This document shows positions 1-64,000 of a stretch of DNA of 64,000 nt, in pieces; positions within the stretch are counted from its first letter, which is position 1; the number at the start of each line of letters is the position of its first letter. The translations under genes and the position numbers were made by a program. The notes under the pieces were generated by a model. It saw nothing but the letters and a program-made list of their open reading frames with translations, did not search any database and was not told where the DNA came from. The DNA comes from Flavipsychrobacter sp. (GTDB lineage Bacteria > Bacteroidota > Bacteroidia > Chitinophagales > Chitinophagaceae): positions 27,455 to 91,454 of the forward strand of contig JBBCJI010000024.1 of the NCBI GenBank assembly GCA_037190845.1, read 5' to 3'.

Positions 1-1607
1 TACAGATTGAGACTGCCGTTTAATGTAGTAGGGCCGTTGTCTGCAATGTATTTTGCAGAGTCCTGCAGCGTCAGCGGCCCGTTAAACAGGGCGGTGCCAT
101 TGTCTGCGATAAAAACAGCAGAATCTTTCATTACTACCTGTCCGTTGAATATGGAAGCTGCATTCCGGGTGTTGTATATGCTCCTGCCCGATAGCGTAAG
201 GGTACCGTCAATAGTGCCTGTTCTTTGTGTTCCGCTCGTCGGATAGGTAAGTGTGATCCGACTTTTTTCCAGAGACAGGGATGCATCCTGATCCACTTGC
301 AGTTTTTCCTGGAGTGTGAGTGTGGGAGTACCTGTACTGACAAGCCTTACCTGGCTCCGGTTGCTGATGTGCAGCACTGCCAGATTCTGTGACGGAACAT
401 CCTCAACAGTTACCGTGCCGCCATTATCAAAAACCAGGGTATCCATACTATGCGGCGTATCCCTTCGGGGAGACCAGTTAGATGCAATGGCCCAGCTACC
501 CAAGCCTGATTGCGGTATCCATGTGTAGCGCCTGGGGCCGGCTGTGCGTGTTGTTGCTGAGAGAGGATTGACGGTGTTGTATCTGGGAGCGCCGATACAA
601 TTCTGATTGTTGTAGGGAAATATGGTATACCTGTATTCTGTATGATATTGCAAACTTGAATTGGAGAAACTGACAGAAGAGCCGTTATAGACCACCCGGC
701 TGTTACCCATAATTGTATTCTGCGCATAGATTGTGCCGTTTGCAGGAAGAGAATCGGGGTAGGCATTGCCTTCTGTACGGAGTACCAGGTATGCATTTGC
801 TGCCGGAGTGCCCGGAGTGAAAGTTCCGCTAATACTGGTGAAGGATGGGGTCAGTACCAGATTGGTAGGGGCGGCTGGTGGCTGGCATATCGGCGGCCTG
901 AATGTATATGTAAGTCCGTTGGGCGGATTCTTGCCCCCGTTATATATAATATTACTGCTGGAACTTCCCCCGTTTACTGTAGAGGTCCAGTCTCCACCCG
1001 GAGAACTCCGGTGGAAAAAACTGTAGCTGCTTAGTCCGCGTAAGCCCACCTGCACGGATAAGTTACCGCTATACATGTAGCAATAGCCATATACTATGGT
1101 AGCAATATCAGAACCTTCGCTAAGGCGGATCTGGAAGTTTGCCGTGAGCGCGGAGTTGTTGGGGTATGCACCCATATCTTTCCATTGAGCTATGAAGGTT
1201 CTGTTGGGAGCAGAACCGAGCGTATCATAGCTGAGTACAGACTTCTGGCTGACGCCACCTATATCACCATCAAAGCCGCACACGAGCCTGAAATCACTGC
1301 CGCCCTGATATATCTTCCAATATCCAGTGCCTGGATCTGTTGTGCCGAAGCTGATATATCCCCGGCCTCCTATATAGATATCCCGGTAAGCCACGCCGTC
1401 CAGGTTAAAGTCAAAAGGCAGCATAAGCTTATAGCGCGAGTTGCCAATGCGTATTCCTGTGTCCAGGATATGTCCTCCGGTCAATTCGGAGTAGGTGCCC
1501 AACTGTTGTGTAAAGGAATAGTAAGGAATGTATTGTGCCTGGGATTCATGATTGCCAGTTAATAGTAGCAAGACTATGAATTTAATGTACGGGGGAATTC
1601 GCATCAT
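1..1607 (-). CDS. Large secreted repeat-rich protein, 5' part only; the gene runs off the window edge and its C-terminus is missing
   Basis: Hand translation of the minus-strand frame starting at ATG 1607 gives MMRIPPYIKFIVLLLLTGNHESQAQ..., a signal peptide, followed by a G/S/T/N/Y-rich beta-type repeat sequence. I found no stop in about 1600 nt. The other five frames contain only short ORFs. It is absent from the ORF track, presumably because it has no stop within the window. Confidence 0.5.
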   Translation of the reverse strand, partial: MMRIPPYIKFIVLLLLTGNHESQAQYIPYYSFTQQLGTYSELTGGHILDTGIRIGNSRYKLMLPFDFNLDGVAYRDIYIGGRGYISFGTTDPGTGYWKIYQGGSDFRLVCGFDGDIGGVSQKSVLSYDTLGSAPNRTFIAQWKDMGAYPNNSALTANFQIRLSEGSDIATIVYGYCYMYSGNLSVQVGLRGLSSYSFFHRSSPGGDWTSTVNGGSSSSNIIYNGGKNPPNGLTYTFRPPICQPPAAPTNLVLTPSFTSISGTFTPGTPAANAYLVLRTEGNAYPDSLPANGTIYAQNTIMGNSRVVYNGSSVSFSNSSLQYHTEYRYTIFPYNNQNCIGAPRYNTVNPLSATTRTAGPRRYTWIPQSGLGSWAIASNWSPRRDTPHSMDTLVFDNGGTVTVEDVPSQNLAVLHISNRSQVRLVSTGTPTLTLQEKLQVDQDASLSLEKSRITLTYPTSGTQRTGTIDGTLTLSGRSIYNTRNAASIFNGQVVMKDSAVFIADNGTALFNGPLTLQDSAKYIADNGPTTLNGSLNL

Positions 1608-1801
1608 GAAAATGTAAATTGAAAGTTACAAAGATATTGTAAATTTTTTTATGGCGATGGGTTGGAGCTCGGTAGGGTACAATGATCTGTCGGTTTTCTG
1701 AACATATACAACCAATTAGACAAAGATTAGGATATTGAATTACTCTATTCCCTGTTTGGATTACTCTATACAAGGCCGGTATTCAGATCGTCCAACTTTA
1801 A

Positions 1802-1809
1802 TATATTTG
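1802..1809 (+). promoter_or_regulatory. Candidate Bacteroidetes sigma-A -7 box (TATATTTG) upstream of katG
   Basis: TAnnTTTG consensus lies 22 nt upstream of the katG ATG in an AT-rich leader. Confidence 0.3.
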
Positions 1810-1815
1810 ATATAG

Positions 1816-4134
<2,319 letters not shown>

Positions 4135-4185
4135 AGAGGAGCGGGGGCAATTCAAATCTTCGCTATTCAAAAAACTGAATTTTGC

Positions 4186-4236
4186 TTCGACAGGCTTAGC
4201 AACCGTTTTCTAATGTTGGTTATTGAGCCTGTCGAA
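4186..4236. terminator. Perfect 11-bp inverted repeat (TTCGACAGGCT...AGCCTGTCGAA) with ~29-nt loop between convergent katG and the TPR gene
   Basis: Seen directly in the sequence. There is no strong T-run, so this could be a bidirectional terminator or a protein-binding site. Confidence 0.35.
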
Positions 4237-4393
4237 ATGATGCTAATGCGGATTTCAGTGTTACTGTTGATATGAACAGCAACAGAATGAGAAACTTGAT
4301 TTGTCCGGGCATGTTGTTGGTTTGGTCGCAAGCCATCAGTTTGGATATCTGGATTTTCATTTTTTACTTTCCCGGAAGGATGTTGGAATCGAA

Positions 4394-5650
4394 TTACTGG
4401 TTGCCTTCTTTGATTAACATGTAGTTGGCTATCCATTGGAAGCCGATAAATCCGATGAGAAACATTACAGCCGTCGGGTTTAATAAGGATGCTCCGGCGA
4501 ATGTTTTTATAATTGCAATAATCCCGGTAATAGCCATGAGAACGGCATATACGGGAAGTGCATTTTTCTTTTTTGAGGGTGCAAACATTGCACTGAAGGG
4601 TAGCATCATGGCAAATCCGAACAGGGCAACGGATAAAAAACGCTCATCAGACATGATAAAATAACACAGCGCTCCGATGATGAATACTAAAAAGCTGATG
4701 GCAACGAAGTTGGAACTCATCTTCTCTTTCCTGCTCAGCAGTAACTGCCCATACTTATTGAATCTCAGGAACAGGTTGCTGATGGGGTTGATGATCCACG
4801 TTGAAAATGCTATTAGCGCGAGGGCAACGATCAATGGTGTCAGATACGGCTGAAGGGCTTCATTTCGCTGAGCCAATACTCTCAGTCCTCTGAATCCCAG
4901 ATAAAATCCAATGATTACTCCCCATTGATACCGGGCAGTAAGGTTGCTTATCCAGAATGCATATTTCAGGAAGATCCGATATACCGGGTTGCCGGCTTTC
5001 AATGCTTCGAGCATGCCGGATTGTGCATATTCAGAACCAGGGTCATTTTGCAGGGATTCTTTGAAATGTTCCAATGCTTTTTTGTGATTGCCCTGTTCCA
5101 GCAGGCTCCATCCATAGTTCGCGTGGGTGTATGCGTTGTTGGGGTCTTCTCTCAGTGCACCTTCGATGGTGGCAAATGATTCCTCCGGTTTGTTGAGTTT
5201 GATCAGTGCGGTGCTTCTGGTATTCAGCGCCAGCAGGTTTTCTGCATCTATACTCAACGCTGCTCCGGCCGTTTCTAAAGCTTCCTGATATTGCTTGCGT
5301 GCCAGCAATATGTTGGCCAGTAATGCAAAATAGTCTGCATCATACGGGTCCAAAGCAACTGCTTGCCGGATGTCGTTTTCAGCTTCCCGGAGGTTATCCT
5401 CCTGTATGGCGATCCGGGAGCGTATATAAAACAAATGCGGCGCATCAGGTGAACGACCGATAGCGTTGTCGATAATGCTTCGCGCGGTATCAAATTTATC
5501 CTGTTGCAGATGCACTTCTGCAAGTAATGACTGGAGATGAACATCCCCGGAATCCATGGCCAGCATGTCTTTCAGCATTGTTTCTGCAGCAGTAAATTTC
5601 TTTTGCTTTATTAAGATGTCAACTTTTGACAATGAGTTATTGGCTGTCAT
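4394..5650 (-). CDS. TPR-repeat protein with C-terminal multi-pass membrane domain
   Basis: 418 aa. The N-terminal ~220 aa are TPR-like (repeated A/L/Y/N patterns). The C-terminal ~190 aa contain four to five hydrophobic helices. It starts 1 nt after the stop of the upstream AAA gene. Confidence 0.75.
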   Translation of the reverse strand: MTANNSLSKVDILIKQKKFTAAETMLKDMLAMDSGDVHLQSLLAEVHLQQDKFDTARSIIDNAIGRSPDAPHLFYIRSRIAIQEDNLREAENDIRQAVALDPYDADYFALLANILLARKQYQEALETAGAALSIDAENLLALNTRSTALIKLNKPEESFATIEGALREDPNNAYTHANYGWSLLEQGNHKKALEHFKESLQNDPGSEYAQSGMLEALKAGNPVYRIFLKYAFWISNLTARYQWGVIIGFYLGFRGLRVLAQRNEALQPYLTPLIVALALIAFSTWIINPISNLFLRFNKYGQLLLSRKEKMSSNFVAISFLVFIIGALCYFIMSDERFLSVALFGFAMMLPFSAMFAPSKKKNALPVYAVLMAITGIIAIIKTFAGASLLNPTAVMFLIGFIGFQWIANYMLIKEGNQ

Positions 5651-5651
5651 A

Positions 5652-6965
5652 TTATTTCCTGATTTTCATGAAGGAGAGTACGTCGTCGTACAGGCCGGCA
5701 TCGTTGGCAAACATGGCGAAGTTCTTAGCTGTTACAAACCATTCCTGTGTGCTTGGCTTGTGTTCTTTTATTGCGTTTTGCAGGTCTTTTGTACTGATCG
5801 GCTGCGGAATGCCCTCGGAGAAGGATGCTTCCAGTTTTTGCTCAATTGCGATGTCTATAATTGCATCAATATCTGCACCGGAATAGTTTTCTGTTTTCTT
5901 TGAGATGTTGCCATAGTCGATATCTCCTGTTGGCTTGTGCTGGAGCTTGAGTCTCAAAATTGATGCTCTGGACGCTTCGTCGGGAGGTGGTACAAAAATG
6001 ATCCTGTCAAATCTGCCGGGGCGCCGGAAGGCAGGATCCAGGTGCCAGGGGGTGTTGGTAGCGCCCAGTATCAATACACCGTCATTCGTATGATTGATGC
6101 CATCCAACTCCTGCAAAAACTGGTTGATCAGGTGCCTTCCGCCTGATTGTTTCATGTCGCTCCGGCTTGCTCCGAGTGCGTCGATCTCGTCAATGAACAA
6201 TACACAGGGAGTATTGTTCCTGGCCAGTTCGAAGATGTCGTGCAGGTTTTTCTCGCTGTTGCCGATCCACATGTCGAGAATATCGCTCAATCCTACGCTT
6301 ATGAAACGGGCGTTTACCTGTCCTGCGGTAGCTTTTGCGATGTATGTCTTGCCACATCCCGGAGGGCCGTAAAGCAGTATGCCGCCACCTGTTTTCTTGC
6401 CGTATGCTTTATATAGCTCCGGATGAAGCAGGGGCTTGATGATTTTCAACTCAATTTCTTTTTTTACGGATTCCATCCCTCCGACGTCACTGAAACGAAT
6501 ATCAGGCTTTTGCAGAAACCGGTCATCTGTTTCCAGATCGGCTTCTTCTTCCGGTCTGTTGTAGTTACCTCTCAGCCGGAGGTGCTGATCGAGTTCTTCA
6601 TCAAAATAACCCGGGGCGATCGCTAATGCATTCCGGTACATCTCAATTGCTTTGGCCATCTCATTTTCTTTCAGCAAGCCCTTGGCGTATAAGCTGAATG
6701 TGTTTAAGTCCTGAATACCTTGCTCGATTATCTCTTCAAGAATTACATTACATGCGGCGTAATTTCCTTTTTTATAGAAAGTACCAGCCAGCCCTGTTTT
6801 GGCTTTTATGTCTGATGAGGTATTTAATAACGTCCGGTATTCTGTTTCTGCCTCGTCAAGTCTGTTCAGCGCCAGAAACGTATCGGCGAGCAAAAAACGT
6901 AGTGGCTCATTGTCCGGTGAATGCTTCAGCGCTTCTCTCAGGCTGTGAATCGTATCATTATTCAT
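5652..6965 (-). CDS. TPR-AAA+ ATPase (classic AAA, CDC48/FtsH-type module)
   Basis: 437 aa. N-terminal TPRs precede Walker A (GPPGCGKT), Walker B (VLFIDEIDAL) and the second region of homology (TNTPWHLDPAFRRPGRFD). Confidence 0.85.
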   Translation of the reverse strand: MNNDTIHSLREALKHSPDNEPLRFLLADTFLALNRLDEAETEYRTLLNTSSDIKAKTGLAGTFYKKGNYAACNVILEEIIEQGIQDLNTFSLYAKGLLKENEMAKAIEMYRNALAIAPGYFDEELDQHLRLRGNYNRPEEEADLETDDRFLQKPDIRFSDVGGMESVKKEIELKIIKPLLHPELYKAYGKKTGGGILLYGPPGCGKTYIAKATAGQVNARFISVGLSDILDMWIGNSEKNLHDIFELARNNTPCVLFIDEIDALGASRSDMKQSGGRHLINQFLQELDGINHTNDGVLILGATNTPWHLDPAFRRPGRFDRIIFVPPPDEASRASILRLKLQHKPTGDIDYGNISKKTENYSGADIDAIIDIAIEQKLEASFSEGIPQPISTKDLQNAIKEHKPSTQEWFVTAKNFAMFANDAGLYDDVLSFMKIRK

Positions 6966-7119
6966 ACATTGGGTATTGTTCTTTCAGCAACAGGATTTTG
7001 GTCAATGAGCTGCTGTATGAGTGTCGGATATATTATAGCCTTGAATGAAGGAAGATGTGTTTTTACAGTTTTCCAACGAAGCTGCTAAATTTAAGCCGCT
7101 TGTCGTTGTACTCAAACGA

Positions 7120-7491
7120 TCAAACGGTAACCTCTTTGGGGTTGGCGCCGTATTTATTGGGGCCCGGCTTACCCTCGGTTGCCAGCATGACGATCAGGAT
7201 GATCGCTCCGACAATCGGAATCAACCCGAGCAGAATTGTCCAGCCACTTCGCCCTGTATCGTGTAATCTTCTAACGGTAACGGCCAGCGAGGGAATCAAT
7301 ATTACAAGTGAATACAGCCCGCCGAATAATCCCAATCCAAACTGAGCACTATAAGTGCCTATGAACCCATCAATAGCTCCAAGTACAAAGCTGATAATGA
7401 TATTGAATAAAAGGAACATCCAATACTCTTTTCGGCGTGCTCTGCCACTGAAGTCAGCATACTGTCTTAAAACTTTTAAATACCAGTTCAT
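7120..7491 (-). CDS. DUF805 (YhaH-like) inner membrane protein
   Basis: RRKEYW motif and three hydrophobic helices; 123 aa. Confidence 0.8.
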   Translation of the reverse strand: MNWYLKVLRQYADFSGRARRKEYWMFLLFNIIISFVLGAIDGFIGTYSAQFGLGLFGGLYSLVILIPSLAVTVRRLHDTGRSGWTILLGLIPIVGAIILIVMLATEGKPGPNKYGANPKEVTV

Positions 7492-7627
7492 GTTTTCTTA
7501 TTTTTTGTTTTAATAATAGAAAGTAGATATAAGATGTAGCAACTTGCCCATAAATCATAAATATACGTATTTATTTGTTTTCTGCATTATGTCGACTCAT
7601 AGTATCCAGGTCACCGATAATCAGTTT

Positions 7628-8110
7628 TTACTGATTTTCATTTAAAATCACTTTCCATTTCCCGCTTTCTGCAAATTCCCTGATGATCCCGTTTCTTTTG
7701 ATGAGGAAGTTCTTCATGTAGGTCTTCAATACGAGTTTGTTGAAGAGCTTGCCTAAGATTCCATACGGAGCATGAAATTCGAAAATATCCGTCATTATTG
7801 TTTTATCGCCGGTTTGCTCAAAATGATGCTGGTGAAATATGGATTTGAATATTCCATTCACCTGTTCGTCAACAAAGTAAACGGGCCTTTCAAATGCGGT
7901 TATTTTTGAAGTCAGTTTTTGTCTTATACCAAAATGAGTGGCTTGCCAGGTTACGGTTTCGTTCAGGTTGATCAGGCCGGAGGTTCTTCCTGCAATGGCT
8001 TCTTCGTTGGTGCCGGCAGTTGAAATTGCGTGCAGGTCTATGCTTCTTGAAAGGTCGAAGCAGATTTCAATCGGTGCGTTAATTTCTGTTTTCAGTTTGA
8101 TTACGGGCAT
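7628..8110 (-). CDS. SRPBCC (START/Bet v1-like, polyketide cyclase-type) family protein
   Basis: 160 aa with a typical SRPBCC length and pattern. The call rests on weak pattern recognition only. Confidence 0.6.
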   Translation of the reverse strand: MPVIKLKTEINAPIEICFDLSRSIDLHAISTAGTNEEAIAGRTSGLINLNETVTWQATHFGIRQKLTSKITAFERPVYFVDEQVNGIFKSIFHQHHFEQTGDKTIMTDIFEFHAPYGILGKLFNKLVLKTYMKNFLIKRNGIIREFAESGKWKVILNENQ

Positions 8111-8188
8111 TTTGTAGCATTATCTGTTTAGATGTTGTTTCATTTATCGTTGACAGACAATCATATGTTGGTTTGATTTTCCATTTGT

Positions 8189-10276
8189 CTAAAATAAGAT
8201 TTTAGCGCCACCGTAATAATTTCTTTTCGGCGCAGGATTAAAGAAACGGTTGCCGAAAGCATTGATGTCATTACCCAGGCTATAGCGCTCGTTTAATAAG
8301 TTGTCTATGCCTGCAAAAAAATGTACTTGCAGGGATGGGCGTATTTTCCATTCCCGGGTTACCTTGAGCTGTACCAGATGAAAGGGATCTGCAAATACGC
8401 TGTTGGCGTCATTCAATGGCATTGCTGACGTATAATTATGGGAAATGTTCAGACCGGTTGCAGCAGGTAAACTTATGAGTAGCACATTTGTCCATACCCG
8501 GTCTGGCACCGCTGTAACTTTATTCCGGGAAAAATCATCGGTATCTGTCTGGTAATTCCCGAAGCGGTAATGGTTCCAGGATACCGCCGATTGCAGGCTA
8601 AGCTTTCGTATCAGCCTGTTATTTTGCCATGGCAGGAGGTAAGCCCAGACAGAGGCTTCGATGCCTTTCTGTTTGATCTCACCTGCATTTACATAAAATT
8701 CGGCGCCGTTGTCACGAAGGCGGCGCACGATGCCGTTTTTCATCAGGTAATTATATGCGCTTACATCGGCAATAAATCTCCTGTTGGTTGTTTCCAGCCG
8801 TAAGCCGATTTCATAATTGATACCGGTTTCTGCACCCAGAGTGGTATTAATGATGTTGTCCGAAGAACGGACTTCGGCGATAGCAGGCGGAGAATAGCCT
8901 TTTGAAACAGAACCGCGAACAGCAAATCCGTTATTCAGCAAATAAGAAGTGCCCACTCTGGGCATCCAGATACTTCCGAAATTGATATGCCCGTCCGGGT
9001 TTGCGATCTGAGGATAGCGTTGCTTATAGCTGATCGCTGCTTGGTTTAAACCCAGAGAAGCTTCGATTGTCCATCGTTTGTAAAAACGGGCCATGGTGCG
9101 GTAGAAGAAACTGTTTTGAGTATTAGTCAGGTTGTCTTTTGCCTGCGGTGCGGCGGCAATTCCCTGTTCGTTATTGTAATTGTCAATTTTGTTCCAGCCC
9201 TTTTGCCCTTCAAAGCCCAGTTGCATTTGCCACTGAAACTGCTCCCGGTTGTTGTTTTTATATGAAATCCAGGTGCGGATACCCAGGTTGTTTTCTTTCC
9301 TGAATTCATAATTGGTAATAAACGGATTTTCAAAATCCGTGTGGGAACCGAAAATACTGACCGTATGGGATAGCTGTTCGTTGAATTTTGTCTCATGTGC
9401 AATTCCGCCAAAGAATGTCTTGTTGCGGATCCCCGCTTTCTGATCTTTGGCGGAAGGATTGGGGCCACCGGCAGGACGTGCCATTCTTGGATTTTCCAGC
9501 ATCTGGCTTTCGGTAAGTCCGCCGGGAGTACGATAAGCCAGATCCGTGTATAAGGTGATCAGCCTTATTTCGCTGCGTTTTGAATACAACCATCTGTGGG
9601 CTGTCTGAAAAGTTTTTTTGTTCAAGGCCGTGTTCTCCCGGTAACCATCCGATCGTGTAAATGACTGGTCAACTGAAAATGCATACTTGTCGTTTACTTT
9701 CCGTTGCACTGAAAGCTGCTCCTGGAACAATCCGAAAGACCCGCCGCTCAGCAATAGGGAACCCCGGTTTTCCTGCACATCAAATCCTTTGGGCTGCATG
9801 CGGATCACACCACCGGAATTGGCGCCGTACAGAGAGCCGTCCGGCCCTTTCAGAATGTGTATTGAGGATATAGATGCGGGGTCTGTCAGGTTCAGATAGG
9901 TATTGCCGCCTGCATCGGTTAACGGGAATTCATCCAGATACATTTTTATGTTGCGGATACCAAAAGGAGAACGGATCAGGCTGCCCCGCATGGCTAAGCG
10001 ATAGCTTCCGGGAGAACGTTCTTCCATACGGATTCCCGGTACGGTGTTCAACGCAGGCAAAAGCGTTGTGGTCTGTTGCATCCCGATCGTCCCGGAAGAA
10101 ATGGTATGGGCCGAAGCAGTTAACCCTAAAACGGGCTGCTGGCTGAAATAGGCTACTATCGCTACCGGTTCAAGCTCTGCTTCCATGTTCCGGTATACAG
10201 TATCCGGCGCTTGTCCATACAGCATTGGAAAAGAGCTGACGAAAAATATAAGCAGGAACGTGATTACACGAGGCAT
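8189..10276 (-). CDS. TonB-dependent outer-membrane receptor
   Basis: Signal peptide (MPRVITFLLIFFVSSFPMLYGQ), plug-domain motifs and a C-terminal aromatic residue (...AKILF). The ORF track start at 10348 overlaps the upstream gene, so I prefer the internal Met at 10276. Confidence 0.9.
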   Translation of the reverse strand: MPRVITFLLIFFVSSFPMLYGQAPDTVYRNMEAELEPVAIVAYFSQQPVLGLTASAHTISSGTIGMQQTTTLLPALNTVPGIRMEERSPGSYRLAMRGSLIRSPFGIRNIKMYLDEFPLTDAGGNTYLNLTDPASISSIHILKGPDGSLYGANSGGVIRMQPKGFDVQENRGSLLLSGGSFGLFQEQLSVQRKVNDKYAFSVDQSFTRSDGYRENTALNKKTFQTAHRWLYSKRSEIRLITLYTDLAYRTPGGLTESQMLENPRMARPAGGPNPSAKDQKAGIRNKTFFGGIAHETKFNEQLSHTVSIFGSHTDFENPFITNYEFRKENNLGIRTWISYKNNNREQFQWQMQLGFEGQKGWNKIDNYNNEQGIAAAPQAKDNLTNTQNSFFYRTMARFYKRWTIEASLGLNQAAISYKQRYPQIANPDGHINFGSIWMPRVGTSYLLNNGFAVRGSVSKGYSPPAIAEVRSSDNIINTTLGAETGINYEIGLRLETTNRRFIADVSAYNYLMKNGIVRRLRDNGAEFYVNAGEIKQKGIEASVWAYLLPWQNNRLIRKLSLQSAVSWNHYRFGNYQTDTDDFSRNKVTAVPDRVWTNVLLISLPAATGLNISHNYTSAMPLNDANSVFADPFHLVQLKVTREWKIRPSLQVHFFAGIDNLLNERYSLGNDINAFGNRFFNPAPKRNYYGGAKILF

Positions 10277-10313
10277 CCAGGTTGTTTTGGTGGTTGTTTT
10301 ATCCCGGCATGCT

Positions 10314-11549
10314 TTATTTTTTAGCGATCCTGTACAATCTGCCCTCATCTGTTATGGCATATAATGCGCCGTCCTTTCCTTGTGTAATATCCCTGAAACG
10401 CTGTTTTTCGCCGGCCAGTATCCGTTCTTCTCCTGTTACTTTATTGTCTTTTATAATGACCCTTGCGATATGGTAGCTGTTCAATCCTGTGATGAAGAGG
10501 TTGTTCTGCCATTCGGGAATATGATTGCCTGTATAGAAGGTCATCCCGCTTGGCGAGAGTACCGGATCCCAGTAATAAACAGGTTGCTCCATGCCCTCTT
10601 TTTGCTGTATGGGCGGATTGCCGATTGCCTCTCCGCTATATTCAAGGCCGTAGGTGATGACCGGCCAGCCGTAGTTGGCGCCTGGTTTGATCAGGTTCAG
10701 CTCATCTCCGCCGCGGGGGCCAAATTCGTTGTTCCATAACACACCGGTTTCGGGGTGGATGGCCAGTCCCTGTGTGTTCCGGTGACCGTAGCTGTATATT
10801 TCGGGCAGCGCACCGGACCGGCTCTCAAACGGATTTCCGGTAACGGGTTTTCCGCCTGTTGTGATACGCAGGATTTTACCGAAGGCTGATTTCAGGTCCT
10901 GTGATTGATGGCGGGTTTCTTTGTCCGAACGTTCGCCTGTACTTACAAACAGGTTGCCGTCTTTATCAAATATGATGCGTCCGCCATAGTGTTTGGTGCC
11001 GTCATAGGTGGGTAATGCACGATAGATGACTTGTACATTTTCTATGGTCTTTTCGTCATCAGCCAGTCGTCCTTTGGCTACTGCGGTATGGTTGCCTCCC
11101 GCTACTTTTTCCGAGAACACCCAATAGATCATTCTGCCGGATGAAAAATCAGGGGATAAGGTAAGGCCTAACAGGCCGCCCTGCCCCCTGTCGTCCACTT
11201 CGGGAATGCCTGTGATGGGGTCACTGATCTGACCATTTACCCCGTTCACAATGCGCATTTTCCCCTTGTTTTCGGTAATGAGCAGTCTCCCATCGGGGAG
11301 TGCTGCGATACCCCATGGTGATTTCAGGGATTTGGTCACGATTGTGCTTTCGTAGGACGTACTTGTCTTTACTCCGGGGGCTCTTGTCTGCCCGGGGAAA
11401 GCCGGTTTGTAATCCGTGTTAGGTTTCTTGGTTTCTACAGGAGCTGCGGACGTTGTATCTGAATGGATATTTTGCTCAGACGAAGCGGTAGAACCATTGC
11501 AGGAAGCAAATGATATGGCAATTAAATACAAAGACAATATAGGATTCAT
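10314..11549 (-). CDS. PQQ-dependent soluble sugar (glucose/sorbosone) dehydrogenase, lipoprotein
   Basis: Lipoprotein signal (SFASC), then beta-propeller motifs such as SPWGIAALPDGRLLITE and GQGGLLGL, typical of the YliI/GSDH family. Confidence 0.8.
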   Translation of the reverse strand: MNPILSLYLIAISFASCNGSTASSEQNIHSDTTSAAPVETKKPNTDYKPAFPGQTRAPGVKTSTSYESTIVTKSLKSPWGIAALPDGRLLITENKGKMRIVNGVNGQISDPITGIPEVDDRGQGGLLGLTLSPDFSSGRMIYWVFSEKVAGGNHTAVAKGRLADDEKTIENVQVIYRALPTYDGTKHYGGRIIFDKDGNLFVSTGERSDKETRHQSQDLKSAFGKILRITTGGKPVTGNPFESRSGALPEIYSYGHRNTQGLAIHPETGVLWNNEFGPRGGDELNLIKPGANYGWPVITYGLEYSGEAIGNPPIQQKEGMEQPVYYWDPVLSPSGMTFYTGNHIPEWQNNLFITGLNSYHIARVIIKDNKVTGEERILAGEKQRFRDITQGKDGALYAITDEGRLYRIAKK

Positions 11550-11740
11550 GATTTATATGAATTTGATGTAAAGAACCACCGTAATCACGGAGATGGAATA
11601 AGCCTCTAAAACCGTGCCTGCGATAAAATCAATCCATTCTTACCGGAATCAGCCGGTTGAATCACTGATCTGTTATTTACTGGTGGCGGCTCTTGCTATT
11701 TCCTTCAGGCTGCCGGCTGTGACTTTACAGATATCCTCTG

Positions 11741-11938
11741 CTATTCTGTTTTGCCCTTCAGCGTTGCGTATATGGCCATGGCGTGTCCGTGCCCCAGTTC
11801 CAGCTTTTTGTCTGCCGATATGGTCAGTTCGTCAATTACTGCCAGGATTTTTTGTACCTCGGCTTCCGTATAGATATCATCCACGATCGCAAAACCGTTT
11901 TCCGAGAGGTCGTCTTTGTACTTGGCCAGGTGTTCCAA
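11741..11938 (-). pseudogene. N-terminal fragment of a PhyH-family dioxygenase, paralogous to the gene at 24901..25626
   Basis: Its 65 aa MEHLAKYKDDLSENGFAIVDDIYTEAEVQKILAVIDE... align with the first ~60 aa of the 241-aa protein at 24901..25626 (MEHFIKHKQALSENGFAIIDDIYTETEVQNILTAINE...). The reading frame then ends, and the downstream sequence has stops in every frame. Confidence 0.5.
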
Positions 11939-12293
11939 TGTGAGCGCGTTGTTATTGTGCGAAATAAATGTACTGAAAAATACATTTTTTTTCTATCCGG
12001 GATATTAAGTAGCAGCGACTCCGGGGAGTTAGCGGGGGCAGAAATAATTGGTCCCCGGGTTTATTTCAGCCGTTTTAATTAATTTACCCTGAAATCCGTC
12101 GGCAATTCCGGGAGGGGCTGCGAATTTCTTGTCATAAGGCAAGTTGATAGATTCTATTTTGCAGTAGAAATGAATGCAGGCGGAGATCGTAAATGAATGA
12201 TAGCCTGCTTTCATATCCGCAAACAATCATTTCGGAGCGTTCAAGCGCAGGCATGATTCTTATTGGCTAATAATGATTTTAAAAGCAAAGACG

Positions 12294-12668
12294 ATGAGAA
12301 AATACAAGATCATATTCTGGATAAGTACGCTGATCATATTCCTGTGGGAAGGTCTGATGCCGCTGGGTACGCTGCTTTTTGCACCGGAGTACGCTACCGT
12401 GGGCACAAAGCCATTGGGCTATCCCGATTACTTTGCTTATTCGCTGATCATTTTCAAGGTGCTGGGAACAACAGCTTTAATCATTCCCAAAATGCACCCG
12501 AAAATAGTGGAATGGGCTTATGCCGGTTTGATGTTCAATCTGATATTCGCTGTGATCAGTCACGTCGCGGTAGACAAGAACATCGGCTTTATCCTGATGC
12601 CCATCGTCTTTGGTGCTATTCTGGCTGTGTCGTATGTGTATCGTCAGAAATTGCAGCGCAATGGCTAA
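12294..12668 (+). CDS. DoxX-like family membrane protein
   Basis: Four TM helices with the EWAYAGLMFNL motif. It is paralogous to 13050..13430. Confidence 0.7.
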   Translation: MRKYKIIFWISTLIIFLWEGLMPLGTLLFAPEYATVGTKPLGYPDYFAYSLIIFKVLGTTALIIPKMHPKIVEWAYAGLMFNLIFAVISHVAVDKNIGFILMPIVFGAILAVSYVYRQKLQRNG

Positions 12669-12676
12669 AGCAGATT

Positions 12677-13042
12677 TTAAATCGATCGGCGAATACCATA
12701 AGGTTTTTTATGTGCTAAATCAGCGATAATGGTGGATTGATGTTTGAGTATCTCATCAACACCTGAAAAGCGCAGTTGTCGTGCGGACTGGACGTTTTTT
12801 GTTTGCTGCACCAGGAGCTTCTTCGGGTCTTTCAGCAAAGCACCCTGCATAAAGAGTAACGCGCAATATTCTTTGAAGCCGTGTATCAGTACGATGTTGC
12901 TGTTCTGGCGGGTGTAGCATGGGCAGCCCCATTTTAACGTTTCGGTTAATCCGCAGCTGAGTATGATTGCTCTTAGTCCCTGATAGGCTTCCTGCCATTT
13001 ACCCGATTTATTGAAAAACCAGTCTACGCCCGGGTTTGTCAT
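12677..13042 (-). CDS. DUF1801/YdhG-like domain protein
   Basis: MTNPGVDWFF...LRAIIL...KWGCPCY pattern. I used the internal Met to avoid overlap with the neighbouring gene. Confidence 0.55.
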   Translation of the reverse strand: MTNPGVDWFFNKSGKWQEAYQGLRAIILSCGLTETLKWGCPCYTRQNSNIVLIHGFKEYCALLFMQGALLKDPKKLLVQQTKNVQSARQLRFSGVDEILKHQSTIIADLAHKKPYGIRRSI

Positions 13043-13049
13043 TTCGGAT

Positions 13050-13430
13050 TTATTTAACGGTTGAAATTTTTCTGTCTGATGGCCTGAAATACCATGATAA
13101 TACAATTGCTGTCAGTAATATTAAAGAAGGTACGACTTCCGCGAATGTCTGTCCAACTGCTAGATGTGAGATGGCCGCGCCCGACATGACAAAGAAGAAT
13201 CCTGCATAGGCCCACTCTTTCAATAGTGGAAGTCTGGGAAGGACTATGGCGATTACGCCCAAGATTTTCCATACGCCGATGATGCTCAACAAATACAAGG
13301 GATATCCCAGTCCGGTAACGATTTCGTTGTAGCCGCCTGTTTGCAGCATTTGTTGTGTGCCTCCTGCCAACATTCCTATGGAAAGGAAAAAGGTTGCGGT
13401 CCAATAGATGATTTTGTTGCGCTTTTTCAT
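13050..13430 (-). CDS. DoxX-like family membrane protein (paralog)
   Basis: EWAYAGFFFVMSGAAISH motif and four TM helices. Confidence 0.7.
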   Translation of the reverse strand: MKKRNKIIYWTATFFLSIGMLAGGTQQMLQTGGYNEIVTGLGYPLYLLSIIGVWKILGVIAIVLPRLPLLKEWAYAGFFFVMSGAAISHLAVGQTFAEVVPSLILLTAIVLSWYFRPSDRKISTVK

Positions 13431-13436
13431 GGTTTG

Positions 13437-13919
13437 CTATTTCATTTTGTGAACGATCTCCTGAAGCTGGTTGTGTGCCCTGTTGATTCCCTGCGCAAAC
13501 GGCAGTTGCATCAGTTGGTTCCGGAATTCCACCGATTTAAACACGATGTGCATCGTGAGTTTACTGGTGTCGCCGGTTAATTCTTCGAATTCCAGGTATT
13601 CAAGCTGAACGGGAAACGGTGTGTTTTCCATTTCAAAGGTGCGGGTGATCTTTTTACCGGGGATAAACTCGTGTATGGTGCCGTTTGCCCGGAAGAGTAC
13701 GTTCCCGTTCCGGGATGTTTCAAAGGCGTAGCAACCGTGTTTTTTATTTTCCATTTTCAGGACTTTCGTTTCCATCCATTGCTCAAAAAGTTCCGGGTCT
13801 TCGTAAGCCTGAAACAGCAGCGCTACGGGTAGGTCAAATTCCCTGGTAATGATGATTTCCTGTTTTTCGTCTTCGGCATTTACTTTTGTTCTTTGTTCCA
13901 TGTTTGTCGGTTTTGTCAC
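13437..13919 (-). CDS. SRPBCC / AHSA1 (activator of Hsp90 ATPase homolog)-like protein
   Basis: 160 aa. It lies immediately downstream of an ArsR regulator, which is the common ArsR-AHSA1 pairing. Confidence 0.7.
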   Translation of the reverse strand: MTKPTNMEQRTKVNAEDEKQEIIITREFDLPVALLFQAYEDPELFEQWMETKVLKMENKKHGCYAFETSRNGNVLFRANGTIHEFIPGKKITRTFEMENTPFPVQLEYLEFEELTGDTSKLTMHIVFKSVEFRNQLMQLPFAQGINRAHNQLQEIVHKMK

Positions 13920-13938
13920 TGTGGTTTTACAGGTGTTA

Positions 13939-14268
13939 TTACTGCTTTTTGCTGTTTTTATGCTGCTTCATCACGGCTTCCAGTTTATTGAAGCGGTCAT
14001 CCCAGATTTTCCTGAAGGGTTCGATAAAGTCCGCCACATCTTTCATTTTCTTTGCGTTGATGTGGTAGTATATTTCTCTCCCGTTCTGCTCTTGTGTGAG
14101 CAGTTCGCATTCTGTAAGGATTTGCAGGTGTCTGGAAACCGTAGGGCGCGCTGTTTCGAAATTGGCCGCGATAGCGCCTGCCGTCATGGATTGCGTGGCC
14201 AGTAACAGCAGGATCGCCCGCCTGGAAGGGTCTGCGATGGCCTGGAAAACGTCCCGTCGTAAATTCAT
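13939..14268 (-). CDS. ArsR/SmtB family HTH transcriptional regulator
   Basis: [13 protein letters not shown]...TAGAIAANF...[10 protein letters not shown] is the canonical ArsR winged-HTH signature. Confidence 0.9.
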
Positions 14269-14485
14269 CGTGATGCTATTTGACTACAAATGTAATGTAG
14301 TTATTTGGCTACGCAATTTTTTCGTCATGTTTTTTTGCCTGGGGGAATTATTTTTTACATCCTGACATAGGGCTGTCACCAGGTGGGTTTAGTTTTGTGT
14401 GCATTAACCATTAGCCCAGGTAAGCATGAGGAATGCAGAAGACTTCTCATGGCGCCCGATCTGAAAAATTTAATAATATGGAGCA

Positions 14486-15067
14486 ATGCCCCAACAGGAA
14501 ATAGAAACATTTTGTCCCACAAGCCGGGCTGAGTGGCGAAAATGGCTGATGAAAAATCATCAGTCCAAACACGCTGTCTGGCTTATTTATCACAGGGCAT
14601 CCGCGGAAGTCGCGTCCCTTAGCTGGAGTGAAGCCGTCGATGAAGCGCTGTGCTTCGGATGGATCGACAGTACCAGAAAGACGATCGACAAGGAGAGGTT
14701 TATGCAGTATTTCAGCAGAAGAAAGCCGAACAGCACCTGGTCGAGGATCAACAAAGACAAAGTGGCGCGACTGATTCAGGAGGAGCTGATGAAAAAGGCA
14801 GGCCTTGACAGTATAGAGATCGCCCAACAGAACGGAACATGGTCTCTGATGGATGATGTGGAGGATCTGATTATCCCCGGGGATTTAAGCATTGCATTGA
14901 ATGAACATGAAAATGCAATGGCATTTTTTCAGCAGCAGTCAAAGTCAACAAAAAAGCTAATGTTGCATTGGGTGGCAAGCGCCAAAAGGGAAGAAACAAG
15001 AAAGAAGAGAATTGCGGAAATAGCTGCATCGGCTATCCTGAGAAAGAGGCCCGATCAGTTTAGGTAA
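14486..15067 (+). CDS. YdeI/OmpD-associated family protein
   Basis: WRKWLMKNH...AVWLIYH...SWSEAVDEALCFGWIDS signature. Confidence 0.75.
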   Translation: MPQQEIETFCPTSRAEWRKWLMKNHQSKHAVWLIYHRASAEVASLSWSEAVDEALCFGWIDSTRKTIDKERFMQYFSRRKPNSTWSRINKDKVARLIQEELMKKAGLDSIEIAQQNGTWSLMDDVEDLIIPGDLSIALNEHENAMAFFQQQSKSTKKLMLHWVASAKREETRKKRIAEIAASAILRKRPDQFR

Positions 15068-15505
15068 AGTGATATGTAATGAAGTTGTTTTATGAATGGT
15101 CTGCATGCCGGTGATAAAATCAGACTTTATACGCCGAGAGCGTGATAAATCAGCAGTGAGATTTTTGATTTACGGCGATGAAATACCTTTAAAACTTGTC
15201 TGCTTATTCCTGCCTATTTTGAAGGGAAAAACAACATTTTCAATGCTATTTTGAATTAAAGGATGGTAATAAAAATGTCCCTGAATTAATAGGTTTGGAA
15301 AATTTTGCTTCAGGAGGCTCCGCAAGAGGCATTAAATGACGATCATTGAGCCCGGAGTTTGGAGGGAAGAAATGAATATTGTGAAAAACGTATGAAGCCT
15401 TGAATTGTCCAATCGATTTTATTCTGCCAAAAAATCAGTAAAAAGGCGTATATTCTGTTCTGTAATATATCGGGAGATTTGTGGCGTGGATCAAAGCCTA
15501 TTACC

Positions 15506-16537
15506 ATGAGGACACTGATACAACTACTGATACTAACGTTCCTTAGCGGAACCACATTTGCCCAGAGAGCCATAAAGGTGACGGATATAAATCCTTCCGG
15601 ATATGCCATCCCTTCTTCCATCTATGTAATGAACGACCGGCTTCATTTTACCGTCAATGCGGGCGCCAGCGGAGTGAGCGGGTTATGGTCCGTAGATGCG
15701 TCGAAAACGCTGAGGCTCATCGCTACCGACATTGCCTTCTACAGTTTGCTGACTGTAGCCGGGGATAAGTTGTTCTTCAGGGGCTTTGCGCGGCCGGGAG
15801 ATATCAACAATATTGAACCCTGGGTTTCGGACGGGACGCAGGCAGGCACCAGGCAGCTAAAAGATATATTCCCGGGTAAGAACGGCTCCGGCCAGGGGCA
15901 GCTTTTCCCTTACAAGAACCAGATCGTTTTTGCTGCCGACGACGGTGTGCATGGTATAGAGCCCTGGATCTCTGATGGTACCACTGCCGGAACCCGGCTA
16001 TTGAAAAATATCAGCGCCGGAGCCAGCAGTAATCCTTCCAGCTTTCTGATCTTCAATGAGCTGTTGTATTTCTGGGTCAATAACGATGATGGGAGCTATG
16101 ACCTGTACCGGACTGATGGTACAGAGGAACATACCGAGGCTGTGGTTACGGGTGTGAAGGACGTAAGCCCTTTGACCTCGTTTGTTTACAAGAACACGAT
16201 TTATTTCCTCGCAGATGAGGGCGAGCTGCATTATGTGGATTTTCAGACAAATAGTATTGCTGAGACGGGCAGGGGAGTGAATCCAACCGCTGTTTTTCCC
16301 AATCCGGTAGATAATCATGTCATGCTCAGCTACGAACTGAAGAAGAACAGCCCGGTAACTATCCGGCTGTCTAATCTTGAAGGGAAGTTTGTAACGGAAG
16401 CGTTGTTCAGCGGGATTCAGTCTGTGGGAAAACATAAGCTAAGGGTTGAATTACCTCCCGGTCTTTCGGCTGGTGTGTACTTTCTGAATATTTTGACCAA
16501 AAGCGGAAATGAAGCGGTGAAGCTGGAGGTCCGGTAA
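15506..16537 (+). CDS. Secreted ELWxxDGT-repeat protein with T9SS C-terminal sorting domain
   Basis: Signal peptide, repeats IEPWVSDGTQAGT and IEPWISDGTTAGT, and a C-terminal ...AVFPNPVDNHVMLSYEL...GVYFLNILTKSG...KLEV type-A T9SS CTD. Confidence 0.8.
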   Translation: MRTLIQLLILTFLSGTTFAQRAIKVTDINPSGYAIPSSIYVMNDRLHFTVNAGASGVSGLWSVDASKTLRLIATDIAFYSLLTVAGDKLFFRGFARPGDINNIEPWVSDGTQAGTRQLKDIFPGKNGSGQGQLFPYKNQIVFAADDGVHGIEPWISDGTTAGTRLLKNISAGASSNPSSFLIFNELLYFWVNNDDGSYDLYRTDGTEEHTEAVVTGVKDVSPLTSFVYKNTIYFLADEGELHYVDFQTNSIAETGRGVNPTAVFPNPVDNHVMLSYELKKNSPVTIRLSNLEGKFVTEALFSGIQSVGKHKLRVELPPGLSAGVYFLNILTKSGNEAVKLEVR

Positions 16538-16630
16538 ACATGATCATCACAAATACTCCCAGTTGATGAGTGTCTTTCTGAAGGTACTGGACAGCAGGGG
16601 GAGCAAAAAAAAAATCTTAAATCTATTGGT

Positions 16631-17128
16631 ATGAAAAAAATAAACTTGATTCTAATCTTATTATCCTGCACGGCATCAGTACATGCACAGACTTTGGAAC
16701 GGCAGGTGATCGGGTCTTCCGGTGGTAGTTTCAGCAGTGGAACGCTGCAGGTTGACCACACAACCGGAGAAATGGCAATTGGGTCGGCAACAACCGGCAC
16801 ATTTACGGTTTCTCAGGGTTTTCATCAGGCGATGTTGTTCCGGACTTCTATAGCCGACAAAACGATGGATGTCCGTTTTTCTTTGTTTCCCAATCCGGCT
16901 ACAGATCAAATAACGCTGGCTTTACAAGCGGCACAACCGTTTGAGCTCCGGCTTTCGCTCACGACGGCTACGGGGCAGGTGGTGTTTGCAGATCAGGATG
17001 CAGAAGTGGCCAATGAAAATTACAAGCGTGTCATCCCAACTAAATCGTTGGCTGCCGGAGTGTATTTCCTGAATCTGCATGACCCGGTTCAGGGAGTCAT
17101 TCGGCATATTCAGTTTGTGAAGCAATAA
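16631..17128 (+). CDS. Small secreted protein with T9SS C-terminal sorting domain
   Basis: Signal peptide plus C-terminal SLFPNPATDQITL...GVYFLNLHDP. Confidence 0.75.
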   Translation: MKKINLILILLSCTASVHAQTLERQVIGSSGGSFSSGTLQVDHTTGEMAIGSATTGTFTVSQGFHQAMLFRTSIADKTMDVRFSLFPNPATDQITLALQAAQPFELRLSLTTATGQVVFADQDAEVANENYKRVIPTKSLAAGVYFLNLHDPVQGVIRHIQFVKQ

Positions 17129-17180
17129 ATTCCCTTCCACCATCAATCCATATTTTAAAACAATTTCAAAAGCAAATACC

Positions 17181-18329
17181 ATGAAAAAGATCTTATACTG
17201 CATATGCGCCGGTATTTTATGCGCTGTTGGAGCTTACGCGCAAGCTCCCAATTTGTTTAACTATCAGGCCGCCGTCCGCAATGGCTCTGGTGGGGTGCTT
17301 GCCTCTACGGATGTGCCGGTACGGTTTACCATACGTGATGCAGATCCGACAGGCGCTGTTTTGTATCAGGAAACGAATACGGTTACAACGAATGCTCAAG
17401 GCATATTCAACACGGCTATAGGTAGCGGCACGGTGGTCGCGGGTAGTCTTAGCAGCCTGAACTGGTCAGCGGGAAAAAGATTCCTTGAAGTGGAAGTGGA
17501 TGCGGGTAGCGGGCTGGTTAGTATTGGTACGCAGCAACTGCTCAGCGTGCCTTACGCGCAGCTCACGAAAAACGTACAACCTTCCGATGGTAACGGATCG
17601 GGACTTTCAGGATCAGCCGCTTCGAGTTTATGGTGGGGGTTTTATGAAGCAGGGGAATACCGGGGTTATCTGGGAAGTTATGCGGGTAAGAACGAGGATG
17701 TTGATTTTGGTACCGGAGGTGGTAATAATGTTGGGAGTGTGCATCTGACTATCAGTGCAATACCCAAATTGACGGTTGACTCTATCGGGAATGTAGGGGT
17801 CGGTACACGGTTTCCCCAATATCGCTTCCAGGTAAATGGTGTTACAGGGGGATTTGTAGATGCAGGTATTCGTATGCAAAATACGTCGTCAAATACCGGC
17901 TGGAGTTTTTACCCATCCAGTACGGGCGATATGATTATTGGCACCACAAGCAATCGGGGGCAGTTTAACGGCACCACAGGAGCCTATACGTCATCGTCTG
18001 ACGAACGTCTGAAATCAGATATCCGTCCGCTGGAATCCATTTTGCCCCGGGTGCTGGATCTGCAGGTGCGCCGTTATTCTTTTAAACACAGTGAAAACAG
18101 TGAAAGTATCGGCGTTATTGCACAGGATCTGAGAAAGAGTTTCCCGGAATATGTTTCAGAAAACACAGGCGATGAAGGCAATCCGCTGGTACCAAATCAG
18201 CTTTTTGTGGATTATGCAGGGTTAAGTGTGCTGGCTATCAAAGCCATTCAGGAACAGCAGGTACTCATTCAGCAACTGATGGATAAAAACAAAGCACTCG
18301 AAGCTGCTATTGAAGAGTTGAAAAAATAG
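17181..18329 (+). CDS. Secreted tail-fiber-like protein with C-terminal intramolecular-chaperone (peptidase S74) domain
   Basis: Signal peptide, a Gly/Ser-rich beta region, then SSSDERLKSDIRPL...GVIAQDL...VDYAGLSVLAIKAIQEQQ...L coiled-coil end, typical of the auto-processing chaperone domain of tail fibers and endosialidases. Confidence 0.65.
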   Translation: MKKILYCICAGILCAVGAYAQAPNLFNYQAAVRNGSGGVLASTDVPVRFTIRDADPTGAVLYQETNTVTTNAQGIFNTAIGSGTVVAGSLSSLNWSAGKRFLEVEVDAGSGLVSIGTQQLLSVPYAQLTKNVQPSDGNGSGLSGSAASSLWWGFYEAGEYRGYLGSYAGKNEDVDFGTGGGNNVGSVHLTISAIPKLTVDSIGNVGVGTRFPQYRFQVNGVTGGFVDAGIRMQNTSSNTGWSFYPSSTGDMIIGTTSNRGQFNGTTGAYTSSSDERLKSDIRPLESILPRVLDLQVRRYSFKHSENSESIGVIAQDLRKSFPEYVSENTGDEGNPLVPNQLFVDYAGLSVLAIKAIQEQQVLIQQLMDKNKALEAAIEELKK

Positions 18330-18376
18330 GATGGTTTAGTTTATAGCGCTGGGGAGATCTTCTTTATATCATCTTA

Positions 18377-18401
18377 CCGCCTCCATGTGAGGCGGTTTTT
18401 T
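18377..18401 (+). terminator. Rho-independent terminator (CCGCCTC-catgt-GAGGCGG + T6)
   Basis: Perfect 7-bp GC-rich stem, 5-nt loop and T-run 48 nt after the stop at 18329. Confidence 0.8.
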
Positions 18402-18599
18402 AATGGCCTTTTGGATTGTGAGTTTATGCAGATAGTGGATTTGATGTGTGCCCATGGTTTTGCCTTGTTCGGCTATTATAGATGAGGCTGCAGTTGATCG
18501 TTATTTCATTCACTATTGCTTTTTTTGAAATAACAATCATTGTTAGGTGCATGTTGTACATCGGCCAGCCTGCTGCAAAAGCCGTGTGACAGGCAGTGC

Positions 18600-18890
18600 T
18601 TATCGTTCTTCCGGTTTTATGTCTTTGTATTTCTCAAGCGTTTCTTTAAATTTCTCTTTGTCAATTGGTCGCAAGATAGTTTTACTACTTGCCGGATATT
18701 TTTCTAAAAGGCGTGTTGGTCTTGTCGGTCGTTTTTCCAGCTCGCCACCACAATTGGGACAAACATTGTGAAGCACATTTGTAACGCAGTCAATGCAAAA
18801 AGTGCATTCAAAAGTGCAGATCATGGCCTCTCCACTTTCGTTGGGTAGAGATCTTCCGCAATTTTCACAATTTTGTCTGATTTCAAGCAT
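18600..18890 (-). CDS. DUF1272-type Cys-rich zinc-ribbon protein
   Basis: CENCGRSL...CTFECTFCIDC...CPNCGGEL cysteine pattern. Confidence 0.65.
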   Translation of the reverse strand: MLEIRQNCENCGRSLPNESGEAMICTFECTFCIDCVTNVLHNVCPNCGGELEKRPTRPTRLLEKYPASSKTILRPIDKEKFKETLEKYKDIKPEER

Positions 18891-18965
18891 TCTGAGTGAT
18901 ACAAGTTAGATTGTGATGAATAGGAACATTGTAAGAGTTCGCTATGAAGCAAACCCACTACAGAA

Positions 18966-19346
18966 TCAGGGTAATTGCATAAAACTGGCTCCGATAACTT
19001 TCAATGTGTCATCAAAGCGTTTCCAAACTCTAAAGTATCTAAATTTTCCTTCTAATGGTGTTCCCATCATTTTTCCTTTGGCAGTCATTGTAACGATTGA
19101 AAGTGTGGTGTCGCCCATTATTCTAATGTCGTCAATTTCTGTGGAAGCGTCTTCAATAATCATTGTTTTCGCTTTATGTGCGTTCAGGTCCATTTCTTTG
19201 GTTAGCAATTGTCCTGTCGGTGCAACTGCAACCAAATCATCGTGCAATAGTTGGTCAAGCAGGTCCACATTGCTTACAATCTGAGCCGAAAAGAGTTTGT
19301 TTTCCGCTTCAACGACATGTTCTCTGGTAATTGTTGTGTTGTCCAT
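18966..19346 (-). CDS. NTF2-like (SnoaL/DUF4440-type) protein
   Basis: 126 aa with an alpha+beta cone-like pattern. Recognition is weak. Confidence 0.55.
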   Translation of the reverse strand: MDNTTITREHVVEAENKLFSAQIVSNVDLLDQLLHDDLVAVAPTGQLLTKEMDLNAHKAKTMIIEDASTEIDDIRIMGDTTLSIVTMTAKGKMMGTPLEGKFRYFRVWKRFDDTLKVIGASFMQLP

Positions 19347-19678
19347 ATGCTGATTTTTTTTTGTCGTTTTGTGAATCGTTACAACTGTGTTGGATGTTTG
19401 TTTGTCCCTGATGATTTTCTCAAATTTATGTCAAAGTCTGATACGAATTCATCAGCGGGAAGTTCATCGTCGATGGCTTTACAAATTGTCGGGATTGGGA
19501 TGCTCCTCTGACATTTCCTGTAACTTGTGCTTGCCTGTTACCTGCATATGCTTACTGTTGATCTTCGCTTGTCTCATTAATTTTAGCAAATGCAAATATG
19601 AGGAGGATGTTATTGTGCCATCGCTATTTGTTGCTCTTTCTGTCTTTGCCGGGAAATGATAAGTGCATAAAAGTGTGC

Positions 19679-20590
19679 TTAATCAAACGACTGTCTGTAC
19701 TCCAATGGAGCATGGCCGGTTTTGCGTTTAAACAACTTGCTGAACGATTGTGCATGTTCGAACCCCAAACGGAACGCAATTTCACTGACCGATAAATCCG
19801 TAACCGATAAATCTTCTTTTGCTTTTTCTATCAGCTTGTCCTGAATATGCTGTTGGGTGTTCTTCCCGGTATGTTTCCGTAGCATATCGCTCAGGTAATG
19901 CGATGATACATTCAGCAGGTCAGCAAAATACCGGACATTAGGGAGTCCGTTCGTTTCTGCCTGCCCGGTCATAAAATAGCCGGATAGCAAATCTTCAAAT
20001 TGGGATACTAAGGTTTGGTTGGCGTTTTTGCGGGTAATGAATTGTCTGCCGTAATAACGATTGGTATAGTTCAGCAACAGCGCTAACTGGGAGATCATGA
20101 CATCCTGGCTGTGTACGTCAATGGAGGTGTTATACTCTTGTGCAATGTTGTGAAAAATGCTTTCCATCAAAGCTTCTTCCTGAGCTGATAAATGCAGGGC
20201 CTCGTTCACATGGTAAGAGAAGAAGCCATACTTATTGATCGACTTTGTAAGCGGATAACCCTGTATGAAATCAGGGTGGAAAATCAACCACCATCCCTGT
20301 GCTTCATACTGATCCTGTATAGACATAAGTTGTCCCGGGGCAGTCATGCCCAGTACGCCTTCGTCAAAATCATAATGACTTTGACCATACTTTAATTTGC
20401 CGGTAATGTTTTTCTTTAAAAAAATGCTGTACAGGTTTAAAACGGCTTTGGCATCCACTAAGCCGTCAGGCACCGAAAGTTCCGAAAAACGGATAAGGCT
20501 CACCATCGGATGCAAAGGCTTGGCTATACCTGCAATGCGGTGCAGTTCAGATATGCTGTTGATCGTTATGGGCTTTAAGCTGTTTTTCAC
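19679..20590 (-). CDS. AraC-family transcriptional regulator
   Basis: C-terminal double HTH (...SEIAFRLGFEHAQSFSKLFKRKTGHAPLEYRQ). Confidence 0.9.
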   Translation of the reverse strand: MKNSLKPITINSISELHRIAGIAKPLHPMVSLIRFSELSVPDGLVDAKAVLNLYSIFLKKNITGKLKYGQSHYDFDEGVLGMTAPGQLMSIQDQYEAQGWWLIFHPDFIQGYPLTKSINKYGFFSYHVNEALHLSAQEEALMESIFHNIAQEYNTSIDVHSQDVMISQLALLLNYTNRYYGRQFITRKNANQTLVSQFEDLLSGYFMTGQAETNGLPNVRYFADLLNVSSHYLSDMLRKHTGKNTQQHIQDKLIEKAKEDLSVTDLSVSEIAFRLGFEHAQSFSKLFKRKTGHAPLEYRQSFD

Positions 20591-20614
20591 GTTTCAAATG
20601 TATCGAAGATCCGG

Positions 20615-21184
20615 TTAAAAAGACATTTTGTACGATGAGCTGTCATCTCTTTCCATTACCCAAAAGTAAGGTTGATCCACTCCTTTCAAATCCATACAAC
20701 CCAATACCGTGTTTTCATCTATTTGTGCAAAATGATCGTAAATAGCCTTGTCGTCATAGATCATAGTCGCTGTTACCTTGCCCCGGTGTTCTACCATTCG
20801 TAAACGGGCTTTTGACTTCCTGGTTTGTAAAAACGGACGAGCCAGTTTCATCAATATGCCCAGGAAACCTGTTTTAGGGAACTTCATATTCAAGGGAATG
20901 TGTTTAGGATTCACCGCATACAGTTCCTTTTTGTTTTTCCCGAAAAAGACAAGCGGATGTACCTCCTCTGTATCGATGAATATTTTCCCATACCAGCCTG
21001 AAGGCACAAGCAGCCCATCCATCTGATGTCCGGTCGCGATTTCATACCCTTTCCAGCGACCTATCATAAAGTCTGTTGTTGCTGGTGGTAATGCGTCATA
21101 AACCTGCAGCGCCTCAGCAGTGCTTGCCTTTCTTGTTTTCAGTATTGCTTCTATGTTTGTCATAATCGCTGTTTGATATAACAA
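20615..21184 (-). CDS. DUF4334/GXWXG-domain protein
   Basis: GRWKGYEI...SGWYGKIF pattern. Confidence 0.55.
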   Translation of the reverse strand: MLYQTAIMTNIEAILKTRKASTAEALQVYDALPPATTDFMIGRWKGYEIATGHQMDGLLVPSGWYGKIFIDTEEVHPLVFFGKNKKELYAVNPKHIPLNMKFPKTGFLGILMKLARPFLQTRKSKARLRMVEHRGKVTATMIYDDKAIYDHFAQIDENTVLGCMDLKGVDQPYFWVMERDDSSSYKMSF

Positions 21185-21349
21185 AATTAGCTACCCCCTT
21201 TTTCTTTGAGGTAGCCGAATCGGGGTTTGTTGTAGCCCAAATGAAGACATATTCCAACTGTGATTTTGGCTATAACCAAGGAAGTTCTAAGGTCCTTATG
21301 CAAGGAGAGTCTATTATCTGACCTTCAGGGAAATACGATGTGTAGACAT

Positions 21350-21838
21350 TTATTCAATCTTTCGTAGCTGATCGTCGTAAAGGCCCACCAGCAGGCTGTT
21401 CCCGGATTTGTCAATTCTGACGCCTCCGTATTTTGCGCTTTCATAGCGTTCGGCATGGCCTTCCTGGAAAAAATAGGATTCGGCGCCGATGTTTATATTC
21501 CATCTGTTAGAAGCGGTATACTCAATCAGGTGTTCGCCTTCGTGCAGGGGGGTGTGTTCTTTTTGAAACCTTACTTTGCCTGCTCTGCCACGTTCGTCAA
21601 TTTTCACTACGCAATAGCCACGTTTAGGCAGGCTGGGGTAGTCGATGTCCTCTGATATTTTGTAACGAAGCGTCATGTAGTCGCCCTGCATCAATGAACG
21701 GGGATCAGCCGGAGCCAGCTCCAGCAATACCAGTTGTCCGTCCTTCAGTAACGCTTCTTTCTTAAAGACCGAATAATTAAAATAGATCAGTAATAAAAGC
21801 AGGTTGACGAGTATGATGATCCATTTATACGTTTTCAT
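21350..21838 (-). CDS. GDYXXLXY-domain protein (N-terminal membrane anchor)
   Basis: QGDYMTLRY motif and an N-terminal TM helix. Confidence 0.75.
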   Translation of the reverse strand: MKTYKWIIILVNLLLLLIYFNYSVFKKEALLKDGQLVLLELAPADPRSLMQGDYMTLRYKISEDIDYPSLPKRGYCVVKIDERGRAGKVRFQKEHTPLHEGEHLIEYTASNRWNINIGAESYFFQEGHAERYESAKYGGVRIDKSGNSLLVGLYDDQLRKIE

Positions 21839-22898
21839 CCGGCATTAGTTTTTTATGGGTGTACAGGTATATGATTAAGAAAAGAAGGCCTGTTGCCCCT
21901 AAGAGCATGGACTTGGTGAGCAGGGTGAAGCTCAGGTCATAGTAGTAATGACAAACGGCATAAATAAAGGTGAGTACACCCAGCACGAATCCCGTTTTGT
22001 AGTTTCGTAAAAAGCTCAGCAGCATGACCAGCAAAGCGCCCGATATGGCAGGCGAGGGGACGGTGGGTAATAGCGAAAGCACCACAAACAGGTAGATCAT
22101 GATTTTATGTCCTGTTGTGGTTATCTCCAAAATGCCCGACAGTTCGGGTGTCAGCCGGAGGATGGCGGCAATCATTATTACAGCGCAAAGCCAAAAATAT
22201 GCTGGCGACACGGGGTAGATGCCGGATTGGCTGGTGAGGATTAATGCAGATAGCAGGGCGCAGACCAACCCTGCACGCACCGGATCATAGCTCCCTGCAC
22301 GCTTCCTTATCTTAGTGATTATCCGGGCTTCCTTAAACAGGAAGTAGGTGGTAGCCAGAGCAAGAACAGCGGTGTATATCGGGATAAGATTGTAGGCATT
22401 GTTGCATATAAGCAGTGTTATAATACTGCCGTTTAGGATCAGCACGGAGACGAATGACAATATGTAATTGCGGGTAAGGATGAGTGAGATACAAGAAAGC
22501 ATGATGAACACGGAGCAAATAATACTTTCGTTTGTATCCAATTCAGCGAGACCTACTCCAAGCAGCGTGAACCCCATGAGGAAGGCCGACACGCGTATCG
22601 TGTCCATGATTATTTTGTCTTGCTTTTGATTCATCCAGAGCGAGCCGATGATGGATATGATCCCTAATCCCAGCAGCACTTCTTCGGATTTGGCTATCCC
22701 TGAAACGAAAAGGAATCCGGTAAAAGCCAGACTGGCTAACAGGCCGCCGAAGATGGAAAGGATTTTTATAGCCAGCGACTGGCTGCTTTTGTTTTTCTGA
22801 TAGGCAGCCAGAATCGCCTCTTCATCAAACTCCATTGTTTGATCTCCTGCATGCCGGAAGTGCGTCAGTAGCTCAGTTACCTGTTCTTTCGTTTTCAT
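21825..22898 (-). CDS. Polytopic membrane protein, DUF4401-like
   Basis: At least 8 TM helices. It overlaps its neighbours by 14-26 nt, consistent with an operon, and sits between a DUF2157-like gene and the GDYXXLXY gene. Confidence 0.6.
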   Translation of the reverse strand: MKTKEQVTELLTHFRHAGDQTMEFDEEAILAAYQKNKSSQSLAIKILSIFGGLLASLAFTGFLFVSGIAKSEEVLLGLGIISIIGSLWMNQKQDKIIMDTIRVSAFLMGFTLLGVGLAELDTNESIICSVFIMLSCISLILTRNYILSFVSVLILNGSIITLLICNNAYNLIPIYTAVLALATTYFLFKEARIITKIRKRAGSYDPVRAGLVCALLSALILTSQSGIYPVSPAYFWLCAVIMIAAILRLTPELSGILEITTTGHKIMIYLFVVLSLLPTVPSPAISGALLVMLLSFLRNYKTGFVLGVLTFIYAVCHYYYDLSFTLLTKSMLLGATGLLFLIIYLYTHKKLMPDENV

Positions 22899-23832
22899 GT
22901 ATCCGTTTTCTTTGAAGGTGGATCAGGTTTTTAATGATCAGCGTCACGCTGGTTATGATGAAGCCGCTTACCAGCAGAAGCATCATTTCGCCGTCTGATA
23001 TTTTAATGAGTAGGGCCGATAGCATGATGACGATGCTGAAAGGTATCACGGAAAGGTAGAAGCCGTTTCTTGTTTTCCGTCCGTGCCAGATGCCCAGCGC
23101 AAACAGGACGACGGTTGCCAGGATCAGGAATGGGAATGCGATTTGTGATTTTCCGAAAATGCCGCTTACCACCCCGATGGTGGCATAGGTGGTGGCCGCT
23201 AACGCAACGGTATGTAGAAACCAGTCCGGTGTTTTTCTCCGGGCAAAAATCATGGTGCCAATCAACACGCCTGTATTCATGATGAATAGCAGGGCGTACA
23301 TAAATGCGGGCGACCAGTGGTTGGCTACCTGCTGGTAGTACAGGATGAAGGTGGTGTTGACTAAGACGAGATACAGCAACCATAAGGGCGGGAATTTTGA
23401 GACCCATGTCCATAAGGTTACGAAGATCGTCCAGGCGAGGAAGAAGTCGTACGCATTGGCGCCGGTCTGGTAGATCTGTCCGTACACGGCAAATAGCACG
23501 CCTGTTAAAACGGATGCGCCGGTAAGGATTATATTTCGGGTGGTGTCGCTGATTCGTGGAAGGAACACGAGGGCCGTGGCGGCAATCAGTAGGCCTTCGG
23601 TCAGCCCAATCTTGGCAAATTTGTGGAGGTCAGCCCAATTGTAGGCAAAGAAGAAAACGATCCCCGCCACGGTAAAGCCGACGCCCAGGCTCAGGAATAA
23701 CAACCGGAAGAATTGCTGCCATGCAGTCTTGTTATTGTACACATTCTCTTTCAGCGCTTTGTCCACGCTTTGCTCCTGCAGGTTGCTATGCCGGGATATG
23801 ATGTGAATGTCTTCGCGTTGGACGTTTTTCAT
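22873..23832 (-). CDS. Polytopic membrane protein, DUF2157-like
   Basis: Cytoplasmic N-terminus followed by at least 8 TM helices. It is the first gene of a three-gene operon. Confidence 0.6.
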   Translation of the reverse strand: MKNVQREDIHIISRHSNLQEQSVDKALKENVYNNKTAWQQFFRLLFLSLGVGFTVAGIVFFFAYNWADLHKFAKIGLTEGLLIAATALVFLPRISDTTRNIILTGASVLTGVLFAVYGQIYQTGANAYDFFLAWTIFVTLWTWVSKFPPLWLLYLVLVNTTFILYYQQVANHWSPAFMYALLFIMNTGVLIGTMIFARRKTPDWFLHTVALAATTYATIGVVSGIFGKSQIAFPFLILATVVLFALGIWHGRKTRNGFYLSVIPFSIVIMLSALLIKISDGEMMLLLVSGFIITSVTLIIKNLIHLQRKRIHENERTGN

Positions 23833-23986
23833 TCATGGATTGTATGTAATAAATGTACAGAAAATACAACACATAGTAGTTTGATGAGGGGACTACTGCA
23901 TGGATTATTGTTGTTGTAAATTGATTGATTATCGGGTGTGTATGTTTTTATGTCTTTGTCTCTTCTGTTTTAATGGGTAGGTAATT

Positions 23987-24824
23987 ATGAAATCAGAAGA
24001 AATAAAGGAGTTGTTTGCACAATTTGAATCAGCGGCAGCAAAGGAGGAAAGTCTTGAATGCTGTAGTGCCCGTGATTTGCAGCATCTTGTTAGGTTATAG
24101 CAAATGGGAAAACTTTGAGAAGGTTATCCAAAAGGCTAAAGAAGCCTGTGAAAATGCAGGTGAGGAGGTGATGTATCACTTTCCTGATGTCAGGAAGGTG
24201 ATCAAAAAAGGCAAAGGCGCTCAGGATGAAATAGATGATATACTCTTAACTCGTTACGCCTGTTATCTGATTGCTCAAAATGGAGATAGCAGAAAACAGG
24301 AAATTGCGTTTGCCCAAAACTACTTTGCGGTTCAAACCCGAAGGGCTGAGTTGATAGAGCAACGGCTTTTGGAATACGAGCGGGTTAAGGCAAGGGAAAA
24401 GCTGAGTCAGACGGAAAAACAACTTTTAGGAATTTTGTATGAGAGAGGTGTAGACAGCCAAGACTTTGCTGTGATCAGAAGTAAGGGCGATCAGGCATCG
24501 TTCCGTTTAAACACACAAATGCTCAAACAAAAAATGGGTGTGCCGGCCAGTCGGCCGATTGCTGATTTTTTACCTACTATTAGTATTAAAGCTAAAGATC
24601 TGGCAGCTGAAATGACCGGTTTGAATGTGCAAAGCAAAGACTTGACAGGGCAAAGCAAAATAGAAACAGAGCATACCGACAATAATTTGGCAGTAAGAGA
24701 TATGCTGACCAAAAGAGGGATTGTACCTGAGCATTTACCTCCTGCTGAAGATGTAAAGAAATTGCAGCGGAAATTGGAAGCCGATGAAAAAAAAGTGTTG
24801 AAGGGTACAAAAAAGAGGAAATGA
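23987..24824 (+). pseudogene. dinD: DNA-damage-inducible protein D (DinD) homolog, disrupted by frameshift(s)
   Basis: The listed ORF (24015..24824, TTG start) matches E. coli DinD from LLGYSKWENFEKV onwards through RYACYLIAQNGD and YFAVQTRR. The DinD-like N-terminus (YEIRRIKELFAQFE...CCSARDLQHL) sits in a different frame (codon phase 1), has no start codon and ends in a stop near 24100. The only ATG, at 23987, is in a third frame and stops after 5 codons. Confidence 0.55.
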
Positions 24825-24900
24825 ACAACGTATAAGCTTTCGAATTGCCGCGGTTTTTATTAATTCCAACATGTGCCTGATTGTTTTATTTTACGGAGTG

Positions 24901-25626
24901 TTATTTGCTCAGGTTGATACGTTCAGACCATTGCAAGGCTGCCGGTAGCTCTTTGTTCGAAAACTCAATATGGATCACTCTTCTTTTTTTGTTGTTTGTT
25001 GTTCTGCCTGAGCTGTGTAGGGTCAGTGGTTTCATGATCATGATGCCTCCTTGTTTTACTTTGCAGGTGATCTCTGATTCTTTTTCCCAGCTAATTGTTT
25101 CAGGTCTGTATATTTTCCGGAGATGTGATCCGGGAATGACACGTAATGCTCCGTTGTATTCGTCCGTATCGTCGAGGTGAATTCTTATGGTGGTTATGTT
25201 CTCCAGAATGTCTGTAGGAGGCTGCACGCCGAACTGGTTTTGTTTCACGGTCCAGGGGCCGAAATCTTCGAGGTTCACCTTTTTGTCTACGGAGATGGTG
25301 AGATCCTGATGGTAGGAAACATACCAGTTTGAGCTTTCCGGTTTGTCGAAATAGATACTCTTGACGATAAAATAGTTGTGGCCAAGGATCTGTTGGATCA
25401 GAGATCTCAGGCGTTCTGTGAAAATGAGTTCGAATGTTTCGGGGATTTCTTTTAAAAACTGCCGGATTGCGAACAGGTCAGTTGATTTTCGGAATGTGTC
25501 TCTTGATGTATCCGCTTCGTTGATAGCCGTCAGGATGTTTTGTACTTCGGTCTCTGTATAAATATCATCTATGATCGCGAAGCCGTTTTCTGACAGGGCC
25601 TGTTTGTGTTTGATAAAATGTTCCAA
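24901..25626 (-). CDS. Phytanoyl-CoA dioxygenase (PhyH) family 2OG-Fe(II) oxygenase
   Basis: 241 aa, with HQD...(H) iron ligands, a YNGALRVIPGSH motif and typical PhyH length. Confidence 0.8.
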   Translation of the reverse strand: MEHFIKHKQALSENGFAIIDDIYTETEVQNILTAINEADTSRDTFRKSTDLFAIRQFLKEIPETFELIFTERLRSLIQQILGHNYFIVKSIYFDKPESSNWYVSYHQDLTISVDKKVNLEDFGPWTVKQNQFGVQPPTDILENITTIRIHLDDTDEYNGALRVIPGSHLRKIYRPETISWEKESEITCKVKQGGIMIMKPLTLHSSGRTTNNKKRRVIHIEFSNKELPAALQWSERINLSK

Positions 25627-25792
25627 TGCGGGTGGGTTGTTGAGTGTGTATGATAAATATACAGAAATGTATTAGTCCAAGGTACTACAGTTATAGGGTA
25701 AAAGGATACAAATATTTTATAAGTTTGTATTGTTCTATCGTTATGTAGCAAATACATTGAGCAGAAGGTAAATTACAAGTCTATACGGGAAT

Positions 25793-26416
25793 ATGATAAG
25801 AAAATACTGGCAGATTACAGGTAAAACCAGCGACAAGATAATAGCCTGCAGCGATACTGATATTATCCGGCTGTATCCCAAGGCTTCCGACGTTCCTGAT
25901 TTTATAAATACACTGCAACAGCACTCCATTCCGCAACGTAGTGCTACTGCAATTCCATACCACTATATCCGTGAAGTACATATGGAAGAGGGTAAGAACT
26001 CTATAAAGCTATTTTACAGCAAGAGCTCTGAAGACGAAATAAACTGTACGGATCAGGAAACTAAAGCTGAAATTTTCGACTTTCTCAAGACTAGCATTCC
26101 AAAGGCAGCATATGCGCGTAAGAAATATTCTAAAATCATGGCAGCCAAAAATCAGCTGATTATCTTACTTATACTGACGCTCCTTTTCTTCTGGGTATAT
26201 GATGTTGCATCTGGTATGGAAGACGGTTATGAGTATGCACTGAGTGCGCATCGTGCAAACGGTATTATAAAGGGGAGTGTTATATTGACTTTGGCCGGAC
26301 TTGGCAAGACAAAATTGATCCTCCTTTTTTCCGGATTATTTTTGACAGGGGCGTTCGCCGCATTCAGAAAAATGAGCAAGCCAAAGATCGTTCATAAGCT
26401 TCTGATGGAAAGATAA
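25793..26416 (+). CDS. Hypothetical membrane protein (soluble N-domain + 2 TM helices)
   Basis: 207 aa with no recognisable motif, in a moderately AT-rich stretch. Confidence 0.4.
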   Translation: MIRKYWQITGKTSDKIIACSDTDIIRLYPKASDVPDFINTLQQHSIPQRSATAIPYHYIREVHMEEGKNSIKLFYSKSSEDEINCTDQETKAEIFDFLKTSIPKAAYARKKYSKIMAAKNQLIILLILTLLFFWVYDVASGMEDGYEYALSAHRANGIIKGSVILTLAGLGKTKLILLFSGLFLTGAFAAFRKMSKPKIVHKLLMER

Positions 26417-26492
26417 CAGGGCGTCCGTTTATCTGCTTTGGTTCTTTTGGTATATTGTTTGCCGCAGAGCACTCGCTGATGAATTTTTCAAC

Positions 26493-27212
26493 ATGAGCAT
26501 ATTCACATACCATCTTGTAAAGACATCTTTTCTTTCTTCGCTGAAGGTTATGCTGTTTCCTCCAAGTGCGAAGCAGGTGCGCGGTTTGCTGCACGCGGAA
26601 TGTATGCATGTTATGACATTGGGGTCGGCGGTTTTTTCTCCTTCCCGGATGTTGATAAGGCAGGTGGCCGTGTTTGCGCAATGGGAAGATGAAACGGCTG
26701 TCAATGATTTTTTAGCGCATAACAGCACGGGCAAAATTTTAGCTAAAGGCTGGCATGTCCGGCTGGCTTTTATGAGGCAATGGGGTAGGATTTCCGGATT
26801 TGATATTCCTGAAGTGTCTGTTGCAAGTGATGATCCGGGTATGCCGGTCGTTGCCGTCACACTGGCGCGTATGAAGCTTCCTGAAGTGCCGCGGTTCATC
26901 CGTTGGGGGCGGCCGGTAGAAAAATTAGTTCGCGATCATCCGGGCGCCACGCTGGCTTTAGCGTCTATACGGTTGCCACGCACGGTGTCTACTTTTTCGG
27001 TTTGGAAAACACAGCGGGAAATGACCGATATGGTACACGGGCATAGTGCCGTTCCTCGTCCCAAGAGGCATATAGATGCCATGAAGGAGCGGGACCGGAA
27101 AGATTTTCATTTTGAATTTACCACATTGCGGTTCAGGGCTGTTTCGGAATACGGAACATGGAATGGGCAACAGAATATTGTGCCTGTTCGCTCTAAAAAT
27201 ACAGCACATTGA
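26493..27212 (+). CDS. Hypothetical protein, possibly DUF3291/CrtA-like monooxygenase fold
   Basis: 239 aa. Assignment by pattern is weak. It overlaps the next gene by 4 nt (ATGA). Confidence 0.4.
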   Translation: MSIFTYHLVKTSFLSSLKVMLFPPSAKQVRGLLHAECMHVMTLGSAVFSPSRMLIRQVAVFAQWEDETAVNDFLAHNSTGKILAKGWHVRLAFMRQWGRISGFDIPEVSVASDDPGMPVVAVTLARMKLPEVPRFIRWGRPVEKLVRDHPGATLALASIRLPRTVSTFSVWKTQREMTDMVHGHSAVPRPKRHIDAMKERDRKDFHFEFTTLRFRAVSEYGTWNGQQNIVPVRSKNTAH

Positions 27213-28066
27213 GATCGGCATACCGGAAGCAGCATTTTCAGGATTGGTTCACGCAGCAATGGGCCATCTGGTGGGGGAGAAATATCAACCCGGAAGATTA
27301 CTCCTGGCTCATGGGGCCGTTTGGTGACTTAGATGGAATCGGCGATCAGTTTATTAGTCAGTTAGCGGAGCGGGAGCAACTGGTGGTGGAACGGAACGTC
27401 ACATCGAGGGGACTGATTGCTTCAATCGACCAGCTTAATCTGACGGATGCTGAGTTGTCCGCATTGTCTCCGAGGGTTATTGATTTCTATGAAAAGACGG
27501 CTCTGTATGATCTTCATTTTTCCGTAAAATGGAATCCGTTTTTTAAAGTTTTTGGTGTGTTGGTTAATAAGATGTTCAGCAGGCGAATCAACCAACTGAA
27601 TATTCCAATAAAGAACTTAAAGCAGGCTGAATTGATAAAAAGCGAAATAATCACGCTTTCGGATGCGGTCTCCGGTGAAGTGAAATATACCATCTGGCTC
27701 AGGACTATTGAGTCGACCGGGCAGATTATTTACTCCGGTATTTATGGCGTATGTACATTGCCATCCGGAAGGGCCTGTATTAAGGCGATATTTCCTTTAC
27801 CCAAGGGAAATGCAACGGTGATCATGTCTCCGGCTGTGGGCGATAATGGTGCGTTGATCCTGGATTCGTCGGGCAGGGGAATTGGCGATGCCGGTTTTTA
27901 CTTCTTATTGAATGATTCCAATGGGAAACATTGGACACGGTTTATCCGTTCTTTCCGGGATAAACTGGTCGTTCGTGAAGAAGACGGTTTTATTGTCGCA
28001 GAACAGACTTTAACGTTGTGGGGTTTGCGTGTGCTTAAATTTAACTATAGAATAAAATCATTGTGA
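27209..28066 (+). CDS. Hypothetical protein (possibly DUF4166-like)
   Basis: 285 aa, translationally coupled to the upstream ORF. Confidence 0.4.
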   Translation: MRSAYRKQHFQDWFTQQWAIWWGRNINPEDYSWLMGPFGDLDGIGDQFISQLAEREQLVVERNVTSRGLIASIDQLNLTDAELSALSPRVIDFYEKTALYDLHFSVKWNPFFKVFGVLVNKMFSRRINQLNIPIKNLKQAELIKSEIITLSDAVSGEVKYTIWLRTIESTGQIIYSGIYGVCTLPSGRACIKAIFPLPKGNATVIMSPAVGDNGALILDSSGRGIGDAGFYFLLNDSNGKHWTRFIRSFRDKLVVREEDGFIVAEQTLTLWGLRVLKFNYRIKSL

Positions 28067-28173
28067 TCCGGGAGGTTTTTTTGAAAATGTGTTACAATCC
28101 TTATCCGGAATGGATTTGAAGGGGTATGTAAATAGTGGGAGAGGCTCATCAAAAATGATGTCATGGCGGATCT

Positions 28174-28194
28174 GATCCGCCATCGCCTGAAGTG
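28174..28194. terminator. Perfect palindrome ATGGCGGATC-t-GATCCGCCAT in convergent intergenic region
   Basis: Seen directly. It lies between the 3' ends of 27209..28066 (+) and 28332..29003 (-). Confidence 0.4.
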
Positions 28195-28231
28195 AAACGA
28201 TCGCTCATAATGCTCGTCCTGATAACAGACG

Positions 28232-28252
28232 ATTCCGGGTCAAGCCCGGAAT
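28232..28252. terminator. Perfect hairpin ATTCCGGG-tcaag-CCCGGAAT
   Basis: Seen directly. It is a second hairpin in the same convergent intergenic region, likely a bidirectional terminator. Confidence 0.4.
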
Positions 28253-28331
28253 GACAGGCATTTTGGTGCGCAGAAGCCTTGAATGGTACCAGCAACTCAA
28301 TGGCTCAATCAGGATACGACATTGATGATTC

Positions 28332-29003
28332 CTAATGTTTATACACCGAAAAAAGATTCCAGAACCGTCCTAAATCATTCACTTTGAATGTCTGACTTTT
28401 TAGTTCGTTCAATGTCAGCAGGAGCTTTTTGTCTTTTTGTTCAAAGAGACCCATGAAGAGCTCGGTTTCATGAATGTAGATTCCCGGTCTGCCCGGGCAT
28501 AAGTGGAAATTCTTCTCGGTGGTTTCCTCGTAGATCAGCACATCCTGCGCCTGGTACTGACCCATCTGTGCGTGATGGGGGATGTTGCTGTTGTAGGCTA
28601 TGGCGAGCAGCCGCGCGTTGCCCGTCTCCGGCAGGACCAGCTCGGGAAATGAATCCCAGTCATTAAATGATTGTTGTCCCTGTGTGTATTTTGAGTAGAT
28701 ATGGGCGCTGATAAAAGGCACTTTTTTGAGATGGAGGGTGTGGACGTCGTTTTCGGCTGCAATCAGCTTGTCTCCGTTGAATTTCAATATTTCGTTGACC
28801 GTCAGGCTGCGACTGATAAAATGATCCAACGGTATGCTAAAATAATTGGCAATTCTGACAACGGTTTCAATCCTGGGTTCTGCCCGGCTCTCCTCATACG
28901 ACGAAATATTCCCCCTGGTAAGATCAAATATTTCCGCAAATGCCTGTTGGCTTAGGCCTTTGGTCGTCCTGATCTTCTTGATGTTACTCCCGATTTTTGT
29001 CAT
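28332..29003 (-). CDS. XRE-family HTH (Cro/C1-type) regulator with C-terminal extension
   Basis: N-terminal IKKIRTTKGLSQQAFAEIFDLTRGNISSYE is a canonical HTH_XRE. The C-terminal ~150 aa are unassigned, with no obvious S24 Ser/Lys dyad. Confidence 0.8.
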   Translation of the reverse strand: MTKIGSNIKKIRTTKGLSQQAFAEIFDLTRGNISSYEESRAEPRIETVVRIANYFSIPLDHFISRSLTVNEILKFNGDKLIAAENDVHTLHLKKVPFISAHIYSKYTQGQQSFNDWDSFPELVLPETGNARLLAIAYNSNIPHHAQMGQYQAQDVLIYEETTEKNFHLCPGRPGIYIHETELFMGLFEQKDKKLLLTLNELKSQTFKVNDLGRFWNLFSVYKH

Positions 29004-29135
29004 ACCCCTTCAGTTCTTTGCAAATAATTTTACAGAAATTGCTAAATATTTTTGCAATAATAAGAAATTTTTCTAACTTCGCTTTAGAAAAGTTTGCTTT
29101 TGTACACCGATAAAAACATTTTGCCTGTGGATTAC

Positions 29136-29519
29136 ATGAATACAATAGAGCAATTTGCTACCAGTCTGGGGTGTCGTATCTCCTATAAAAATGAGCAGGA
29201 GGGGATTCTGAAGCTGGACAATGAAATGGATGGCATCCAGAACCTCATCATCGGCATTGCGCCCCCGATCCTGATCATGGAGCAGTTCCTGTTTTCGTTC
29301 CGGAACGATAATATGGCCATGTTTAAGCAGCTGCTTCAGAAGAACAGGGATATGATCCACGGGGCGTTCGTGATCCATGAAGACGGGACAAAGGTGCTGT
29401 TCCGGTATACGATGCAACTGGAGCGTATCGACCTGAATGAGTTCGAAGGCGCGCTTAATTCTCTGGGACTGCTGCTTAGTGAATATTATCAGCAAATTAT
29501 TTACTTTTCAAAATTGTAA
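29136..29519 (+). CDS. YbjN-like small cytoplasmic protein (putative sensory-transduction regulator / chaperone-like fold)
   Basis: About 127 aa acidic protein immediately upstream of pspA. The antisense ORF of similar length looks unnatural. Confidence 0.45.
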   Translation: MNTIEQFATSLGCRISYKNEQEGILKLDNEMDGIQNLIIGIAPPILIMEQFLFSFRNDNMAMFKQLLQKNRDMIHGAFVIHEDGTKVLFRYTMQLERIDLNEFEGALNSLGLLLSEYYQQIIYFSKL

Positions 29520-29523
29520 TGTT

Positions 29524-30237
29524 ATGAATATCTTCAAAAGAATTTTCAGGATAGGACAGGCCGAAATACATGCCGCTGTGGAGAAGATGGAAGACCCCGT
29601 GAAAATGACGGAGCAGGGGCTTCGGGAGTTGCGGGACGAGCTGACGGAAGCTACCGAGGCGTATGCAAAGGTGAAGGCGCTGGCCATACGTACCGCCAAT
29701 GAGCAAACGGCTTGTCAGAAGGAAGCTGCGGGTTATGCGGAAAAAGCAGTGCTGATCATGCAGAAGGCGCAGAACGGAGAGCTCGACAGTGAGAAGGCCG
29801 AAACGCTTGCTAAGGAAGCTTTGTCGCTGCGCCGGAAGCTGGGTGCGGAAGCGGAAGATCTCGGGCAACAGGCGCTTACGCATCAGCAGTCTGCAAAGGA
29901 GATGTTGAAAAATATCGAGGTGCTGAAGGAAAACCTGGCCAAATGGGAAAAAGAGCTCAAGACCCTCCGGGCGCGTGTGAAGGTGAGCAAGGCTACGGAG
30001 CAGGTGAATAAGCAACTGGCTCATATCGATGCCAACAGTACGATCGCCATGCTGGAGCGTATGAAGGAGAAGGTGGAGGATCAGGAGGCGCTGGCGCAGG
30101 CATATGGTGAGATCGCACAGGCAAAGAATGAACTGAAGGACGAGTTGGATAAAATATTAAAGGATGATACCTTGTCCATAGAAAAAGACCTGGAGCTTAT
30201 CAAAGAGCAGTTAGGCATCAGGAAAAAAACAGAATAA
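29524..30237 (+). CDS. pspA: PspA/IM30 family protein (phage-shock protein A)
   Basis: MNIFKRIFRIGQAEIHAAVEKMEDPVKMTEQGLREL... is a canonical PspA N-terminus, followed by about 230 aa of coiled coil. Confidence 0.9.
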   Translation: MNIFKRIFRIGQAEIHAAVEKMEDPVKMTEQGLRELRDELTEATEAYAKVKALAIRTANEQTACQKEAAGYAEKAVLIMQKAQNGELDSEKAETLAKEALSLRRKLGAEAEDLGQQALTHQQSAKEMLKNIEVLKENLAKWEKELKTLRARVKVSKATEQVNKQLAHIDANSTIAMLERMKEKVEDQEALAQAYGEIAQAKNELKDELDKILKDDTLSIEKDLELIKEQLGIRKKTE

Positions 30238-30246
30238 CAGATCAAT

Positions 30247-30927
30247 ATGCTGGCAAATTTAGCAAACCTCTTATTCCATCCGGTATCGAACGCGATCATG
30301 ACCGTGCTGACGGGCATCACGGCGCTGTATTGGATATTCACTTTTATCGCGGGCGATTTTCTGGGTGACCTGGATTTTTCTCCCGATATCGATACCGGGG
30401 TGGATGTGGATACGGACACCGATGCGGACGTGGCCGACAATGCACCGGAGAAATCGTTCTTTGCCAAGGCGATGGAGTATATCAATGTGGGTAAGGTGCC
30501 TTTCATGGTGGTGTACAGCACGTTCAAATTCATTTCCTGGATACTGACGCTTGTGTCGTCCGTGTTGCTGGGTGCTGCATCCTGGGGCTGGAAGTCGGCT
30601 TTGCTATTGCTGCCGGTGTTTTTTGTGGCGTATTTCATTACGCGTTACGCCACCAAGCCTTTCATCAGAATCTACAGAGCTATGGGCTATACAGGGGAAG
30701 AAGCGCATGACCTGATCGGGCGTGTCGCGCAGATGCGGTCTGCTATTCAGGAGCAAAAGATAGGCTCCGCGGAGCTGGTGATCAAAAATGATGTGATCCG
30801 CATCAATGTGATGAGCAAGAGCGGCGCGCCTATCGCATACAATGCAGATGTGATGATCGCAGAAGAATCTAAAGACAAACGCTATTATCTGGTAGTGCCG
30901 GAAATCAATCTCAACAACGTAGTTTAA
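30247..30927 (+). CDS. YqiJ/NfeD-like membrane protein with C-terminal OB-fold
   Basis: TM helices plus a C-terminal beta-rich domain (GSAELVIKNDVIRINVMSK...). It sits directly upstream of a flotillin gene, as in E. coli yqiJ-yqiK. Confidence 0.7.
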   Translation: MLANLANLLFHPVSNAIMTVLTGITALYWIFTFIAGDFLGDLDFSPDIDTGVDVDTDTDADVADNAPEKSFFAKAMEYINVGKVPFMVVYSTFKFISWILTLVSSVLLGAASWGWKSALLLLPVFFVAYFITRYATKPFIRIYRAMGYTGEEAHDLIGRVAQMRSAIQEQKIGSAELVIKNDVIRINVMSKSGAPIAYNADVMIAEESKDKRYYLVVPEINLNNVV

Positions 30928-30977
30928 CCATTTTCATCAACCAATTTTAAACAATCACACTTAATCATTCAATCTCT

Positions 30978-33023
30978 ATGGGAGCATTAACAGACCTGTT
31001 GGGCGGCATGACCTTATTGATCATCGGGGGCGTCGTCTTTTTATTTTTCATCTTGTTGTTTGCCTTTGCCGCATTCTATAAAAAAATCCCCCAGGGCAAG
31101 GCTATTGTGCGAACAGGTGTGGGCGGCAGTAAAGTGGCGTTTAATAAAGGTATGTATGTGATCCCTATTCTGCATAAGATGGAGATCATGGATATTTCGG
31201 TAAAGAAAGTGCAGATCGACCGGCTCGAGCACGATGGCCTGATCTGTAAGGATAACATCCGCGCGGATATTAAAGTGGCCTTTTTTGTGCGCGTGAACAA
31301 AAGCGTGGAAGACGTGCTGAATGTGGCTCAGATCATAGGCTGTGAGCGTGCCAGCGATGTGGAAACGCTCCGTAACCTGTTTGAAGCCAAGTTTTCAGAG
31401 GCGCTGAAAACGGTAGGTAAGAAGTTTGACTTCATCGAGCTGTACGAAGCCCGCAGGGAGTTTCGGGATGAGATCATGAATATCATCGGTACCGATCTGA
31501 ACGGATATATCCTGGATGACTGTGCGATTGATTACCTGGAGCAGACGGAGATCCGCTTTTTGAGTGCAGAAAACATCCTCGATTCTCAGGGCATCAAAAA
31601 GATCACAGAGCTGACTGCAGCCCAGAATATCAATGCCAACCTTATTCGCAGGGAAGAGGAAAAGGTGATCAAAAAGCAGAATGTGGAAGCACGTGAAGCA
31701 ATCCTTGAGCTGGAGCGGCAACTGGCGGAGAAGGAAGAAAAGCAGCGAAGGGAGATAGATAATATCAAAGCGCGCGAGCAGGCAGAAATTCTCAAGGTGC
31801 GTGAAGAAGAGCGTCTGAAATCGCAGAGCGTACGGATCAAGACGGAAGAATCGCTTGCGGTACAGGAAGAAAATAAACTCCGGCAGATCATCATTGCGGA
31901 AAAGAATAAGCAAAGGACCGATGCAGTAGAAACAGAACGTGTAGAGAAAGATCGCGCGTTGGAGCAGACCGAAAGAGAGAAGATCGTGACCCTTGCACAG
32001 ATCGAAAAGGACAAGAATATAGAAGTTGAGCGCAAGAATATCCAGGATGTGATCCGTGAGCGGGTGAAGCTGGAAAAAGGCGTGGTGGAAGAACAGCAGA
32101 GCATGAAGGATATCGAAGCGTTCCGCTCGGTAGAAAGGGAGAAGACTGTGGGTATTACAGAGGCCAGCCGTCAGGCAGAAGAAAAGCTGATCTATACGGT
32201 GAAGGCCGCAGAAGCAGACAAGAAAGCCGCCGAAGAAAAGGCCCGTGAAATGCTGATCGATGCTGAAGCCCGTAAGGAAGCTGCTTCCAAGCAGGCCGAA
32301 GCCCGGAAGATACTGGCCGAAGCTCAGGCGCGTGAAGAAGCTACGCTCGGATTGTCTGAAGCCGAAGTGATGATCGCCAAAGCCGAAGCAGCAGAGATGC
32401 AGGGTAAGGTGGATGCCAATGTGATCGAAAAGATAGCAGAAGCTAAACGTAAGGAAGGACTGATGGAAGCGGAAGTAGCTAAAGAGAAAGCTTTGGCGGA
32501 AGCGGCAGGCATCGAGGAAAAAGCCGAAGCGATGAAGAAGCTCGATGGGGTAGGTAAGGATCACGAAGAGTTTAAGATCCTGGTACAGAAAGATCTGGAT
32601 ATCGCACTGGCTCAGATCAACATCCAGAAAGATATTGCTGATGCTCAGGCCAGCGTGCTTGCGGAAGCATTGAAGAAAGCGAATATCGATATCGTGGGCG
32701 GTGAGACGTTGTTCTTCAAGAATATTGTCAACCAGATATCCAACGCGAAAGGATTTGACCGGTTGATCAACGAAAGTGAAAATGCCACGCATATCAAAAC
32801 AGCCCTGATCGGGGATGGTTCCGCCAACGGCGACCTGCTCGACCGGATCAAGGGATTTGCGGAGAAGTATAATGTTTCCACCGAGGATCTTAAAAATCTG
32901 ACCATTTCCAGCCTGCTGCTGAAGATGCAGCAGCACAGCGAGGGAGAGGATAGGTCTATGATCGTCAAACTTGCGGATATGGCCAGCAGCCTCGGGCTGT
33001 CTAACCGGAAGCTGAACGCGTAA
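30978..33023 (+). CDS. Flotillin (SPFH/band-7) family protein, YqiK-like
   Basis: N-terminal TM helix and SPFH domain (GKAIVRTGVGG...ICKDNIRADIKVAFFVRV), then a long EA-rich coiled coil. Confidence 0.9.
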   Translation: MGALTDLLGGMTLLIIGGVVFLFFILLFAFAAFYKKIPQGKAIVRTGVGGSKVAFNKGMYVIPILHKMEIMDISVKKVQIDRLEHDGLICKDNIRADIKVAFFVRVNKSVEDVLNVAQIIGCERASDVETLRNLFEAKFSEALKTVGKKFDFIELYEARREFRDEIMNIIGTDLNGYILDDCAIDYLEQTEIRFLSAENILDSQGIKKITELTAAQNINANLIRREEEKVIKKQNVEAREAILELERQLAEKEEKQRREIDNIKAREQAEILKVREEERLKSQSVRIKTEESLAVQEENKLRQIIIAEKNKQRTDAVETERVEKDRALEQTEREKIVTLAQIEKDKNIEVERKNIQDVIRERVKLEKGVVEEQQSMKDIEAFRSVEREKTVGITEASRQAEEKLIYTVKAAEADKKAAEEKAREMLIDAEARKEAASKQAEARKILAEAQAREEATLGLSEAEVMIAKAEAAEMQGKVDANVIEKIAEAKRKEGLMEAEVAKEKALAEAAGIEEKAEAMKKLDGVGKDHEEFKILVQKDLDIALAQINIQKDIADAQASVLAEALKKANIDIVGGETLFFKNIVNQISNAKGFDRLINESENATHIKTALIGDGSANGDLLDRIKGFAEKYNVSTEDLKNLTISSLLLKMQQHSEGEDRSMIVKLADMASSLGLSNRKLNA

Positions 33024-33066
33024 ACAGTGCGGACCTGGTCTGCGATTTTAAACAAAGGAAACATGT

Positions 33067-36000
33067 ATGGCAAATACGGATGCTGGTGTAATACTGGATT
33101 CAGGAACTTATGAGATCATTCGCAACCGGCTGCACGAACAGCGTGTCGTGTTGTCGGAGCGGCTGGCAGCGCTGAATGCAGCGAGGAAGGAGATTTTTAG
33201 CTCGGAAGGATTTGAGCTGGTTGCCAATCAGCGGATCACCACCGAGAATAATGGTGTGTCCCGTGGTATTATTGCTTTCGGAGAGTTGTGCATATTCGCG
33301 TACAATGTGCATTTCGGCCTGCGGGAAGATATCCGGTTGGATGATGTGTTTAGTGTCTATAAGTTCACAGGCGGTCATTTTGAACCTCAGCCGCTGACGC
33401 TGATCAGTGATGAGCAGTTTATCGCCGACTTCACCAATCTGTACAAGTATTACCGCCATTCCATCTTTGCCAAGTTCAGCCGTACGGAGCATTACCTGTA
33501 CATGATCTTCCAGACGGGTAAGCATGTGGATGACCGTAAGGCTTTCAAATGGCTGATCAAAGACAATAAGCTGACCTATGTGGATGATCGCAGCATCCAT
33601 GAGGTAAGGCCGGCGGCACAGCACGATTTTGCATGGACCGCTACCAGCCTCGAAGACAGAAGGCTGGGTGTGCATCCGCATATCTCGATCCTGGATAAGG
33701 TTTTTATTGAAGCAGTCGGCGGAGATATCACGTTTAAGATCGAGGATAATACCGATACCGGGAAGGGAATCTATTCGGAACCTGTGCTGAATAAAGACCA
33801 GCAACTGGATGATGCCGATTATTATTATGCCGACCTCGGCAACCTGATCGCTATTAAGATCCGGCCCTATCAGGAGGATTTCCGTACCTATATCTACAAT
33901 GTGCGGACGCGGGAGGTGAAGCCGATACCGATGCTGCTGGATGCCGGTATCCTGCTGCCGGACAATCAGGGGGTGATCTTCCCGAACGGTTATTATCTGC
34001 AGACCGGCGAGTACAAAATTTTTGAATCGGATCTTTCTGATCTTGATTTCATTCGCACGACGGCCTCTCCGAATGGGGAGGACTTCCTCTATGTATTCTA
34101 CCAGCGTACGACGAATACCTATGTGCTCATGTCTTACAACGTGATCATGCAGCAGGTGGAGACGCCCATTATTTGCAATGGCTTTACGGTATTCCCCAAC
34201 GGCAAGCTGATCTACTTCAGGTCTGAGCAGGAAGCCGTACGTCATCATCAGGTACAGATCTGGCAGACGCCCTATACCGAAGTGCTGAAGGAAAATGCGG
34301 CGATGAAAGACAATGCGCTGTACAAGATCGGCAACAAGGACATCGTGGCGGCTATGTCGGAAAGCCAGGAGGTGATCCAGTTGCTGCTCAAGGAAGATTC
34401 TTACGAAGGATTGTACGAGGATCTCTATAAGAAGTCTAACGATATTATTGATGCTTATTTCTGGTTGGGCAATCCGGAAACCTTCGAGTTGTCGGCGCCG
34501 TTGTCCCAGATCAGGGATGTTGCCAGCACTGCCATTGATGAGTTTGCCAAAGTGCAGGCGCAGCGGAAACATGCCGTAGAAGCGCTGTCTGCCATGCAGT
34601 CGCAGGTAGATGCACTGGTCAGCAGGATCAAAAATACGAAGGCCGATTCACTGGATGAGCTCGTGCACCTGCTTGCTGATACCCGGCGGATGCAGGGGGC
34701 TGTAATAGACCTGCTGAATATAAAATATGTAGATCCGGAGGCCGTGCAATCGCTGAAGGATACGTTACAGCAGTATAATCTTTCCGTATCTCAGGACACG
34801 GTGGATTTTTTGCTGAAGGATGAAGCATTGCTGCCTTATGAGCAGAAGGTTGCCGTGCAGAAAGATAAGGTGGCAGGGGTTACGAAGGTGATCGATGCCC
34901 AGGAGATCGATCAGGCGATGAAGGAGATTGCCGCCGAGCTGGAGCTGCTGGTGGATATGCTGAGCGGTCTTAAGATCGAAGACACTACGGAAACCACAAG
35001 GATCATCGAAAAGATATCGCTGATCTTTGCTTCGCTGAATGAGGTGCGGGCAGATCTGGTAAGGGTTACCGGCGCCTTGCAGACCAAAGAGGCGACAGGC
35101 ATCTTCCATGCGCAGATCACGCTGCTGGAACAGAGTATCATCAATTTCCTTGACCTTTCCGATACCCCGGAAAAATGCGAGGATTATCATACCCGGATCA
35201 GCATCCAGATAGAAGAGCTGGAAAGCCGGTTTGCCGATTTCGAGGAATTCGTGCTCCGGATCGCCGACAAGCGGGATGAAGCTGCCCGGGCGTTCAACGG
35301 CAAGAAGGAGCTGCTCATTGAACAGATCAACAAGCGTACCACCTCGTTGGAGCAGATCGGCCTGCGGATCCTAAAAAATGTAGAGAACAAAGCACAAACG
35401 ATGACTTCGCGGGAAAGTCTGTATGCTTTCTTCTCTGCGGATATGATGATCGACAAGGTGCGCAGCTTAGTCAATGATCTGCGGGAAGCCGGGGATGTAG
35501 CCAAGGCAGAAAACCTGGACAACCTGCTGAAGGTAGCCCAGGAAGATGCATTACGCCAGCTCAAAGACCGGACGGAGCTGTTCGTGGATGGCCATAATGT
35601 CATTGCTCTTGGTGCGTATAAGTTTATTGTCAACAAACAGGTGCTAAGCCTGACGATCATCCGCAAAGACCATAAGCTCTATTATCATCTGATAGGCACC
35701 AGCTTTTATAAGGAAGTGACGGAGGCGGAACTGTATCGCTACCGTCATGTATGGGAGCAGGAGCTGGTTTCGGAGACCCCGGCTATCTACCGCGGGGAGT
35801 ATCTTGCCTATCAGGCTTTTCTTGCCGGTTTGTCGCAGGATAAACAATGGGACTTTGCAGCGTTTATCAACGAGCAGGTGGAGCGTGATTATGCAGGCGG
35901 ATATCTGAAAGGTGTGCACAATCAGGATGCACTGCATATATACCAGTACCTGCTTCGCCTGAAGGAGTCATTGGGCATACTGCGCTATGCGCCGGATGTG

Positions 36001-37896
36001 CGCGTGCCCGCACAACTGTTCTGGTTCGGGTTGGAAGAAGAGAGTAAAAACAGGCTGTTGCAGTTGATCAAGGCTGCCTATGCGATCCAGCAGAGCTTCC
36101 CGGGTAATAAGGATTTTGAATTCATGGAGCAGGAAATTGCCGGCCGGTATCAGTCTGCCGGGCTTGCGTATGCGCAGGTGGATGCCGGGCTTGTGGCTCG
36201 CTACCTGTACGATGAGTTTTCCGTGGCCCGCCATTTTACATGCAGCCAGCAGGCGAAGCAGATCCGGAAGGATTTTCAGGAGTTTTTAAGACAGCAGCAC
36301 CGGGCCGATCTCTTTATGGAGGAAACGGGTAATGCCGGTTTTACAGTACAGGAGCGTTTTTATCTGATCCAGCACTGGCTGCAGGCTTATCTGAATTCCC
36401 ACCCGGGAAAGTATGATCCGCGCTATCTGGATGAAGCGGTATGTCTGTTGCTCTTCCCGGATCACGGGTATAAAGAGCGTACGGCATCGGATTATATACT
36501 GGTGGCGGAACTGAAGGGCACGCACAGCGTGATCCATGATCAGCAGTACACCCTGTATTATCATTCTTTCATGGAGAAGATGCGGGCTTATATGCAGGAT
36601 ACGGCGCCGGCCTTTAAGGCTTTTAATGCCCGCAAGGAGGAGCTGGCGAACAGCTACAGGCATGCCTTGAAGATTAATGAGTTTGAACCTAAGGTGCTGA
36701 GTTCCTTTGTGCGGAACCGGTTGATCAACGAAGTCTATTTCCCGCTGATCGGCGCCAACCTGGCGAAGCAGATCGGAGCGGCGGGCGACGATAAGCGTAC
36801 GGCCAGAATGGGTATGCTGTTGCTGGTATCGCCGCCGGGGTATGGTAAGACCACTTTGATGGAATACCTCGCGAGAACCATGGGGCTGCATTTTGTAAAG
36901 ATCAACGGACCTACGATCGGAAATGTCATTACCTCGATCGATCCGGTAGAAGCAACGACCTCCGGCGCGAGGGAGGAGTTGAAGAAGATCAACCTTGCGC
37001 TGGAGATGGCGGATAACGTAATGCTGTACATTGATGATATCCAGCATTGCAGCGCGGCCTTTTTGCAGAAGTTCATCTCTCTGGCAGACGGGCAACGTAA
37101 GATGGACGGCATCTTTGAAGGGGAAAGCAAGACGTATGATCTGCGGGGCAAGCGCTTTTGCGTGGTCATGGCGGGGAACCCTTATACAGAAAGCGGCGAG
37201 CAGTTTAAGATCCCGGACATGCTGGCCAACCGGTCGGATGTATATAACCTCGGCGATGTGATCGGCAATTCGGGGCATCTGTTCCGGCTGAGCCTGATCG
37301 AGAATGCCGTTCAGGAAAACCGTTATCTGCAGCAGATTGCCAACAGGAGCTTTGAGGATCTCTATAAGCTGATCACGTATATCGAAACCCAGTCGGACAT
37401 GCTGCCCGAACTGGAAGGCAACCACAGCAGTCAGGAGGTGGATGATGCGATTGCCGTGCTGAAAAACATCATGTGGATCAGGGATGTAGTGATCCGGGTC
37501 AACCAGCAGTATATTGCCAGTGCGGCGATGAAGGATGCGTACCGGACGGAACCTGCCTTTAAGCTTCAGGGCTCGTACCGGAATATGAATAAAATGGTGG
37601 GCAAGATTGTACCGCTCATGAATCTGGACGAGGTGAAGACGCTGATCCTTTCGCATTACGAAGGCGAAGCCCAGACGCTGACGTCTGATGCGGAAGCCAA
37701 TTTGCTGAAACTGAAAGAGCTGGCGGGGCTGATTACAGAAGACGAGTCAGCACGCTGGGCGCAGATCCAGACCATCTTCCGGCAGAATAATAAATTTGGA
37801 GGGCTTGATCAGTCGGACGTGTCGGGGCAGATGCTGATACAGTTGCATTCGTTTAATGAGCATCTGGAAATGATCGCGAAGGCTTTGAGGAAGTAG
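33067..37896 (+). CDS. Giant (1609 aa) multi-domain protein with C-terminal MoxR/dynein-type (AAA_5-like) ATPase module
   Basis: Beta-rich N-terminal ~420 aa, then about 600 aa of helical/coiled-coil sequence, then Walker A LLLVSPPGYGKTTLMEYLAR and Walker B VMLYIDDIQH with a GKRFCVVMAGNP sensor region. It starts 43 nt after the flotillin stop. Confidence 0.8.
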   Translation: MANTDAGVILDSGTYEIIRNRLHEQRVVLSERLAALNAARKEIFSSEGFELVANQRITTENNGVSRGIIAFGELCIFAYNVHFGLREDIRLDDVFSVYKFTGGHFEPQPLTLISDEQFIADFTNLYKYYRHSIFAKFSRTEHYLYMIFQTGKHVDDRKAFKWLIKDNKLTYVDDRSIHEVRPAAQHDFAWTATSLEDRRLGVHPHISILDKVFIEAVGGDITFKIEDNTDTGKGIYSEPVLNKDQQLDDADYYYADLGNLIAIKIRPYQEDFRTYIYNVRTREVKPIPMLLDAGILLPDNQGVIFPNGYYLQTGEYKIFESDLSDLDFIRTTASPNGEDFLYVFYQRTTNTYVLMSYNVIMQQVETPIICNGFTVFPNGKLIYFRSEQEAVRHHQVQIWQTPYTEVLKENAAMKDNALYKIGNKDIVAAMSESQEVIQLLLKEDSYEGLYEDLYKKSNDIIDAYFWLGNPETFELSAPLSQIRDVASTAIDEFAKVQAQRKHAVEALSAMQSQVDALVSRIKNTKADSLDELVHLLADTRRMQGAVIDLLNIKYVDPEAVQSLKDTLQQYNLSVSQDTVDFLLKDEALLPYEQKVAVQKDKVAGVTKVIDAQEIDQAMKEIAAELELLVDMLSGLKIEDTTETTRIIEKISLIFASLNEVRADLVRVTGALQTKEATGIFHAQITLLEQSIINFLDLSDTPEKCEDYHTRISIQIEELESRFADFEEFVLRIADKRDEAARAFNGKKELLIEQINKRTTSLEQIGLRILKNVENKAQTMTSRESLYAFFSADMMIDKVRSLVNDLREAGDVAKAENLDNLLKVAQEDALRQLKDRTELFVDGHNVIALGAYKFIVNKQVLSLTIIRKDHKLYYHLIGTSFYKEVTEAELYRYRHVWEQELVSETPAIYRGEYLAYQAFLAGLSQDKQWDFAAFINEQVERDYAGGYLKGVHNQDALHIYQYLLRLKESLGILRYAPDVRVPAQLFWFGLEEESKNRLLQLIKAAYAIQQSFPGNKDFEFMEQEIAGRYQSAGLAYAQVDAGLVARYLYDEFSVARHFTCSQQAKQIRKDFQEFLRQQHRADLFMEETGNAGFTVQERFYLIQHWLQAYLNSHPGKYDPRYLDEAVCLLLFPDHGYKERTASDYILVAELKGTHSVIHDQQYTLYYHSFMEKMRAYMQDTAPAFKAFNARKEELANSYRHALKINEFEPKVLSSFVRNRLINEVYFPLIGANLAKQIGAAGDDKRTARMGMLLLVSPPGYGKTTLMEYLARTMGLHFVKINGPTIGNVITSIDPVEATTSGAREELKKINLALEMADNVMLYIDDIQHCSAAFLQKFISLADGQRKMDGIFEGESKTYDLRGKRFCVVMAGNPYTESGEQFKIPDMLANRSDVYNLGDVIGNSGHLFRLSLIENAVQENRYLQQIANRSFEDLYKLITYIETQSDMLPELEGNHSSQEVDDAIAVLKNIMWIRDVVIRVNQQYIASAAMKDAYRTEPAFKLQGSYRNMNKMVGKIVPLMNLDEVKTLILSHYEGEAQTLTSDAEANLLKLKELAGLITEDESARWAQIQTIFRQNNKFGGLDQSDVSGQMLIQLHSFNEHLEMIAKALRK

Positions 37897-37951
37897 TAAA
37901 TCCACTATTTTCTACTGTCTGAAATATGTGGTACTTAGAATCCTTTTCAGC

Positions 37952-39853
37952 TTAAAATAGTTTATTAATTTCGATAAACATTTTTTCAAAATTATCTAAT
38001 GTTGAGGCTGAAAAAAATGTCTTGTCTACGCCTAATTGGTTTAACTTATTTGCTGGTCTGTAATGATTAAATCTATCCTTACCAATTACTTTGTTTATTT
38101 GTTTTAGTATGGTATCAATGCTTGTATCAAGGTCTGTGACCTTTATTTCCGCAAACTCTTTGTCAAACGCAAGGTTAAATAGTTTTAGATATTCTTCTTT
38201 TGTAAACAGGTCTTCGATGTCAGCCGTTTTTGAGCCGTTATTGGAAAATTCATCAAAGAATCTGATGTTTTTGTCCTTGATTATTTTGTGACGAATTAAA
38301 TCTTCAACTCTTTGCTTGCCCTTTTGATCAGTGAACGTATCAAGTAGGCAAACAACATTCAATTTTTGGCCTCTAAGTAGTGAGATAAAAGTGGTAACCT
38401 TATCTAAACCTCCAACAGGAACGATTGTAATATTGTCCTTTAATTTACCCCGTTTTTCTATTTCAAGAATATTTGAAAGAACCGTTAAGTAAAGTAGATC
38501 CGCTGGACCCTCTACTAATAAATTGTGTTTTGAAATAAATAGATTTTGTGCAATGTCATATCCTAATGCAGCTTGTAAGGGGAATAAAGTATCTGGGTCT
38601 TTTTCTTGAATTGTATCTGAAATAATTGTTCCTTCATCAGTTTCAAGGCAAGTACGTACTCTATTTAATTTCTCTGACTCTACCATGAAAGGGGAATGAG
38701 TTGTATAGATGATTTGATATTTTTTTGAAAGATCTTCAATGAAACGAATTAGGTCGCTCTGTGCAGAAGCATGAAGATTTAACCCCGGCTCATCTAGTAG
38801 CAAAATGTAATCAGAATTTTTGTCTGCTTGAATTTTGCTAAACCAAATAATAAAGGAAAAAAACCAGTTAAAACCTTTGCTTCTTCTGTCAAGTGGAAGA
38901 GATATTTTGTGCCTTTGGCTTCTAACGCGAATGTCAAGATACTTTTGATTGTTTTTGTCTTGAATACGAAACTCAATGTCTAAATTCTTGTTAGTTGACC
39001 AATATTTAAAAATTTCGTTAGTAATCTTGTTTGAGGAAGCCTCAAGTAAAGCCACAAATCTTTCATAGTCGCTTGAATTAATGATTTCATCTGGTTTAAT
39101 CCTTGCTAATTCGAATAATGCTTTAGCAGTTTTGGATTTCTCATCATTAGTGCCATTGTTAAGTTCATTTATATCGATTTTCCCCCCTAAATGATAATAA
39201 TCGTCAAAGTACCAAAACTTAGGCATGTTCGGCTGAACCCAATTACGGAATATGTGATATCCTAAAGGATTTTGCCAGTTTGTTTTTGCGGCAGCATCTA
39301 CTAACTTCTTTACTTCTGTCTTTAATGCTGTCAAATCTGTGTCACCTTCTAATTGAGGTATTGCTTCAAGTTCAGAAAGTGAATTCAATTTGTTTATTAC
39401 CTCTCTGGTTTCCTTTGTTAACACTAATGACTGAATTTTAGCGTCTAAATATTTTTTTTGGTTAGCTCCAATGCCAGTAACTGTGTTGCCTTCTTTATAA
39501 TGATAGTTGTAAGTAAATTCTTTTGTTGTAAAAACACCTTTTCCGAATTCTGTGTCAATTTGCGAGAGAAGTTCGGTGCTAATTTCATAAGTACAATTAA
39601 GTATTTCCACATCTTCATCACTATTTTCAAAATCGACCAATTCATTCCTTGGAAAGTCTTGAGTTCTGTCAAACTTGAAATCTGCATCGTCTGTGAAATA
39701 ATTTGTCTTAGCAAGTGCTTGCAAAAAGCTGGTTTTACCTGATTCATTCATTCCGACAATTGTAGTAATTGAAGGTTCAATTTCTACACTTTGAGGTTTT
39801 TGGATGCTTTTGTACTTATTTAACGTAGCATTTTTAAGTTTAATATTCATCAC
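37952..39853 (-). CDS. OLD-family nuclease (N-terminal ABC-type ATPase + C-terminal TOPRIM)
   Basis: Walker A GMNESGKTSFLQAL, Walker B/D-loop ILLLDEPGLNLHASAQ, H-loop TTHSPFMV, then TOPRIM LLVEGPADLLYL ... CLLDTFTD. Local GC is about 25-30%, against about 50% in the flanks. Confidence 0.85.
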   Translation of the reverse strand: MMNIKLKNATLNKYKSIQKPQSVEIEPSITTIVGMNESGKTSFLQALAKTNYFTDDADFKFDRTQDFPRNELVDFENSDEDVEILNCTYEISTELLSQIDTEFGKGVFTTKEFTYNYHYKEGNTVTGIGANQKKYLDAKIQSLVLTKETREVINKLNSLSELEAIPQLEGDTDLTALKTEVKKLVDAAAKTNWQNPLGYHIFRNWVQPNMPKFWYFDDYYHLGGKIDINELNNGTNDEKSKTAKALFELARIKPDEIINSSDYERFVALLEASSNKITNEIFKYWSTNKNLDIEFRIQDKNNQKYLDIRVRSQRHKISLPLDRRSKGFNWFFSFIIWFSKIQADKNSDYILLLDEPGLNLHASAQSDLIRFIEDLSKKYQIIYTTHSPFMVESEKLNRVRTCLETDEGTIISDTIQEKDPDTLFPLQAALGYDIAQNLFISKHNLLVEGPADLLYLTVLSNILEIEKRGKLKDNITIVPVGGLDKVTTFISLLRGQKLNVVCLLDTFTDQKGKQRVEDLIRHKIIKDKNIRFFDEFSNNGSKTADIEDLFTKEEYLKLFNLAFDKEFAEIKVTDLDTSIDTILKQINKVIGKDRFNHYRPANKLNQLGVDKTFFSASTLDNFEKMFIEINKLF

Positions 39854-40028
39854 TCTTCGTTTTCGTAGTTATTTGAATTATTGTCTGATAGTATTACCAC
39901 TAAAGGCTTGGGTATTACCGAAGACGGAGTTCAATACAAAGCTCAATCTTAGAATCGAAATTCAACTTTGGACAAATGCCCAATCGAAGTTCTTCTGCCC
40001 ACTTTGGGTAATACCATGTTAGGGGCTT

Positions 40029-41168
40029 CTATTTTCTGTGATATACCGTCACCTTATTGTTTCTTAAAATCATTAAATAGTTTTTTACTTTGTAATCTTC
40101 CCCTTCTGCATTTTTAATTATTGCATCATAAGTATCATCTGTCAATACATTATAACCAATTCTGTCTTTACATTTTTGATAAACAGATTTCATAAATGAC
40201 TTATTTGCGGCATTCCCAATTAAGTAAATAGTTTCATTTCCATGGTTAATCTTTTCAATGTTTTTTATATAAGTTTGTTCTCCTAGGTTGTTTACTTTGT
40301 ATTGTTTACCAATAATTCTAATTGCAAATTTGCAATACTGTCCGTTAAAGTCATTTATTGAATCTTCTCGTAGTTTTCTATTTGCATAATTATTCAAATA
40401 GCTAATTAGCTGTTTGACTTCATTATATATTTTGTTAGCATCTCGTTTTTGAGCAAAAACTTTCTCTCCTAAAAATGTTAACTCTTGCACAAGTATTGGG
40501 TAGAATATTCCTGCTTTATCTATGTCGTGATATGTTTCAAATAGAGAGGCTATTTTATTATTATCCATCTTCTCTTTCATAAAATCTTGAACGAATTGAT
40601 CAAGAATTTCTGATTTTTCGTGTTTCAGAAGATCATAACAAGCGTATAAATCAAGCGATTCTCTCTGGTATTTGGCGATATATGATTTAGCTTTCCTTAA
40701 AAATGCGTAAGAAATAAATGCCAATGAAGCGTTAACAATGTTCTTGTTTTGATTATCACTCTTATGTAATCTAACTATTAGTTCACCATTTTTAATATAA
40801 GTCTCAGCATTTTGTTTTTCAACATCAACCCAAAAAATATTTATTTTATTAATGTCAATGTGTTTTACTTTTTTAGACACAGTTTTTAGATAGTCATTTA
40901 CTTTCCCTTGAAGGTCATACTTTATATATGTTTTGTCAAATTTATTCGAAACGTAATTCGCGAATCTGGTAATTAATGCAACAAGTTTTTCAAACTTTTC
41001 TGGATTTTTGAGATAATAAATAAAAAGTGCAATCAATGCTACAGTTGAAACAGTCCACATAGAAATATGCAAGTTGAAGTTAAAATTTATGTCGTCAAAA
41101 AGGCTAAAACTTGTGTTCATTAGCATATTCTGTAAATAGTTTAATTGCTTCTGGGCTGTCACAAACAA
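40029..41168 (-). CDS. Hypothetical protein with single N-terminal TM helix, unknown function, in OLD operon
   Basis: 379 aa, K/N/Y-rich and AT-rich, with TM segment MWTVSTVALIALFIYYL. The true start may be an internal Met at 41126 or 41057. It lies 175 nt upstream of the OLD gene on the same strand. Confidence 0.55.
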   Translation of the reverse strand: MFVTAQKQLNYLQNMLMNTSFSLFDDINFNFNLHISMWTVSTVALIALFIYYLKNPEKFEKLVALITRFANYVSNKFDKTYIKYDLQGKVNDYLKTVSKKVKHIDINKINIFWVDVEKQNAETYIKNGELIVRLHKSDNQNKNIVNASLAFISYAFLRKAKSYIAKYQRESLDLYACYDLLKHEKSEILDQFVQDFMKEKMDNNKIASLFETYHDIDKAGIFYPILVQELTFLGEKVFAQKRDANKIYNEVKQLISYLNNYANRKLREDSINDFNGQYCKFAIRIIGKQYKVNNLGEQTYIKNIEKINHGNETIYLIGNAANKSFMKSVYQKCKDRIGYNVLTDDTYDAIIKNAEGEDYKVKNYLMILRNNKVTVYHRK

Positions 41169-41394
41169 TTTTTATGTCACCTGATTCAGGAAAAATTGAA
41201 TAGAGGTTTTCAAAGGTGATTACTTTCCCTGTGAATTTACATTTTAATTTACCTTCATTTAATTTCTCTATCAGTCCTAAATTTTTGAGTAATTGATTTA
41301 GGTCTTCATCATGCACTGCGTTTAGGTTTCTTTTATTCATATCTCTGCCGTATGTAGTCTTCGTTTTTACTGGTAACTTGCATATACTTTCCAT
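41104..41394 (-). CDS. Small (96 aa) hypothetical protein, first gene of OLD operon
   Basis: Clean ORF with non-repetitive sequence, same strand and AT-rich composition. Its end overlaps or abuts the 379-aa gene. Confidence 0.45.
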   Translation of the reverse strand: MESICKLPVKTKTTYGRDMNKRNLNAVHDEDLNQLLKNLGLIEKLNEGKLKCKFTGKVITFENLYSIFPESGDIKIVCDSPEAIKLFTEYANEHKF

Positions 41395-41999
41395 GAACCT
41401 TCGCTTACCCCGTTCATTTTTATGAATAGGCTAAGGTTCATAGAGAGTTGTTTTTTGTACTTTACAAATATAAAATATTTTTACAAAGTTTAAAATGGAG
41501 ATTAAATATTTTGTAAACTCTTTGTGTTTAAATGTGTGTTATTTCCGTAGTGGCTCCTATATCTCCTTTAACCCCGCTCAGTGTATTATGTAATTTATGT
41601 ATTTATATCTTGAATGTAATCTCATTTTTATAATAATAACATTGAATTTCAACAAGAAATATAGATAAATTTACTTGTTGGCATTATCTCCTTCCCCTAA
41701 CTTCGTTACCAGTAAAATATCGCGAACCTTCAATCAATTCGTTGAAGCAATCGCTTTGAATCTCGTATAAAGAAACCTGAGAATTTCAACAGCAACGGGA
41801 TAATAAGTAGATTGCCTGCGTTACGGCGCGGGCGTTCTCTTATTCGTTGCTGTGGGCTTCTCAGGGCCTCTTTATACAATAAGCAGAGCACCGCGCTTTT
41901 TTCATGCCTCAATATTCAGCATCGCAAAAAGCCGCTCCGGGTTCATCGCCGATCTTCACATCAGACAGAAGGTGCGCCTATCGTTCACCTTGCTGAAAA

Positions 42000-42851
42000 A
42001 TGAAGATCATGGATGCCCCGATATACCCCGAACAGCAACAGCCTGCAGACGAGCTGAAGGAAACCCTTAACGCACTGCTCCGCATCGTACCCGCAGATAT
42101 GGTGTTCTGCAAAGACGGCTGCCTGTATATCGTACCCGGCGCCACGGCCGTCCATAGTGTGCACGAGTACAAGGTCATGCTCGACGGCGCCGACTGGAAT
42201 CGTACCGGCTATGTCTGGTCTTTATATGCGCTCGATGACATCCGCAGGGGCATAGACGAAGGGAGGCTGTTTTACAACACGGTGTTCGCCGCGCCCTGGC
42301 TGGTGTACGACAACGGCCGCTCGGCATTGCCGCTTCCCTTGCCCTTACGCGTAGCACAAACGCAGCAGCACGGCAGCGAAACGTTTGTTTTCGGCTACCG
42401 TCAATCGCAGACGTTCTACCGGTGCGCGGCTTCGCTTGGTTCGGCCGAAGAATCGGGCGTGGCGGCGTTTATGCTGCACCAGTCGGTGGAGCTGCTGTTA
42501 CGCGCCTTTATCATCGCCGTAACGGGTCAGGAGGTGAAAACGCATACCCTGTCCGACCTGATGAAGCATACGCTCCGTTATGCGCCGGGACTGAAAGCCT
42601 GTCGTACCGCTTCGGGCACATCGGTCCACCATCTGCCGGACCGGCTGGAAAAGGCTTATGTCTGCGGTCGGTATTCGCCGCATTTCCAGATTGCGCCGGC
42701 AATACTGCCGGAACTGTACGAACAGGTTGGGTTATTACAGGAGGCATTGAAAAAAACATTTGCCCGCCTGATGGAGGCGTATGGGCTTTGCGGCCGGCAG
42801 GAGGCTGCAGTGTTTCATAGATCGGAAGGGATGAAACGGATGTCTGCATAA
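42000..42851 (+). CDS. HEPN-like domain protein (N-terminal domain unassigned)
   Basis: C-terminal ~130 aa FMLHQSVELLLRAFIIAVTGQEVKTHTLSDLMKH...GRYSPH resembles a HEPN helical bundle with an R-x(3-6)-H motif. GC is about 60%. The C-terminal 130 aa are duplicated at 50412..50819. Confidence 0.5.
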   Translation: MKIMDAPIYPEQQQPADELKETLNALLRIVPADMVFCKDGCLYIVPGATAVHSVHEYKVMLDGADWNRTGYVWSLYALDDIRRGIDEGRLFYNTVFAAPWLVYDNGRSALPLPLPLRVAQTQQHGSETFVFGYRQSQTFYRCAASLGSAEESGVAAFMLHQSVELLLRAFIIAVTGQEVKTHTLSDLMKHTLRYAPGLKACRTASGTSVHHLPDRLEKAYVCGRYSPHFQIAPAILPELYEQVGLLQEALKKTFARLMEAYGLCGRQEAAVFHRSEGMKRMSA

Positions 42852-42874
42852 AGCCGGGTGGGCAGGAATCCGGG

Positions 42875-42996
42875 CCATCTTCCGGCAGACAATAAGTTTC
42901 GAGGGCTTGATCAGTCGGGCGACTTGGGGGTAGATGCTGATAATACCCAACTCGTTTAGCGAACATTCGGAAATGATCACGGGGTGGGTGACGAAG
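42875..42996 (+). repeat. Degenerate copy A of the last ~120 nt of the giant AAA gene (compare 37776..37896)
   Basis: By-eye alignment gives about 80% identity over ccatcttccggcaga...ggaaatgatc... It lies immediately after the stop of the HEPN-like ORF. Confidence 0.7.
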
Positions 42997-43115
42997 TTGT
43001 TGGCGAGTAAGATCAGCGGAACGTTATTGGAAGGGTGTAAAAGGTTTTCATCACTATGTGAATTATCAAAACTTTCATTTTTTGCAAGTTTTGATAATTT
43101 CAAAGCATATAGTAT

Positions 43116-43367
43116 TTAGCCATTTTTTTGCTTATCGGCTTTTAGCGCTGCCAAGTGCTTTTTTGCGTCGAAATTTTTGGCAATGCCGCTTTCAATTCCT
43201 ACGTGAATTGCATTTTTCAAAATTTGGATTTTGTTTTCTTCTTCTTCTAAGAGTCGAAGGCCGGCTCTGATTACTTCGCTTGCATTTTTGTAACGTCCCT
43301 GAGACACGCTATTATCAACAAATTCTTCAAAATAGTTTCCAAGTGATACGGATGTATTTCGTCCCAT
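43116..43367 (-). CDS. parD: ParD-type (RHH) antitoxin
   Basis: MGRNTSVSLGNYFEEFVDNSVSQGRYKNASEVIRAGLRLLEEEE is ParD/RHH-like. It is 95% identical to 51200..51451. Its cognate parE is reduced to 6 codons (MAKYYML*) at 43101..43121. Confidence 0.85.
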   Translation of the reverse strand: MGRNTSVSLGNYFEEFVDNSVSQGRYKNASEVIRAGLRLLEEEENKIQILKNAIHVGIESGIAKNFDAKKHLAALKADKQKNG

Positions 43368-43388
43368 GGTTTTGAATTTTTAATAAAG

Positions 43389-43405
43389 TTACCAATATTT
43401 GGTAA
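43389..43405. promoter_or_regulatory. Perfect palindrome TTACCAATATTTGGTAA upstream of parD, a putative autoregulatory operator
   Basis: Seen directly, 22 nt upstream of the parD start, and identical at 51473..51489. Confidence 0.5.
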
Positions 43406-43450
43406 CTCTGGTGCCGGTTTTGTGTTAAAGTTCATGCACACAGCAGCGTT

Positions 43451-43569
43451 TCCAGAAGGATAATAAGTTTGGAGGGCTTGGTCAGTCGGACGGCATGGCG
43501 CAGATGAAGATATGACTGTGCTCGTTTAACGGGCATCCGGAAATGATCGCGAGGGCTTTGAGGAAGCAG
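43451..43569 (+). repeat. Degenerate copy B of the giant gene 3' end (stop codon mutated TAG to CAG)
   Basis: ...ggaaatgatcgcgagggctttgaggaagcag against the original ...ggaaatgatcgcgaaggctttgaggaagtag. It is nearly identical to copy C at 51544..51653. Confidence 0.75.
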
Positions 43570-43633
43570 GCATTTGTGTCAGTTAGTGGAGATAGTTACT
43601 TTTATCCTATCCAAAGCGCCTTGAGGCTGGAAC

Positions 43634-44074
43634 ATGGACAAGCTAATGTTATCAATCGCAATAATTCCAGGGATCTGGATCGCCCTAAAGTTTAGCGGTG
43701 TTTTCCACCGGGTGATTGTCTTTGTGCTTGCCCTTTCTGTTGGATTGGTCTGGAGTGGAGAGCCGCGCATTATTACCGGCAGCTTCATTGCATTTACCTG
43801 TATGGCTATTGGGACAATGGTTTACGCATTGGCGGTTAAGGGGCTTAACAATTATGAAAGAATAAGCATTCTAACCATGGGCTTTTTCGTGGCGACGGGT
43901 TCGATTTTCAAACTTTTGCATTACCCCGGTGTCGGGTTGATCAGGTTAGCTATGGTCATACCTGTGGTCATGACGGTATTAGTCTTTGTGAAAGGCAGGA
44001 GACTAACCCGGGAAATGAGTTTTATGATCATCTGGCTGGTGTATGCGATGTCGGAATGCTTGAAGTTGTACTAA
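43634..44074 (+). CDS. Small 4-TM membrane protein of unknown family
   Basis: 146 aa. It is paralogous to 52594..53115 (shared FSGVFHRVI / RRLTREMSFMIIWLVYAMSE motifs), and its first 50 codons are duplicated at 51718..51873. Confidence 0.6.
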   Translation: MDKLMLSIAIIPGIWIALKFSGVFHRVIVFVLALSVGLVWSGEPRIITGSFIAFTCMAIGTMVYALAVKGLNNYERISILTMGFFVATGSIFKLLHYPGVGLIRLAMVIPVVMTVLVFVKGRRLTREMSFMIIWLVYAMSECLKLY

Positions 44075-44084
44075 CCGATTGAAG

Positions 44085-44630
44085 TTATTTCCATTCCCAT
44101 TTTTCGTCAATGTCATATTTGATTTTCAGATAGGCCGCAAGTTCATCGAGTCTGGTTTTGACGTTGGCAATGTTTACTATTTTGTCCTTTGGCAGTATAA
44201 ATGATTGACCGCCTCTTAGTTTGATAAGTATCATCGTTGGTATCTCGGATATTTCCTCAAGCTCTGTGGTTAACACTTTGCTTTCACTGCCATTTTCCTT
44301 TGCTAAAATAAAATCGTTACTCAGCTCCAATGTTCCAACTTTCCCGATCCGGTCTTTATAGTTTTCCTTAATGAACGCCCTATAATGTTTAATGTAACGT
44401 CGTTTCTCCCAAGCCGGATAAAAGAAAAACCATAGAAGTCCGATAATGATAAAAATAGTTGCCAGTGAAAATTGGTCATCAGAGAAAAATAGAAGTCCCA
44501 AGGCGCCATAAGCTAAAGGAAAAATCGTCTTGTTTTTTTGTCTTTTCTTTTTAATCCGCTCAGATTGTGACGCAAGAAAAAGTTGATGCGTCAGGAGATC
44601 ATGTTCGTTGATTGTATATTCTATTGTCAT
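44085..44630 (-). CDS. YcxB-like small membrane protein
   Basis: 181 aa with two central TM helices. It is AT-rich and is the last gene of the minus-strand helicase cluster. Confidence 0.5.
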   Translation of the reverse strand: MTIEYTINEHDLLTHQLFLASQSERIKKKRQKNKTIFPLAYGALGLLFFSDDQFSLATIFIIIGLLWFFFYPAWEKRRYIKHYRAFIKENYKDRIGKVGTLELSNDFILAKENGSESKVLTTELEEISEIPTMILIKLRGGQSFILPKDKIVNIANVKTRLDELAAYLKIKYDIDEKWEWK

Positions 44631-44765
44631 AGTCTTACGTGAAGTTGTGTGATTATTTTGCGCTTAGTACGCTGAATTTTGAATTAAATAAAAGGCCAGC
44701 CGTCGTAAATGCTCAATAGAGGTACGTTAGCCCTGCATTTGGTTATACGTTGTTAGTGAGTATTT

Positions 44766-46097
44766 TTAATTCTTTTCTCTATTTTTTCTTTGTCTGTTCC
44801 AATCTCCTATCCAACGCATTGGAACAGGTCCTTCATATAATTGTTTATAAAAATGTCTCCAATTCCATGCACTTGTCCCGTCAGTTAGCTTAAGTTCGGG
44901 TATCCACACTTTATCTTCAGGGAAATACGTTGTCGTCCAAACGCCGTCTTTATATGCTTCGATATAACATTTTCCATAGTAGGCAAGTACTGATGGAAAT
45001 AGGCTGTCAAAAAGATTGTAGTTTGTTCCGTTCCATTTGAGTGCTTCGTCCACTAAATCCATTCCTGTGCTGTCAAATGAAAGTTGCTCCTTGTCGAAGT
45101 TGATCAAGGAAGGTAATTGTTCAATAAGTTGTGGCACAAAGCCTGAAAAATTTTGTCCGTATTTATCAGATGTTTTTTGATAAAAATGTTCATGTGTTAT
45201 GGGTTTGTCCATTAATTCTCTGTACTTCTTTTCAGCATCTTTCACTTGTTCAAGGTTGTCATAAATACGTAAACTTAAAATCGACATTTTATTGCCTGCT
45301 CCGTTCTTTTGCTTTTCTTCATCAATAAGTATGTAATAACCCTTTTCAGACTCGTATAAATTCCCGAAAAAGTTGGAAACATATACTTTTCGTTCGGTAA
45401 GCGATAGTCTGTGATGTTTAATTATATCCTTCATGTATTTAGGATAAATCAGATGAAAATCATGTTCGTAGTCCACAAGTCTGTCTCCCGAGGCAATAAC
45501 TTTCATTAAATATTCTTCATCGTCTGAACCATATGCTTCTTCTAGTACAGATGTTTTTTCGGAGGCTAGGGTTTTGATGTCTGGAAAGATAGCTGCTGCT
45601 TGAAAATTTTTAGATTTGTCTAAGAGCAAAATTTGTGCTGTGTTAAGCTGATATACTTCAAAGTCATACCATTGAGGTAAGTCGCTTGTGTACTGTGTTA
45701 ATCTTTTAGGACTTTCTTTTTCAATTATTTGCTTGCCTTCGTCAAATGATAATTCAATTTTGTACGAAACATTTTTTTTTAGAAAATCAATTGTGTTTTT
45801 TACAAACCTAACTCTGTGTAATCTGTTGAAATGCTCTAAGTTTTCAACTAATACAGCTTGTTTATCGTAAAACTCAATCAGGATTTTTCCGTCAGAAAGC
45901 CGGTAAGTTCGTGCTGTCCATTTCTTACGAATAGAATTATCTTGCTCTCCCTTATATTGTTTCAGTGTATTTGTCTTTTCATTACTGTCAAGAAGCGTTA
46001 CGGTAATTGGCAACTTGTCAAGAGTTGTAATTTCCAACTTTTGAGCAAAACTGCTAATCGTTATCAATGTAAAGATGATGGTTAATAATTGCCTCAT
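44766..46097 (-). CDS. Secreted hypothetical protein (signal peptide MRQLLTIIFTLITISSFAQ)
   Basis: About 443 aa from the internal Met. The track start at 46241 adds an Arg-rich extension and overlaps the upstream gene. Confidence 0.55.
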   Translation of the reverse strand: MRQLLTIIFTLITISSFAQKLEITTLDKLPITVTLLDSNEKTNTLKQYKGEQDNSIRKKWTARTYRLSDGKILIEFYDKQAVLVENLEHFNRLHRVRFVKNTIDFLKKNVSYKIELSFDEGKQIIEKESPKRLTQYTSDLPQWYDFEVYQLNTAQILLLDKSKNFQAAAIFPDIKTLASEKTSVLEEAYGSDDEEYLMKVIASGDRLVDYEHDFHLIYPKYMKDIIKHHRLSLTERKVYVSNFFGNLYESEKGYYILIDEEKQKNGAGNKMSILSLRIYDNLEQVKDAEKKYRELMDKPITHEHFYQKTSDKYGQNFSGFVPQLIEQLPSLINFDKEQLSFDSTGMDLVDEALKWNGTNYNLFDSLFPSVLAYYGKCYIEAYKDGVWTTTYFPEDKVWIPELKLTDGTSAWNWRHFYKQLYEGPVPMRWIGDWNRQRKNREKN

Positions 46098-46233
46098 TGC
46101 ATGGCGCTTGTGTGAGGACGCTGCATTCGGGCGACTTTTACGAGTACGAAGTCTCAATTTATACATCAGCTCGCTTATTGCTGAGCTGTTCCTGTGGTGC
46201 CTTCTTGTCTGTCTACTTGTGAATGTCTGCATA

Positions 46234-46731
46234 TTACTCACCCCAAAAATGATAAACTTTTAATGCCGTCCCTTCTCGGTTTAGTACAACGAAACCATTT
46301 TCAAACGTTTCTCGGGTATTGCCTGGCTCTACTTTCAACCAAGTTGTCTTGAAAGTAAATATTCTATTGTCGTTTGATTTCAGTTTGGGTAAAACGTTTT
46401 CGTTTAATAAGTCAAAGGAATAGTCGTCACTTTTTAGTTTAGAAAAGCTGTTGCTGGTTAAAGTGTCTGCCGGGAATAAAATACTGTCTAAAAGCTCCCA
46501 TTCATTTATAGCTGCAAATGCTATTAGTTCTTTGTTTGTAAAAGTACCGCTAGTGTTACTTTGCCAGTTTATTTCCCTGTGTCCTCCCCAAGGCCCCTGG
46601 TCACTATTTTGGTTTGTGATTAAGTCTTTATGGAAATCTGTCCAGAAACCAGCAGGCGTTGATCTATTACAAGAAGTTGCTAAAACGGCTACACAAAAAA
46701 TGGTCAGGAGATATTTCATTATCCGTTTCAA
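46234..46731 (-). CDS. Hypothetical lipoprotein
   Basis: Signal peptide with lipobox-like LATSC; 165 aa. Confidence 0.55.
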   Translation of the reverse strand: MKRIMKYLLTIFCVAVLATSCNRSTPAGFWTDFHKDLITNQNSDQGPWGGHREINWQSNTSGTFTNKELIAFAAINEWELLDSILFPADTLTSNSFSKLKSDDYSFDLLNENVLPKLKSNDNRIFTFKTTWLKVEPGNTRETFENGFVVLNREGTALKVYHFWGE

Positions 46732-46839
46732 TATTGTCTGTTTGTTTCGTCTTTTAATGATTCTTCATTTTAGTTGCATTTTCTACTTCGCGTATGTTCA
46801 TACGAAGAACATCACTTTCCCGCTTTAGTCCCACCATTG

Positions 46840-47514
46840 TTATAGACCGATTTTATTGTCATAACTGAAATATGCTTCAATTTCTGCTCTGTGATATTCA
46901 ACAATCCAGTCATTTCTTTTTATGTAAATGTCCCGAATTTTGTCTGCTTTGTCGCTCCAAACAAAACATCCTCTGTCATCATACATTTGAAATGCTTTGT
47001 CGGTTGCCGGATCGAAAAAGAAAATTCTTTGGTTTATACTCGGGTTAAAGCCCATTTCGTTGTTGGCAATTCCATTCAGAATGTTTTTGACATTGATGTC
47101 TTTAATAGGCAGTTTGCCAATTATAATTCCGACGTTCTCTTTTTCTGGAACGTCATTCCCGTTTTCATCTGTTGTGAAGTAGCGAGTGTTTACCGTTTCC
47201 AATTTATTATAGAATTGCTCGAAGCTGTCGGCAGGAAATTGTTTATGCAAGTAGTCGTTTGAGGCGCTAAAAATATCTTCGTCTTGGTATTCATAAATAA
47301 GAATGAAAATTTCGTGTGTCGAGTCATTAAATGTCTCGTTGAATATTGTCAAAGCCCTATTCGTCGAGTAAGTTACCCGCTCAATTGTCCCATTTTCTTT
47401 TTCTTCTCCAAGTTCAAACCGAATGTGAACATGTCCTCCAAGTGAATGTTCTGTGTCTATTTTCGATCCGGTGTAAACCCTGTCTAAATATGATTGTAAC
47501 TCTTGTCTTAACAT
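46840..47514 (-). CDS. Hypothetical cytoplasmic protein encoded directly downstream of the helicase
   Basis: 224 aa with no signal peptide and no recognisable catalytic motif. Confidence 0.55.
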   Translation of the reverse strand: MLRQELQSYLDRVYTGSKIDTEHSLGGHVHIRFELGEEKENGTIERVTYSTNRALTIFNETFNDSTHEIFILIYEYQDEDIFSASNDYLHKQFPADSFEQFYNKLETVNTRYFTTDENGNDVPEKENVGIIIGKLPIKDINVKNILNGIANNEMGFNPSINQRIFFFDPATDKAFQMYDDRGCFVWSDKADKIRDIYIKRNDWIVEYHRAEIEAYFSYDNKIGL

Positions 47515-47593
47515 TTTGTTCTTGCCTTGTCAGGTTGTTAAAGTGGTTGGTTATTGTGCTTGGATGGGTTGGAGCAGATGAAGCGGTGCTTCC

Positions 47594-50317
47594 TCACCTC
47601 CACTTATTCACATGCTCAATCTTGTCTTCAAATTGTGCAGCCAATGATTTAATCCTTGACTTCAGTAATAATTGTCTTCCCTCGATTGTTCGTGTAAATA
47701 TCAGGTCGCAGGCGCCAACAAGCTGTTCCCATCGGCTTTTGAAATATTCAGCCAGGTTCTTGTTTTTTCCGAGTACCTCAGGAACGGCATGATAATCTTT
47801 TTGTTTCATGAACAGCATAAACCTGTTCTTCCGGATAATTACATATCTGGGGTTCTCAATGGGGGCAATTATTTCCTGCAGCGCATTTATGAAGGCTGAC
47901 TGCTCAAAAGTGGTTCCTCCTTCCAGATGGCAATAAACGGTGCCCCAACGATTCACCGAAGATGCCACTTTCAACTGTGTGACTTCCGTATGAATGGTTC
48001 CTGCCTTAATTAACGACTGCATAAGCGTCTCGCCAATCCGTTGCATGTCTTTTGCAATATCCCGGTATTTGAAGTAGAGTCTGAGTGTTTTGTATGTCAG
48101 TCTGCCGTAAATTACTATTCCTACTGTCCCCAGCAAGGCGATGAAAATATACAGATCATTTATTGTTCTGAAGTTTTTTGCTGCGCGTCCCAGCCCCTGC
48201 AGGCTTTCTAAACCAAAACCTATTAATCCGGAACTCAATGTAGCAAAAAGATTTGCAATTGTCTTTCTCAGGTACATGGATTTGACCTCGCGGTATGATC
48301 TTTCTTCCGGGAATGGGATTTTTATTTCTTCTGTAAGGGTTACGCCGGTTGCCAGCGCTTCTTTCCAGCGCTGTTTCAGACTTTCTCTATCACCGGCATA
48401 AGTAAACATTTCCGTGTTTTTCCTCGCTGCTACAACCTCCTGATGTATGTCTTCCGGTAAATTGAGTCGGCCTATCCCGTTTTCTATTCCGGGTTCTTGG
48501 CTAAAGGAAACCCCTACAAAACTTCTGAAACGACGCTTTAGTAAATCAAAATCCTCGCCTCCTGTCTCCGATGTAGGATCGATACAGACTATATGCCAGA
48601 TATTTCCTGTTTTTTCCTGATTGTCTTTTTGTGTTCGAATCGCTCTCCCGCGCATTTGATTGGACAAAACGAAAGAGCCCACAAAGCTTCCCAGTATTAA
48701 GGAATTGATGGCGGGCGCATCCCACCCTTCTCCCAAGAGTGATTTTGTGCCAATTAAAACTTCAATTTCACCCCGTTGAAAAATCTGGGTAACAATATGA
48801 ACAATATCATTTTTCAGCTGGCCGGTCGGATTGATTATCACGTAATTTGTATCAAAAGGGGCAGTACTCGAATTGATCTGTGTAATTCCATATTTGGCCG
48901 CTTTTGCTTCAAATGCAGGATAAGCTTTTGTGGGAATAATGATTACGGATCCGGTAAGTACGGCCATCTTTTTGTTATCTGTGTTGGACCGTCTTAGTTT
49001 TTCAAAAATGGGTATTACGCCTATCTTGTTTAATTCAAGTGGGTTATCCGGAGTGCTTGTGAGAAACTCTTTCCGGATAAAGTCGGAAAGGATGACCAGG
49101 CGGAGCGAGTTGCCTAACTGTTTATATTCAAAGTCAACAATCTCTTTAATGCTGTTGAGTTTGCTGATACTGGATGTCAGAAATCCGGTTAGTTTTTTGT
49201 TGTGGGAAAAGTTGATTTTTCTTCTTTCAATGGCTCCTGATCTGCGCAGCCGGTTTTCAAGGTGTTTTCTATGTGTTTCAAATTCTTTGAAATGTTCTTT
49301 CCCTTTGTAGAGATAGAAGTCGAGTAGCGTTTCCGTCCATTCGTAGTCGAGTTCCGGTATTTCGATTTTCTTATCGCCTATTACTTCAAGATGGGTTTCG
49401 GGTATATCTCTGCCGTTGGCGTGCAGGAAAATCAAGGAAGCCGAATAAGAGGATAGGTTGTTATAGATCCAGTCTAACTGATCTGCAGGGTTTAACCAGA
49501 TAGGGTGTTGTTCTATCGCCCGGACAATGGTTTCATCACGCTTTATTTCCTGAAACAGTTGCTCCATCCGCAGTCTGAAATCAGCGATGCTTTGGTTTTC
49601 ATCTTCTGTCGGAAAGGTAAAATGCACATAGTCCTGATGTGGGCACAGGTCACCTTCTATCACTAATTCAGGTACAGAAATCTCGGTGTCTACGGGGCCG
49701 TTGAGTGTAATGTATCGCTGCCATTCAGTTGCAGTAACATCATAGGGTGGGGTTGCTGTAAGCCCGACGATCACCGGGTCTGTTTTTTCTTTAACCATTG
49801 TCAACGTTCGCCACCATTCACTTTTCAGGTGGTGAGCCTCGTCTACAACGATAGTTCTGATGTTTTGTTCGATTAGTTTGCTTACAACGTTTTCAAGATT
49901 CTGATTTGTGGAAAGGCCATTGCCATTTTCTGTTGCTATCTCCTCATCTTCAGGGTCTTCATCCTGAATGTTCTGATTGTTGCAGGCGGCGTGCATTCCC
50001 TGGTAGGTAGCGACTGTTAGAAATTTCGGATTCCTGATATCTGTAGAAATCCATTCCGGAGTTATAGTGGTTTGAAGAAAGAGTTCACAAAAGCGTTGTA
50101 TCCACTGGTTGCGAATGGCTATTGACGGGGCAAGTATAAGTGTTGCATTGTTCAGCCGGATAGCTACTTCCAACCCTAAGACCGTCTTACCCGACCCCGG
50201 TGGAGCGATTACGTGTAAATGTTTATCCGTTAAGTGTGTTTCAAGTTCATCAAGTACCCGTTGTTGATATTTTCTCCAACGGTATTTGAATTTTATGTCT
50301 TTGGGAAATTCAGTCAA
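47594..50317 (-). CDS. SF2 DEAD/DEAH-box helicase (ResIII-like N-domain) with C-terminal two-TM segment and about 180-aa tail domain
   Basis: Motif I APPGSGKT, motif II VVDEAHH, motif III TATPP, motif VI QMRGRAIRT. Residues ~690-740 form two hydrophobic helices (LIGFGLESL..., IFIALLGTVGIVIYG). Confidence 0.85.
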   Translation of the reverse strand: MTEFPKDIKFKYRWRKYQQRVLDELETHLTDKHLHVIAPPGSGKTVLGLEVAIRLNNATLILAPSIAIRNQWIQRFCELFLQTTITPEWISTDIRNPKFLTVATYQGMHAACNNQNIQDEDPEDEEIATENGNGLSTNQNLENVVSKLIEQNIRTIVVDEAHHLKSEWWRTLTMVKEKTDPVIVGLTATPPYDVTATEWQRYITLNGPVDTEISVPELVIEGDLCPHQDYVHFTFPTEDENQSIADFRLRMEQLFQEIKRDETIVRAIEQHPIWLNPADQLDWIYNNLSSYSASLIFLHANGRDIPETHLEVIGDKKIEIPELDYEWTETLLDFYLYKGKEHFKEFETHRKHLENRLRRSGAIERRKINFSHNKKLTGFLTSSISKLNSIKEIVDFEYKQLGNSLRLVILSDFIRKEFLTSTPDNPLELNKIGVIPIFEKLRRSNTDNKKMAVLTGSVIIIPTKAYPAFEAKAAKYGITQINSSTAPFDTNYVIINPTGQLKNDIVHIVTQIFQRGEIEVLIGTKSLLGEGWDAPAINSLILGSFVGSFVLSNQMRGRAIRTQKDNQEKTGNIWHIVCIDPTSETGGEDFDLLKRRFRSFVGVSFSQEPGIENGIGRLNLPEDIHQEVVAARKNTEMFTYAGDRESLKQRWKEALATGVTLTEEIKIPFPEERSYREVKSMYLRKTIANLFATLSSGLIGFGLESLQGLGRAAKNFRTINDLYIFIALLGTVGIVIYGRLTYKTLRLYFKYRDIAKDMQRIGETLMQSLIKAGTIHTEVTQLKVASSVNRWGTVYCHLEGGTTFEQSAFINALQEIIAPIENPRYVIIRKNRFMLFMKQKDYHAVPEVLGKNKNLAEYFKSRWEQLVGACDLIFTRTIEGRQLLLKSRIKSLAAQFEDKIEHVNKWR

Positions 50318-50411
50318 GTAAGCCTTAGTTTTTATTGTACAGGCAGTAATATACGGCTTTGTTTTTAATTGTTGTTTTATGTAGGCTTTGCGCGTGACAG
50401 GCTGACTTTCA

Positions 50412-50819
50412 GTGTGCTTATTTCATAATGGTTTGTTCCTGCTGCACCAGTCGGTGGAACTGCTGTTACGCGCCTTTATCATTGCCGTAACGGGGCAGGA
50501 GGTGAAAAGGCATATCCTGTCGGATCTGATGAAGCATACGCTCCGTTATGCGCCGGGACTGAAAGCCTGTCGTACCGCTTCAGGCACATCGGTCCACCAC
50601 CTGCCGGAACGGCTGGAAAAGGCCTATGTCTGCGGTCGGTATTCGCCGCATTTCCAGCTTGCGCCGGCAACACTGCCGGAACTGTACGAACAGGTAGGGT
50701 TATTACAGGATGCATTGAAAAAAGCATTTGCCCGCCTGATGGAGGCGTATGGGCTTTGCGGACGGCAGGAGGCGCCAGTGTTTCATGCATTAGAAGGGAT
50801 AAAACGGATGTCTGCATAA
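50412..50819 (+). pseudogene. 3' fragment of HEPN-like gene (copy of 42472..42851), GTG start only
   Basis: About 93% identical to the C-terminal 130 aa of 42000..42851. Homology begins abruptly at 50442. Confidence 0.5.
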
Positions 50820-50907
50820 ACGCATGTGGGCAGGAATTTAGGCCACCATTCTTTTGTCTTCTTTTGGATACCTCAGATTTTTCTGAGCAAGAGAACAAAA
50901 CGAGTGT

Positions 50908-51207
50908 TTATTCACTCAATCGCTTTTTCAAATCCATCCTTTCGTGTAAAATTCTAATTATTTCAACTTCTTTATCGCTGACTTTTCGATAAAAGACAAT
51001 GTGCTTTCCAGCTCCAAATCCAACAAGCTCTTTTGAAATTTCTTCGTAGATTTTTCCGATAGTTGGTCTTTTTGCGATTGCTTCAAACGCTTCAATTAAA
51101 AGTGCATAGTACTGGTCTGCCTGATTTTCAGACCAGATCTCATAAGTATAGTCCCAAATTTTGGATAGGTCTTCGACTGCTTTATTGGTTAAATAGTATT
51201 TAGCCAT
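50908..51207 (-). CDS. parE: ParE/RelE-family toxin
   Basis: 99 aa. MAKYYLTNKAVEDLSKIWDYTYEIWSENQADQYY...IVFYR is a ParE-like fold pattern. It overlaps parD by 8 nt. Confidence 0.8.
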   Translation of the reverse strand: MAKYYLTNKAVEDLSKIWDYTYEIWSENQADQYYALLIEAFEAIAKRPTIGKIYEEISKELVGFGAGKHIVFYRKVSDKEVEIIRILHERMDLKKRLSE

Positions 51208-51451
51208 TTTTTTGCTTATTGGCTTTTAGCGCTGCCAAGTGCTTTTTCGCGTCGAAATTTTCGGCAATGCCGCTTTCAATTCCTTCGTGAATTGCATTTT
51301 TCAAAATTTGGATTTTGTTTTCTTCTTCTTCTAAGAGTCGAAGACCGGCTCTGATTACTTCACTTGCATTTTTGTAACGTCCCTGAGACACACTATTATC
51401 AACAAATTCTTCAAAATAGTTTCCAAGTGATACGGATGTATTTCGTCCCAT
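51200..51451 (-). CDS. parD: ParD-type (RHH) antitoxin
   Basis: 83 aa, near-identical to 43116..43367. Confidence 0.85.
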   Translation of the reverse strand: MGRNTSVSLGNYFEEFVDNSVSQGRYKNASEVIRAGLRLLEEEENKIQILKNAIHEGIESGIAENFDAKKHLAALKANKQKNG

Positions 51452-51472
51452 GGTTTTGAATTTTTAATAAAG

Positions 51473-51489
51473 TTACCAATATTTGGTAA
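51473..51489. promoter_or_regulatory. Palindrome TTACCAATATTTGGTAA (second copy of parDE operator)
   Basis: Seen directly. Confidence 0.5.
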
Positions 51490-51543
51490 CTCTGGTGTCG
51501 GTTTTATGTTAATGTTCATGGACACCACAGGATTTTCGGTGGG

Positions 51544-51653
51544 GCAATAAGTCTGGAAGGTTTGGTTGGTAGGATGGCTTGGGGCAGATGAAGATACGAC
51601 TGTGCTTGTTTAACGGGCATCCGGAAATGACCGCGAGGGCTTTGAGGAAGCAG
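51544..51653 (+). repeat. Degenerate copy C of the giant gene 3' end
   Basis: Aligns to 37776..37896 and is almost identical to copy B. Confidence 0.75.
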
Positions 51654-51717
51654 GCATTTGTATCAGTTAATGGAGATAGTTACTTTTATCTTATCCAAAG
51701 CGTCTTGAGGCTGGAAC

Positions 51718-51873
51718 ATGGACAAGCTAATGTTATCAATCGCAGTAATTCCAGGGATATGGATCGCCCTAAAGTTTAGTGGTGTTTTCCATCGCGTGAT
51801 TGTCTTTGTGCTTGCCCTTTCTGTTGGATTGCTCTGGAGTGGAGATCCGCGCATTATTACAGGTAGCTCTTGA
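51718..51873 (+). pseudogene. Truncated 5' fragment (51 codons) of the 43634-type membrane protein gene
   Basis: MDKLMLSIAVIPGIWIALKFSGVFHRVIVFVLALSVGLLWSGDPRIITGSS*. Identity with 43634..44074 ends at the duplication boundary. Confidence 0.5.
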
Positions 51874-51950
51874 TTTTTCGAGGGGGATCATGAATGACGG
51901 AAAGGGTTGATGTGTATACACAGCGTAAAACGCTTCTTTTATTAAGGAAC

Positions 51951-52580
51951 TCAATATTCCATTCTGTCAAAACCGCTTTTAGCACTATATTCACGGGTAA
52001 CGGCATTAATGATTCCCCTTTCAAGCATATCCTTCAATTCTTCTCTGCTATAACGGTTTTCTTCTCCTTGTATGAACGAATCGTCATTGTCCAGTTTGTT
52101 GACAAACCTGTAATACTGCTTTTTATTGCGACAGACAACGATCGTGTCGTCACGGACATCAAGAACTCTGAGAAAGAAATAAAACTTGGAATAGTTTTCA
52201 TCGATTCTTATAGTGTATACGTCGTCGGTCTGGGGATTTGCGATAAACAATCTCTTTTCTTTTTGTGTGTTCAGATTCGCGTAAATGACCAGTGCGATTG
52301 CACTGGCGAGCAGGATTAAGGATGTATATAGGTAAAACGGCGTCCTTGTGGATTTTTCATAGTGCTGTTTGACTACTGTCAGCATCATAGGAGCCCCACA
52401 ACAGTTGCATCTGATCTCAGTATGTTTATCACCGATAGGTACAATGGGAATAAAGAATGCATGATAGTACTGCCTGTACACTTTGACCTGCATATCGTAT
52501 GACGCACAATCCTTACAGGGCTGTTGTTCGTGCTTATACCTTTTTATCCTTGCTGTCCGGGTGCCATAAATTAGAAACAT
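51951..52580 (-). CDS. Zinc-ribbon-containing hypothetical membrane-anchored protein
   Basis: CKDCASYD...CNCCGAPM cysteine pairs, one TM helix, 209 aa. Confidence 0.5.
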   Translation of the reverse strand: MFLIYGTRTARIKRYKHEQQPCKDCASYDMQVKVYRQYYHAFFIPIVPIGDKHTEIRCNCCGAPMMLTVVKQHYEKSTRTPFYLYTSLILLASAIALVIYANLNTQKEKRLFIANPQTDDVYTIRIDENYSKFYFFLRVLDVRDDTIVVCRNKKQYYRFVNKLDNDDSFIQGEENRYSREELKDMLERGIINAVTREYSAKSGFDRMEY

Positions 52581-52593
52581 GATAATCGCTCGT

Positions 52594-53115
52594 TTATAGA
52601 GTGTGTGATAAGTGTGTGGTTGGCAGCATTTGTCTATACCATATCAACGAGAAAAGGACAGCCAGTTCATATAGAGATAAGACCATCCACACCAGCATAA
52701 AGCTGAACTCCTTTGTATGTATGCTTCTTCTCCGGAAGAGGCAGTATAGGTATAACAACACAGGCGCCATCAGGACATAATGTAATGCCAGGGCGCCCGA
52801 CCAGTGCTGGATTCTGAAAATAAAAGCGATGATAAACGCCAGGCCTAAAGTTGCTATGGATATTCTTTCCGGAATGCCGATATTCCACATGAGTAAAGCA
52901 TACTGGGTGGTCAGCAACGCCATCAGGAGCAGGACGCCGATACATATCGGTATCCCCATCCCCGGAATTAACCATACAGAAATGAAACTCCCGAACAGCC
53001 CCCAGGAAATGATCTTATGGAAGACGCCTTGATGGCGAAAGGATAATACAGCGCCCGTTACTGCAGCAATCGAGGATATAATATAAAACACCATGGAATG
53101 TGAAAGATAGATCAT
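52594..53115 (-). CDS. Small multi-pass membrane protein, inverted paralog of 43634..44074
   Basis: 173 aa with shared FRHQGVFHKI and RRRSIHTKEFSFMLVWMVLSLYEL motifs. Confidence 0.6.
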   Translation of the reverse strand: MIYLSHSMVFYIISSIAAVTGAVLSFRHQGVFHKIISWGLFGSFISVWLIPGMGIPICIGVLLLMALLTTQYALLMWNIGIPERISIATLGLAFIIAFIFRIQHWSGALALHYVLMAPVLLYLYCLFRRRSIHTKEFSFMLVWMVLSLYELAVLFSLIWYRQMLPTTHLSHTL

Positions 53116-53325
53116 TTATTTCAAAATGAATATTTGTTCGGGTGTGACCATTCGAATTATAGGAAATAATCCGTTTGTCGGGAGCCGCTGACACTGAAAC
53201 GCTGTTTATATAGATTATCCCGGTATTGCATAGCACAGCAATTGCATGTACATTTATTAAATGGTTTCTGTCAGGGTGTGTGAATGCCCGGCGTAAGGTC
53301 ATACTATTGTTTAATTTATTCGCAC

Positions 53326-56300
53326 ATGAAATTCCTGTTCTCCGCTATCTGCCGTTCTTTTCTTTTGCTGCTCCTGCTGCTGAATGCCTGTAAGGACAAT
53401 GATCATGCTGTCCACGTCTCTTCGACCAGCTTTGAAGGCGAAGTGGCTCAGTTGCAGAACCTTGGGTTCTTTTTCAATAAAGACCTCGTACCGGATAGTT
53501 GCCTGCACCGCTGGGACAGTACGGAATACCTCAGCTTTACGCCGGCAGTACGCGGGCTGTTCAAGTGGAATAATCCGGGAGAGCTGATTTTCTCTCCTAT
53601 GGCAGGATTTGAACCCGGTACGGAGTATTCCGTTACCCTGATGCCGGGTCTGCTGAAGAAGGCTGCTAAGGGATATCATCTGCAAACAGGCAAAAACGAT
53701 ATCCGTTTTTACACAGCGCCTTTAAGGGTGCAGCGAGCCAATCTTTCCTGGACGCAGGGCAACGGGACAGATCGTATAGTTACCCAGCTCGAACTGGTCT
53801 TTAATTACGAGGTGGATGTAACGGAAGCGGCATCGAAACTGAAATTACAGTTAGAGGGACAGTCGGTACCTTTTGCTACGCAGAGTAGCGGAACCGGCAG
53901 ATCGTTGCTTGTCTGGTTTGCGTTGCCGGGTGAGGCCCGCGACGAAGAAATACCGCTTGATATGTCTCTGGGCAAGGGAATTGCAGTAACCGGCAGCAAA
54001 TATGTTTCCAGCAGGGATACCAGCTTTCGCGAGCCTGTTCCTTCCCGTTTTAACCTTACCGTTACAGCGATATCCGCTCAGCATACAGGTGCCGGCGGAG
54101 TTGTAACCCTCAGCACGTCCCAGCCGGTAAGGGAAGAGCGGCTTCGGGATAAAATAAAGATATATCCTGAAATTCCTTTTGAAGTAGAAACCAACGAAAT
54201 AGGCCTGACGGTGAGCAGCGCTTCCTTTAAACCGGACCAGACATACAACATAACTGTTTCCGCCTCTTTGGAAGGCGCTTTCGGAGGGCGGATGAAACAG
54301 GATTATACCGGGCAGGCAATCTTTGGTAAACTTGATCCTTCTGTCCGCTTCGTAAATACAAAAGGGGTTTACATATCTTCTGCGGGGAACAGAAACCTCG
54401 CACTAAACATCGTCAGTGTGCCTGCAGTAAGGGTATCGGTGATTAAGGTTTATGAAAACAACCTGGAGTTTTTCCTGAGCAGGTACAAGCGCTATGGATA
54501 TCACTATGATGACGAAACGGACGAAGGGGGCAGCTATGAGTATTACGATACGGAAAATCTTGGAGATACCATATTCAGCAGGGATTATAATACGGATGAC
54601 CTTCCGGGGCAAAATGCCGCAAGGATATTGAATCTGAACTTCCAGGATAAGATAAAGGACTATGACGGGATATATGTGGTGACGGTAGCATCCAAAGATC
54701 ATAACTGGGTGCAGGATTCAAGGATCATATCTGTTTCCGATATCGGGCTGATCGTGAAGCAGGAACGGGATAATATCTATGTCTTTGCCAATTCAATCCT
54801 GCATGCCACTCCGATGGCAGGTGTCAGCATTTCGTTTATAAGCACGAACAACCAGAAGATGCATACCGTGACGACGGATAATGAGGGGGTAGCAGTGTTT
54901 CGGGATATCTCCAAAAAGTCGCCGGGCTTCCGGGCTGGGCTGATCACGGCCAAGCTGAAGCAGGATTTTAGCTTTATCTGGTTGCAGCAGAGCCGGATAG
55001 AGACTTCGCGATTTGACGTGGGTGGCCGGATACCAAACCATACAGGCCTTAATGCGTGGATATATGCAGAGCGTAATCTGTACCGGCCGGGCGAAACGAT
55101 CTCTGTGAGTACAGTGGTGAGGGATGAATCCTGGAACATACCTTCGGATATACCTGTGAAGCTCCGGCTGAAAATGCCCAATGGAAAGGAGTTTGCCACG
55201 CTCCGGAAGATGCTGGGTGCAGAGGGATCCTGTGAGGCTTCTTTTGCCATTCCGCATACGGCGCTTACAGGCACTTATATGCTGGAGGTGTTGTCGGGCA
55301 ACGATGTGTTGCTCAATAGTTATGCTTTCAGTATCGAAGAATTTATGCCTGACCGGATTAAGGCGGAGGTTGCCACAGACCGACAGGAATACCAGGCCGG
55401 TGATACGGTGTCCGTCGCTATCCGTGCGGATAATCTTTTTGGAACGCCGGCAGTGGGCAGGAATTATGACTGTGAGCTGACGCTTACGAAGGAAGATTTT
55501 AAAGTGAAGGAACTTCCGGATTATACATTTTCCATCAGTAATAATTTCAGTTATGAAAGCATATTCCGCCAGGGGAAAACAGATGGTCAGGGCACTGCGC
55601 GGGAGGAATTTCCTCTCAGTCAGTCTGTAAAAGATGCGGGTTTGCTAAAGGGTAGTATCACTTCCAGCGTGTTTGATGAAACGGGAAGGCCTGTGCATCG
55701 ATTTGCACATTTTACAGTATTTACGCAGTCTGCATATCTTGGAATAAAAGAGCTGGACTATTATACCGCTGTCCGGAAGCCCATGCATATCGGTCTGGTA
55801 GCTACGGACAAAAACGGAAAAGTGAAAACAGGGCAGCAGGCACAAGTGACGGTGCTGAAAAAAGAGTGGAATACCGTAATCGAACAAAGCGGCAGCCGGT
55901 ATAAGTATGTTTCACGGAAGCAGGAGAAGGTCCTGACGCAGAAGACGGTGTCTGTCAGTGGCACAGGTACCCGCTTTTCGTTCACGCCGGAGCTGAGCGG
56001 TGAATATGAGGTAAGGCTGGCGCTGCCGGGGAGCAATGGATTTGTATCCCGGACATTCTATGCCTGGGGCTGGGCAGAAACGGAATATTCTTCTTTTGAA
56101 GTGAATAACGAAGGCCATGTGAGCATCAAGCCCGACAAGGATCAGTATACTTCCGGAGAGACCATGCGGGTATTGTTTACCACGCCGTTCGAAGGGCGCA
56201 TGCTGGTGACGCTGGAGCGCGATAAGATCCTGAAGCATTATTACCTGAACACGAAAGACAAGTCGGCATCGCTGGATATTAAAACTGACGATCATTCCCT

Positions 56301-58740
56301 CCCGAATGTGTATATAACGGCTACACTTTTCCGGCCGATGGACGGGAGCGATATGCCGTTGACCGTTGCACATGGTTTTCGCAATGTGATGGTGGAACGT
56401 CCTGCCGGCAGGATACCGGTTGCGTTGCAGGTGGCGGAACAATCGCGTTCTGCCATGACCCAGAAGATAACCGTAAAAACGGAACCGGGGGCGTACGTGA
56501 CTATTGCCGCAGTGGATGAGGGGATTTTGCAGGTCCGGAATTATAAGAGTCCCGATCCGCATGCCTATTTTTATCAGAAGGTTGCGCTCACAACCGGTAG
56601 CTTTGATATCTATCCGCTGCTGTTGCCCGAGCTGAAGACCACCCGAAAAAGCACAGGCGGTGATGGCGGTGACGGGGATCAGCATCTGCGCGTGAATCCG
56701 CTGTTTGTAAACCGGGTGAAAAATGTTTCTTTCTGGAGCGGAATACGCCAGGCAGACAGCCGGGGTAATGTACAGTATGAGATAAGCATCCCGCGCTTTT
56801 CCGGCAGTCTGAGGGTAATGGCAGTGGCCTATAAGGGTAAAGGATTTGGTGGTGCGGATCATTATATGAAAGTTGCAGATCCGGTTGTGGTCAGCGCTGC
56901 TTTGCCCCGTTTCTTCAGCCCGAATGATGAAGCCGTAATGCCGGTAACGCTGAGTAATACTACCGGTAAGGATGCTGTTGCTGATGTAGAGGTGTTGGTT
57001 GCAGGCCCGCTTGGCGTTTCCGGGCAATCCAGGGAGCAGGTGCGGATACCGGCACACCGGGAAGCACGTGCTACGTTCAACATCAAAGCGGGTAATGCGA
57101 TTGGTGCAGGCAAGGTGACGGTAAAGGTGAAAGCGCTGAATGAAACATTCCTGAATGAAACGGATATTTCCGTGCGTCCTCCGGCTTCCTTGCAGAAGCG
57201 GACGGGGAATGGTATGGCCGAAGCCGATAAGACAACAACGGTTCGTCCGGAAGGTAGCTTCCTGCCGGAGACTGCTTCGGGATGGGTGCTGTTCAGCCGT
57301 TCTCCGCTGGTGGAATTCAGTAACAGCCTCAGCGACCTGGTGCAGTATCCGCATGGATGTGCTGAGCAGACGGTGTCCCGCGCGTTTCCTCAGTTGTATT
57401 ATCATGATCTGGTCAAAACCTTTTCTTCCTCGTCTTCAGAGGATGGCAATCCGGGTTATAATGTCCGCGAGGCGATCCTGAAGCTACAGTCGATGCAGCT
57501 TTCCAATGGTGCGCTGGCATACTGGCCCGGTGGTGGCTCTGAAAGCTGGTGGAGCTCTATATATGCGGCTCACTTCCTGCTTGAAGCACAAAAGGCAGGA
57601 TTTGAAGTGAACACGGGGACGGTTGGCCGGCTGCTGCAATACCTGAAGAACCGGTTGCAGAAGCGTGAAACGGAGATTTATTATTACAACAAAAACCTCA
57701 AAAAGGAAATTGCGGCCAAGGAGATTGCGTATTCGCTGTACATACTGGCTCTTGCCGGTCAGCCTCAGATGGCCACGATGAATTACTACAAAGGTAATCC
57801 GGACATGCTGGCGCTCGACAGTAAATATATGCTTGCCGCGGCCTATGGTATTGCAGGAAATAAGGCACAGGCCATGCAGGTACTTCCGGCTGAATTCAGC
57901 GGGGAAGAATCGGGGAGGTCATTTGGTGGCAGTTTCTATTCTTACATCAGGGATATGGGTGTTGCGCTGAATGCATTGCTGGAGCTTGATCCGGGGCATA
58001 AGCAGGTAGCGCCGCTGGCCCGCAGATTGTCGGAGCAGCTACGTAGCGCCCGTTACCTGAGCACGCAGGAACAGGTATGGGGTATCCTGGCCATCGGTAA
58101 AATTGCCCGTACCACGGCGGCCACGACTTCAGAAGCCACCGTTACTATACAGGGTAAACCTGCCGGAACGGTACAGGGGAAAGATATCAAGGTATCCATG
58201 AATGCTGCCAACAGGGGCAAGCCGGTGCAGTTACAGGTGAAAGGGAAGGGACCTTGGTATTATTTCTGGGAAATGAAAGGTATTACCGCTGATGGTGGAT
58301 ATCTTGAGGAGGATAACTTTATAAAAGTGCGCCGTACTTATTTTGACCGGAATGGCACGGTGTTGAGCGGTAATTCCTTCCGGCAGAACGATCTGATCGT
58401 GGTGCAGATTGCACTTTCATCCCAGTATAATGGTACCATTGAAAACGTGGTGGTGACAGACATGTTGCCGGCTGGTTTTGAGATAGAAAATGCCCGACTT
58501 ACAGAGCTGCCGCAGATGCAATGGATAAAGAATGAGACCCATGCGGATTATTCGGATATCCGCGATGACCGGATCAATCTGTTTACTACGCTCGATAGAA
58601 CCACGCAATATTTTTATTACATGGTGCGTGCGGTCTCACCGGGAGTATATCAGCAGGGGCCAGTACAGGCAGATGCTATGTACAACGGGGAATACCACTC
58701 CTATCACGGAGCCGGGAAGGTCGTCATCACAGCTCACTGA
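53326..58740 (+). CDS. Bacterial alpha-2-macroglobulin family lipoprotein (YfhM-like)
   Basis: Lipoprotein signal (LLLLNAC), about 1800 aa, and a thioester-type GCAEQT motif in the C-terminal third. It is followed 4 nt later by a PBP1C gene. Confidence 0.88.
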   Translation: MKFLFSAICRSFLLLLLLLNACKDNDHAVHVSSTSFEGEVAQLQNLGFFFNKDLVPDSCLHRWDSTEYLSFTPAVRGLFKWNNPGELIFSPMAGFEPGTEYSVTLMPGLLKKAAKGYHLQTGKNDIRFYTAPLRVQRANLSWTQGNGTDRIVTQLELVFNYEVDVTEAASKLKLQLEGQSVPFATQSSGTGRSLLVWFALPGEARDEEIPLDMSLGKGIAVTGSKYVSSRDTSFREPVPSRFNLTVTAISAQHTGAGGVVTLSTSQPVREERLRDKIKIYPEIPFEVETNEIGLTVSSASFKPDQTYNITVSASLEGAFGGRMKQDYTGQAIFGKLDPSVRFVNTKGVYISSAGNRNLALNIVSVPAVRVSVIKVYENNLEFFLSRYKRYGYHYDDETDEGGSYEYYDTENLGDTIFSRDYNTDDLPGQNAARILNLNFQDKIKDYDGIYVVTVASKDHNWVQDSRIISVSDIGLIVKQERDNIYVFANSILHATPMAGVSISFISTNNQKMHTVTTDNEGVAVFRDISKKSPGFRAGLITAKLKQDFSFIWLQQSRIETSRFDVGGRIPNHTGLNAWIYAERNLYRPGETISVSTVVRDESWNIPSDIPVKLRLKMPNGKEFATLRKMLGAEGSCEASFAIPHTALTGTYMLEVLSGNDVLLNSYAFSIEEFMPDRIKAEVATDRQEYQAGDTVSVAIRADNLFGTPAVGRNYDCELTLTKEDFKVKELPDYTFSISNNFSYESIFRQGKTDGQGTAREEFPLSQSVKDAGLLKGSITSSVFDETGRPVHRFAHFTVFTQSAYLGIKELDYYTAVRKPMHIGLVATDKNGKVKTGQQAQVTVLKKEWNTVIEQSGSRYKYVSRKQEKVLTQKTVSVSGTGTRFSFTPELSGEYEVRLALPGSNGFVSRTFYAWGWAETEYSSFEVNNEGHVSIKPDKDQYTSGETMRVLFTTPFEGRMLVTLERDKILKHYYLNTKDKSASLDIKTDDHSLPNVYITATLFRPMDGSDMPLTVAHGFRNVMVERPAGRIPVALQVAEQSRSAMTQKITVKTEPGAYVTIAAVDEGILQVRNYKSPDPHAYFYQKVALTTGSFDIYPLLLPELKTTRKSTGGDGGDGDQHLRVNPLFVNRVKNVSFWSGIRQADSRGNVQYEISIPRFSGSLRVMAVAYKGKGFGGADHYMKVADPVVVSAALPRFFSPNDEAVMPVTLSNTTGKDAVADVEVLVAGPLGVSGQSREQVRIPAHREARATFNIKAGNAIGAGKVTVKVKALNETFLNETDISVRPPASLQKRTGNGMAEADKTTTVRPEGSFLPETASGWVLFSRSPLVEFSNSLSDLVQYPHGCAEQTVSRAFPQLYYHDLVKTFSSSSSEDGNPGYNVREAILKLQSMQLSNGALAYWPGGGSESWWSSIYAAHFLLEAQKAGFEVNTGTVGRLLQYLKNRLQKRETEIYYYNKNLKKEIAAKEIAYSLYILALAGQPQMATMNYYKGNPDMLALDSKYMLAAAYGIAGNKAQAMQVLPAEFSGEESGRSFGGSFYSYIRDMGVALNALLELDPGHKQVAPLARRLSEQLRSARYLSTQEQVWGILAIGKIARTTAATTSEATVTIQGKPAGTVQGKDIKVSMNAANRGKPVQLQVKGKGPWYYFWEMKGITADGGYLEEDNFIKVRRTYFDRNGTVLSGNSFRQNDLIVVQIALSSQYNGTIENVVVTDMLPAGFEIENARLTELPQMQWIKNETHADYSDIRDDRINLFTTLDRTTQYFYYMVRAVSPGVYQQGPVQADAMYNGEYHSYHGAGKVVITAH

Positions 58741-58744
58741 TCAG

Positions 58745-61096
58745 ATGCAGGACGAGCACAAAAAGAGCAAACGGACATGGCGCCGGGCACTGGTTGTTTT
58801 ACTGGCGCCCGTGCTGCTTTTTCTGCTGCTACATATGGTCTTTCCCCTGCAAGTGGATGTCGTCTATGCGCCGGTGATATACGATAGGAATGGAGTTGTA
58901 CTGCATACTTACATGACGCCGGATCAGCAATGGAGGATCAAGACCCGTCCGGATGACGTTACAGCCCGTCTGAAGCAAACGATTCTTTTTAAGGAAGATC
59001 GCTATTTCTATTATCATTTCGGAGTCAACCCGGCGGCAATGGTCAGAGCTGCATTCAATAATATCAGAAAAGGGCGCAGGACCTCCGGCGCTTCGACCAT
59101 TTCCATGCAGGTGGCGCGTATGCTGGACCGGAAACCGAGGACGTATTTCAACAAGGTGAAGGAAATGTTTCGCGCGGTACAACTGGAGCTGCAGTTTTCG
59201 AAAGATGAGATCCTGCAATTGTATCTGAACCTGGTTCCCTATGGATCCAATATACAGGGCGTGAAGGCCGCTTCTTTGCTGTATTTTGAAAAATCTCCGG
59301 ACCAGTTGTCGCTTGCGGAGATCACGGCCCTGAGCATTATTCCCAACAGGCCGAATTCGCTGGTGCCGGGCAGAAGTAATGCCCTGATCGTGCAGGAACG
59401 GAATAAATGGCTGCAGCGGATCCGGACGGCGGCTTTATTCAGTGATGAGCTGATCAACGATGCACTCGAAGAACCATTGACGGCTTTTCGGCGGCCGGCG
59501 CCGGCTATAGCTCCTCAGTTTTGTTGCCGGTTGCGCCGGATGTTCCCTTCTGTAGATGAGATTCATACTACGCTGGATGCTGTCGTGCAGATGAAGGCCG
59601 AGGAGATCACCCGCTCTTATTGCGATCATCTGAAACTGCAGGGCATTCACAATGCTGCCGTGCTGATCAGCGACACCCGAACCCGTCAGGTAATCGCATA
59701 TATAGGTTCTCCGGATTTTCACGATACGGCTCACCATGGTCAGGTCGACGGGGTGCGCGGCCTACGCTCTCCGGGCAGTGCACTGAAGCCACTGTTGTAC
59801 GGGCTTGCATTCGACCTGGGGCATCTGACACCGGCTACGATACTGGCAGATGTTCCTTTGAATATTAAGGGCTATGCGCCGGAAAATTATGATCTGGGAT
59901 ACAGGGGAGCGGTTACCGCAGGGGATGCCTTGCGGCAGTCGCTTAATATACCGGCGGTCAAAATGCTCAATGTGGTGGGCGTTCCGCTGTTCTCAGGGCG
60001 GCTGGCAGAAGCGGGGTTTTCTTCCATAAAAAAGAACCGTAAGCAGCTTGGTCTTTCCATGATTCTGGGCGGATGCGAAGTACGGCTTGATGAGATGACC
60101 GCTATGTATGCCGCTTTTGCCAATCAGGGATATTATCTGCCTTTGCAGTTCGTGCTTCCGGAATCTTTGCCGTCAAGCAGAAAGGATGGCAGCAGATACG
60201 GTGATCCCGATACTGCAGGTATCCCTCTGCTTACGCCCGGTGCCAGTTATATGCTTACCGGTATCCTCAGGGAGCTACATCGTCCGGATCTGCCTCATCT
60301 GCATCGCCAGGCGGCGGGTATTCCGCGTATCGCCTGGAAGACCGGTACTTCCTATGGCCGCCGCGATGCCTGGAGCATTGGCTACAACCGGCATTATACG
60401 ATAGGCGTCTGGGCGGGCAATTTTAACGGTATGGGGGCGGCGACTTTGAATGGCGCAGAGACGGCAACGCCTTTGTTGTTCCTGCTTTTCAATGCACTGG
60501 ACCGGAATGCGGTGCAGGAATGGGAACCGGCGCCCGGAAATGTTTCCTTCCGTATGGTATGCCCAAAGACGGGTAGTCCTCCCGCCGCGGAATGTGAGGA
60601 TCTGATTGCTGATTGCTACATACCCGGTGTTTCTCCGGCGTCTTTATGCGTACACTCGCGGGAAGTCTGGATTTCTGCCGCCGGCGATTTTTCCTATTGC
60701 ACATCCTGTCTCCCGCAGACGGGATACCGTACCCGGATGTATCCGAACATTGCACCTGATCTCGCAGGGTGGCTGGAATCTTCTCATGCTGATTACGAAA
60801 AAATTCCGCCACACAATCCGGAGTGCAGCCGTATACTTGACGGCCATGCGCCTGTGATCACCTCCCTCCAAAACGGTATGACCTACCTGCTGCCCGATCC
60901 TGCTGCGAAACTCTTACTCACCTGTAATGTGGCCAATGATGTACATGAGGTTTTCTGGTATGCCAATGACCGGTTTGTGGGCAAGGGCAGGGCGGGGGAG
61001 ACACTTAGTCTGTTGCCGGATACTCATGAGATCAAGATATCCTGTACGGATGACAAGGGACGGAATACGGATATACATATTAAGGTAAAGAAGTAA
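58745..61096 (+). CDS. pbpC: Penicillin-binding protein 1C (transglycosylase/transpeptidase)
   Basis: N-terminal TM helix, GT51 motifs (EDRYFYYHFGVNP, RKGRRTSGASTISMQVAR), transpeptidase SxxK-type region (GSALKP) and the C-terminal PBP1C-specific domain. Confidence 0.88.
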   Translation: MQDEHKKSKRTWRRALVVLLAPVLLFLLLHMVFPLQVDVVYAPVIYDRNGVVLHTYMTPDQQWRIKTRPDDVTARLKQTILFKEDRYFYYHFGVNPAAMVRAAFNNIRKGRRTSGASTISMQVARMLDRKPRTYFNKVKEMFRAVQLELQFSKDEILQLYLNLVPYGSNIQGVKAASLLYFEKSPDQLSLAEITALSIIPNRPNSLVPGRSNALIVQERNKWLQRIRTAALFSDELINDALEEPLTAFRRPAPAIAPQFCCRLRRMFPSVDEIHTTLDAVVQMKAEEITRSYCDHLKLQGIHNAAVLISDTRTRQVIAYIGSPDFHDTAHHGQVDGVRGLRSPGSALKPLLYGLAFDLGHLTPATILADVPLNIKGYAPENYDLGYRGAVTAGDALRQSLNIPAVKMLNVVGVPLFSGRLAEAGFSSIKKNRKQLGLSMILGGCEVRLDEMTAMYAAFANQGYYLPLQFVLPESLPSSRKDGSRYGDPDTAGIPLLTPGASYMLTGILRELHRPDLPHLHRQAAGIPRIAWKTGTSYGRRDAWSIGYNRHYTIGVWAGNFNGMGAATLNGAETATPLLFLLFNALDRNAVQEWEPAPGNVSFRMVCPKTGSPPAAECEDLIADCYIPGVSPASLCVHSREVWISAAGDFSYCTSCLPQTGYRTRMYPNIAPDLAGWLESSHADYEKIPPHNPECSRILDGHAPVITSLQNGMTYLLPDPAAKLLLTCNVANDVHEVFWYANDRFVGKGRAGETLSLLPDTHEIKISCTDDKGRNTDIHIKVKK

Positions 61097-61373
61097 AAGA
61101 TCTTAATGCCCGGGGGACTTCACGATGTTACAGGTTGATAACATGAAACACGTTGTTTTATAACCGTCGCAGCTTTTCAAATTGCTGGCAAGCTAACTGT
61201 GCGGCAACAGGTCAATTATTTTTGATGGTGAATTTGCGCTATAAATGTTGATATGTTTTATCTATTTTTGCCGGCCAACAGATTGAGATGAAAAAAATAG
61301 ACAGCACTTATTTCGTCTCATGGTAATAGACTGATGTTTTTACTTTTATTTTTTTACTCGTTAATTTCTTAAG

Positions 61374-62153
61374 ATGATTAAACACTTCTTCTCGCTTATT
61401 TTTATTGCATCAGCGCTGATGATATTACCAACTGCCTGTCAGAAGAGCCAATCCCCCGATCCGGGTACGGGCAGTACCGCAGGGAACAATAATAACAATA
61501 ATAATAACCCCGGCGGCGGTGGAAACAACAATCCTGGTGGCGGGAATAATAATGGTAATAACCCTGGCGGTGGCGGAAATCCCGGTGGTAGTGATACCAT
61601 CGGTACGGTATATTTTCGTGCTACGATTAATGGGACAAAAATGCAATGGTCCGATGCTGAATTCCCATTCAGAACTGCTATGAGCCGGCTTCCGGCTGCT
61701 AACGTATCAGACTTATGTAATAATATAAATGCAAAGGTTACTGCAGGGTTTACGTTTTGGGAAACCTATCGGAGGGAGGACGTTTTCGGGATAGATTTTA
61801 CAGGTTGTTCCAACCTTCGTTATACCTATACGTTCGGGGGGAATTGTGAGGAGGCGCTGGATTGGCTTGAGCGGGTAAGAACCCTGCCCACTTACGGATC
61901 AGAAACTACCGAAGGCGCCTATTTGGAGTTGGTGCTACCCACTACCAAAGAAAAGTATATCACTACCTCCAATGGCGGAACGGTCAGCATCACAAAGGTG
62001 GAAGTAATCGGAACTGGATCTTCTTACGATGATCCAAAGTATATGATCACCGGTACGTTTAAAGGAGAACTTCAACCGTTTTCTCCCGGAGATGATCGGA
62101 TTATGGTGAATGACGGGGAGTTTCGTGTCTATATTGGCGCATGTGTTGATTAG
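61374..62153 (+). CDS. Lipoprotein with poly-Asn/Gly linker
   Basis: Lipobox LPTAC, N9/G-rich linker, then a beta domain ending RVYIGACVD. It is paralogous to 62229..62951. Confidence 0.7.
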   Translation: MIKHFFSLIFIASALMILPTACQKSQSPDPGTGSTAGNNNNNNNNPGGGGNNNPGGGNNNGNNPGGGGNPGGSDTIGTVYFRATINGTKMQWSDAEFPFRTAMSRLPAANVSDLCNNINAKVTAGFTFWETYRREDVFGIDFTGCSNLRYTYTFGGNCEEALDWLERVRTLPTYGSETTEGAYLELVLPTTKEKYITTSNGGTVSITKVEVIGTGSSYDDPKYMITGTFKGELQPFSPGDDRIMVNDGEFRVYIGACVD

Positions 62154-62228
62154 CAGCAAGAGCTGCTTTATGTATAAAGCAGCATGTCTTTCTAATTTTA
62201 ACCTTTTGATCGCCGGATAATTTAAAAT

Positions 62229-62951
62229 ATGAAAATGAAAAAAACGCTTTTAGCATTATCGTTGCTTGCCACCACTGTACTGACTTTGCCGGTTTCCTGC
62301 AAGAAGGATAAAAATCCGACCCCCACTAACCAGGGCCAGCAGGGAAACAATAACAACAACAATAATAATAACAACGGTAACAACAATAACAGTGGTGGAT
62401 ATTCCAACAGTACCTTGTACTTCCGTGGGACTGTGAATGGAGCAAAGACGGAGTGGAGTCAGGGCAGTTTATCCTATCGCCTTAAAATAAGAGGAGGGGG
62501 CTCCGAATCTGCCTGTGGTAATGGCACAAAAGAGATGATGACTGCCGGGTTTGTCCTGGAGACCTTTTCTCAGGAGGATCGGTTTTATATATCCTTCACG
62601 GGTTGCTCTGATCTGGATGTTACGGAAGATTACTTTGGTAATTGTGACCGTGGTCTGGATTGGCTGGAACGGGAGACTTCTTTCCCCGTACAATCGTCTG
62701 ATTATGCGCAGGGCGCGTATATAAAATTCAAACTTCCGGCTAACGGAAATACGTACTCTACGGACGGAGGGAGCGGAACAGTTACGTTTACCAGGGTGGA
62801 GCTGCATGGGACCGGAACTTATAGTGATCCCAGGTATGTTGTGACCGGAACCTTCAGTGGCACGCTTGTAAATCCTGATGATCCGGCGGATAAGATTGAG
62901 ATCAAGGACGGAACATTCCGGGTGTATTTAGGCGTTTGTGTCCTTTTTTAA
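62229..62951 (+). CDS. Lipoprotein with poly-Asn linker (paralog)
   Basis: Lipobox LPVSC, a run of N10GN4, and shared motifs GLDWLER, TGTF and FRVYLGVCV. Confidence 0.7.
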   Translation: MKMKKTLLALSLLATTVLTLPVSCKKDKNPTPTNQGQQGNNNNNNNNNNGNNNNSGGYSNSTLYFRGTVNGAKTEWSQGSLSYRLKIRGGGSESACGNGTKEMMTAGFVLETFSQEDRFYISFTGCSDLDVTEDYFGNCDRGLDWLERETSFPVQSSDYAQGAYIKFKLPANGNTYSTDGGSGTVTFTRVELHGTGTYSDPRYVVTGTFSGTLVNPDDPADKIEIKDGTFRVYLGVCVLF

Positions 62952-63290
62952 GGTTGTTAACACCATCCCTGACAAATCTGCAATACAATTCGAGATGAAG
63001 TGGATACTGATTAGATTATTGTTTCCATTTTTCTCCTTTCCTTTTCCGGAGAAAATGCAGTTGTACGGGATAATATGGGGGTTCCCGGTCCTTTAGCATT
63101 TGAACGGACAAGCTTCAAACTGGTATGGTCGGACAGCCCCCATGACAACTATTATATACAGGAATACTATTTCATGGGGATTTTTAGCATGTATTTGAAT
63201 TGCGTGCATGCAACAGGCCTCTTTGTACCGGGAATTTCAATAATTTTGAGCGGAATTATCAAACACTGAATTTTCAATAAATAACCTGAT

Positions 63291-63836
63291 ATGTCTGAAA
63301 CATCATCCTCTGCACAGAATGGGCAGAAGCAAATAAAACCGATCGCTCCGGAAGTAAATGAACTGGTGGCACGATGCAAGTCGGTGATCCTCGGTACGGT
63401 AGATGCCGCAGGGACCCCCAACGCAAGCTATGCTCCTTTTACACGTATTGGCAATAAGTTTTACATCCTGGTTTCTTTTATGGCCCGCCATACGAAAAAC
63501 CTCAGGGATCAGAAGAAAGCTTCCGTCATGTTTATAGACGACGAGTCGGCATCCAAACAAATTTATGCCCGCGACCGACTTACCATTGATGCCGCTACAT
63601 CGCAGATCGAAAGGGATACACCAGAGTGGGGCCTTGCTGTGGAAAAGCTCAAAGAAGCACATGGTAAGGTGCTGGATGTGCTGGTAGGTATGGATGACTT
63701 TATCATGATAGAGCTCAGCCCGCTGAAAGGCGCCTATGTGAATGGTTTCGGTAGTGCTTATTTTGTAGATGAACAGCTGGAAATCATGCAGCATAGAAAC
63801 GATACAGGGCACACTGTGCGGGATAATAAATCCTGA
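63291..63836 (+). CDS. Pyridoxamine-5'-phosphate-oxidase-like FMN-binding split-barrel protein (HugZ/PNPOx family)
   Basis: ARCKSVILGTVDAAGTPNASYAPF is the PNPOx-like N-terminal signature; 181 aa. Confidence 0.65.
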   Translation: MSETSSSAQNGQKQIKPIAPEVNELVARCKSVILGTVDAAGTPNASYAPFTRIGNKFYILVSFMARHTKNLRDQKKASVMFIDDESASKQIYARDRLTIDAATSQIERDTPEWGLAVEKLKEAHGKVLDVLVGMDDFIMIELSPLKGAYVNGFGSAYFVDEQLEIMQHRNDTGHTVRDNKS

Positions 63837-64000
63837 ACCTGGTCATAAAGATGTACTATCTCTACGGGTTACCTGCCAACCAGTGGAGATAGTATGGCGA
63901 TTGGAATTAATTACTGCTGCTTCAGGTCTGCTGTACACGTATCTTTTCATCCTGATACAACTACCGGTCGCGTAGCATTATCGCTGTTTTTATTCCTTCA

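Follow-up and report, generated by a model that had tools for sequence, protein, structure and literature searches.

Integration that restores the end of its target gene, accretion of successive elements at one site and islands without an integrase are all well-known mechanisms. In the annotation of E. coli K-12, the element e14 starts 165 nt before the icd stop codon and is followed by the 165-nt pseudogene icdC, which is 92.7% identical to the icd end and carries 11 of its 12 differences at third codon positions. In staphylococci, SCCmec and pseudo-SCC units insert serially at the 3′ end of rlmH (orfX), some of them without a recombinase and with repeats at the unit boundaries, and SCCmec is served by serine recombinases (ccr) at an integration site whose short sequence is well defined. 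In the Rhs/CdiA-type arrays, displaced 3′ modules encode intact alternative variable C-terminal domains together with cognate immunity genes. Integrase-less, att-flanked islands standing in tandem are described as CIMEs (PMC7563491) and at ssrA of Dehalococcoides (PMC3146451), and many accreted islands have no recombination genes and are thought to have decayed or to be mobilised in cis or in trans (PMC7563491; PMC3146451).

The locus reported here lies in a 64,000-nt stretch of Flavipsychrobacter sp. (GCA_037190845.1, contig JBBCJI010000024.1, positions 27,455-91,454, forward strand; hereafter the window), from a metagenome-derived assembly with short-read contigs that break within repeats. 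Its giant gene is the final gene of an HTH-PspA-YqiJ-like-p681-giant module, which is kept in 46-59 of the 71 species loci obtained by scanning genome contigs with the C-terminal 599 aa of the giant protein. The homologues in these loci are all at most 84% identical in amino acids, the sequence downstream of them is not conserved, and the nearest relative that a protein search found for the C-terminal 299 aa is 83% identical. No close relative of the source was found in the collections searched, and exact-protein look-ups with the giant protein, both ParD copies, HEPN, Zn209 and PNPOx returned contigs of the same organism only. The features downstream of the module, in the window's coordinates, are as follows.

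33067-37896, + strand: giant gene, 1609 aa, with DUF3686, DUF7902 and AAA domains (Pfam)
37757-37775, + strand: L segment of the giant gene, directly left of the breakpoint J (37775/37776)
37776-37896, + strand: R0, the functional last 40 codons and stop of the giant gene; the repeated unit
37952-41168, − strand: cargo 1, an OLD-family ATPase/TOPRIM nuclease (37952-39853) and p379, an unknown 379-aa protein (40029-41168) (Pfam/PADLOC)
41374-42857, + strand: cargo 2, a conserved leader with a long hairpin (41745-41905) and a HEPN-domain gene (42000-42851)
42859-42996, + strand: remnant A, an L stub (42859-42877) joined to R_A (42878-42996)
42997-43108: spacer x, which contains a hairpin with a 12-bp stem (about 43063-43097) and takes the place of ParE in copy I
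43109-43367, − strand: orphan ParD (43116-43367) and, at 43109-43123, the five initial codons left of a deleted ParE
43449-43569, + strand: remnant B, R part only, without an L stub
43634-50439: cargo 3, the membrane protein p146 (+), then p181, p491, p165, DUF3885 and a ResIII/DEAD helicase of 907 aa plus the sequence upstream of it (−)
50440-50845, + strand: copy II of the 3′ portion of HEPN (126 codons in frame) and an L stub (50827-50845)
50846-51533, − strand: cassette of intact ParE (50908-51207) and ParD (51200-51451), carrying a terminator-like hairpin and a promoter region of its own
51534-51653, + strand: remnant C, a duplicate of B
51718-51873, + strand: p146-like 5′ fragment of 51 codons, marking the end of the duplicated block d
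51951-61096: distal flank (GC 42-50%), a Zn-ribbon protein and p173 (−), then alpha-2-macroglobulin and PbpC (+)

A blastn search of the window with positions 37700-37960 gave exactly three extra copies of the giant-gene end, all on the + strand: A at 42868-42981 (77%, E 2e-16), B at 43450-43569 (80%, E 4e-24) and C at 51546-51653 (75%, E 3e-13), while the other matches were noise of 11-25 nt with E > 0.5. In the MAFFT alignment, indels break the frame of A and its stop codon has become TTG, B has an internal TGA, the stop codon TAG of both B and C has changed to CAG, and each copy terminates at the position of the giant gene's stop codon. This pairwise comparison, which an earlier note on the sequence had proposed, bears out that note's claims that the last ~120 nt of the gene recur three times in one orientation and that B and C have lost the stop by the same change, and its coordinates proved right to within a few bases.

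The remnants are 72-79% identical to the live gene, against at most 65% to 57 other species, and the Met codon in ...HLEMIAKA, present in all copies, is specific to this lineage (0 of the 57 other species). Sequence comparison thus supports the view that the copies are pseudogenised 3′ ends of the lineage's own giant gene. Their changes from the live end fall at all codon positions and come with stops and indels, and therefore nothing indicates that the displaced ends once served as alternative ends of a working gene; orphan C-terminal cassettes of the Rhs/CdiA type were rejected, since the remnants are a degenerate conserved C-terminus, broken by stops and indels, without a variable domain.

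Two of the three copies are nested in a larger repeat, which the earlier note did not report. A 406-bp block (42472-42877 and 50440-50845, 92.4% identical) and the 676-bp block d (43109-43784 and 51193-51868, 93% identical), the latter containing B and C, together form one direct segmental duplication of ~1.4 kb, which also copies the HEPN 3′ end, the 19-nt giant-gene stub, ParD (80 of 83 aa identical between the orphan and the ParD at 51200-51451) and the 5′ end of the p146 gene. As expected of a segmental duplication, the homology runs past the short repeat into the flanking genes and the new junctions lie inside genes, copy II being truncated in HEPN on the 5′ side and in p146 at codon 51. 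Remnants B and C are 85% identical overall, with ~68% in the left half and 96% in the right half. The arrangement is reproduced by two independent contigs of another assembly, L119 (37222-44535), which covers all of copy I, and L073 (46407-51738), which contains the new junction 50439/50440 at the edge of the homology and not within it, as well as by two Logan contigs that break within the repeats. Because B and C lie inside one duplication, they are not independent scars; the independent remnants, A and B/C, number two at most, and the three successive integrations of the earlier note, one for each repeat, are an over-count. Its separate arrival of the helicase cluster is likewise not supported, as this cluster is not bounded by att sites of its own and is bracketed by the segmental duplication rather than by independent att scars.

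The boundaries of the copies converge on one position of the giant gene. The homology of B and C to the gene begins at 37776, and the two copies of the HEPN flank part company at 37775/37776, one running into R_A and the other into ParE. Behind both HEPN copies stand the 19-nt L stubs, which match 37757-37775 at 15/19 and 13/19 positions; remnant A keeps the gene sequence across the junction, a match of 15/19 at a fixed position having a chance probability of ~1e-6. The ParE-ParD cassette sits exactly between the second L stub and remnant C, at the nucleotide where the homology of B begins. The array is periodic: L/R0 ... HEPN-L3/R_A ... HEPN′-L3′/ ... R_C. Remnant A reaches 19 nt further left than B and C, a conserved core is not recognisable in the decayed sequence, and upstream of A and of B/C no common element-side motif or core could be recognised.

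The cargo between the copies is heterogeneous in composition. OLD and p379 have a GC content of 28-34% against ~50% in the host, and of the OLD homologues, collected from 45 metagenome loci, none has the giant gene, p379 or a gene-end copy linked to it. The hairpin and HEPN module (GC 50-57%) is separately conserved and occurs in other Bacteroidota as a mobile unit or one tied to variable sites; in the contigs L120/L121 a module 70% identical lies at the end of an element, directly next to a tyrosine integrase, and among the HEPN homologues examined none stands beside a gene-end copy and one beside an integrase. A resemblance of one 3′ flank (L128) to the L/R region was rejected by shuffling. 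The segment from the gene end to A is itself composite, OLD and p379 being followed by the hairpin and HEPN module without a remnant between them, while the cargo between A and B is the orphan ParD only, ~450 bp. Spacer x showed a weak, AT-rich and unconvincing likeness to ParE and to the region downstream of the giant gene. The p146 protein is a paralogue of the flank protein p173; the homologues of ParE (nearest 76% identical) belong to a widespread family, which makes a search with them uninformative. The GC content within the array spans 28-57%, a range that shows the cargo to be of several foreign sources.

Based on these findings, we propose, with about an even chance of being right, that the copies are attR-like scars left by no more than two ancient integrations at an att site of the giant gene, which were followed by loss or trans action of the recombinase, duplication and turnover of cargo. 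The attachment site would lie inside the giant gene, ~121 nt before the stop codon. The incoming DNA would have brought its own version of the last 40 codons, and the gene end would thereby have been rebuilt while the previous end was shifted downstream and decayed, the older displaced end being the ancestor of B and C and the younger being A. An element with the hairpin and HEPN module as its right end would have left the complete hybrid site L/R_A, and its recombinase gene would have been lost, or would always have acted in trans. A stretch of ~8 kb, from the middle of HEPN to the helicase cluster, would then have been duplicated in tandem or through recombination between diverged alleles, giving the second block of HEPN end, L stub, ParD and remnant; ParE would have been deleted from copy I and R_A with spacer x is missing from copy II, and the low-GC cargo of OLD and p379 would have been added.

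The geometry is the one known from att-type integration at the 3′ end of a gene: repeats of the target's end, all in one orientation, enclose foreign DNA and stop where the gene stops. The order of the remnants also fits a greater age of the distal one, since in FR[K]NN the consensus Lys codon survives in B but reads Gln in A and in the live gene. In favour also count the coincidence of breakpoints at 37775/37776, the gene sequence kept across the junction in A, the origin of the remnants from the lineage's own gene, the defence and toxin-antitoxin character of the cargo, the HEPN module next to an integrase, and the precedents of e14, the CIMEs and the ssrA islands. What the sequence shows directly are the copies with their boundaries, the nested duplication, the foreign composition of the cargo and the lack of a recombinase; that a site-specific mechanism acted, and in which order things happened, we infer. 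Of the integration pattern that the earlier note had read from the locus, the same-strand repeats ending at the stop and the foreign DNA between them hold, but a recombinase is lacking. No tyrosine or serine recombinase was found by Pfam among the ~50 ORFs of the 64-kb window or in the 5.6 kb beyond it, in agreement with the note's own observation for the window; tblastn with a Bacteroidota integrase found nothing, the integrase next to the 70%-identical HEPN module of L120/L121 being the one link to such an enzyme, and the tRNA/tmRNA and Rfam searches of the window gave nothing. Within 10 kb downstream of the homologous gene, neither a gene-end remnant nor a detectable integrase was present in any of the 71 species loci, and neither the gene-end peptide nor HEPN turned up when viral contigs were scanned. 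Against the att-type reading count the absence of a recombinase and of a common core, the 19-nt greater length of A, the small A-B cargo, the scarless join between OLD+p379 and HEPN, the OLD homologues that occur elsewhere without a gene-end copy, the 0 of 71 species loci with a remnant or such an integrase, the viral contigs without the gene-end peptide, and the differences of the remnants from the live end at all codon positions, with stops and indels, in contrast to e14.

As no recombinase, empty site or close relative was found, origins by duplication have to be weighed. A less likely alternative is that no site-specific recombinase ever acted, and that a tandem duplication starting ~120-140 nt before the stop, or a Campbell-type single crossover of a circle from a related strain, repeated the unit from gene end to HEPN, which then underwent cargo replacement, deletions and neutral decay. 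The periodic array, in which the junction of HEPN stop and L stub ends both units at 92% identity, is what repeated copying would give; a real ~8-kb duplication is demonstrably present at the locus, no recombinase was found, and the remnants all come from the genome's own gene lineage. In addition, A and B/C have nine common states that differ from the live gene, two of them at positions that do not vary among other species, and this would fit an origin from a single remnant, but the polarised shared substitutions are few and give conflicting signals on this question. However, the units have only HEPN in common (OLD and p379 in one, ParD, p146 and the helicase cluster in the other), so that this explanation needs several extra replacements; random breakpoints would leave the exact position of ParE-ParD, with the L stub on one side and R_C on the other, as a coincidence without explanation, and the GC span of the array shows several foreign sources.

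It is improbable that the position 37775/37776 is a live insertion point of an integrase-less Bacteroidota system served in trans, which piles up defence and toxin-antitoxin cassettes and restores the end of the gene at every insertion, with a recombinase encoded elsewhere (integron-like or of the host) inserting small cassettes or larger cargo into the live site or into old remnants, a scenario to which we give equally little credence. Toxin-antitoxin cassettes are typical of cassette arrays, a local recombinase is absent, the 0.69-kb ParE-ParD segment of copy II interrupts, at the junction, what would otherwise be one continuous remnant, leaving the L stub before it and R_C after it, and loosely similar sequences of ~11 nt stand on either side of it (CCATTCTTTTG and GGATTTTCGGTG). 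Yet the repeats fold no better than shuffled controls (z-scores −0.45 to +0.45) and have neither attC-like nor palindromic nor other secondary structure, and together with the want of an integrase this led us to reject an attC, integron or CALIN array; there are four copies in total with a heavily decayed putative core, the 5 ParE codons kept in copy I make at least one boundary of the variable segment an ordinary deletion, and none of the 71 species has such an array at the homologous gene. Such a system, if real, would amount to an array of the integron type with a protein-coding gene as its anchor. That the copies belong to a dispersed repeat family unrelated to the gene (REP or MITE, the kind that the earlier note had named, or attC), or that the B/C duplication is a two-strain assembly artefact, as a metagenome-derived source with contigs breaking inside repeats might suggest, is very improbable, as a profile HMM of the four copies found no fifth copy in the window and only the true gene end of each homologue in 1.83 Mb of related loci, an exact DNA pattern had 0 matches in metagenome contigs, the four copies, without palindromes, lie on one strand at or downstream of the parent gene and align codon by codon, and the contigs L073 and L119 independently contain the junction 50439/50440 and copy I.

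If the att-type reading is true, the 3′ end of the DUF3686/AAA gene, in a PspA-linked operon, would be a previously unreported integration target in Chitinophagaceae-like Bacteroidota, and the locus would serve as a case study of a defence island built up from scars, a duplication and the loss of cassettes once its recombinase had disappeared. The mechanism being well known, the interest of the finding is local and not general. For scans of genomes, gene-end repeats should be checked for nesting in larger duplications before integrations are counted.

The locus resembles e14 and phage 21 at icd in its putative att site within the 3′ end of a protein gene, in the replacement of the last ~120-165 nt, and in a displaced end that survives at the opposite border as a pseudogene of unchanged orientation, reaching to the stop codon. 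However, e14 has intE/xisE and one displaced end, whereas here there are no integrase, two or three remnants of 72-80% identity with differences at all codon positions, stops and indels, and defence and toxin-antitoxin cargo in place of a prophage. With ICESt1/ICESt3 at fda, the streptococcal tRNA-Lys islands and those at Dehalococcoides ssrA it has in common a series of islands downstream of one gene, bounded by direct repeats of its 3′ end; those accretion and CIME systems differ in their short, well-conserved repeats (e.g. 20 bp), in integrase-bearing relatives in the same or sister genomes and in documented empty or alternative sites, and two of the three repeats here stem, unlike theirs, from a secondary segmental duplication. 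The serial insertion at a conserved protein-gene 3′ end is also like that of SCCmec, but with neither recombinase nor core identified. Finally, although ordinary defence hotspots swap their cargo by flanking homologous recombination and leave no copies of the flanking gene's end, the locus is like them in that foreign-GC cargo (OLD nuclease, HEPN, ParDE and the helicase cluster) adjoins a conserved operon.

Besides its genuine 3′ end, the giant gene is represented in the window by three extra same-strand copies of that end, as found by blastn, in which the remaining matches were noise.

33067-37896, + strand: giant ORF, 1609 aa, with DUF3686, DUF7902 and AAA domains; C-terminal end ...FRQNNKFGGLDQSDVSGQMLIQLHSFNEHLEMIAKALRK before the stop
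42868-42981, + strand: copy A (blastn 77%, E 2e-16)
43450-43569, + strand: copy B (blastn 80%, E 4e-24)
51546-51653, + strand: copy C (blastn 75%, E 3e-13)

The earlier note had described these as degenerate copies in the gene's own orientation, with the stop codon changed from TAG to CAG in B and C, and the alignments bear out both points; A carries TTG. A profile HMM built from the four gene ends found no fifth copy in the window and, in 1.83 Mb of fetched loci, matched nothing but each homologue's true gene end, and the secondary structure of the copies was no stronger than that of shuffled controls. Therefore, the copies are real and not due to chance, and the REP/MITE family that the earlier note had considered, as well as an attC family, is ruled out.

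The three remnants are 72-79% identical to the resident gene end and at most 65% to the ends of 57 species, and each of them has the Met codon of ...HLEMIAKA, found in no other species compared; their source is therefore this lineage's own giant gene. The differences from the live gene fall on all codon positions, with indels in A and stops in B and C, and are neutral decay and not alternative functional ends. The consensus Lys codon of FRKNN is kept in B and is Gln in A and the live gene, consistent with the distal remnant being older. Nine states differing from the live gene are common to A and B/C; the majority are synonymous or ancestral-like and two fall on invariant residues, and the sites are few.

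The giant gene closes a conserved module, following genes for an HTH protein, PspA, a YqiJ-like protein and p681; the module was found in 46-59 of 71 species loci, and downstream of the gene these 71 loci have no conserved content. In the window this module, written as HTH protein-(YbjN-like)-PspA-YqiJ-like-p681-giant, occupies 28332-37896 and is kept across many Bacteroidota. The host belongs to the Bacteroidota and is of the Chitinophagaceae/Chryseolinea type. The closest relatives of the protein's C-terminal part are 74-84% identical, and 45-50% homologues also occur in Planctomycetota, Blastocatellia and others; a literature search found no mention of DUF3686. An Agriterribacter MAG (L046 9947-11206) has a stand-alone ~400-aa ORF that shares 84% identity with the C-terminal AAA part; its surroundings are unrelated, and both the operon and the N-terminal 1200 aa are missing. 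Possible origins of this ORF are the splitting of a gene, the truncation of a copy or the displacement of a large 3′ fragment. The protein search gave many 290-520-aa matches to the C-terminus, and short ATP-binding proteins of this kind are present in complete genomes, e.g. Kaistella carnis. Directly downstream of the homologue in a Chitinophagaceae MAG (L023 11884-12054), a ~22-nt unit is repeated in tandem.

Between the giant gene and the alpha-2-macroglobulin/PbpC genes lies an island, within which self-comparison revealed two larger direct repeats, constituting a proximal (copy I) and a distal (copy II) copy of one segment.

37952-41168: OLD-family nuclease (AAA_15 + TOPRIM) and 379-aa protein (p379), 28-34% GC against about 50% in the host
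island: HEPN-domain gene, 57% GC
island, copy I: orphan ParD
43785-50439: helicase cluster, with a 907-aa ResIII/DEAD helicase, DUF3885 and other proteins
island, copy II: intact ParE-ParD pair
42472-42877 and 50440-50845: duplicated block 1, 406 bp, 92.4% identical; the HEPN gene's 3′ third and 26 nt beyond it
43109-43784 and 51193-51868: duplicated block 2, 676 bp, 93.2% identical; ParD with its upstream region, the remnant (B in copy I, C in copy II), 64 nt, and codons 1-51 of the membrane-protein gene p146

HEPN and p146 are whole in copy I and cut off at the block edges in copy II; the space between the blocks is taken up in copy I by remnant A and a 112-nt spacer, and in copy II by ParE, of which the first five codons are still present in copy I. 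Since B and C lie inside the duplicated blocks together with their neighbours, they are one remnant copied, not two, and the helicase cluster, which the earlier note took for a separate arrival, is flanked by a segmental duplication rather than by scars of its own. The left halves of B and C, beside the breakpoint (43449-43500 and 51534-51584), are ~68% identical (about 32% different), the right halves 96%, ParD 97% (3% different) and the flanks about 94% (about 6% different). Short-read Logan contigs end inside the repeats; two independent contigs of another assembly correspond to window 37222-44535 and 46407-51738, the latter spanning the novel junction 50439|50440, and this match rules out an assembly artefact.

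Several junctions break at one base. Immediately 3′ of the HEPN stop codon, both copies of the segment have TGGGCAGGAAT(CC/TT)(G/A)GGCCA, a stub matching giant-gene 37757-37775 at 15/19 and 13/19 positions; at the next base copy I runs on into gene sequence, remnant A being contiguous, and copy II turns to the ParE 3′ flank. In B and C homology to the gene begins at 37776, with ParD promoter DNA on the left, and every gene-end copy ends on the right at the stop codon. The stub ends and the B/C starts thus coincide at 37775|37776 (J), where three junctions break. In copy II, a 0.69-kb ParE-ParD unit lies exactly between stub and remnant.

With its conserved structured leader, the HEPN gene forms a module found at variable sites in other loci. 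In two of them (L120 2165-4614 and L121 1011-3460), a 70%-identical module is convergent with a tyrosine integrase 350 nt away (420 aa, Bacteroidota-type, Arm-DNA-bind_5 + SAM_5 + Phage_integrase), located at the element edge adjoining dapD, which is compatible with an integrative element family that ends in the HEPN module and whose integrase was lost here; in L122 and L125/126 the module adjoins variable cargo upstream of fabD. The leader (41374-41999) contains a ~160-nt long-hairpin RNA-like element (41745-41905, + strand; MFE -72 kcal/mol, z = -7.7), kept upstream of HEPN homologues in four loci (the window, L120 1908-2062, L122 1751-1905 and L125 9753-9905), with 46 RNAalifold pairs, of which 11 show compensatory double changes, and no matching Rfam family; it may act in cis as a regulatory leader or serve the HEPN protein as an RNA partner.

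As to other cargo, none of the OLD homologues in 45 metagenome loci (38-85% identity) was linked to the giant gene, to p379 or to a copy of the gene end. The cluster p146, p181, p491, p165, DUF3885 and helicase (43634-50317) has weak PADLOC matches (PbeA-like, E 3e-12 on the helicase) and is possibly an uncharacterised defence system. Within the island, p146 (43634-44074, + strand) has a paralogue in the flank, p173 (52594-53115, - strand), with 32% identity, which hints that p146 and the DNA beyond B/C may be native neighbours of the giant gene. Downstream of pbpC, two adjacent genes (61374-62951; 259 and 240 aa) are paralogues about 40% identical.

No integrase had been visible to the earlier note, and indeed the scan of about 50 window ORFs, tblastn and the 5.6 kb past the window gave no recombinase of either the tyrosine or the serine type. 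The 71 species loci have neither a remnant nor such an integrase within 10 kb downstream; genome, metagenome and protein collections contained no closer relative, and viral contigs neither the gene-end peptide nor the HEPN gene.

The same-strand copies cover exactly the stretch between one internal position and the stop codon, foreign cargo separates them, and in one unit the terminal module is followed by a complete hybrid site. This is the geometry of integration at an attachment site within the gene 3′ end, the elements rebuilding that end; we hold this reading with moderate confidence. The site-specific integration proposed in the earlier note thus fits, but its successive arrival of three units over-counts, B and C being one duplicated remnant. 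We propose that at most two ancient integrations entered this site, and that the present layout would owe just as much to later changes: the ~8-kb duplication, the deletion of ParE from copy I, of the gene-end part of A with its spacer from copy II and of a second p146-helicase copy, and the addition of OLD and p379 without a scar. The main rival, repeated copying of the segment from gene end to HEPN by tandem duplication or single-crossover homologous recombination with no site-specific enzyme, would explain the identical HEPN/stub junction in both units and the absent integrase but leaves the coincident breakpoints and the unrelated unit contents unaccounted for, and we consider it less likely. 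A cassette system served in trans and acting at J is improbable.

Integration within the gene end has a precedent in e14 of E. coli K-12, whose start lies 165 nt ahead of the icd stop codon and which has the 165-nt pseudogene icdC behind it; icdC is 92.7% identical, and third positions account for 11 of the 12 differences. Islands in series that are delimited by repeats of the target end, some of them lacking an integrase, are likewise described for CIME accretion (PMC7563491) and for Dehalococcoides ssrA islands (PMC3146451). The type of structure is already known, and this locus is a further example of it.

Follow-up and report, generated by a model that had tools for sequence, protein, structure and literature searches.

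The three minus-strand genes of a low-GC island in the window (the whole 64-kb stretch of DNA analyzed here) probably represent two independent mobile gene cassettes that came to be adjacent by chance in a hotspot at the 3′ end of a DUF3686-AAA gene. The novel element is a two-gene pair and not an OLD pairing: the first-pass annotation read the three genes as one system, which was not borne out, as the pair is not conserved beside OLD homologues elsewhere. The pair cassette (41700 to about 39905) would encode two translationally coupled proteins, SMALL and MID, and the OLD cassette (about 39904 to 37897) a single-gene class 1-type OLD nuclease. The integron-type cassette nature of both units, established in relatives, would extend to the window on the basis of fossil attC features, and such an origin would account for the foreign composition, shared orientation, 175-nt spacer and shuffled neighbors of these genes.

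A Low-GC Island at a Putative Integration Hotspot

GC content is 0.51 in the DUF3686-AAA gene (33067–37896), which directly flanks the island, falls straight after its stop codon TAG (37894–37896) to 0.33 in the OLD gene, 0.28 in the 365-aa gene (MID) and 0.30 in the small gene and its leader, and returns to 0.57 in the HEPN gene on the far side. The first-pass annotation was therefore correct in placing a low-GC island from the AAA stop codon onward (0.28–0.33 vs. flanks of 0.51 and 0.57) and in reporting three codirectional minus-strand genes (ORFs 41104–41394, 40029–41168 and 37952–39853); its GC estimate of 25–30% is slightly low for OLD (33%). A foreign origin of the island is supported. 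The functional 3′ end of the AAA gene (37765..37896, plus strand) is the first (copy 0) of the direct repeats around the variable region; degenerate direct copies, also on the plus strand, are found at 42868..42981 (77%, E = 2e-18), 43450..43569 (80%, E = 5e-26) and 51546..51653 (75%, E = 3e-15). The copy at 42868..42981 closes the first island (37897–42867; OLD, pair and HEPN) and that at 51546..51653 marks where the variable, low-GC stretch ends distally, such that the four copies together bound the whole 37.9–51.65 kb region. The 3′ end of the AAA gene would thus be an integration hotspot that holds both cassettes.

A Stand-Alone OLD Nuclease

The OLD gene (37952..39853, minus strand) encodes a stand-alone, class 1-type OLD-family nuclease of 633 aa, or 632 aa if translation starts at the ATG at 39850. 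Each of the motifs first noted in its translation (GMNESGKT, LLLDEPG, TTHSPF and VEGPAD) is present, and the protein matches Pfam AAA_15 (6.8e-24) and OLD-like_TOPRIM (2.1e-7) as well as the PADLOC model "Old" (4e-26). Assigning roles after PMC7049728, we find the ATPase residues K40 (Walker A), D354/E355 (Walker B) and H386 (H-loop), and the TOPRIM residues E448, D452, D505 (with D509) and D545/E547, of which E448, D452, D505 and D545/E547 align to metal ligands of P2 and Thermus OLD. The proposed identity as an OLD-family ATPase-TOPRIM nuclease thus stands, with TOPRIM catalytic residues largely intact on alignment, and we infer nuclease competence from the sequence.

Compared with the class 1 OLDs P2 Old, Thermus scotoductus OLD (PDB 6P74), Vibrio cholerae Vc OLD and E. 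coli YbjD/OldB, the window protein shares the fusion of an ABC-type ATPase (N-terminal) to a TOPRIM domain (C-terminal), the Walker A, Walker B, H-loop, metal A Glu and metal B ligands of the class (PMC7049728), and the lack of a conserved partner gene. It differs from them in being only remotely similar (6.8e-10 to 6P74, 26% identity to P2 Old), in its 633-aa length, which includes about 80 extra residues beyond the metal B motif, in a DxD motif that reads DTFTD (D505/D509), and in belonging to a subfamily that moves as an integron-type cassette and is very strongly conserved, its members in Bacteroidota, Paenibacillus and candidate-phyla bacteria sharing at least 70% identity. Gabija GajA, a class 2 OLD, has the same ATPase-TOPRIM architecture, and PADLOC GajA models match at 1e-18 and weaker; however, no UvrD/GajB gene adjoins OLD here or in any of the contexts of its orthologues, and the best solved-structure relative is class 1 Thermus OLD (6P74), not GajA. 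The window OLD is a single-gene, class 1-type OLD. A 2023 review describes class 1 OLDs as not located near other defense genes (PMC10568477), whereas the window OLD and its orthologues do lie near such genes. Anti-phage activity has been shown for stand-alone OLDs (PMC12392090, PMC13261556). Given what is known of the family and the homology with P2 Old, Thermus OLD and V. cholerae OLD, the window OLD would need no partner and would attack the DNA of invading phages by nicking or degradation, as a two-metal TOPRIM nuclease regulated by ATP.

A Translationally Coupled Pair of Uncharacterized Proteins

The small ORF (41104–41394) spans 96 aa. Since its homologues have only 77–85 aa, translation probably begins at M19 (41340), which leaves a SMALL protein of 78 aa (41104..41340, minus strand). 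Read from a TTG, the ORF at 40029–41168 reaches 379 aa; the ATG at 41126, where homologues and gene callers begin, makes MID a membrane-anchored protein of 365 aa (40029..41126, minus strand). The 3′ end of SMALL overlaps the MID start by 23 nt in the window, and in every locus the upstream gene overlaps the larger MID gene by 1–23 nt. SMALL has an invariant KCKF motif, and most homologues carry a zinc-ribbon-like CxxC...Cx5C pattern, two Cys of which are missing from the window's clade. In the AF2 model (pLDDT 77), MID combines a transmembrane helix (about residues 21–40) and a long helix with a helical domain that is zincin-like but lacks HExxH; it ends in an Alba/IF3-C-like domain, which in relatives is replaced by CSD, KH, OB or LOTUS. 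The N-terminal helix had been predicted at first pass, and a single hydrophobic segment followed by Lys/Arg indeed recurs in 27/27 homologues. Searches of Pfam, PADLOC and NCBIfam returned no match for either protein, in line with the first-pass description of the 379-aa protein as having no recognizable domain. On the structural model, MID is a membrane-anchored, probably RNA-binding protein, in whose cytoplasmic part a noncatalytic zincin-like helical domain would precede an Alba-like domain that binds nucleic acid.

The pair comprises over 1,000 clusters and is kept as a unit, in a patchy, cross-phylum distribution, in Bacteroidota, candidate-phyla bacteria, Solirubrobacterales and at least one phage. 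SMALL lies directly upstream of MID and is translationally coupled to it in 19/21 genome loci; L038 (hhalign 95.8%, E 7.8e-9), L043, L044, L047 and L048 likewise carry both genes of the pair, and the coupling held in every fuller context examined. Its neighbors vary, and it turns up repeatedly in R-M operons, an ICE and defense islands. It separates hsdS from hsdR in L002 and L003 and a type II methylase from TdeIII in L019; in L044 it adjoins ArdA on a CTnDOT-like ICE, in L047 its neighbors are a DRT UG17 system and HipBA, and in L009 it precedes a STAND NTPase.

The Pair and OLD Occur Independently and, in Relatives, as Cassettes

An OLD gene adjoins the pair in 0/21 genome loci that carry the pair and, with later-examined loci included, in 0 of about 25 other pair contexts; adjacency is found only in copies of the window's own locus. 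Conversely, the pair is absent from 5/5 independent contexts of OLD orthologues (72–91% identity), where OLD neighbors CBASS and AbiH, lies between UDG and MatE, is near DndB, accompanies Shedu, HNH and Fic, or neighbors CdiI_3. Homology of the window pair to its 91%-identical relative (L001) ends 8 nt past the MID stop, and the sequence conserved 5′ of OLD starts at a (G)TTAGTGG cassette boundary 51 nt ahead of the start codon: the motif TTAGTGGTAAyaCTAT stands at −51/−51/−50 from the OLD start in the window/L030/L034, and the genes upstream differ. A new three-gene OLD system is accordingly not supported, with no shared occurrence of pair and OLD in the contexts compared beyond copies of the window's locus.

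In relatives, the boundary sequences demonstrate that both the pair and OLD are cassettes delimited by attC. In L034, for 4/4 consecutive cassettes, that of OLD included, the attC 5′ box is an exact complement (9–10 nt) of the cassette's own 5′ end after G|TT, and five copies of a 3′ arm ending in GTT are located between ORFs. In L001, 132-nt repeats of 95% identity flank the pair and fold into a hairpin (z = −4.9), with boxes GTTAGCGGT and ACCGCTAAC matching 9/9. This hallmark flanks the pair in 7/25 contexts (reached by 0–4 of 200 shuffles), intact attC-like sites follow OLD in L034 and L031, and OLD, Shedu and HNH occur together as defense cargo of the same arrays.

Putative traces of such boundaries can be discerned in the window. 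The putative 5′ boundary (G|TT) of the pair cassette, GTTAGGGG (41694..41701, minus strand), lies at the GC transition and is the exact complement of CCCCTAAC (40018–40025, plus strand); the two bracket the pair and are the only occurrences in 64 kb, and 1 of 200 shuffles reaches the match. This boundary is 361 nt upstream of SMALL, vs. 24–51 nt in other genomes, and a second GTT site, GTTACCAG, occurs 37 nt before the SMALL start. The gap between MID and OLD is filled by a degenerate attC-like imperfect palindrome (39897..40025, minus strand) in the order R″ CCCCTAAC, 3 nt, L″ GGTATTACC ... L′ GGTAATACC, 6 nt, R′ T|TTAGTGG, placing the start of the OLD cassette at about 39904. As a structure, the palindrome is not distinguishable from chance (z = −1.46). 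The 55-nt spacer from the OLD stop to the AAA stop (37897..37951, minus strand) carries at most a degenerate remnant of the OLD attC (GTACCAC...GTGGATTTAC), this site being essentially gone compared with L034 and L031.

Integron cassettes carrying phage-defense genes have been described (bioRxiv 10.1101/2024.07.02.601719, PMC12614218). Like these mobile and sedentary chromosomal examples, the units studied here are compact and co-oriented, separated by an imperfect-palindrome attC recombined at G|TT, with a cassette-specific R″ box complementary to the cassette's own 5′ end. Unlike them, the window contains neither an integrase nor attI, its attC-like sites are degenerate, and its cluster is part of an island delimited by repeats of a gene 3′ end; the L034 sites, at about 185–190 nt, are also longer than a typical integron attC.

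Transcription of the Island

The pair cassette has an AT-rich leader (41341..41693, minus strand) with a 22-nt inverted repeat (41386–41407/41427–41448). Of the upstream motifs reported at first pass, the TAnnTTTG box (41465–41472, minus strand) and AT-rich inverted repeats are present, but the box by itself is not evidence for a promoter, since the motif is not enriched in the window (38 found vs. 49.7 expected). We found no canonical promoter motif in the MID–OLD gap. Because the leader of the OLD cassette is only 51 nt, OLD is probably transcribed here by read-through from the pair promoter, and the three genes would therefore form an operon by accident rather than a system. Co-transcription, possibly with functional interplay of the pair and OLD, may occur.

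Alternative Explanations

The initial proposal of a single new OLD-based defense system, in which the membrane and small proteins sense infection or regulate OLD, draws on the adjacency of the genes on one strand, on their probable co-transcription given the short OLD leader and a gap with no recognizable promoter motif, and on a GajB-like UvrD helicase close behind the pair in L048–L050, which puts kin of both Gabija halves beside the pair. We regard it as very improbable: the association is peculiar to the window locus, an attC-like site parts the pair from OLD, and close OLD relatives stand alone between housekeeping genes. In L048, moreover, the "55-aa ORF" between pair and helicase begins at the cassette hallmark TGCCCAAC and is, from its sequence, most likely an attC, so the helicase is most likely a separate cassette. 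A more substantial, if still doubtful, alternative is that the island is not integron-derived, that the 8-nt inverted match and gap palindrome are chance, and that OLD, pair and HEPN arrived on one integrative element targeting the AAA 3′ end. The four direct copies of that end are consistent with this origin, as are the absence of attI and of an integron integrase or any tyrosine recombinase from the 64-kb window, an R′ of TTT in place of the expected GTT, and the weak structural evidence, including 8 hits to a crude attC rule vs. 3.2 in shuffles. However, the pair and OLD are attC-bounded in relatives, the window boundaries match cassette boundaries of those relatives, and the arms of the gap palindrome resemble the L034 attC arms. 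The two origins are also compatible, as an integrative island can carry a cluster of cassettes.

For the pair itself, we infer with low to moderate confidence a toxin–antitoxin-like or abortive-infection conflict module. SMALL would keep MID in check, and if the balance is upset (e.g., by infection or cassette loss), MID would bind RNA at the membrane. A plain addiction module that stabilizes cassette arrays, ICEs and R-M operons and has no anti-phage function seems unlikely. The overlap of a small upstream gene with a larger downstream one, the long leader of the two-gene cassette and its presence on an ICE agree with addiction, and, among the two-gene cassettes of chromosomal integrons, those that bring their own promoter are often toxin–antitoxin systems; yet SMALL has no recognizable DNA-binding antitoxin fold, no resemblance of MID to known toxins was found, and placement in R-M operons and by DRT, STAND and OLD genes fits defense at least equally. 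Distinctly unlikely is an accessory membrane-tethered RNA-binding or regulatory factor outside any conflict, e.g., in RNA localization or stress response. A distant CSD-bearing variant between clpX and an ECF sigma factor, several loci with housekeeping neighbors only, and the general RNA-binding nature of Alba, CSD, KH and LOTUS modules favor such a role, whereas the patchy, cross-phylum distribution, carriage by integron cassette, ICE and phage, and repeated insertion inside R-M operons argue against it. The pair is a testable candidate for a defense or toxin–antitoxin-like function. Defense and toxin genes can sit in R-M operons, as PrrC or RloC do between hsd genes, a parallel we draw as an analogy only. 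The pair has no sequence or fold relationship to these proteins, and MID differs in being membrane-anchored and in lacking an ATPase or nuclease motif; like them, it is inserted in R-M operons (L002, L003 and L019), and MID carries a predicted RNA-binding module.

Two Independent Units Make Up the AT-Rich Island

GC content in the window is about 0.52 up to 37.8 kb, 0.28–0.35 at 37.9–41.6 kb, and 0.53–0.59 at 41.8–42.9 kb. The AT-rich island described in the first-pass annotation is therefore present as the low-GC stretch at 37.9–41.6 kb, and GC drops exactly at the stop codon of the plus-strand DUF3686-AAA gene (ending at 37896). By gene, GC is 0.513 for DUF3686-AAA, 0.329 for the OLD nuclease (OLD, 37952–39853), 0.281 for the middle gene (MID, 40029–41126), 0.30 both for the small gene (SMALL, 41104–41340) and for the leader of the SMALL–MID pair, and 0.573 for the HEPN gene on the island's other side. 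Minus-strand ORFs of 96, 379, and 633 aa all exist as previously reported, but homologs and independent gene calls give real products of 78 aa for SMALL (start 41340) and 365 aa for MID (start 41126), with the 3′ end of SMALL overlapping the start of MID by 23 nt.

The three genes had been proposed to form a single system ending in OLD, and a comparison of gene neighborhoods, set beforehand as the check that could refute this proposal, does not bear it out. MID has 143 close homologs, every one unnamed. Scanning one genome per species yielded 21 loci, among which a SMALL homolog lies directly upstream of MID in 19 (the exceptions being one locus cut by a contig end and one degraded copy), while an OLD homolog occurs in 0/21 and no other neighbor is conserved. 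OLD orthologs (72–91% identity) in turn occupy five unrelated contexts. In Paludibacter the neighbors are CBASS and AbiH, in a Chitinophagales genome the gene stands by itself with UDG and MatE on either side, and in Paenibacillus DndB is near; the other two contexts are arrays, co-directional ones that also contain Shedu, HNH/HIT, and Fic and one that contains a CdiI_3 pair. A direct search for MID and SMALL in OLD-ortholog loci recovered only L028 and L029 (L numbers denote loci carrying pair or OLD homologs), both of them copies of the window locus. The 379-aa and 96-aa genes are thus not conserved beside OLD homologs elsewhere, and the pair is absent from independent OLD-ortholog loci. What had been called a three-gene operon is a juxtaposition of cassettes, the pair with its leader and a neighboring OLD cassette, that may well be co-transcribed.

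The OLD Nuclease Is of the Single-Gene Class

Profile searches confirm the 633-aa protein as an OLD-family nuclease (Pfam AAA_15, 6.8e-24; AAA_21, 3.9e-15; OLD-like_TOPRIM, 2.1e-7), and the PADLOC "Old" model also matches it (4e-26). Every one of the four motifs originally quoted for it is present, with ATPase residues at Walker A GMNESGKT (K40), Walker B LLLDEPG (D354/E355), and H-loop TTHSPF (H386), and the TOPRIM motif VEGPAD. Among solved structures, the nearest in sequence is that of the class 1 Thermus scotoductus OLD (6P74, 6.8e-10), where catalysis relies on E377/D431/D433 at metal A and D381/S478/E480 at metal B; P2 Old has E398/D453/D455 and E402/D541/E543, respectively, in these roles (PMC7049728). 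On alignment, E448 and D452 of VEGPAD fall on Thermus E377/D381 (the metal A Glu and the +4 acidic residue), D545-I-E547 falls on P2 D541/E543 (the metal B D/S-x-E motif), and D505 on the first Asp of the DxD. The one conspicuous departure is in the DxD, the motif that supplies the second and third metal A ligands: after D505 the next Asp is D509 (DTFTD) instead of D507, and the Pfam alignment extends no further than D505. This LLD[TS]FTD form of the DxD (residues 505–509) is conserved in orthologs of three phyla.

Assignment among the known OLD classes rests on context, and no UvrD-like, reverse-transcriptase, or split AriB-like partner neighbors OLD in the window. Unlike class 2 OLD/Gabija, its downstream neighbor is the convergent DUF3686-AAA gene and its upstream neighbor is MID, and a UvrD gene appears in no ortholog context. 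Class 3 OLDs belong to retrons, with an adjacent reverse transcriptase and ncRNA, whereas here neither identified neighbor is a reverse transcriptase and Rfam gives no match. In class 4 (PARIS AriA/AriB) the ATPase and TOPRIM are separate, whereas the window OLD has both domains fused in one protein. The class 1 trait, the lack of a conserved partner gene, is what the five independent contexts display, as they share no common neighbor. By the published context-based scheme (PMC10568477), OLD is class 1, an ordinary though well-travelled member of the single-gene class, and the suspicion of a new OLD architecture proves a false lead.

The family is very large (>7,800 matches at E up to 1e-20), and clusters at least 70% identical to the window OLD number at least 120, over Bacteroidota, Paenibacillus, and candidate-phyla bacteria. 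Stand-alone OLDs with demonstrated anti-phage activity include P2 Old, Vibrio cholerae Vc OLD, a nickase blocking ICP1 replication (PMC12392090), and Escherichia coli YbjD (PMC13261556); by analogy, we propose that the window OLD would act as these do. The subfamily is a highly conserved cross-phylum cassette in defense-rich arrays. This adds to the recent case for single-gene OLDs as genuine defense genes and is relevant to the claim, made in 2023, that class 1 OLDs keep away from defense islands (PMC10568477).

SMALL and MID Form a Large Unannotated Family

The real unknown of the island is the SMALL–MID pair, which belongs to a large family that lacks annotation but has a coherent architecture and neighbors of conflict type. 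Searching 1.84 billion representative proteins by profile returned 1,063 MID clusters at E up to 1e-3, of which 798 reach 1e-10; the family comprises more than 1,000 clusters at 50% identity. The first reading had noted no recognizable domain in the 379-aa protein, and indeed Pfam, NCBIfam, PHROGs, and PADLOC give nothing significant for either MID or SMALL. Within PADLOC-DB 2.0, MID has no match at E up to 0.1 and SMALL yields noise only (E = 0.019–0.031), and a profile search of PDB sequences found no match. Homologs are named in their sources exclusively as "hypothetical" or "cold shock domain-containing." In 115 distant relatives Pfam recovers C-terminal add-on domains only, and literature searches on Alba, on transmembrane proteins and defense, and on domain-centric discovery yielded nothing on the pair.

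In four parts, the AlphaFold model of MID (pLDDT 77, pTM 0.69) runs from an N-terminal hydrophobic helix through a long helix and a helical domain to a C-terminal alpha/beta domain. The hydrophobic helix, already recognized as a single N-terminal TM helix, is kept in 27/27 homologs and is followed by Lys/Arg, which suggests that the bulk of MID is cytoplasmic. In longer relatives the N-terminal 320 residues are retained and followed by another domain (cold-shock in four, and NusA-like KH, OB_RNB, OST-HTH/LOTUS, and TPR in one each). Except for TPR, these swapped-in domains bind nucleic acids, chiefly RNA, independently supporting a nucleic-acid-binding role for the Alba-like domain of MID. Two enzymatic identities were considered and rejected: a zincin peptidase, since MID has neither HExxH nor a conserved His, and a HEPN-like Rx4-6H at the C terminus, since the residues there are spaced R-x7-H and fall within a beta-strand and disordered tail.

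Within its family, SMALL has a zinc-ribbon-like CxxC...Cx5C pattern, of which the Flavobacteriia-like clade of the window protein retains just two Cys (KCKFT...VCDSPEA) and certain members a single one (SMALL-family alignments A2 and A5), so zinc binding seems dispensable or lost. As in type II toxin–antitoxin modules, a small gene overlaps a larger downstream gene and the two are kept as a pair, with overlaps of 1–23 nt across the window and the other loci.

Neighbors of the Pair Suggest a Conflict Role

The pair recurs beside restriction–modification (R-M) and other conflict genes. It lies between hsdS and hsdR of type I R-M operons along with a Fic pair (L002 and L003), adjoins a type I R-M system (L001 and L018), and separates a type II methylase from a TdeIII endonuclease, leaving gaps of 3–4 nt (L019). 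Elsewhere it is found ahead of a STAND NTPase (L009), behind a DUF4145 protein (L020), next to ArdA where the tra operon of a Bacteroides uniformis CTnDOT-like ICE ends (L044), beside a DRT UG17 RT-SLATT system and HipBA in Odoribacter (L047), and ahead of a GajB-like helicase and two Gp49/HTH modules (L048–L050); some other loci have housekeeping neighbors only. The pattern supports a conflict-system role, either defense or toxin–antitoxin.

The pairing looks ancient. A Solirubrobacterales 612-aa MID bearing a CSD (L038) has a SMALL homolog upstream with a 1-nt overlap (hhalign probability 95.8%, E 7.8e-9), and the SMALL–MID arrangement also occurs next to terminase genes in one phage contig, the only one of 2.9 million IMG/VR contigs with a MID homolog. 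BFVD contains one full-length structural match to MID, from a siphovirus, and the plasmid and phage GenBank collections contain no MID homolog. The Solirubrobacterales pair with the CSD-fused MID, a distant and high-GC version, lies between clpX and an ECF sigma factor, with a further 89-aa ORF before it (L038:5396–7839).

The helicase behind the pair in L048 (8080–9912; also in L049 and L050) is a 551-aa GajB-like UvrD protein (PADLOC GajB 9.2e-21) with no GajA nearby. The "55-aa ORF" between it and the pair spans 168 nt and begins with the cassette hallmark TGCCCAAC, and because this hallmark was found in that context the ORF is most likely an attC, which would make the helicase a solo cassette; an operon of pair and helicase was rejected on this ground.

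Our reading is that the pair is a toxin–antitoxin-like or abortive-infection module with an RNA-binding, membrane-tethered effector, a function we infer. Whether it is a true anti-phage system we rate at somewhat under an even chance. Tentatively, and with the odds rather against it, the pair could represent a new widespread two-gene anti-phage/abortive-infection family, in which a membrane-tethered RNA-binding effector or sensor under a zinc-ribbon-like partner spreads both in integron-cassette form and by insertion into R-M operons, ICEs, and phages; MID would then combine a zincin-like scaffold with interchangeable Alba, CSD, KH, or LOTUS modules. Isolated as a large unannotated two-gene family, the pair is a compact 1.4-kb candidate that is clonable and directly testable.

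Relatives of Both Units Are Cassettes

Aligned with L001, whose MID is 91% identical, the window shows homology that starts ~50 nt ahead of the SMALL start and stops 8 nt past the MID stop. Two 132-nt repeats (95% identical) stand either side of the L001 pair, open in ...CTAAC, close in GTTAGC, and fold as a long imperfect hairpin (bottom strand −33.5 kcal/mol, z = −4.9). The upstream repeat closes G|TTAGCGGT and the downstream repeat opens ACCGCTAAC, its exact complement, while the outer boxes of the two differ. With attC features as described (PMC12614218), this is the pattern expected when integration splits a cassette's attC at G|TT, its cut point.

OLD relatives show the same organization. 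In L034 (OLD 88% identical), five copies of a 49-nt arm closing in GTT separate successive ORFs, and 4/4 consecutive cassettes have exact complementarity between box and 5′ end: GTTGTGTGC/GCACACAAC, GTTAGCTGTA/TACAGCTAAC for the OLD cassette (10 of 10), GTTGTGCGT/ACGCACAAC, and GTTATATGCA/TGCATATAAC. L031 repeats the pattern over 7–8 nt. For the pair, 7/25 contexts have an 8–10-nt word ending in AAC 1–8 nt after the MID stop and its GTT-initial complement upstream of SMALL, 24–51 nt upstream in the six loci besides the window (0–4 of 200 shuffles match); complementarity between the attC box R″ and the 5′ end spans 9–10 nt in L001, L004, L005, L010, and L016. In relatives, then, both the pair and OLD are cassettes.

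The arrays L034:5322–10038 and L031:4040–7000, from uncultured Bacteroidota, have unusually long attC-like sites (~185–190 nt); OLD, Shedu (SduA_C), an HNH/HIT protein, and a CdiI_3 pair lie in them among many unknown ORFs. Integron cassettes carrying defense systems have already been described (bioRxiv 10.1101/2024.07.02.601719; PMC12614218), and these arrays extend the notion of integron cassettes as defense biobanks to Bacteroidota-type arrays with long attC-like sites.

Cassette Traces in the Window

The window retains part of this structure. GTTAGGGG occurs exactly twice in 64 kb: on the minus strand at 41694–41701, at the GC transition where the first-pass annotation had also ended the island, and on the plus strand at 40018–40025, reading CCCCTAAC three nucleotides past the MID stop, so that the R″ box and the pair cassette's own 5′ end are complementary at 8/8 positions. 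The MID–OLD gap reads CCCCTAAC-ATG-GGTATTACC ... GGTAATACC-CAAGCC-T|TTAGTGG, with arms resembling those of the L034 attC, and the window, L030, and L034 all conserve the sequence from (G)TTAGTGGTAA on, which lies 50–51 nt ahead of the OLD start.

Other properties are less typical. The gap site (39897–40025) has a 9-nt pair of L″ and L′ boxes and asymmetric spacers, but its R′ box reads TTTAG (TTT, not GTT), and its fold is no better than shuffles (z = −1.46, versus −4.9 in L001, the L034 site also being clear). Our crude home-made attC rule is unspecific, as similar structures arise by chance, and the 55 nt past the window OLD, where the box complementary to that cassette's 5′ end would lie, hold at most an attC remnant. 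The GTT boundary lies 361 nt ahead of SMALL, and a second site, GTTACCAG, at −37 is the one that lines up with the boundary in L001. Neither the window nor the fetched OLD loci gave a tyrosine recombinase in jackhmmer searches probed with IntI1 and Bacteroides integrases. Because of these departures, the cassette nature of the window itself is deduced from its relatives and its own traces: it is at best a cassette cluster without an integrase, not a complete integron, and quite probably a fossil one. A structured RNA, riboswitch, or terminator in the gap was rejected given the same fold score and the lack of an Rfam match; one terminator-like hairpin at 39983–39968 is weak.

Probable Repeated Insertion at the End of the DUF3686-AAA Gene

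The last 110–130 bp of the DUF3686-AAA gene occur in four direct copies in the window: the real gene end (37765–37896) and copies at 42868–42981 (77% identity to it), 43450–43569 (80%), and 51546–51653 (75%). These indicate repeated site-specific island insertion at the gene end, and the low-GC region of 37.9–51.65 kb looks like successive insertions, each bringing a replacement 3′ end, which explains why GC drops exactly at the stop codon. No recombinase behind these insertions was found in the window.

The first segment (37897–42867) contains OLD, the pair, and the high-GC HEPN gene. The latter, at 41702–42867 (GC 0.57), encodes a 283-aa HEPN-domain protein (Pfam 5e-8), is divergent from the pair cassette, and has AT-rich DNA on one side and a repeat copy on the other; L030 also has a similar HEPN gene close to its 91%-identical OLD. 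Between the copies at 42868–42981 and 43450–43569, the second segment holds only an orphan ParD antitoxin (43116–43367, minus strand; Pfam 1.7e-24) with no recognizable ParE partner. An ORF at 42735–43103 was rejected as the ParE toxin, as it has no Pfam match and runs antisense over the HEPN gene end and the repeat copy. The third segment carries a 907-aa ResIII/DEAD helicase (47594–50317, minus strand) with a weak PADLOC PbeA match (3.4e-12), a DUF3885 protein (46840–47514, minus strand), and unknown genes of 491, 181, and 165 aa, all of which may be further defense cargo.

Upstream of the island, a conserved-looking plus-strand operon (29094–37896) encodes a YbjN/CesT-like protein (130 aa), PspA/IM30 (237 aa), two proteins of 226 and 681 aa without a Pfam match, and the 1609-aa DUF3686 + DUF7902 + AAA ATPase. 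Coupling of this AAA ATPase with PspA, which is bacterial ESCRT-III-like, may amount to a membrane-remodeling or stress system.

Follow-up and report, generated by a model that had tools for sequence, protein, structure and literature searches.

In integrons, the attC site lies 3' of each cassette and is defined as an imperfect palindrome of about 60-140 nt with an R'' core RYYYAAC and an R' core GTTRRRY. Helicases of superfamily 2 (SF2) are recognized by a Walker A motif (I), a DEAH box (II), a TAT motif (III), an arginine finger QxxGRxxR (VI) and two RecA-like lobes. In Bacteroidales, low-GC co-directional arrays termed rAID-1 carry integron-like intergenic repeats and a XerD-family recombinase (Ross et al., 10.1101/471110). 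An array is recognized as rAID-1 (recombinase-associated acquired interbacterial defence) when its 5' gene encodes a XerD-like recombinase with over 44% identity to BF9343_RS08045 and points the same way as the two or more genes downstream, which have a GC content of at most 41% and include many homologues of immunity genes (10.1101/471110). Membrane-embedded NTPases of the Tmn/KAP type were found to provide single-gene anti-phage defence (PMC13001434).

The window, that is the whole 64-kb stretch of DNA analysed here, contains a block of five minus-strand genes. With a probability of roughly 0.7, this block is made of unrelated, individually mobile cassettes of the integron type in a decayed array and does not constitute one system. 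All five open reading frames were present at the coordinates given in the earlier note:

47594..50317, minus strand: helicase, 907 aa with a TTG start (ORF and motif inspection)
46840..47514, minus strand: p224, a DUF3885 protein
46234..46731, minus strand: p165, lipoprotein-like, with a signal peptide and a Cys
44766..46241, minus strand: ORF of p491 (491 aa), secreted; product 44766..46097 (~443 aa)
44085..44630, minus strand: p181, a two-TM protein with a weak YcxB-like C-terminus

The spacers between these co-directional genes are short (79-135 nt) and the low GC content claimed for them was observed as well, with 0.35-0.43 in the five genes versus 0.51 in the flanking large genes. The p224 protein belongs to DUF3885 (PF13021), whose Pfam profile it matches over 189/189 positions (4.6e-38; 131.7 bits versus a gathering threshold of 23). 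Since p165 carries a signal peptide followed by a Cys, it looks like a lipoprotein; searches in Pfam, NCBIfam, PADLOC and PHROGs gave no match and its homologues were absent from every fetched locus. In p491, a hydropathy and sequence scan revealed an N-terminal signal peptide, and the homologues, with lengths of 430-460 aa, begin at this MRQLL signal peptide, so that the true product is about 443 and not 491 residues long. There are 236 such homologues, the best 120 of which show 56-75% identity over lengths of 423-530 aa; their genomic contexts differ between loci and no Pfam domain was found in the family. Finally, p181 had been described as YcxB-like: its layout of two TM helices and a C-terminal domain, as judged by hydropathy, is compatible with this, but its score against the Pfam YcxB profile (PF14317; 19.5 bits, E 8.4e-4) lies below the gathering threshold of 23.3. 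Homologues of p181 were likewise absent from the fetched loci.

The earlier note had proposed that the five genes form a co-functional system headed by the helicase, with a logic akin to that of Hachiman or Druantia. Synteny was assessed in about 70 loci carrying a homologue of one block gene (about 45 for the helicase, 21 for the DUF3885 protein p224 and 6 for p491), and no two of the five genes occurred together in any of them. In 31 genome loci with a helicase homologue, the other four genes were absent, as was a conserved neighbour of any kind. Blast searches of helicase loci L034-L037 detected no homologue of the four partner genes, and the genes called in L065-L074 included none resembling them (DUF3885 or a ~440-aa gene). 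In the same way, the remaining block genes were missing from the 21 metagenome loci of p224 homologues (47-89% identity) and from the 6 p491 loci. The complete arrangement is shared only by contigs of the same strain, two of which have it in the same order. PADLOC-DB v2 recognized no system among the five proteins, in line with the statement that the gene set matches no known defence system. The helicase gave partial matches only, to PbeA (3.4e-12, lobe 1) and weakly to DinG, Cas3 and REase_I, and the other four proteins gave none. Synteny, which the note itself had named as a refuting test, thus speaks against the co-functional system, and neither did the Hachiman or Druantia analogy hold, as the neighbours contain no HamA or Dru match in Pfam or PADLOC and the helicase homologues lack a conserved neighbour.

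Elsewhere, in other Bacteroidota and in metagenomes, homologues of the helicase, p224 and p491 are found as single-gene cassettes bounded by attC-like imperfect palindromes of about 140 nt. In p224 homologue loci the site directly follows the stop codon, the flanks being GTTATAAGCC upstream and GGCTTATAAC downstream, and it folds at -35 to -62 kcal/mol. The consensus structure of these sites has 19 pairs, with compensatory changes in 16 of them. With E<1e-5 as the limit, a covariance model, R1, retrieved 57 sites from 22 loci; every one is on the strand of the genes, and those examined are intergenic. Such sites flank the helicase on both sides in Sphingobacterium sp. R2 (L034) and in six metagenome contigs (L069-L074), and p491 homologues on both sides in L059, L060, L063 and L064. 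Their R'' ends in AAC in 52 of 53 sites and their R' begins with GTT in 55-57 of 57; in the helicase cassette sites, R'' CGCCCAAC is the complement of R' GTTGGGCG. Identical helicase cassettes (L069-L074 and L034) have different neighbours. Their downstream flanks are the same up to ...CCGTT and then diverge, and their upstream flanks diverge immediately 5' of GTTGGGCG, which places the breakpoints, as tested on these homologues, exactly at G|TT on both sides. Some of the helicase arrays or islands also carry defence genes, namely SMODS and S_4TM in L034 and a type I R-M system in L036.

In the window itself, traces of cassette boundaries were observed at three places:

39894..40028, minus strand (same orientation as the cluster): attC-like site (covariance model R1, 30 bits)
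47515..47593, minus strand: collapsed cassette junction between helicase and p224 (5' leader of the p224 cassette and degenerate R')
44631..44765, minus strand: decayed attC remnant downstream of p491

The first is the only attC-like site that R1 detects in the window (E 2e-4 in a search of 409 kb; 9e-6 without filters in one of 19 kb). A formal call as a CALIN, a cluster of attC sites without an integron-integrase, requires at least 2 such sites and would therefore not be passed. The site immediately follows the 3' end of p379, and the OLD nuclease gene begins about 40 nt beyond it; its R'' reads CCCTAAC and its 9-bp outer stem GGTATTACC/GGTAATACC is kept, with a degenerate R' (TTTAGTG). None of the intergenic regions within the five-gene cluster folds as attC, and the p224 5' cassette boundary is the only one still recognizable in the window. 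At this junction, which with 79 nt is too short for an attC of about 140 nt, 35 of 47 positions match the 5' end of the cassette in L042 and the similarity stops at the position of R', whose core has degenerated (AATAACCAACC versus GTTATAAGCC). The remnant downstream of p491 agrees at 40 of 56 positions with the R''-L'' arm of the attC located behind the p491 homologue in L059, and its hairpin fold is lost (z-score -0.3). The two remaining genes, p165 and p181, whose homologues are absent from the fetched loci, are presumed cassettes too. On the cassette reading, the genes of the window would have arrived by insertions mediated by a tyrosine recombinase, and the attC hairpins would later have been deleted or eroded, thereby freezing the gene order. 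What is left would be a decayed array without integrase, part of a variable island that has a 1609-aa DUF3686/AAA gene upstream of it.

The surroundings of the block were found to be variable and defence-flavoured, as had been reported, with an OLD-family nuclease, HEPN genes and two ParDE modules nearby. The block was also confirmed to lie between two copies of a HEPN/ParDE module, which form direct repeats of 1.3-1.4 kb (42472-42877 versus 50440-50845, 92% identity; 43109-43784 versus 51193-51868, 93%):

42472..43784, no strand assigned: left repeat copy (3' part of HEPN, deleted ParE, ParD, 120-nt pseudo-3'-end of the 1609-aa gene, start of p146)
50440..51868, no strand assigned: right repeat copy (5'-truncated HEPN, ParE, ParD, 120-nt pseudo-3'-end of the 1609-aa gene)
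37952..39853, minus strand: OLD-family ATPase/TOPRIM nuclease gene, the distal end of the minus-strand array (Pfam AAA_15, AAA_21, OLD-like TOPRIM; PADLOC Old 4e-26)

The 907-aa protein is organized as follows:

residues ~1-195: RecA-like lobe 1
residues ~196-405: helical insertion between the lobes
residues ~406-600: lobe 2
48092..48265, minus strand, residues ~685-742: predicted TM hairpin (hydropathy, alignment, AF2)
47597..48085, minus strand, residues 745-907: C-terminal alpha/beta domain (~160 aa)

The complete SF2 motif set attributed to it (APPGSGKT, VVDEAHH, TATPP, QMRGRAIRT) is present in the translation; these motifs are invariant across the family, which belongs to the SF2 superfamily by its motifs and lobes. 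Pfam detected ResIII (2.5e-21), DEAD (2.9e-12) and, weakly, Helicase_C, and the AF2 model (pLDDT 75) found its best Foldseek matches in XPB, Hef, RIG-I and FANCM (E about 1e-11; 13-16% identity). Homologues number in the thousands, and the TTG start is kept in all homologous loci examined. Identity reaches 74-79% across several Bacteroidota classes and Chlorobiota, which would fit a recent horizontal spread.

The TM helices predicted near residue 700 gained support from the hydropathy scan, which places a hairpin at ~685-742. In the window helicase the second segment is strong (718-742, Kyte-Doolittle 1.96) and the one before it, ~688-706, is weaker. Two hydrophobic helices occur at the same position in 21 aligned relatives (34-76% identity), their local sequence being unconserved, and their hydropathy peaks at 3.3-3.5 in Clostridia. 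AF2 draws two long helices there (683-715 and 719-772) at low confidence. A two-helix hairpin thus seems to tether the protein to the cell membrane, and the Lys/Arg-rich stretches that flank the helices are compatible with a topology in which helicase and C-terminal domain are both cytoplasmic. This latter domain is present in 869 clusters (50% identity), and no nuclease or other effector fold was found in it.

Several other explanations have to be weighed against the cassette reading. A lineage-specific multi-gene defence system, in which the helicase senses DNA while the lipoprotein, the secreted protein and the YcxB-like protein act at the envelope, would account for the co-directional genes with their short spacers, for the island setting and for the common order in two contigs of the same strain; it is nevertheless very improbable, given that no pair of the genes recurs in the ~70 loci, that three of them are independent cassettes elsewhere and that PADLOC finds no system. 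It is unlikely, too, that the ~140-nt repeats are the sites of a distinct XerD-like system of the Bacteroidota such as the rAID-1 arrays, of which the cluster would then be a decayed example. This view draws on the array of L034, where a tyrosine recombinase gene lies divergently upstream and is frameshifted, its TIGR02249 match being split in two. The recombinase obtains similar scores against XerA/integron integrase (166 bits), the integron integrase model TIGR02249 (146, cut-off 265) and XerD (142), always below cut-off. Being frameshifted and below the integron-integrase cut-off, it leaves room for the arrays to be XerD-like and related to the rAID-1 type, for which Bacteroidales provide the precedent of integron-like intergenic repeats with a XerD-family recombinase (10.1101/471110). 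On the other hand, this gene points away from its array, which is the arrangement of classical integrons, whereas that of rAID-1 is co-directional; the repeats, as imperfect palindromes of ~140 nt with AAC...GTT cores and breakpoints at G|TT, conform to the definition of attC, and the Pfam scan of the window genes gave no match to an immunity-protein family. A complete integron, with an IntI bearing the IntI-specific insertion together with attI, was seen neither in the window nor in L034. A tblastn search with one integrase, the L035 recombinase, detected no tyrosine recombinase in the 64-kb window, and no Phage_integrase match appeared among those of its ORFs that were scanned with Pfam.

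Arrival of the whole segment 43785-50439 as one piece, through homologous recombination or segmental duplication between the HEPN/ParDE repeats, is rather unlikely as the explanation of the block. As the direct repeats bracket these 6.65 kb exactly, the block may have entered this genome by homologous recombination; in addition, the right-hand HEPN copy is truncated at the block edge and the 120-nt 3' end of the 1609-aa gene occurs in three copies. Such an event is compatible with the cassette explanation and not exclusive of it, but leaves unexplained both the separate mobility of each gene elsewhere and the remnants of cassette boundaries between the genes. As to the helicase itself, it is quite unlikely to be a housekeeping-type enzyme of DNA repair, or an RNA helicase, whose hydrophobic helices are buried as part of its structure and do not anchor it in a membrane. 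Its nearest matches in sequence and fold are indeed repair helicases (XPB, Hef, RadD and FANCM), AF2 confidence is low in the helices, and some homologues reside in conserved housekeeping neighbourhoods (L037; L065-L068), for example between an SDR gene and MoxR/PpiC genes in 23 contigs. Against this stand its patchy distribution, the high identity across classes and its carriage on mobile cassettes. Moreover, two stretches of about 20 residues with a hydropathy of 2-3.5, conserved in position though not in sequence, are typical of TM helices. Had the protein been of a housekeeping family, it should have grouped with one by HMM, but it scored far under every NCBIfam equivalog cut-off (XPB 44.5 versus 610 bits, Hef 30.5 versus 610, RadD 16.4 versus 720).

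Within the cassette reading, the helicase is best read as a self-contained single-gene unit with an XPB/Hef/RIG-I-like double-strand translocase core, and its family as a widespread and previously uncharacterised group of DNA helicases. Its likeliest role, though a tentative one, would be that of an ATP-dependent nucleic-acid translocase which is tethered to the membrane, works alone and meets incoming or foreign DNA at the envelope, and thus of a single-gene anti-phage or anti-plasmid defence cassette. Against defence speak the absence of a PADLOC system, the housekeeping neighbourhoods of some homologues and the C-terminal domain, in which no effector fold was detected. That it founds a new class of single-gene immunity is likewise a doubtful proposition, according to which an SF2 double-strand translocase held by a TM hairpin at the inner membrane would meet phage or plasmid DNA as it enters. 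It might then strip or block this DNA, or trigger an abortive response in which the hairpin and the C-terminal domain damage the membrane. The 2.9-kb cassette would spread through Bacteroidota by integron-type recombination, and older relatives outside cassettes would persist in Clostridia and Vibrio.

Among known systems, sedentary chromosomal integron arrays and CALINs resemble the window in their co-directional genes of unrelated and often unknown function, secreted or toxin-antitoxin, with ParDE interspersed and, as in CALINs, without an integrase nearby. The related loci share with them single cassettes that end in an R'' ...AAC / R' GTT... palindrome with G|TT breakpoints. The differences are that nearly all attC sites of the window are eroded or deleted and that the recombinase of L034 is frameshifted and below the integron-integrase cut-off. 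At 2.9 kb, the helicase cassette is much larger than typical integron cassettes. The rAID-1 arrays have in common with the window a Bacteroidota host and low-GC co-directional genes, but the window falls outside their definition, being devoid of a recombinase (tblastn, one query) and of Pfam matches to immunity families. The XPB/Rad25, Hef/FANCM and RIG-I-like translocases share with the helicase the ResIII/DEAD RecA-like core, all motifs and the helical insertion between the lobes; none of them has a TM hairpin or a C-terminal domain of the window type, and the helicase in turn lacks their Bax1, nuclease or CARD partner domains. PbeA of the candidate system PbeABCD, which is the best PADLOC match, HamB of Hachiman and DruE of Druantia are also SF2 helicases of defence islands, but the match to PbeA covers lobe 1 only and the partner genes PbeBCD, HamA and DruA-D are absent from the window and from every homologous locus. 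Finally, although Tmn is a YobI/KAP P-loop NTPase and not an SF2 helicase, with no sequence relationship to that of the window, it combines in the same way an NTPase motor and TM helices in one polypeptide and provides a precedent for membrane-anchored stand-alone defence ATPases.

All five minus-strand ORFs of the cluster were found where the earlier note had placed them. The four that accompany the helicase are named here by their length in amino acids.

Genes of the five-gene cluster (positions in the window)
44085-44630, minus strand: p181, with a YcxB match below the cut-off (Pfam, 19.5 bits vs 23.3)
44766-46241, minus strand: p491, whose long ORF has a signal peptide at residues 48-66 (ORF and hydropathy)
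46234-46731, minus strand: p165, with a signal peptide ending in Cys (ORF and signal-peptide inspection)
46840-47514, minus strand: p224, a DUF3885 protein (Pfam, 4.6e-38)
47594-50317, minus strand: SF2 helicase of 907 aa (ORF call)

The SF2 motifs of the helicase are complete, as had been described, and are recognized by Pfam as ResIII (2.5e-21) and DEAD (2.9e-12), with a weak Helicase_C match. The low GC content was likewise confirmed (0.35-0.43 in the five genes vs 0.51 in the large flanking genes), as was the duplication of the flanks (42472-42877 vs 50440-50845 at 92% and 43109-43784 vs 51193-51868 at 93%); HEPN, ParE and ParD are encoded within both direct repeats that bracket the cluster. 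The YcxB-like character ascribed to p181 corresponds to an existing match, yet one that falls short of the Pfam threshold. The true start of p491 is the methionine of MRQLL, giving a protein of about 443 aa, because its homologues measure 430-460 aa. No match to p165 or p491 was found in Pfam, NCBIfam, PADLOC or PHROGs, and nothing informative was obtained from PADLOC, PHROGs or NCBIfam for p224, p165, p491 and p181. For DUF3885, the literature yielded two mentions, both incidental.

The earlier note had proposed that a membrane-anchored helicase and its four partners act together as a defence system, and this proposal failed on synteny, one of the grounds that the note had named for its refutation. 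The surroundings of the helicase were compared by BLASTP (E 1e-3) in 31 genome loci, over up to 10 kb per side as the contig permitted. Homologues of p224, p165, p491 and p181 were absent from all of them, and all-against-all clustering of the neighbour ORFs in the same 31 loci revealed no conserved helicase neighbour. In the same way, the other cluster genes were absent from 21 metagenome loci in which p224 has a homologue (47-89% identity) and from six loci in which p491 has one (60-73% identity), and p165 and p181 had no homologue among the fetched loci. The five-gene arrangement was repeated only in two contigs of the same strain. A helicase standing beside unknown genes in a defence island resembled a new system, and a tempting false positive is thereby removed. 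We consider instead, with a probability of roughly 70%, that the association of the helicase with co-directional unknown genes is an accident of cassette accretion rather than a multi-gene system.

Several candidates were set aside during this comparison. The apparent conserved partner ORFs of the helicase are antisense shadow ORFs inside the helicase gene itself. ORFs of 50-52 aa over the helicase stop in two comparison loci, L034 (Sphingobacterium sp. R2, CP142884) and L036, were considered as a coupled partner and discarded, since they share no sequence relationship and the one in L034 lies on an attC site. A place for p224 in an immunity island was also rejected, long metagenome contigs showing DJ-1/PfpI, HxlR, MarR, Pirin and SDR genes nearby, which are ordinary accessory genes.

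The evidence for cassettes comes from the flanks of related genes. Around p224 homologues, GTTATAAGCC was observed some 45 nt 5' of the ATG and its complement, GGCTTATAAC, immediately 3' of the stop, with a second CGTT about 130 nt beyond. The region between the two cores folds as a long imperfect hairpin (-35 to -62 kcal/mol), and an alignment of nine such sites gave a consensus stem of 19 pairs with compensatory changes in 16 of them. A strict regular-expression scan for RYYYAAC...GTTRRRY pairs found none, because the attC-like sites match the consensus only loosely. A covariance model of the ~140-nt sites, R1, was therefore derived from the nine-site alignment of p224 flanks. It matched 57 sites (E<1e-5) in 22 loci, all 57 on the gene strand and, for those examined, intergenic. 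Their cores are AAC (52/53) and GTT (55-57/57), the R''/R' core signature of attC.

The helicase gene behaves accordingly. In Sphingobacterium sp. R2 it occupies 10001-12721 between attC-like sites at 9838-9979 and 12739-12870, and an identical helicase protein is encoded in six metagenome contigs with sites on both sides and differing neighbours. Downstream flanks of the helicase cassettes are identical up to ...CCGTT and diverge after it, while upstream flanks diverge directly 5' of GTTGGGCGTAAGTT; the R'' sequence CGCCCAAC is complementary to the R' sequence GTTGGGCG. Breakpoints exactly at the cores and complementary R''/R' are defining properties of integron cassettes. Homologues of p491 also have attC-like sites on both sides. 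The helicase, p224 and p491 genes are thus integron-type cassettes elsewhere. Such sites were absent from the Clostridia and Vibrio helicase loci and from Bacteroidota loci in housekeeping contexts, apart from a marginal one of 29.8 bits (locus L016), a distribution by which the Bacteroidota subfamily appears to be the mobilised one.

In the window itself, R1 was run with its filters off, and the detection of decayed sites rests on that setting. A single site was found:

39894-40028, minus strand: sole R1 site in the window (30 bits), directly 3' of p379, another minus-strand ORF, and about 40 nt before an OLD-family nuclease gene

Spacers inside the five-gene cluster do not form an attC fold. 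In the 79-nt spacer between helicase and p224, the leader of the p224 cassette is retained as far as a degenerate R' (35/47 matches); the spacer after p491 retains the R''-L'' arm of the p491 attC (40/56 matches), and the 5' leader of the helicase bears only a faint similarity (21/37). No recombinase or integrase was detected in the window by tblastn with one integrase as query. The cluster would then be a cassette array whose attC hairpins were deleted or eroded; from these junctions we infer such an array, with p165 and p181 unplaced in it. Decayed integron-type arrays can mimic operons, and stretches of some tens of bases between genes are all that survives as evidence.

Next to the surviving site, the OLD-family ATPase/TOPRIM nuclease gene (37952-39853, minus strand; PADLOC Old 4e-26, GajA weaker) has no UvrD-like partner; it is possibly a further cassette, given its position about 40 nt 3' of that site. 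On the other side, p379 (40029-41394, minus strand; GC 0.28) has one N-terminal TM helix and an overlapping 96-aa ORF upstream, the pair possibly constituting a single cassette of two genes that ends at this site; neither could be assigned to a Pfam, NCBIfam, PADLOC or PHROGs family.

The island around the cluster shows signs of rearrangement. The two HEPN/ParDE modules (42852-43115 vs 50820-51199) carry complementary damage: the left one keeps a full HEPN (283 aa) and the ParD antitoxin alone, ParE being lost by a deletion of ~116 nt, and the right one has an intact ParDE and a HEPN gene shortened to 135 aa where it meets the helicase block. The GC content of the HEPN gene (42000-42851, plus strand) is 0.57 vs 0.28-0.39 in its neighbours and a window mean of 0.455, which suggests an origin other than that of the surrounding cassettes. 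The last ~120 nt of a gene for a 1609-aa DUF3686/AAA protein (33067-37896) are present three times (37777-37896, 43450-43569 and 51534-51653); both additional copies, which share 80% and 73% identity with the genuine gene end, are found immediately outside a ParD promoter. The 3' end of the gene was apparently displaced more than once, by insertions or recombinations that followed one another at a hotspot. The 1609-aa protein, which also has DUF7902 and an AAA domain, closes a plus-strand block of four genes (29437-37896; 266, 226, 681 and 1609 aa) ending in DUF3686 'DNA repair ATPase'. PADLOC gave a faint JetC-like match to the first gene only, and the block could represent an uncharacterised system of its own next to the island. 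Finally, paralogous multi-pass membrane proteins, 32% identical and without family match, are encoded at 43634-44074 (plus strand, 146 aa) and 52594-53115 (minus strand, 173 aa); the direct repeat takes in the first 50 codons of the 146-aa gene, which recur as a fragment at ~51718-51868.

The helicase belongs to a large family that joins an SF2 motor, a predicted TM hairpin and an uncharacterised domain. Kyte-Doolittle analysis showed a strong hydrophobic segment at 718-742 (score 1.96) preceded by a weaker one. Among 21 relatives from Bacteroidota, Clostridia and Vibrio (34-76% identity), two hydrophobic helices occur at a constant position with unconserved sequence, reaching scores of 3.3-3.5 in Clostridia. 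The pair is bordered by Lys/Arg-rich segments, which fits a hairpin with the motor and the C-terminal domain both cytoplasmic. The proposed membrane anchor is thus backed by hydropathy and positional conservation, short of proof. The core is modelled well by AlphaFold2 (mean pLDDT 75), whereas the two long helices predicted at 683-715 and 719-772 are of low confidence. By Foldseek, the nearest structures to the core are XPB, Hef, RIG-I and FANCM (E ~1e-11, identity 13-16%). NCBIfam scores lie far under every equivalog cut-off, and no characterised member of the family was found. A Pfam search returned no domain for the C-terminal part, which occurs in 869 clusters at 50% identity, is invariably C-terminal in proteins of 850-980 aa and has no other fusion partners among these clusters; the architecture is therefore fixed.

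Homologues number in the thousands, many 74-79% identical in Sphingobacteriia, Cytophagia, Flavobacteriia, Bacteroidia and Chlorobiota, with distant ones (34-40%) in Clostridia and Vibrio. Their contexts vary from defence islands and cassette arrays to housekeeping neighbourhoods. A plasmid or phage gene was considered and rejected, with hits in 7 of 72,556 plasmids (mostly megaplasmids) and two short unannotated 'phage' contigs. The window helicase starts with TTG (50315-50317), as do the homologues in 8/8 loci inspected, and a conserved cassette leader of ~30 nt, GTTGGGCGTAAGTTAAAACAACACACTACAGA, lies 5' of this start. Integrons have been reported to carry defence cassettes (10.1101/2024.07.02.601686), and Tmn, a membrane NTPase, offers a defence analogue (PMC13001434). 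By this analogy, a stand-alone defence role is plausible, and since the helicase is a single-gene unit, anti-phage or anti-plasmid activity would be easy to test.

Related arrays carry varied cargo. At the start of the array of Sphingobacterium sp. R2 (6951-16000) stands a divergent tyrosine recombinase gene that carries a frameshift and could be of IntI or of XerD-like type; the array lies within a mobilisable element with a relaxase, MobC and a second integrase. The attC-like sites of the array bound the helicase gene, a gene resembling Zn-dependent phospholipase C, and adjacent SMODS and S_4TM genes, a pairing typical of CBASS. In two metagenome contigs, the next cassette downstream of the helicase is a 463-aa PF00144 beta-lactamase-family gene (L071, 4168-5559; L072, 3466-4857), and in a third (L069) a DUF6090 gene occupies that position. 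The long array of CP060698 (2519-11837) has a ~200-nt attC-like variant at ~590-nt spacing (9871, 10462, 11053, 11655), no gene being called across these repeats (9341-12026); it also holds SocA/Panacea, SUKH-like, zeta-toxin and AAA_21 genes and adjoins Dnd genes. Bacteroidota and environmental metagenomes thus harbour an active-looking cassette system using ~140-nt attC-like sites, which moves large cargo, the 2.9-kb helicase gene included, with SMODS, S_4TM and beta-lactamase-family domains in the same arrays.

Published work records integrons in Bacteroidota, and CALINs, arrays that lack an integrase, form a recognised category (PMC8618304). Bacteroidales moreover have rAID-1 arrays, related to integron arrays (10.1101/471110). 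The cluster is best regarded as a decayed representative of a known element type, with one interesting cargo gene.
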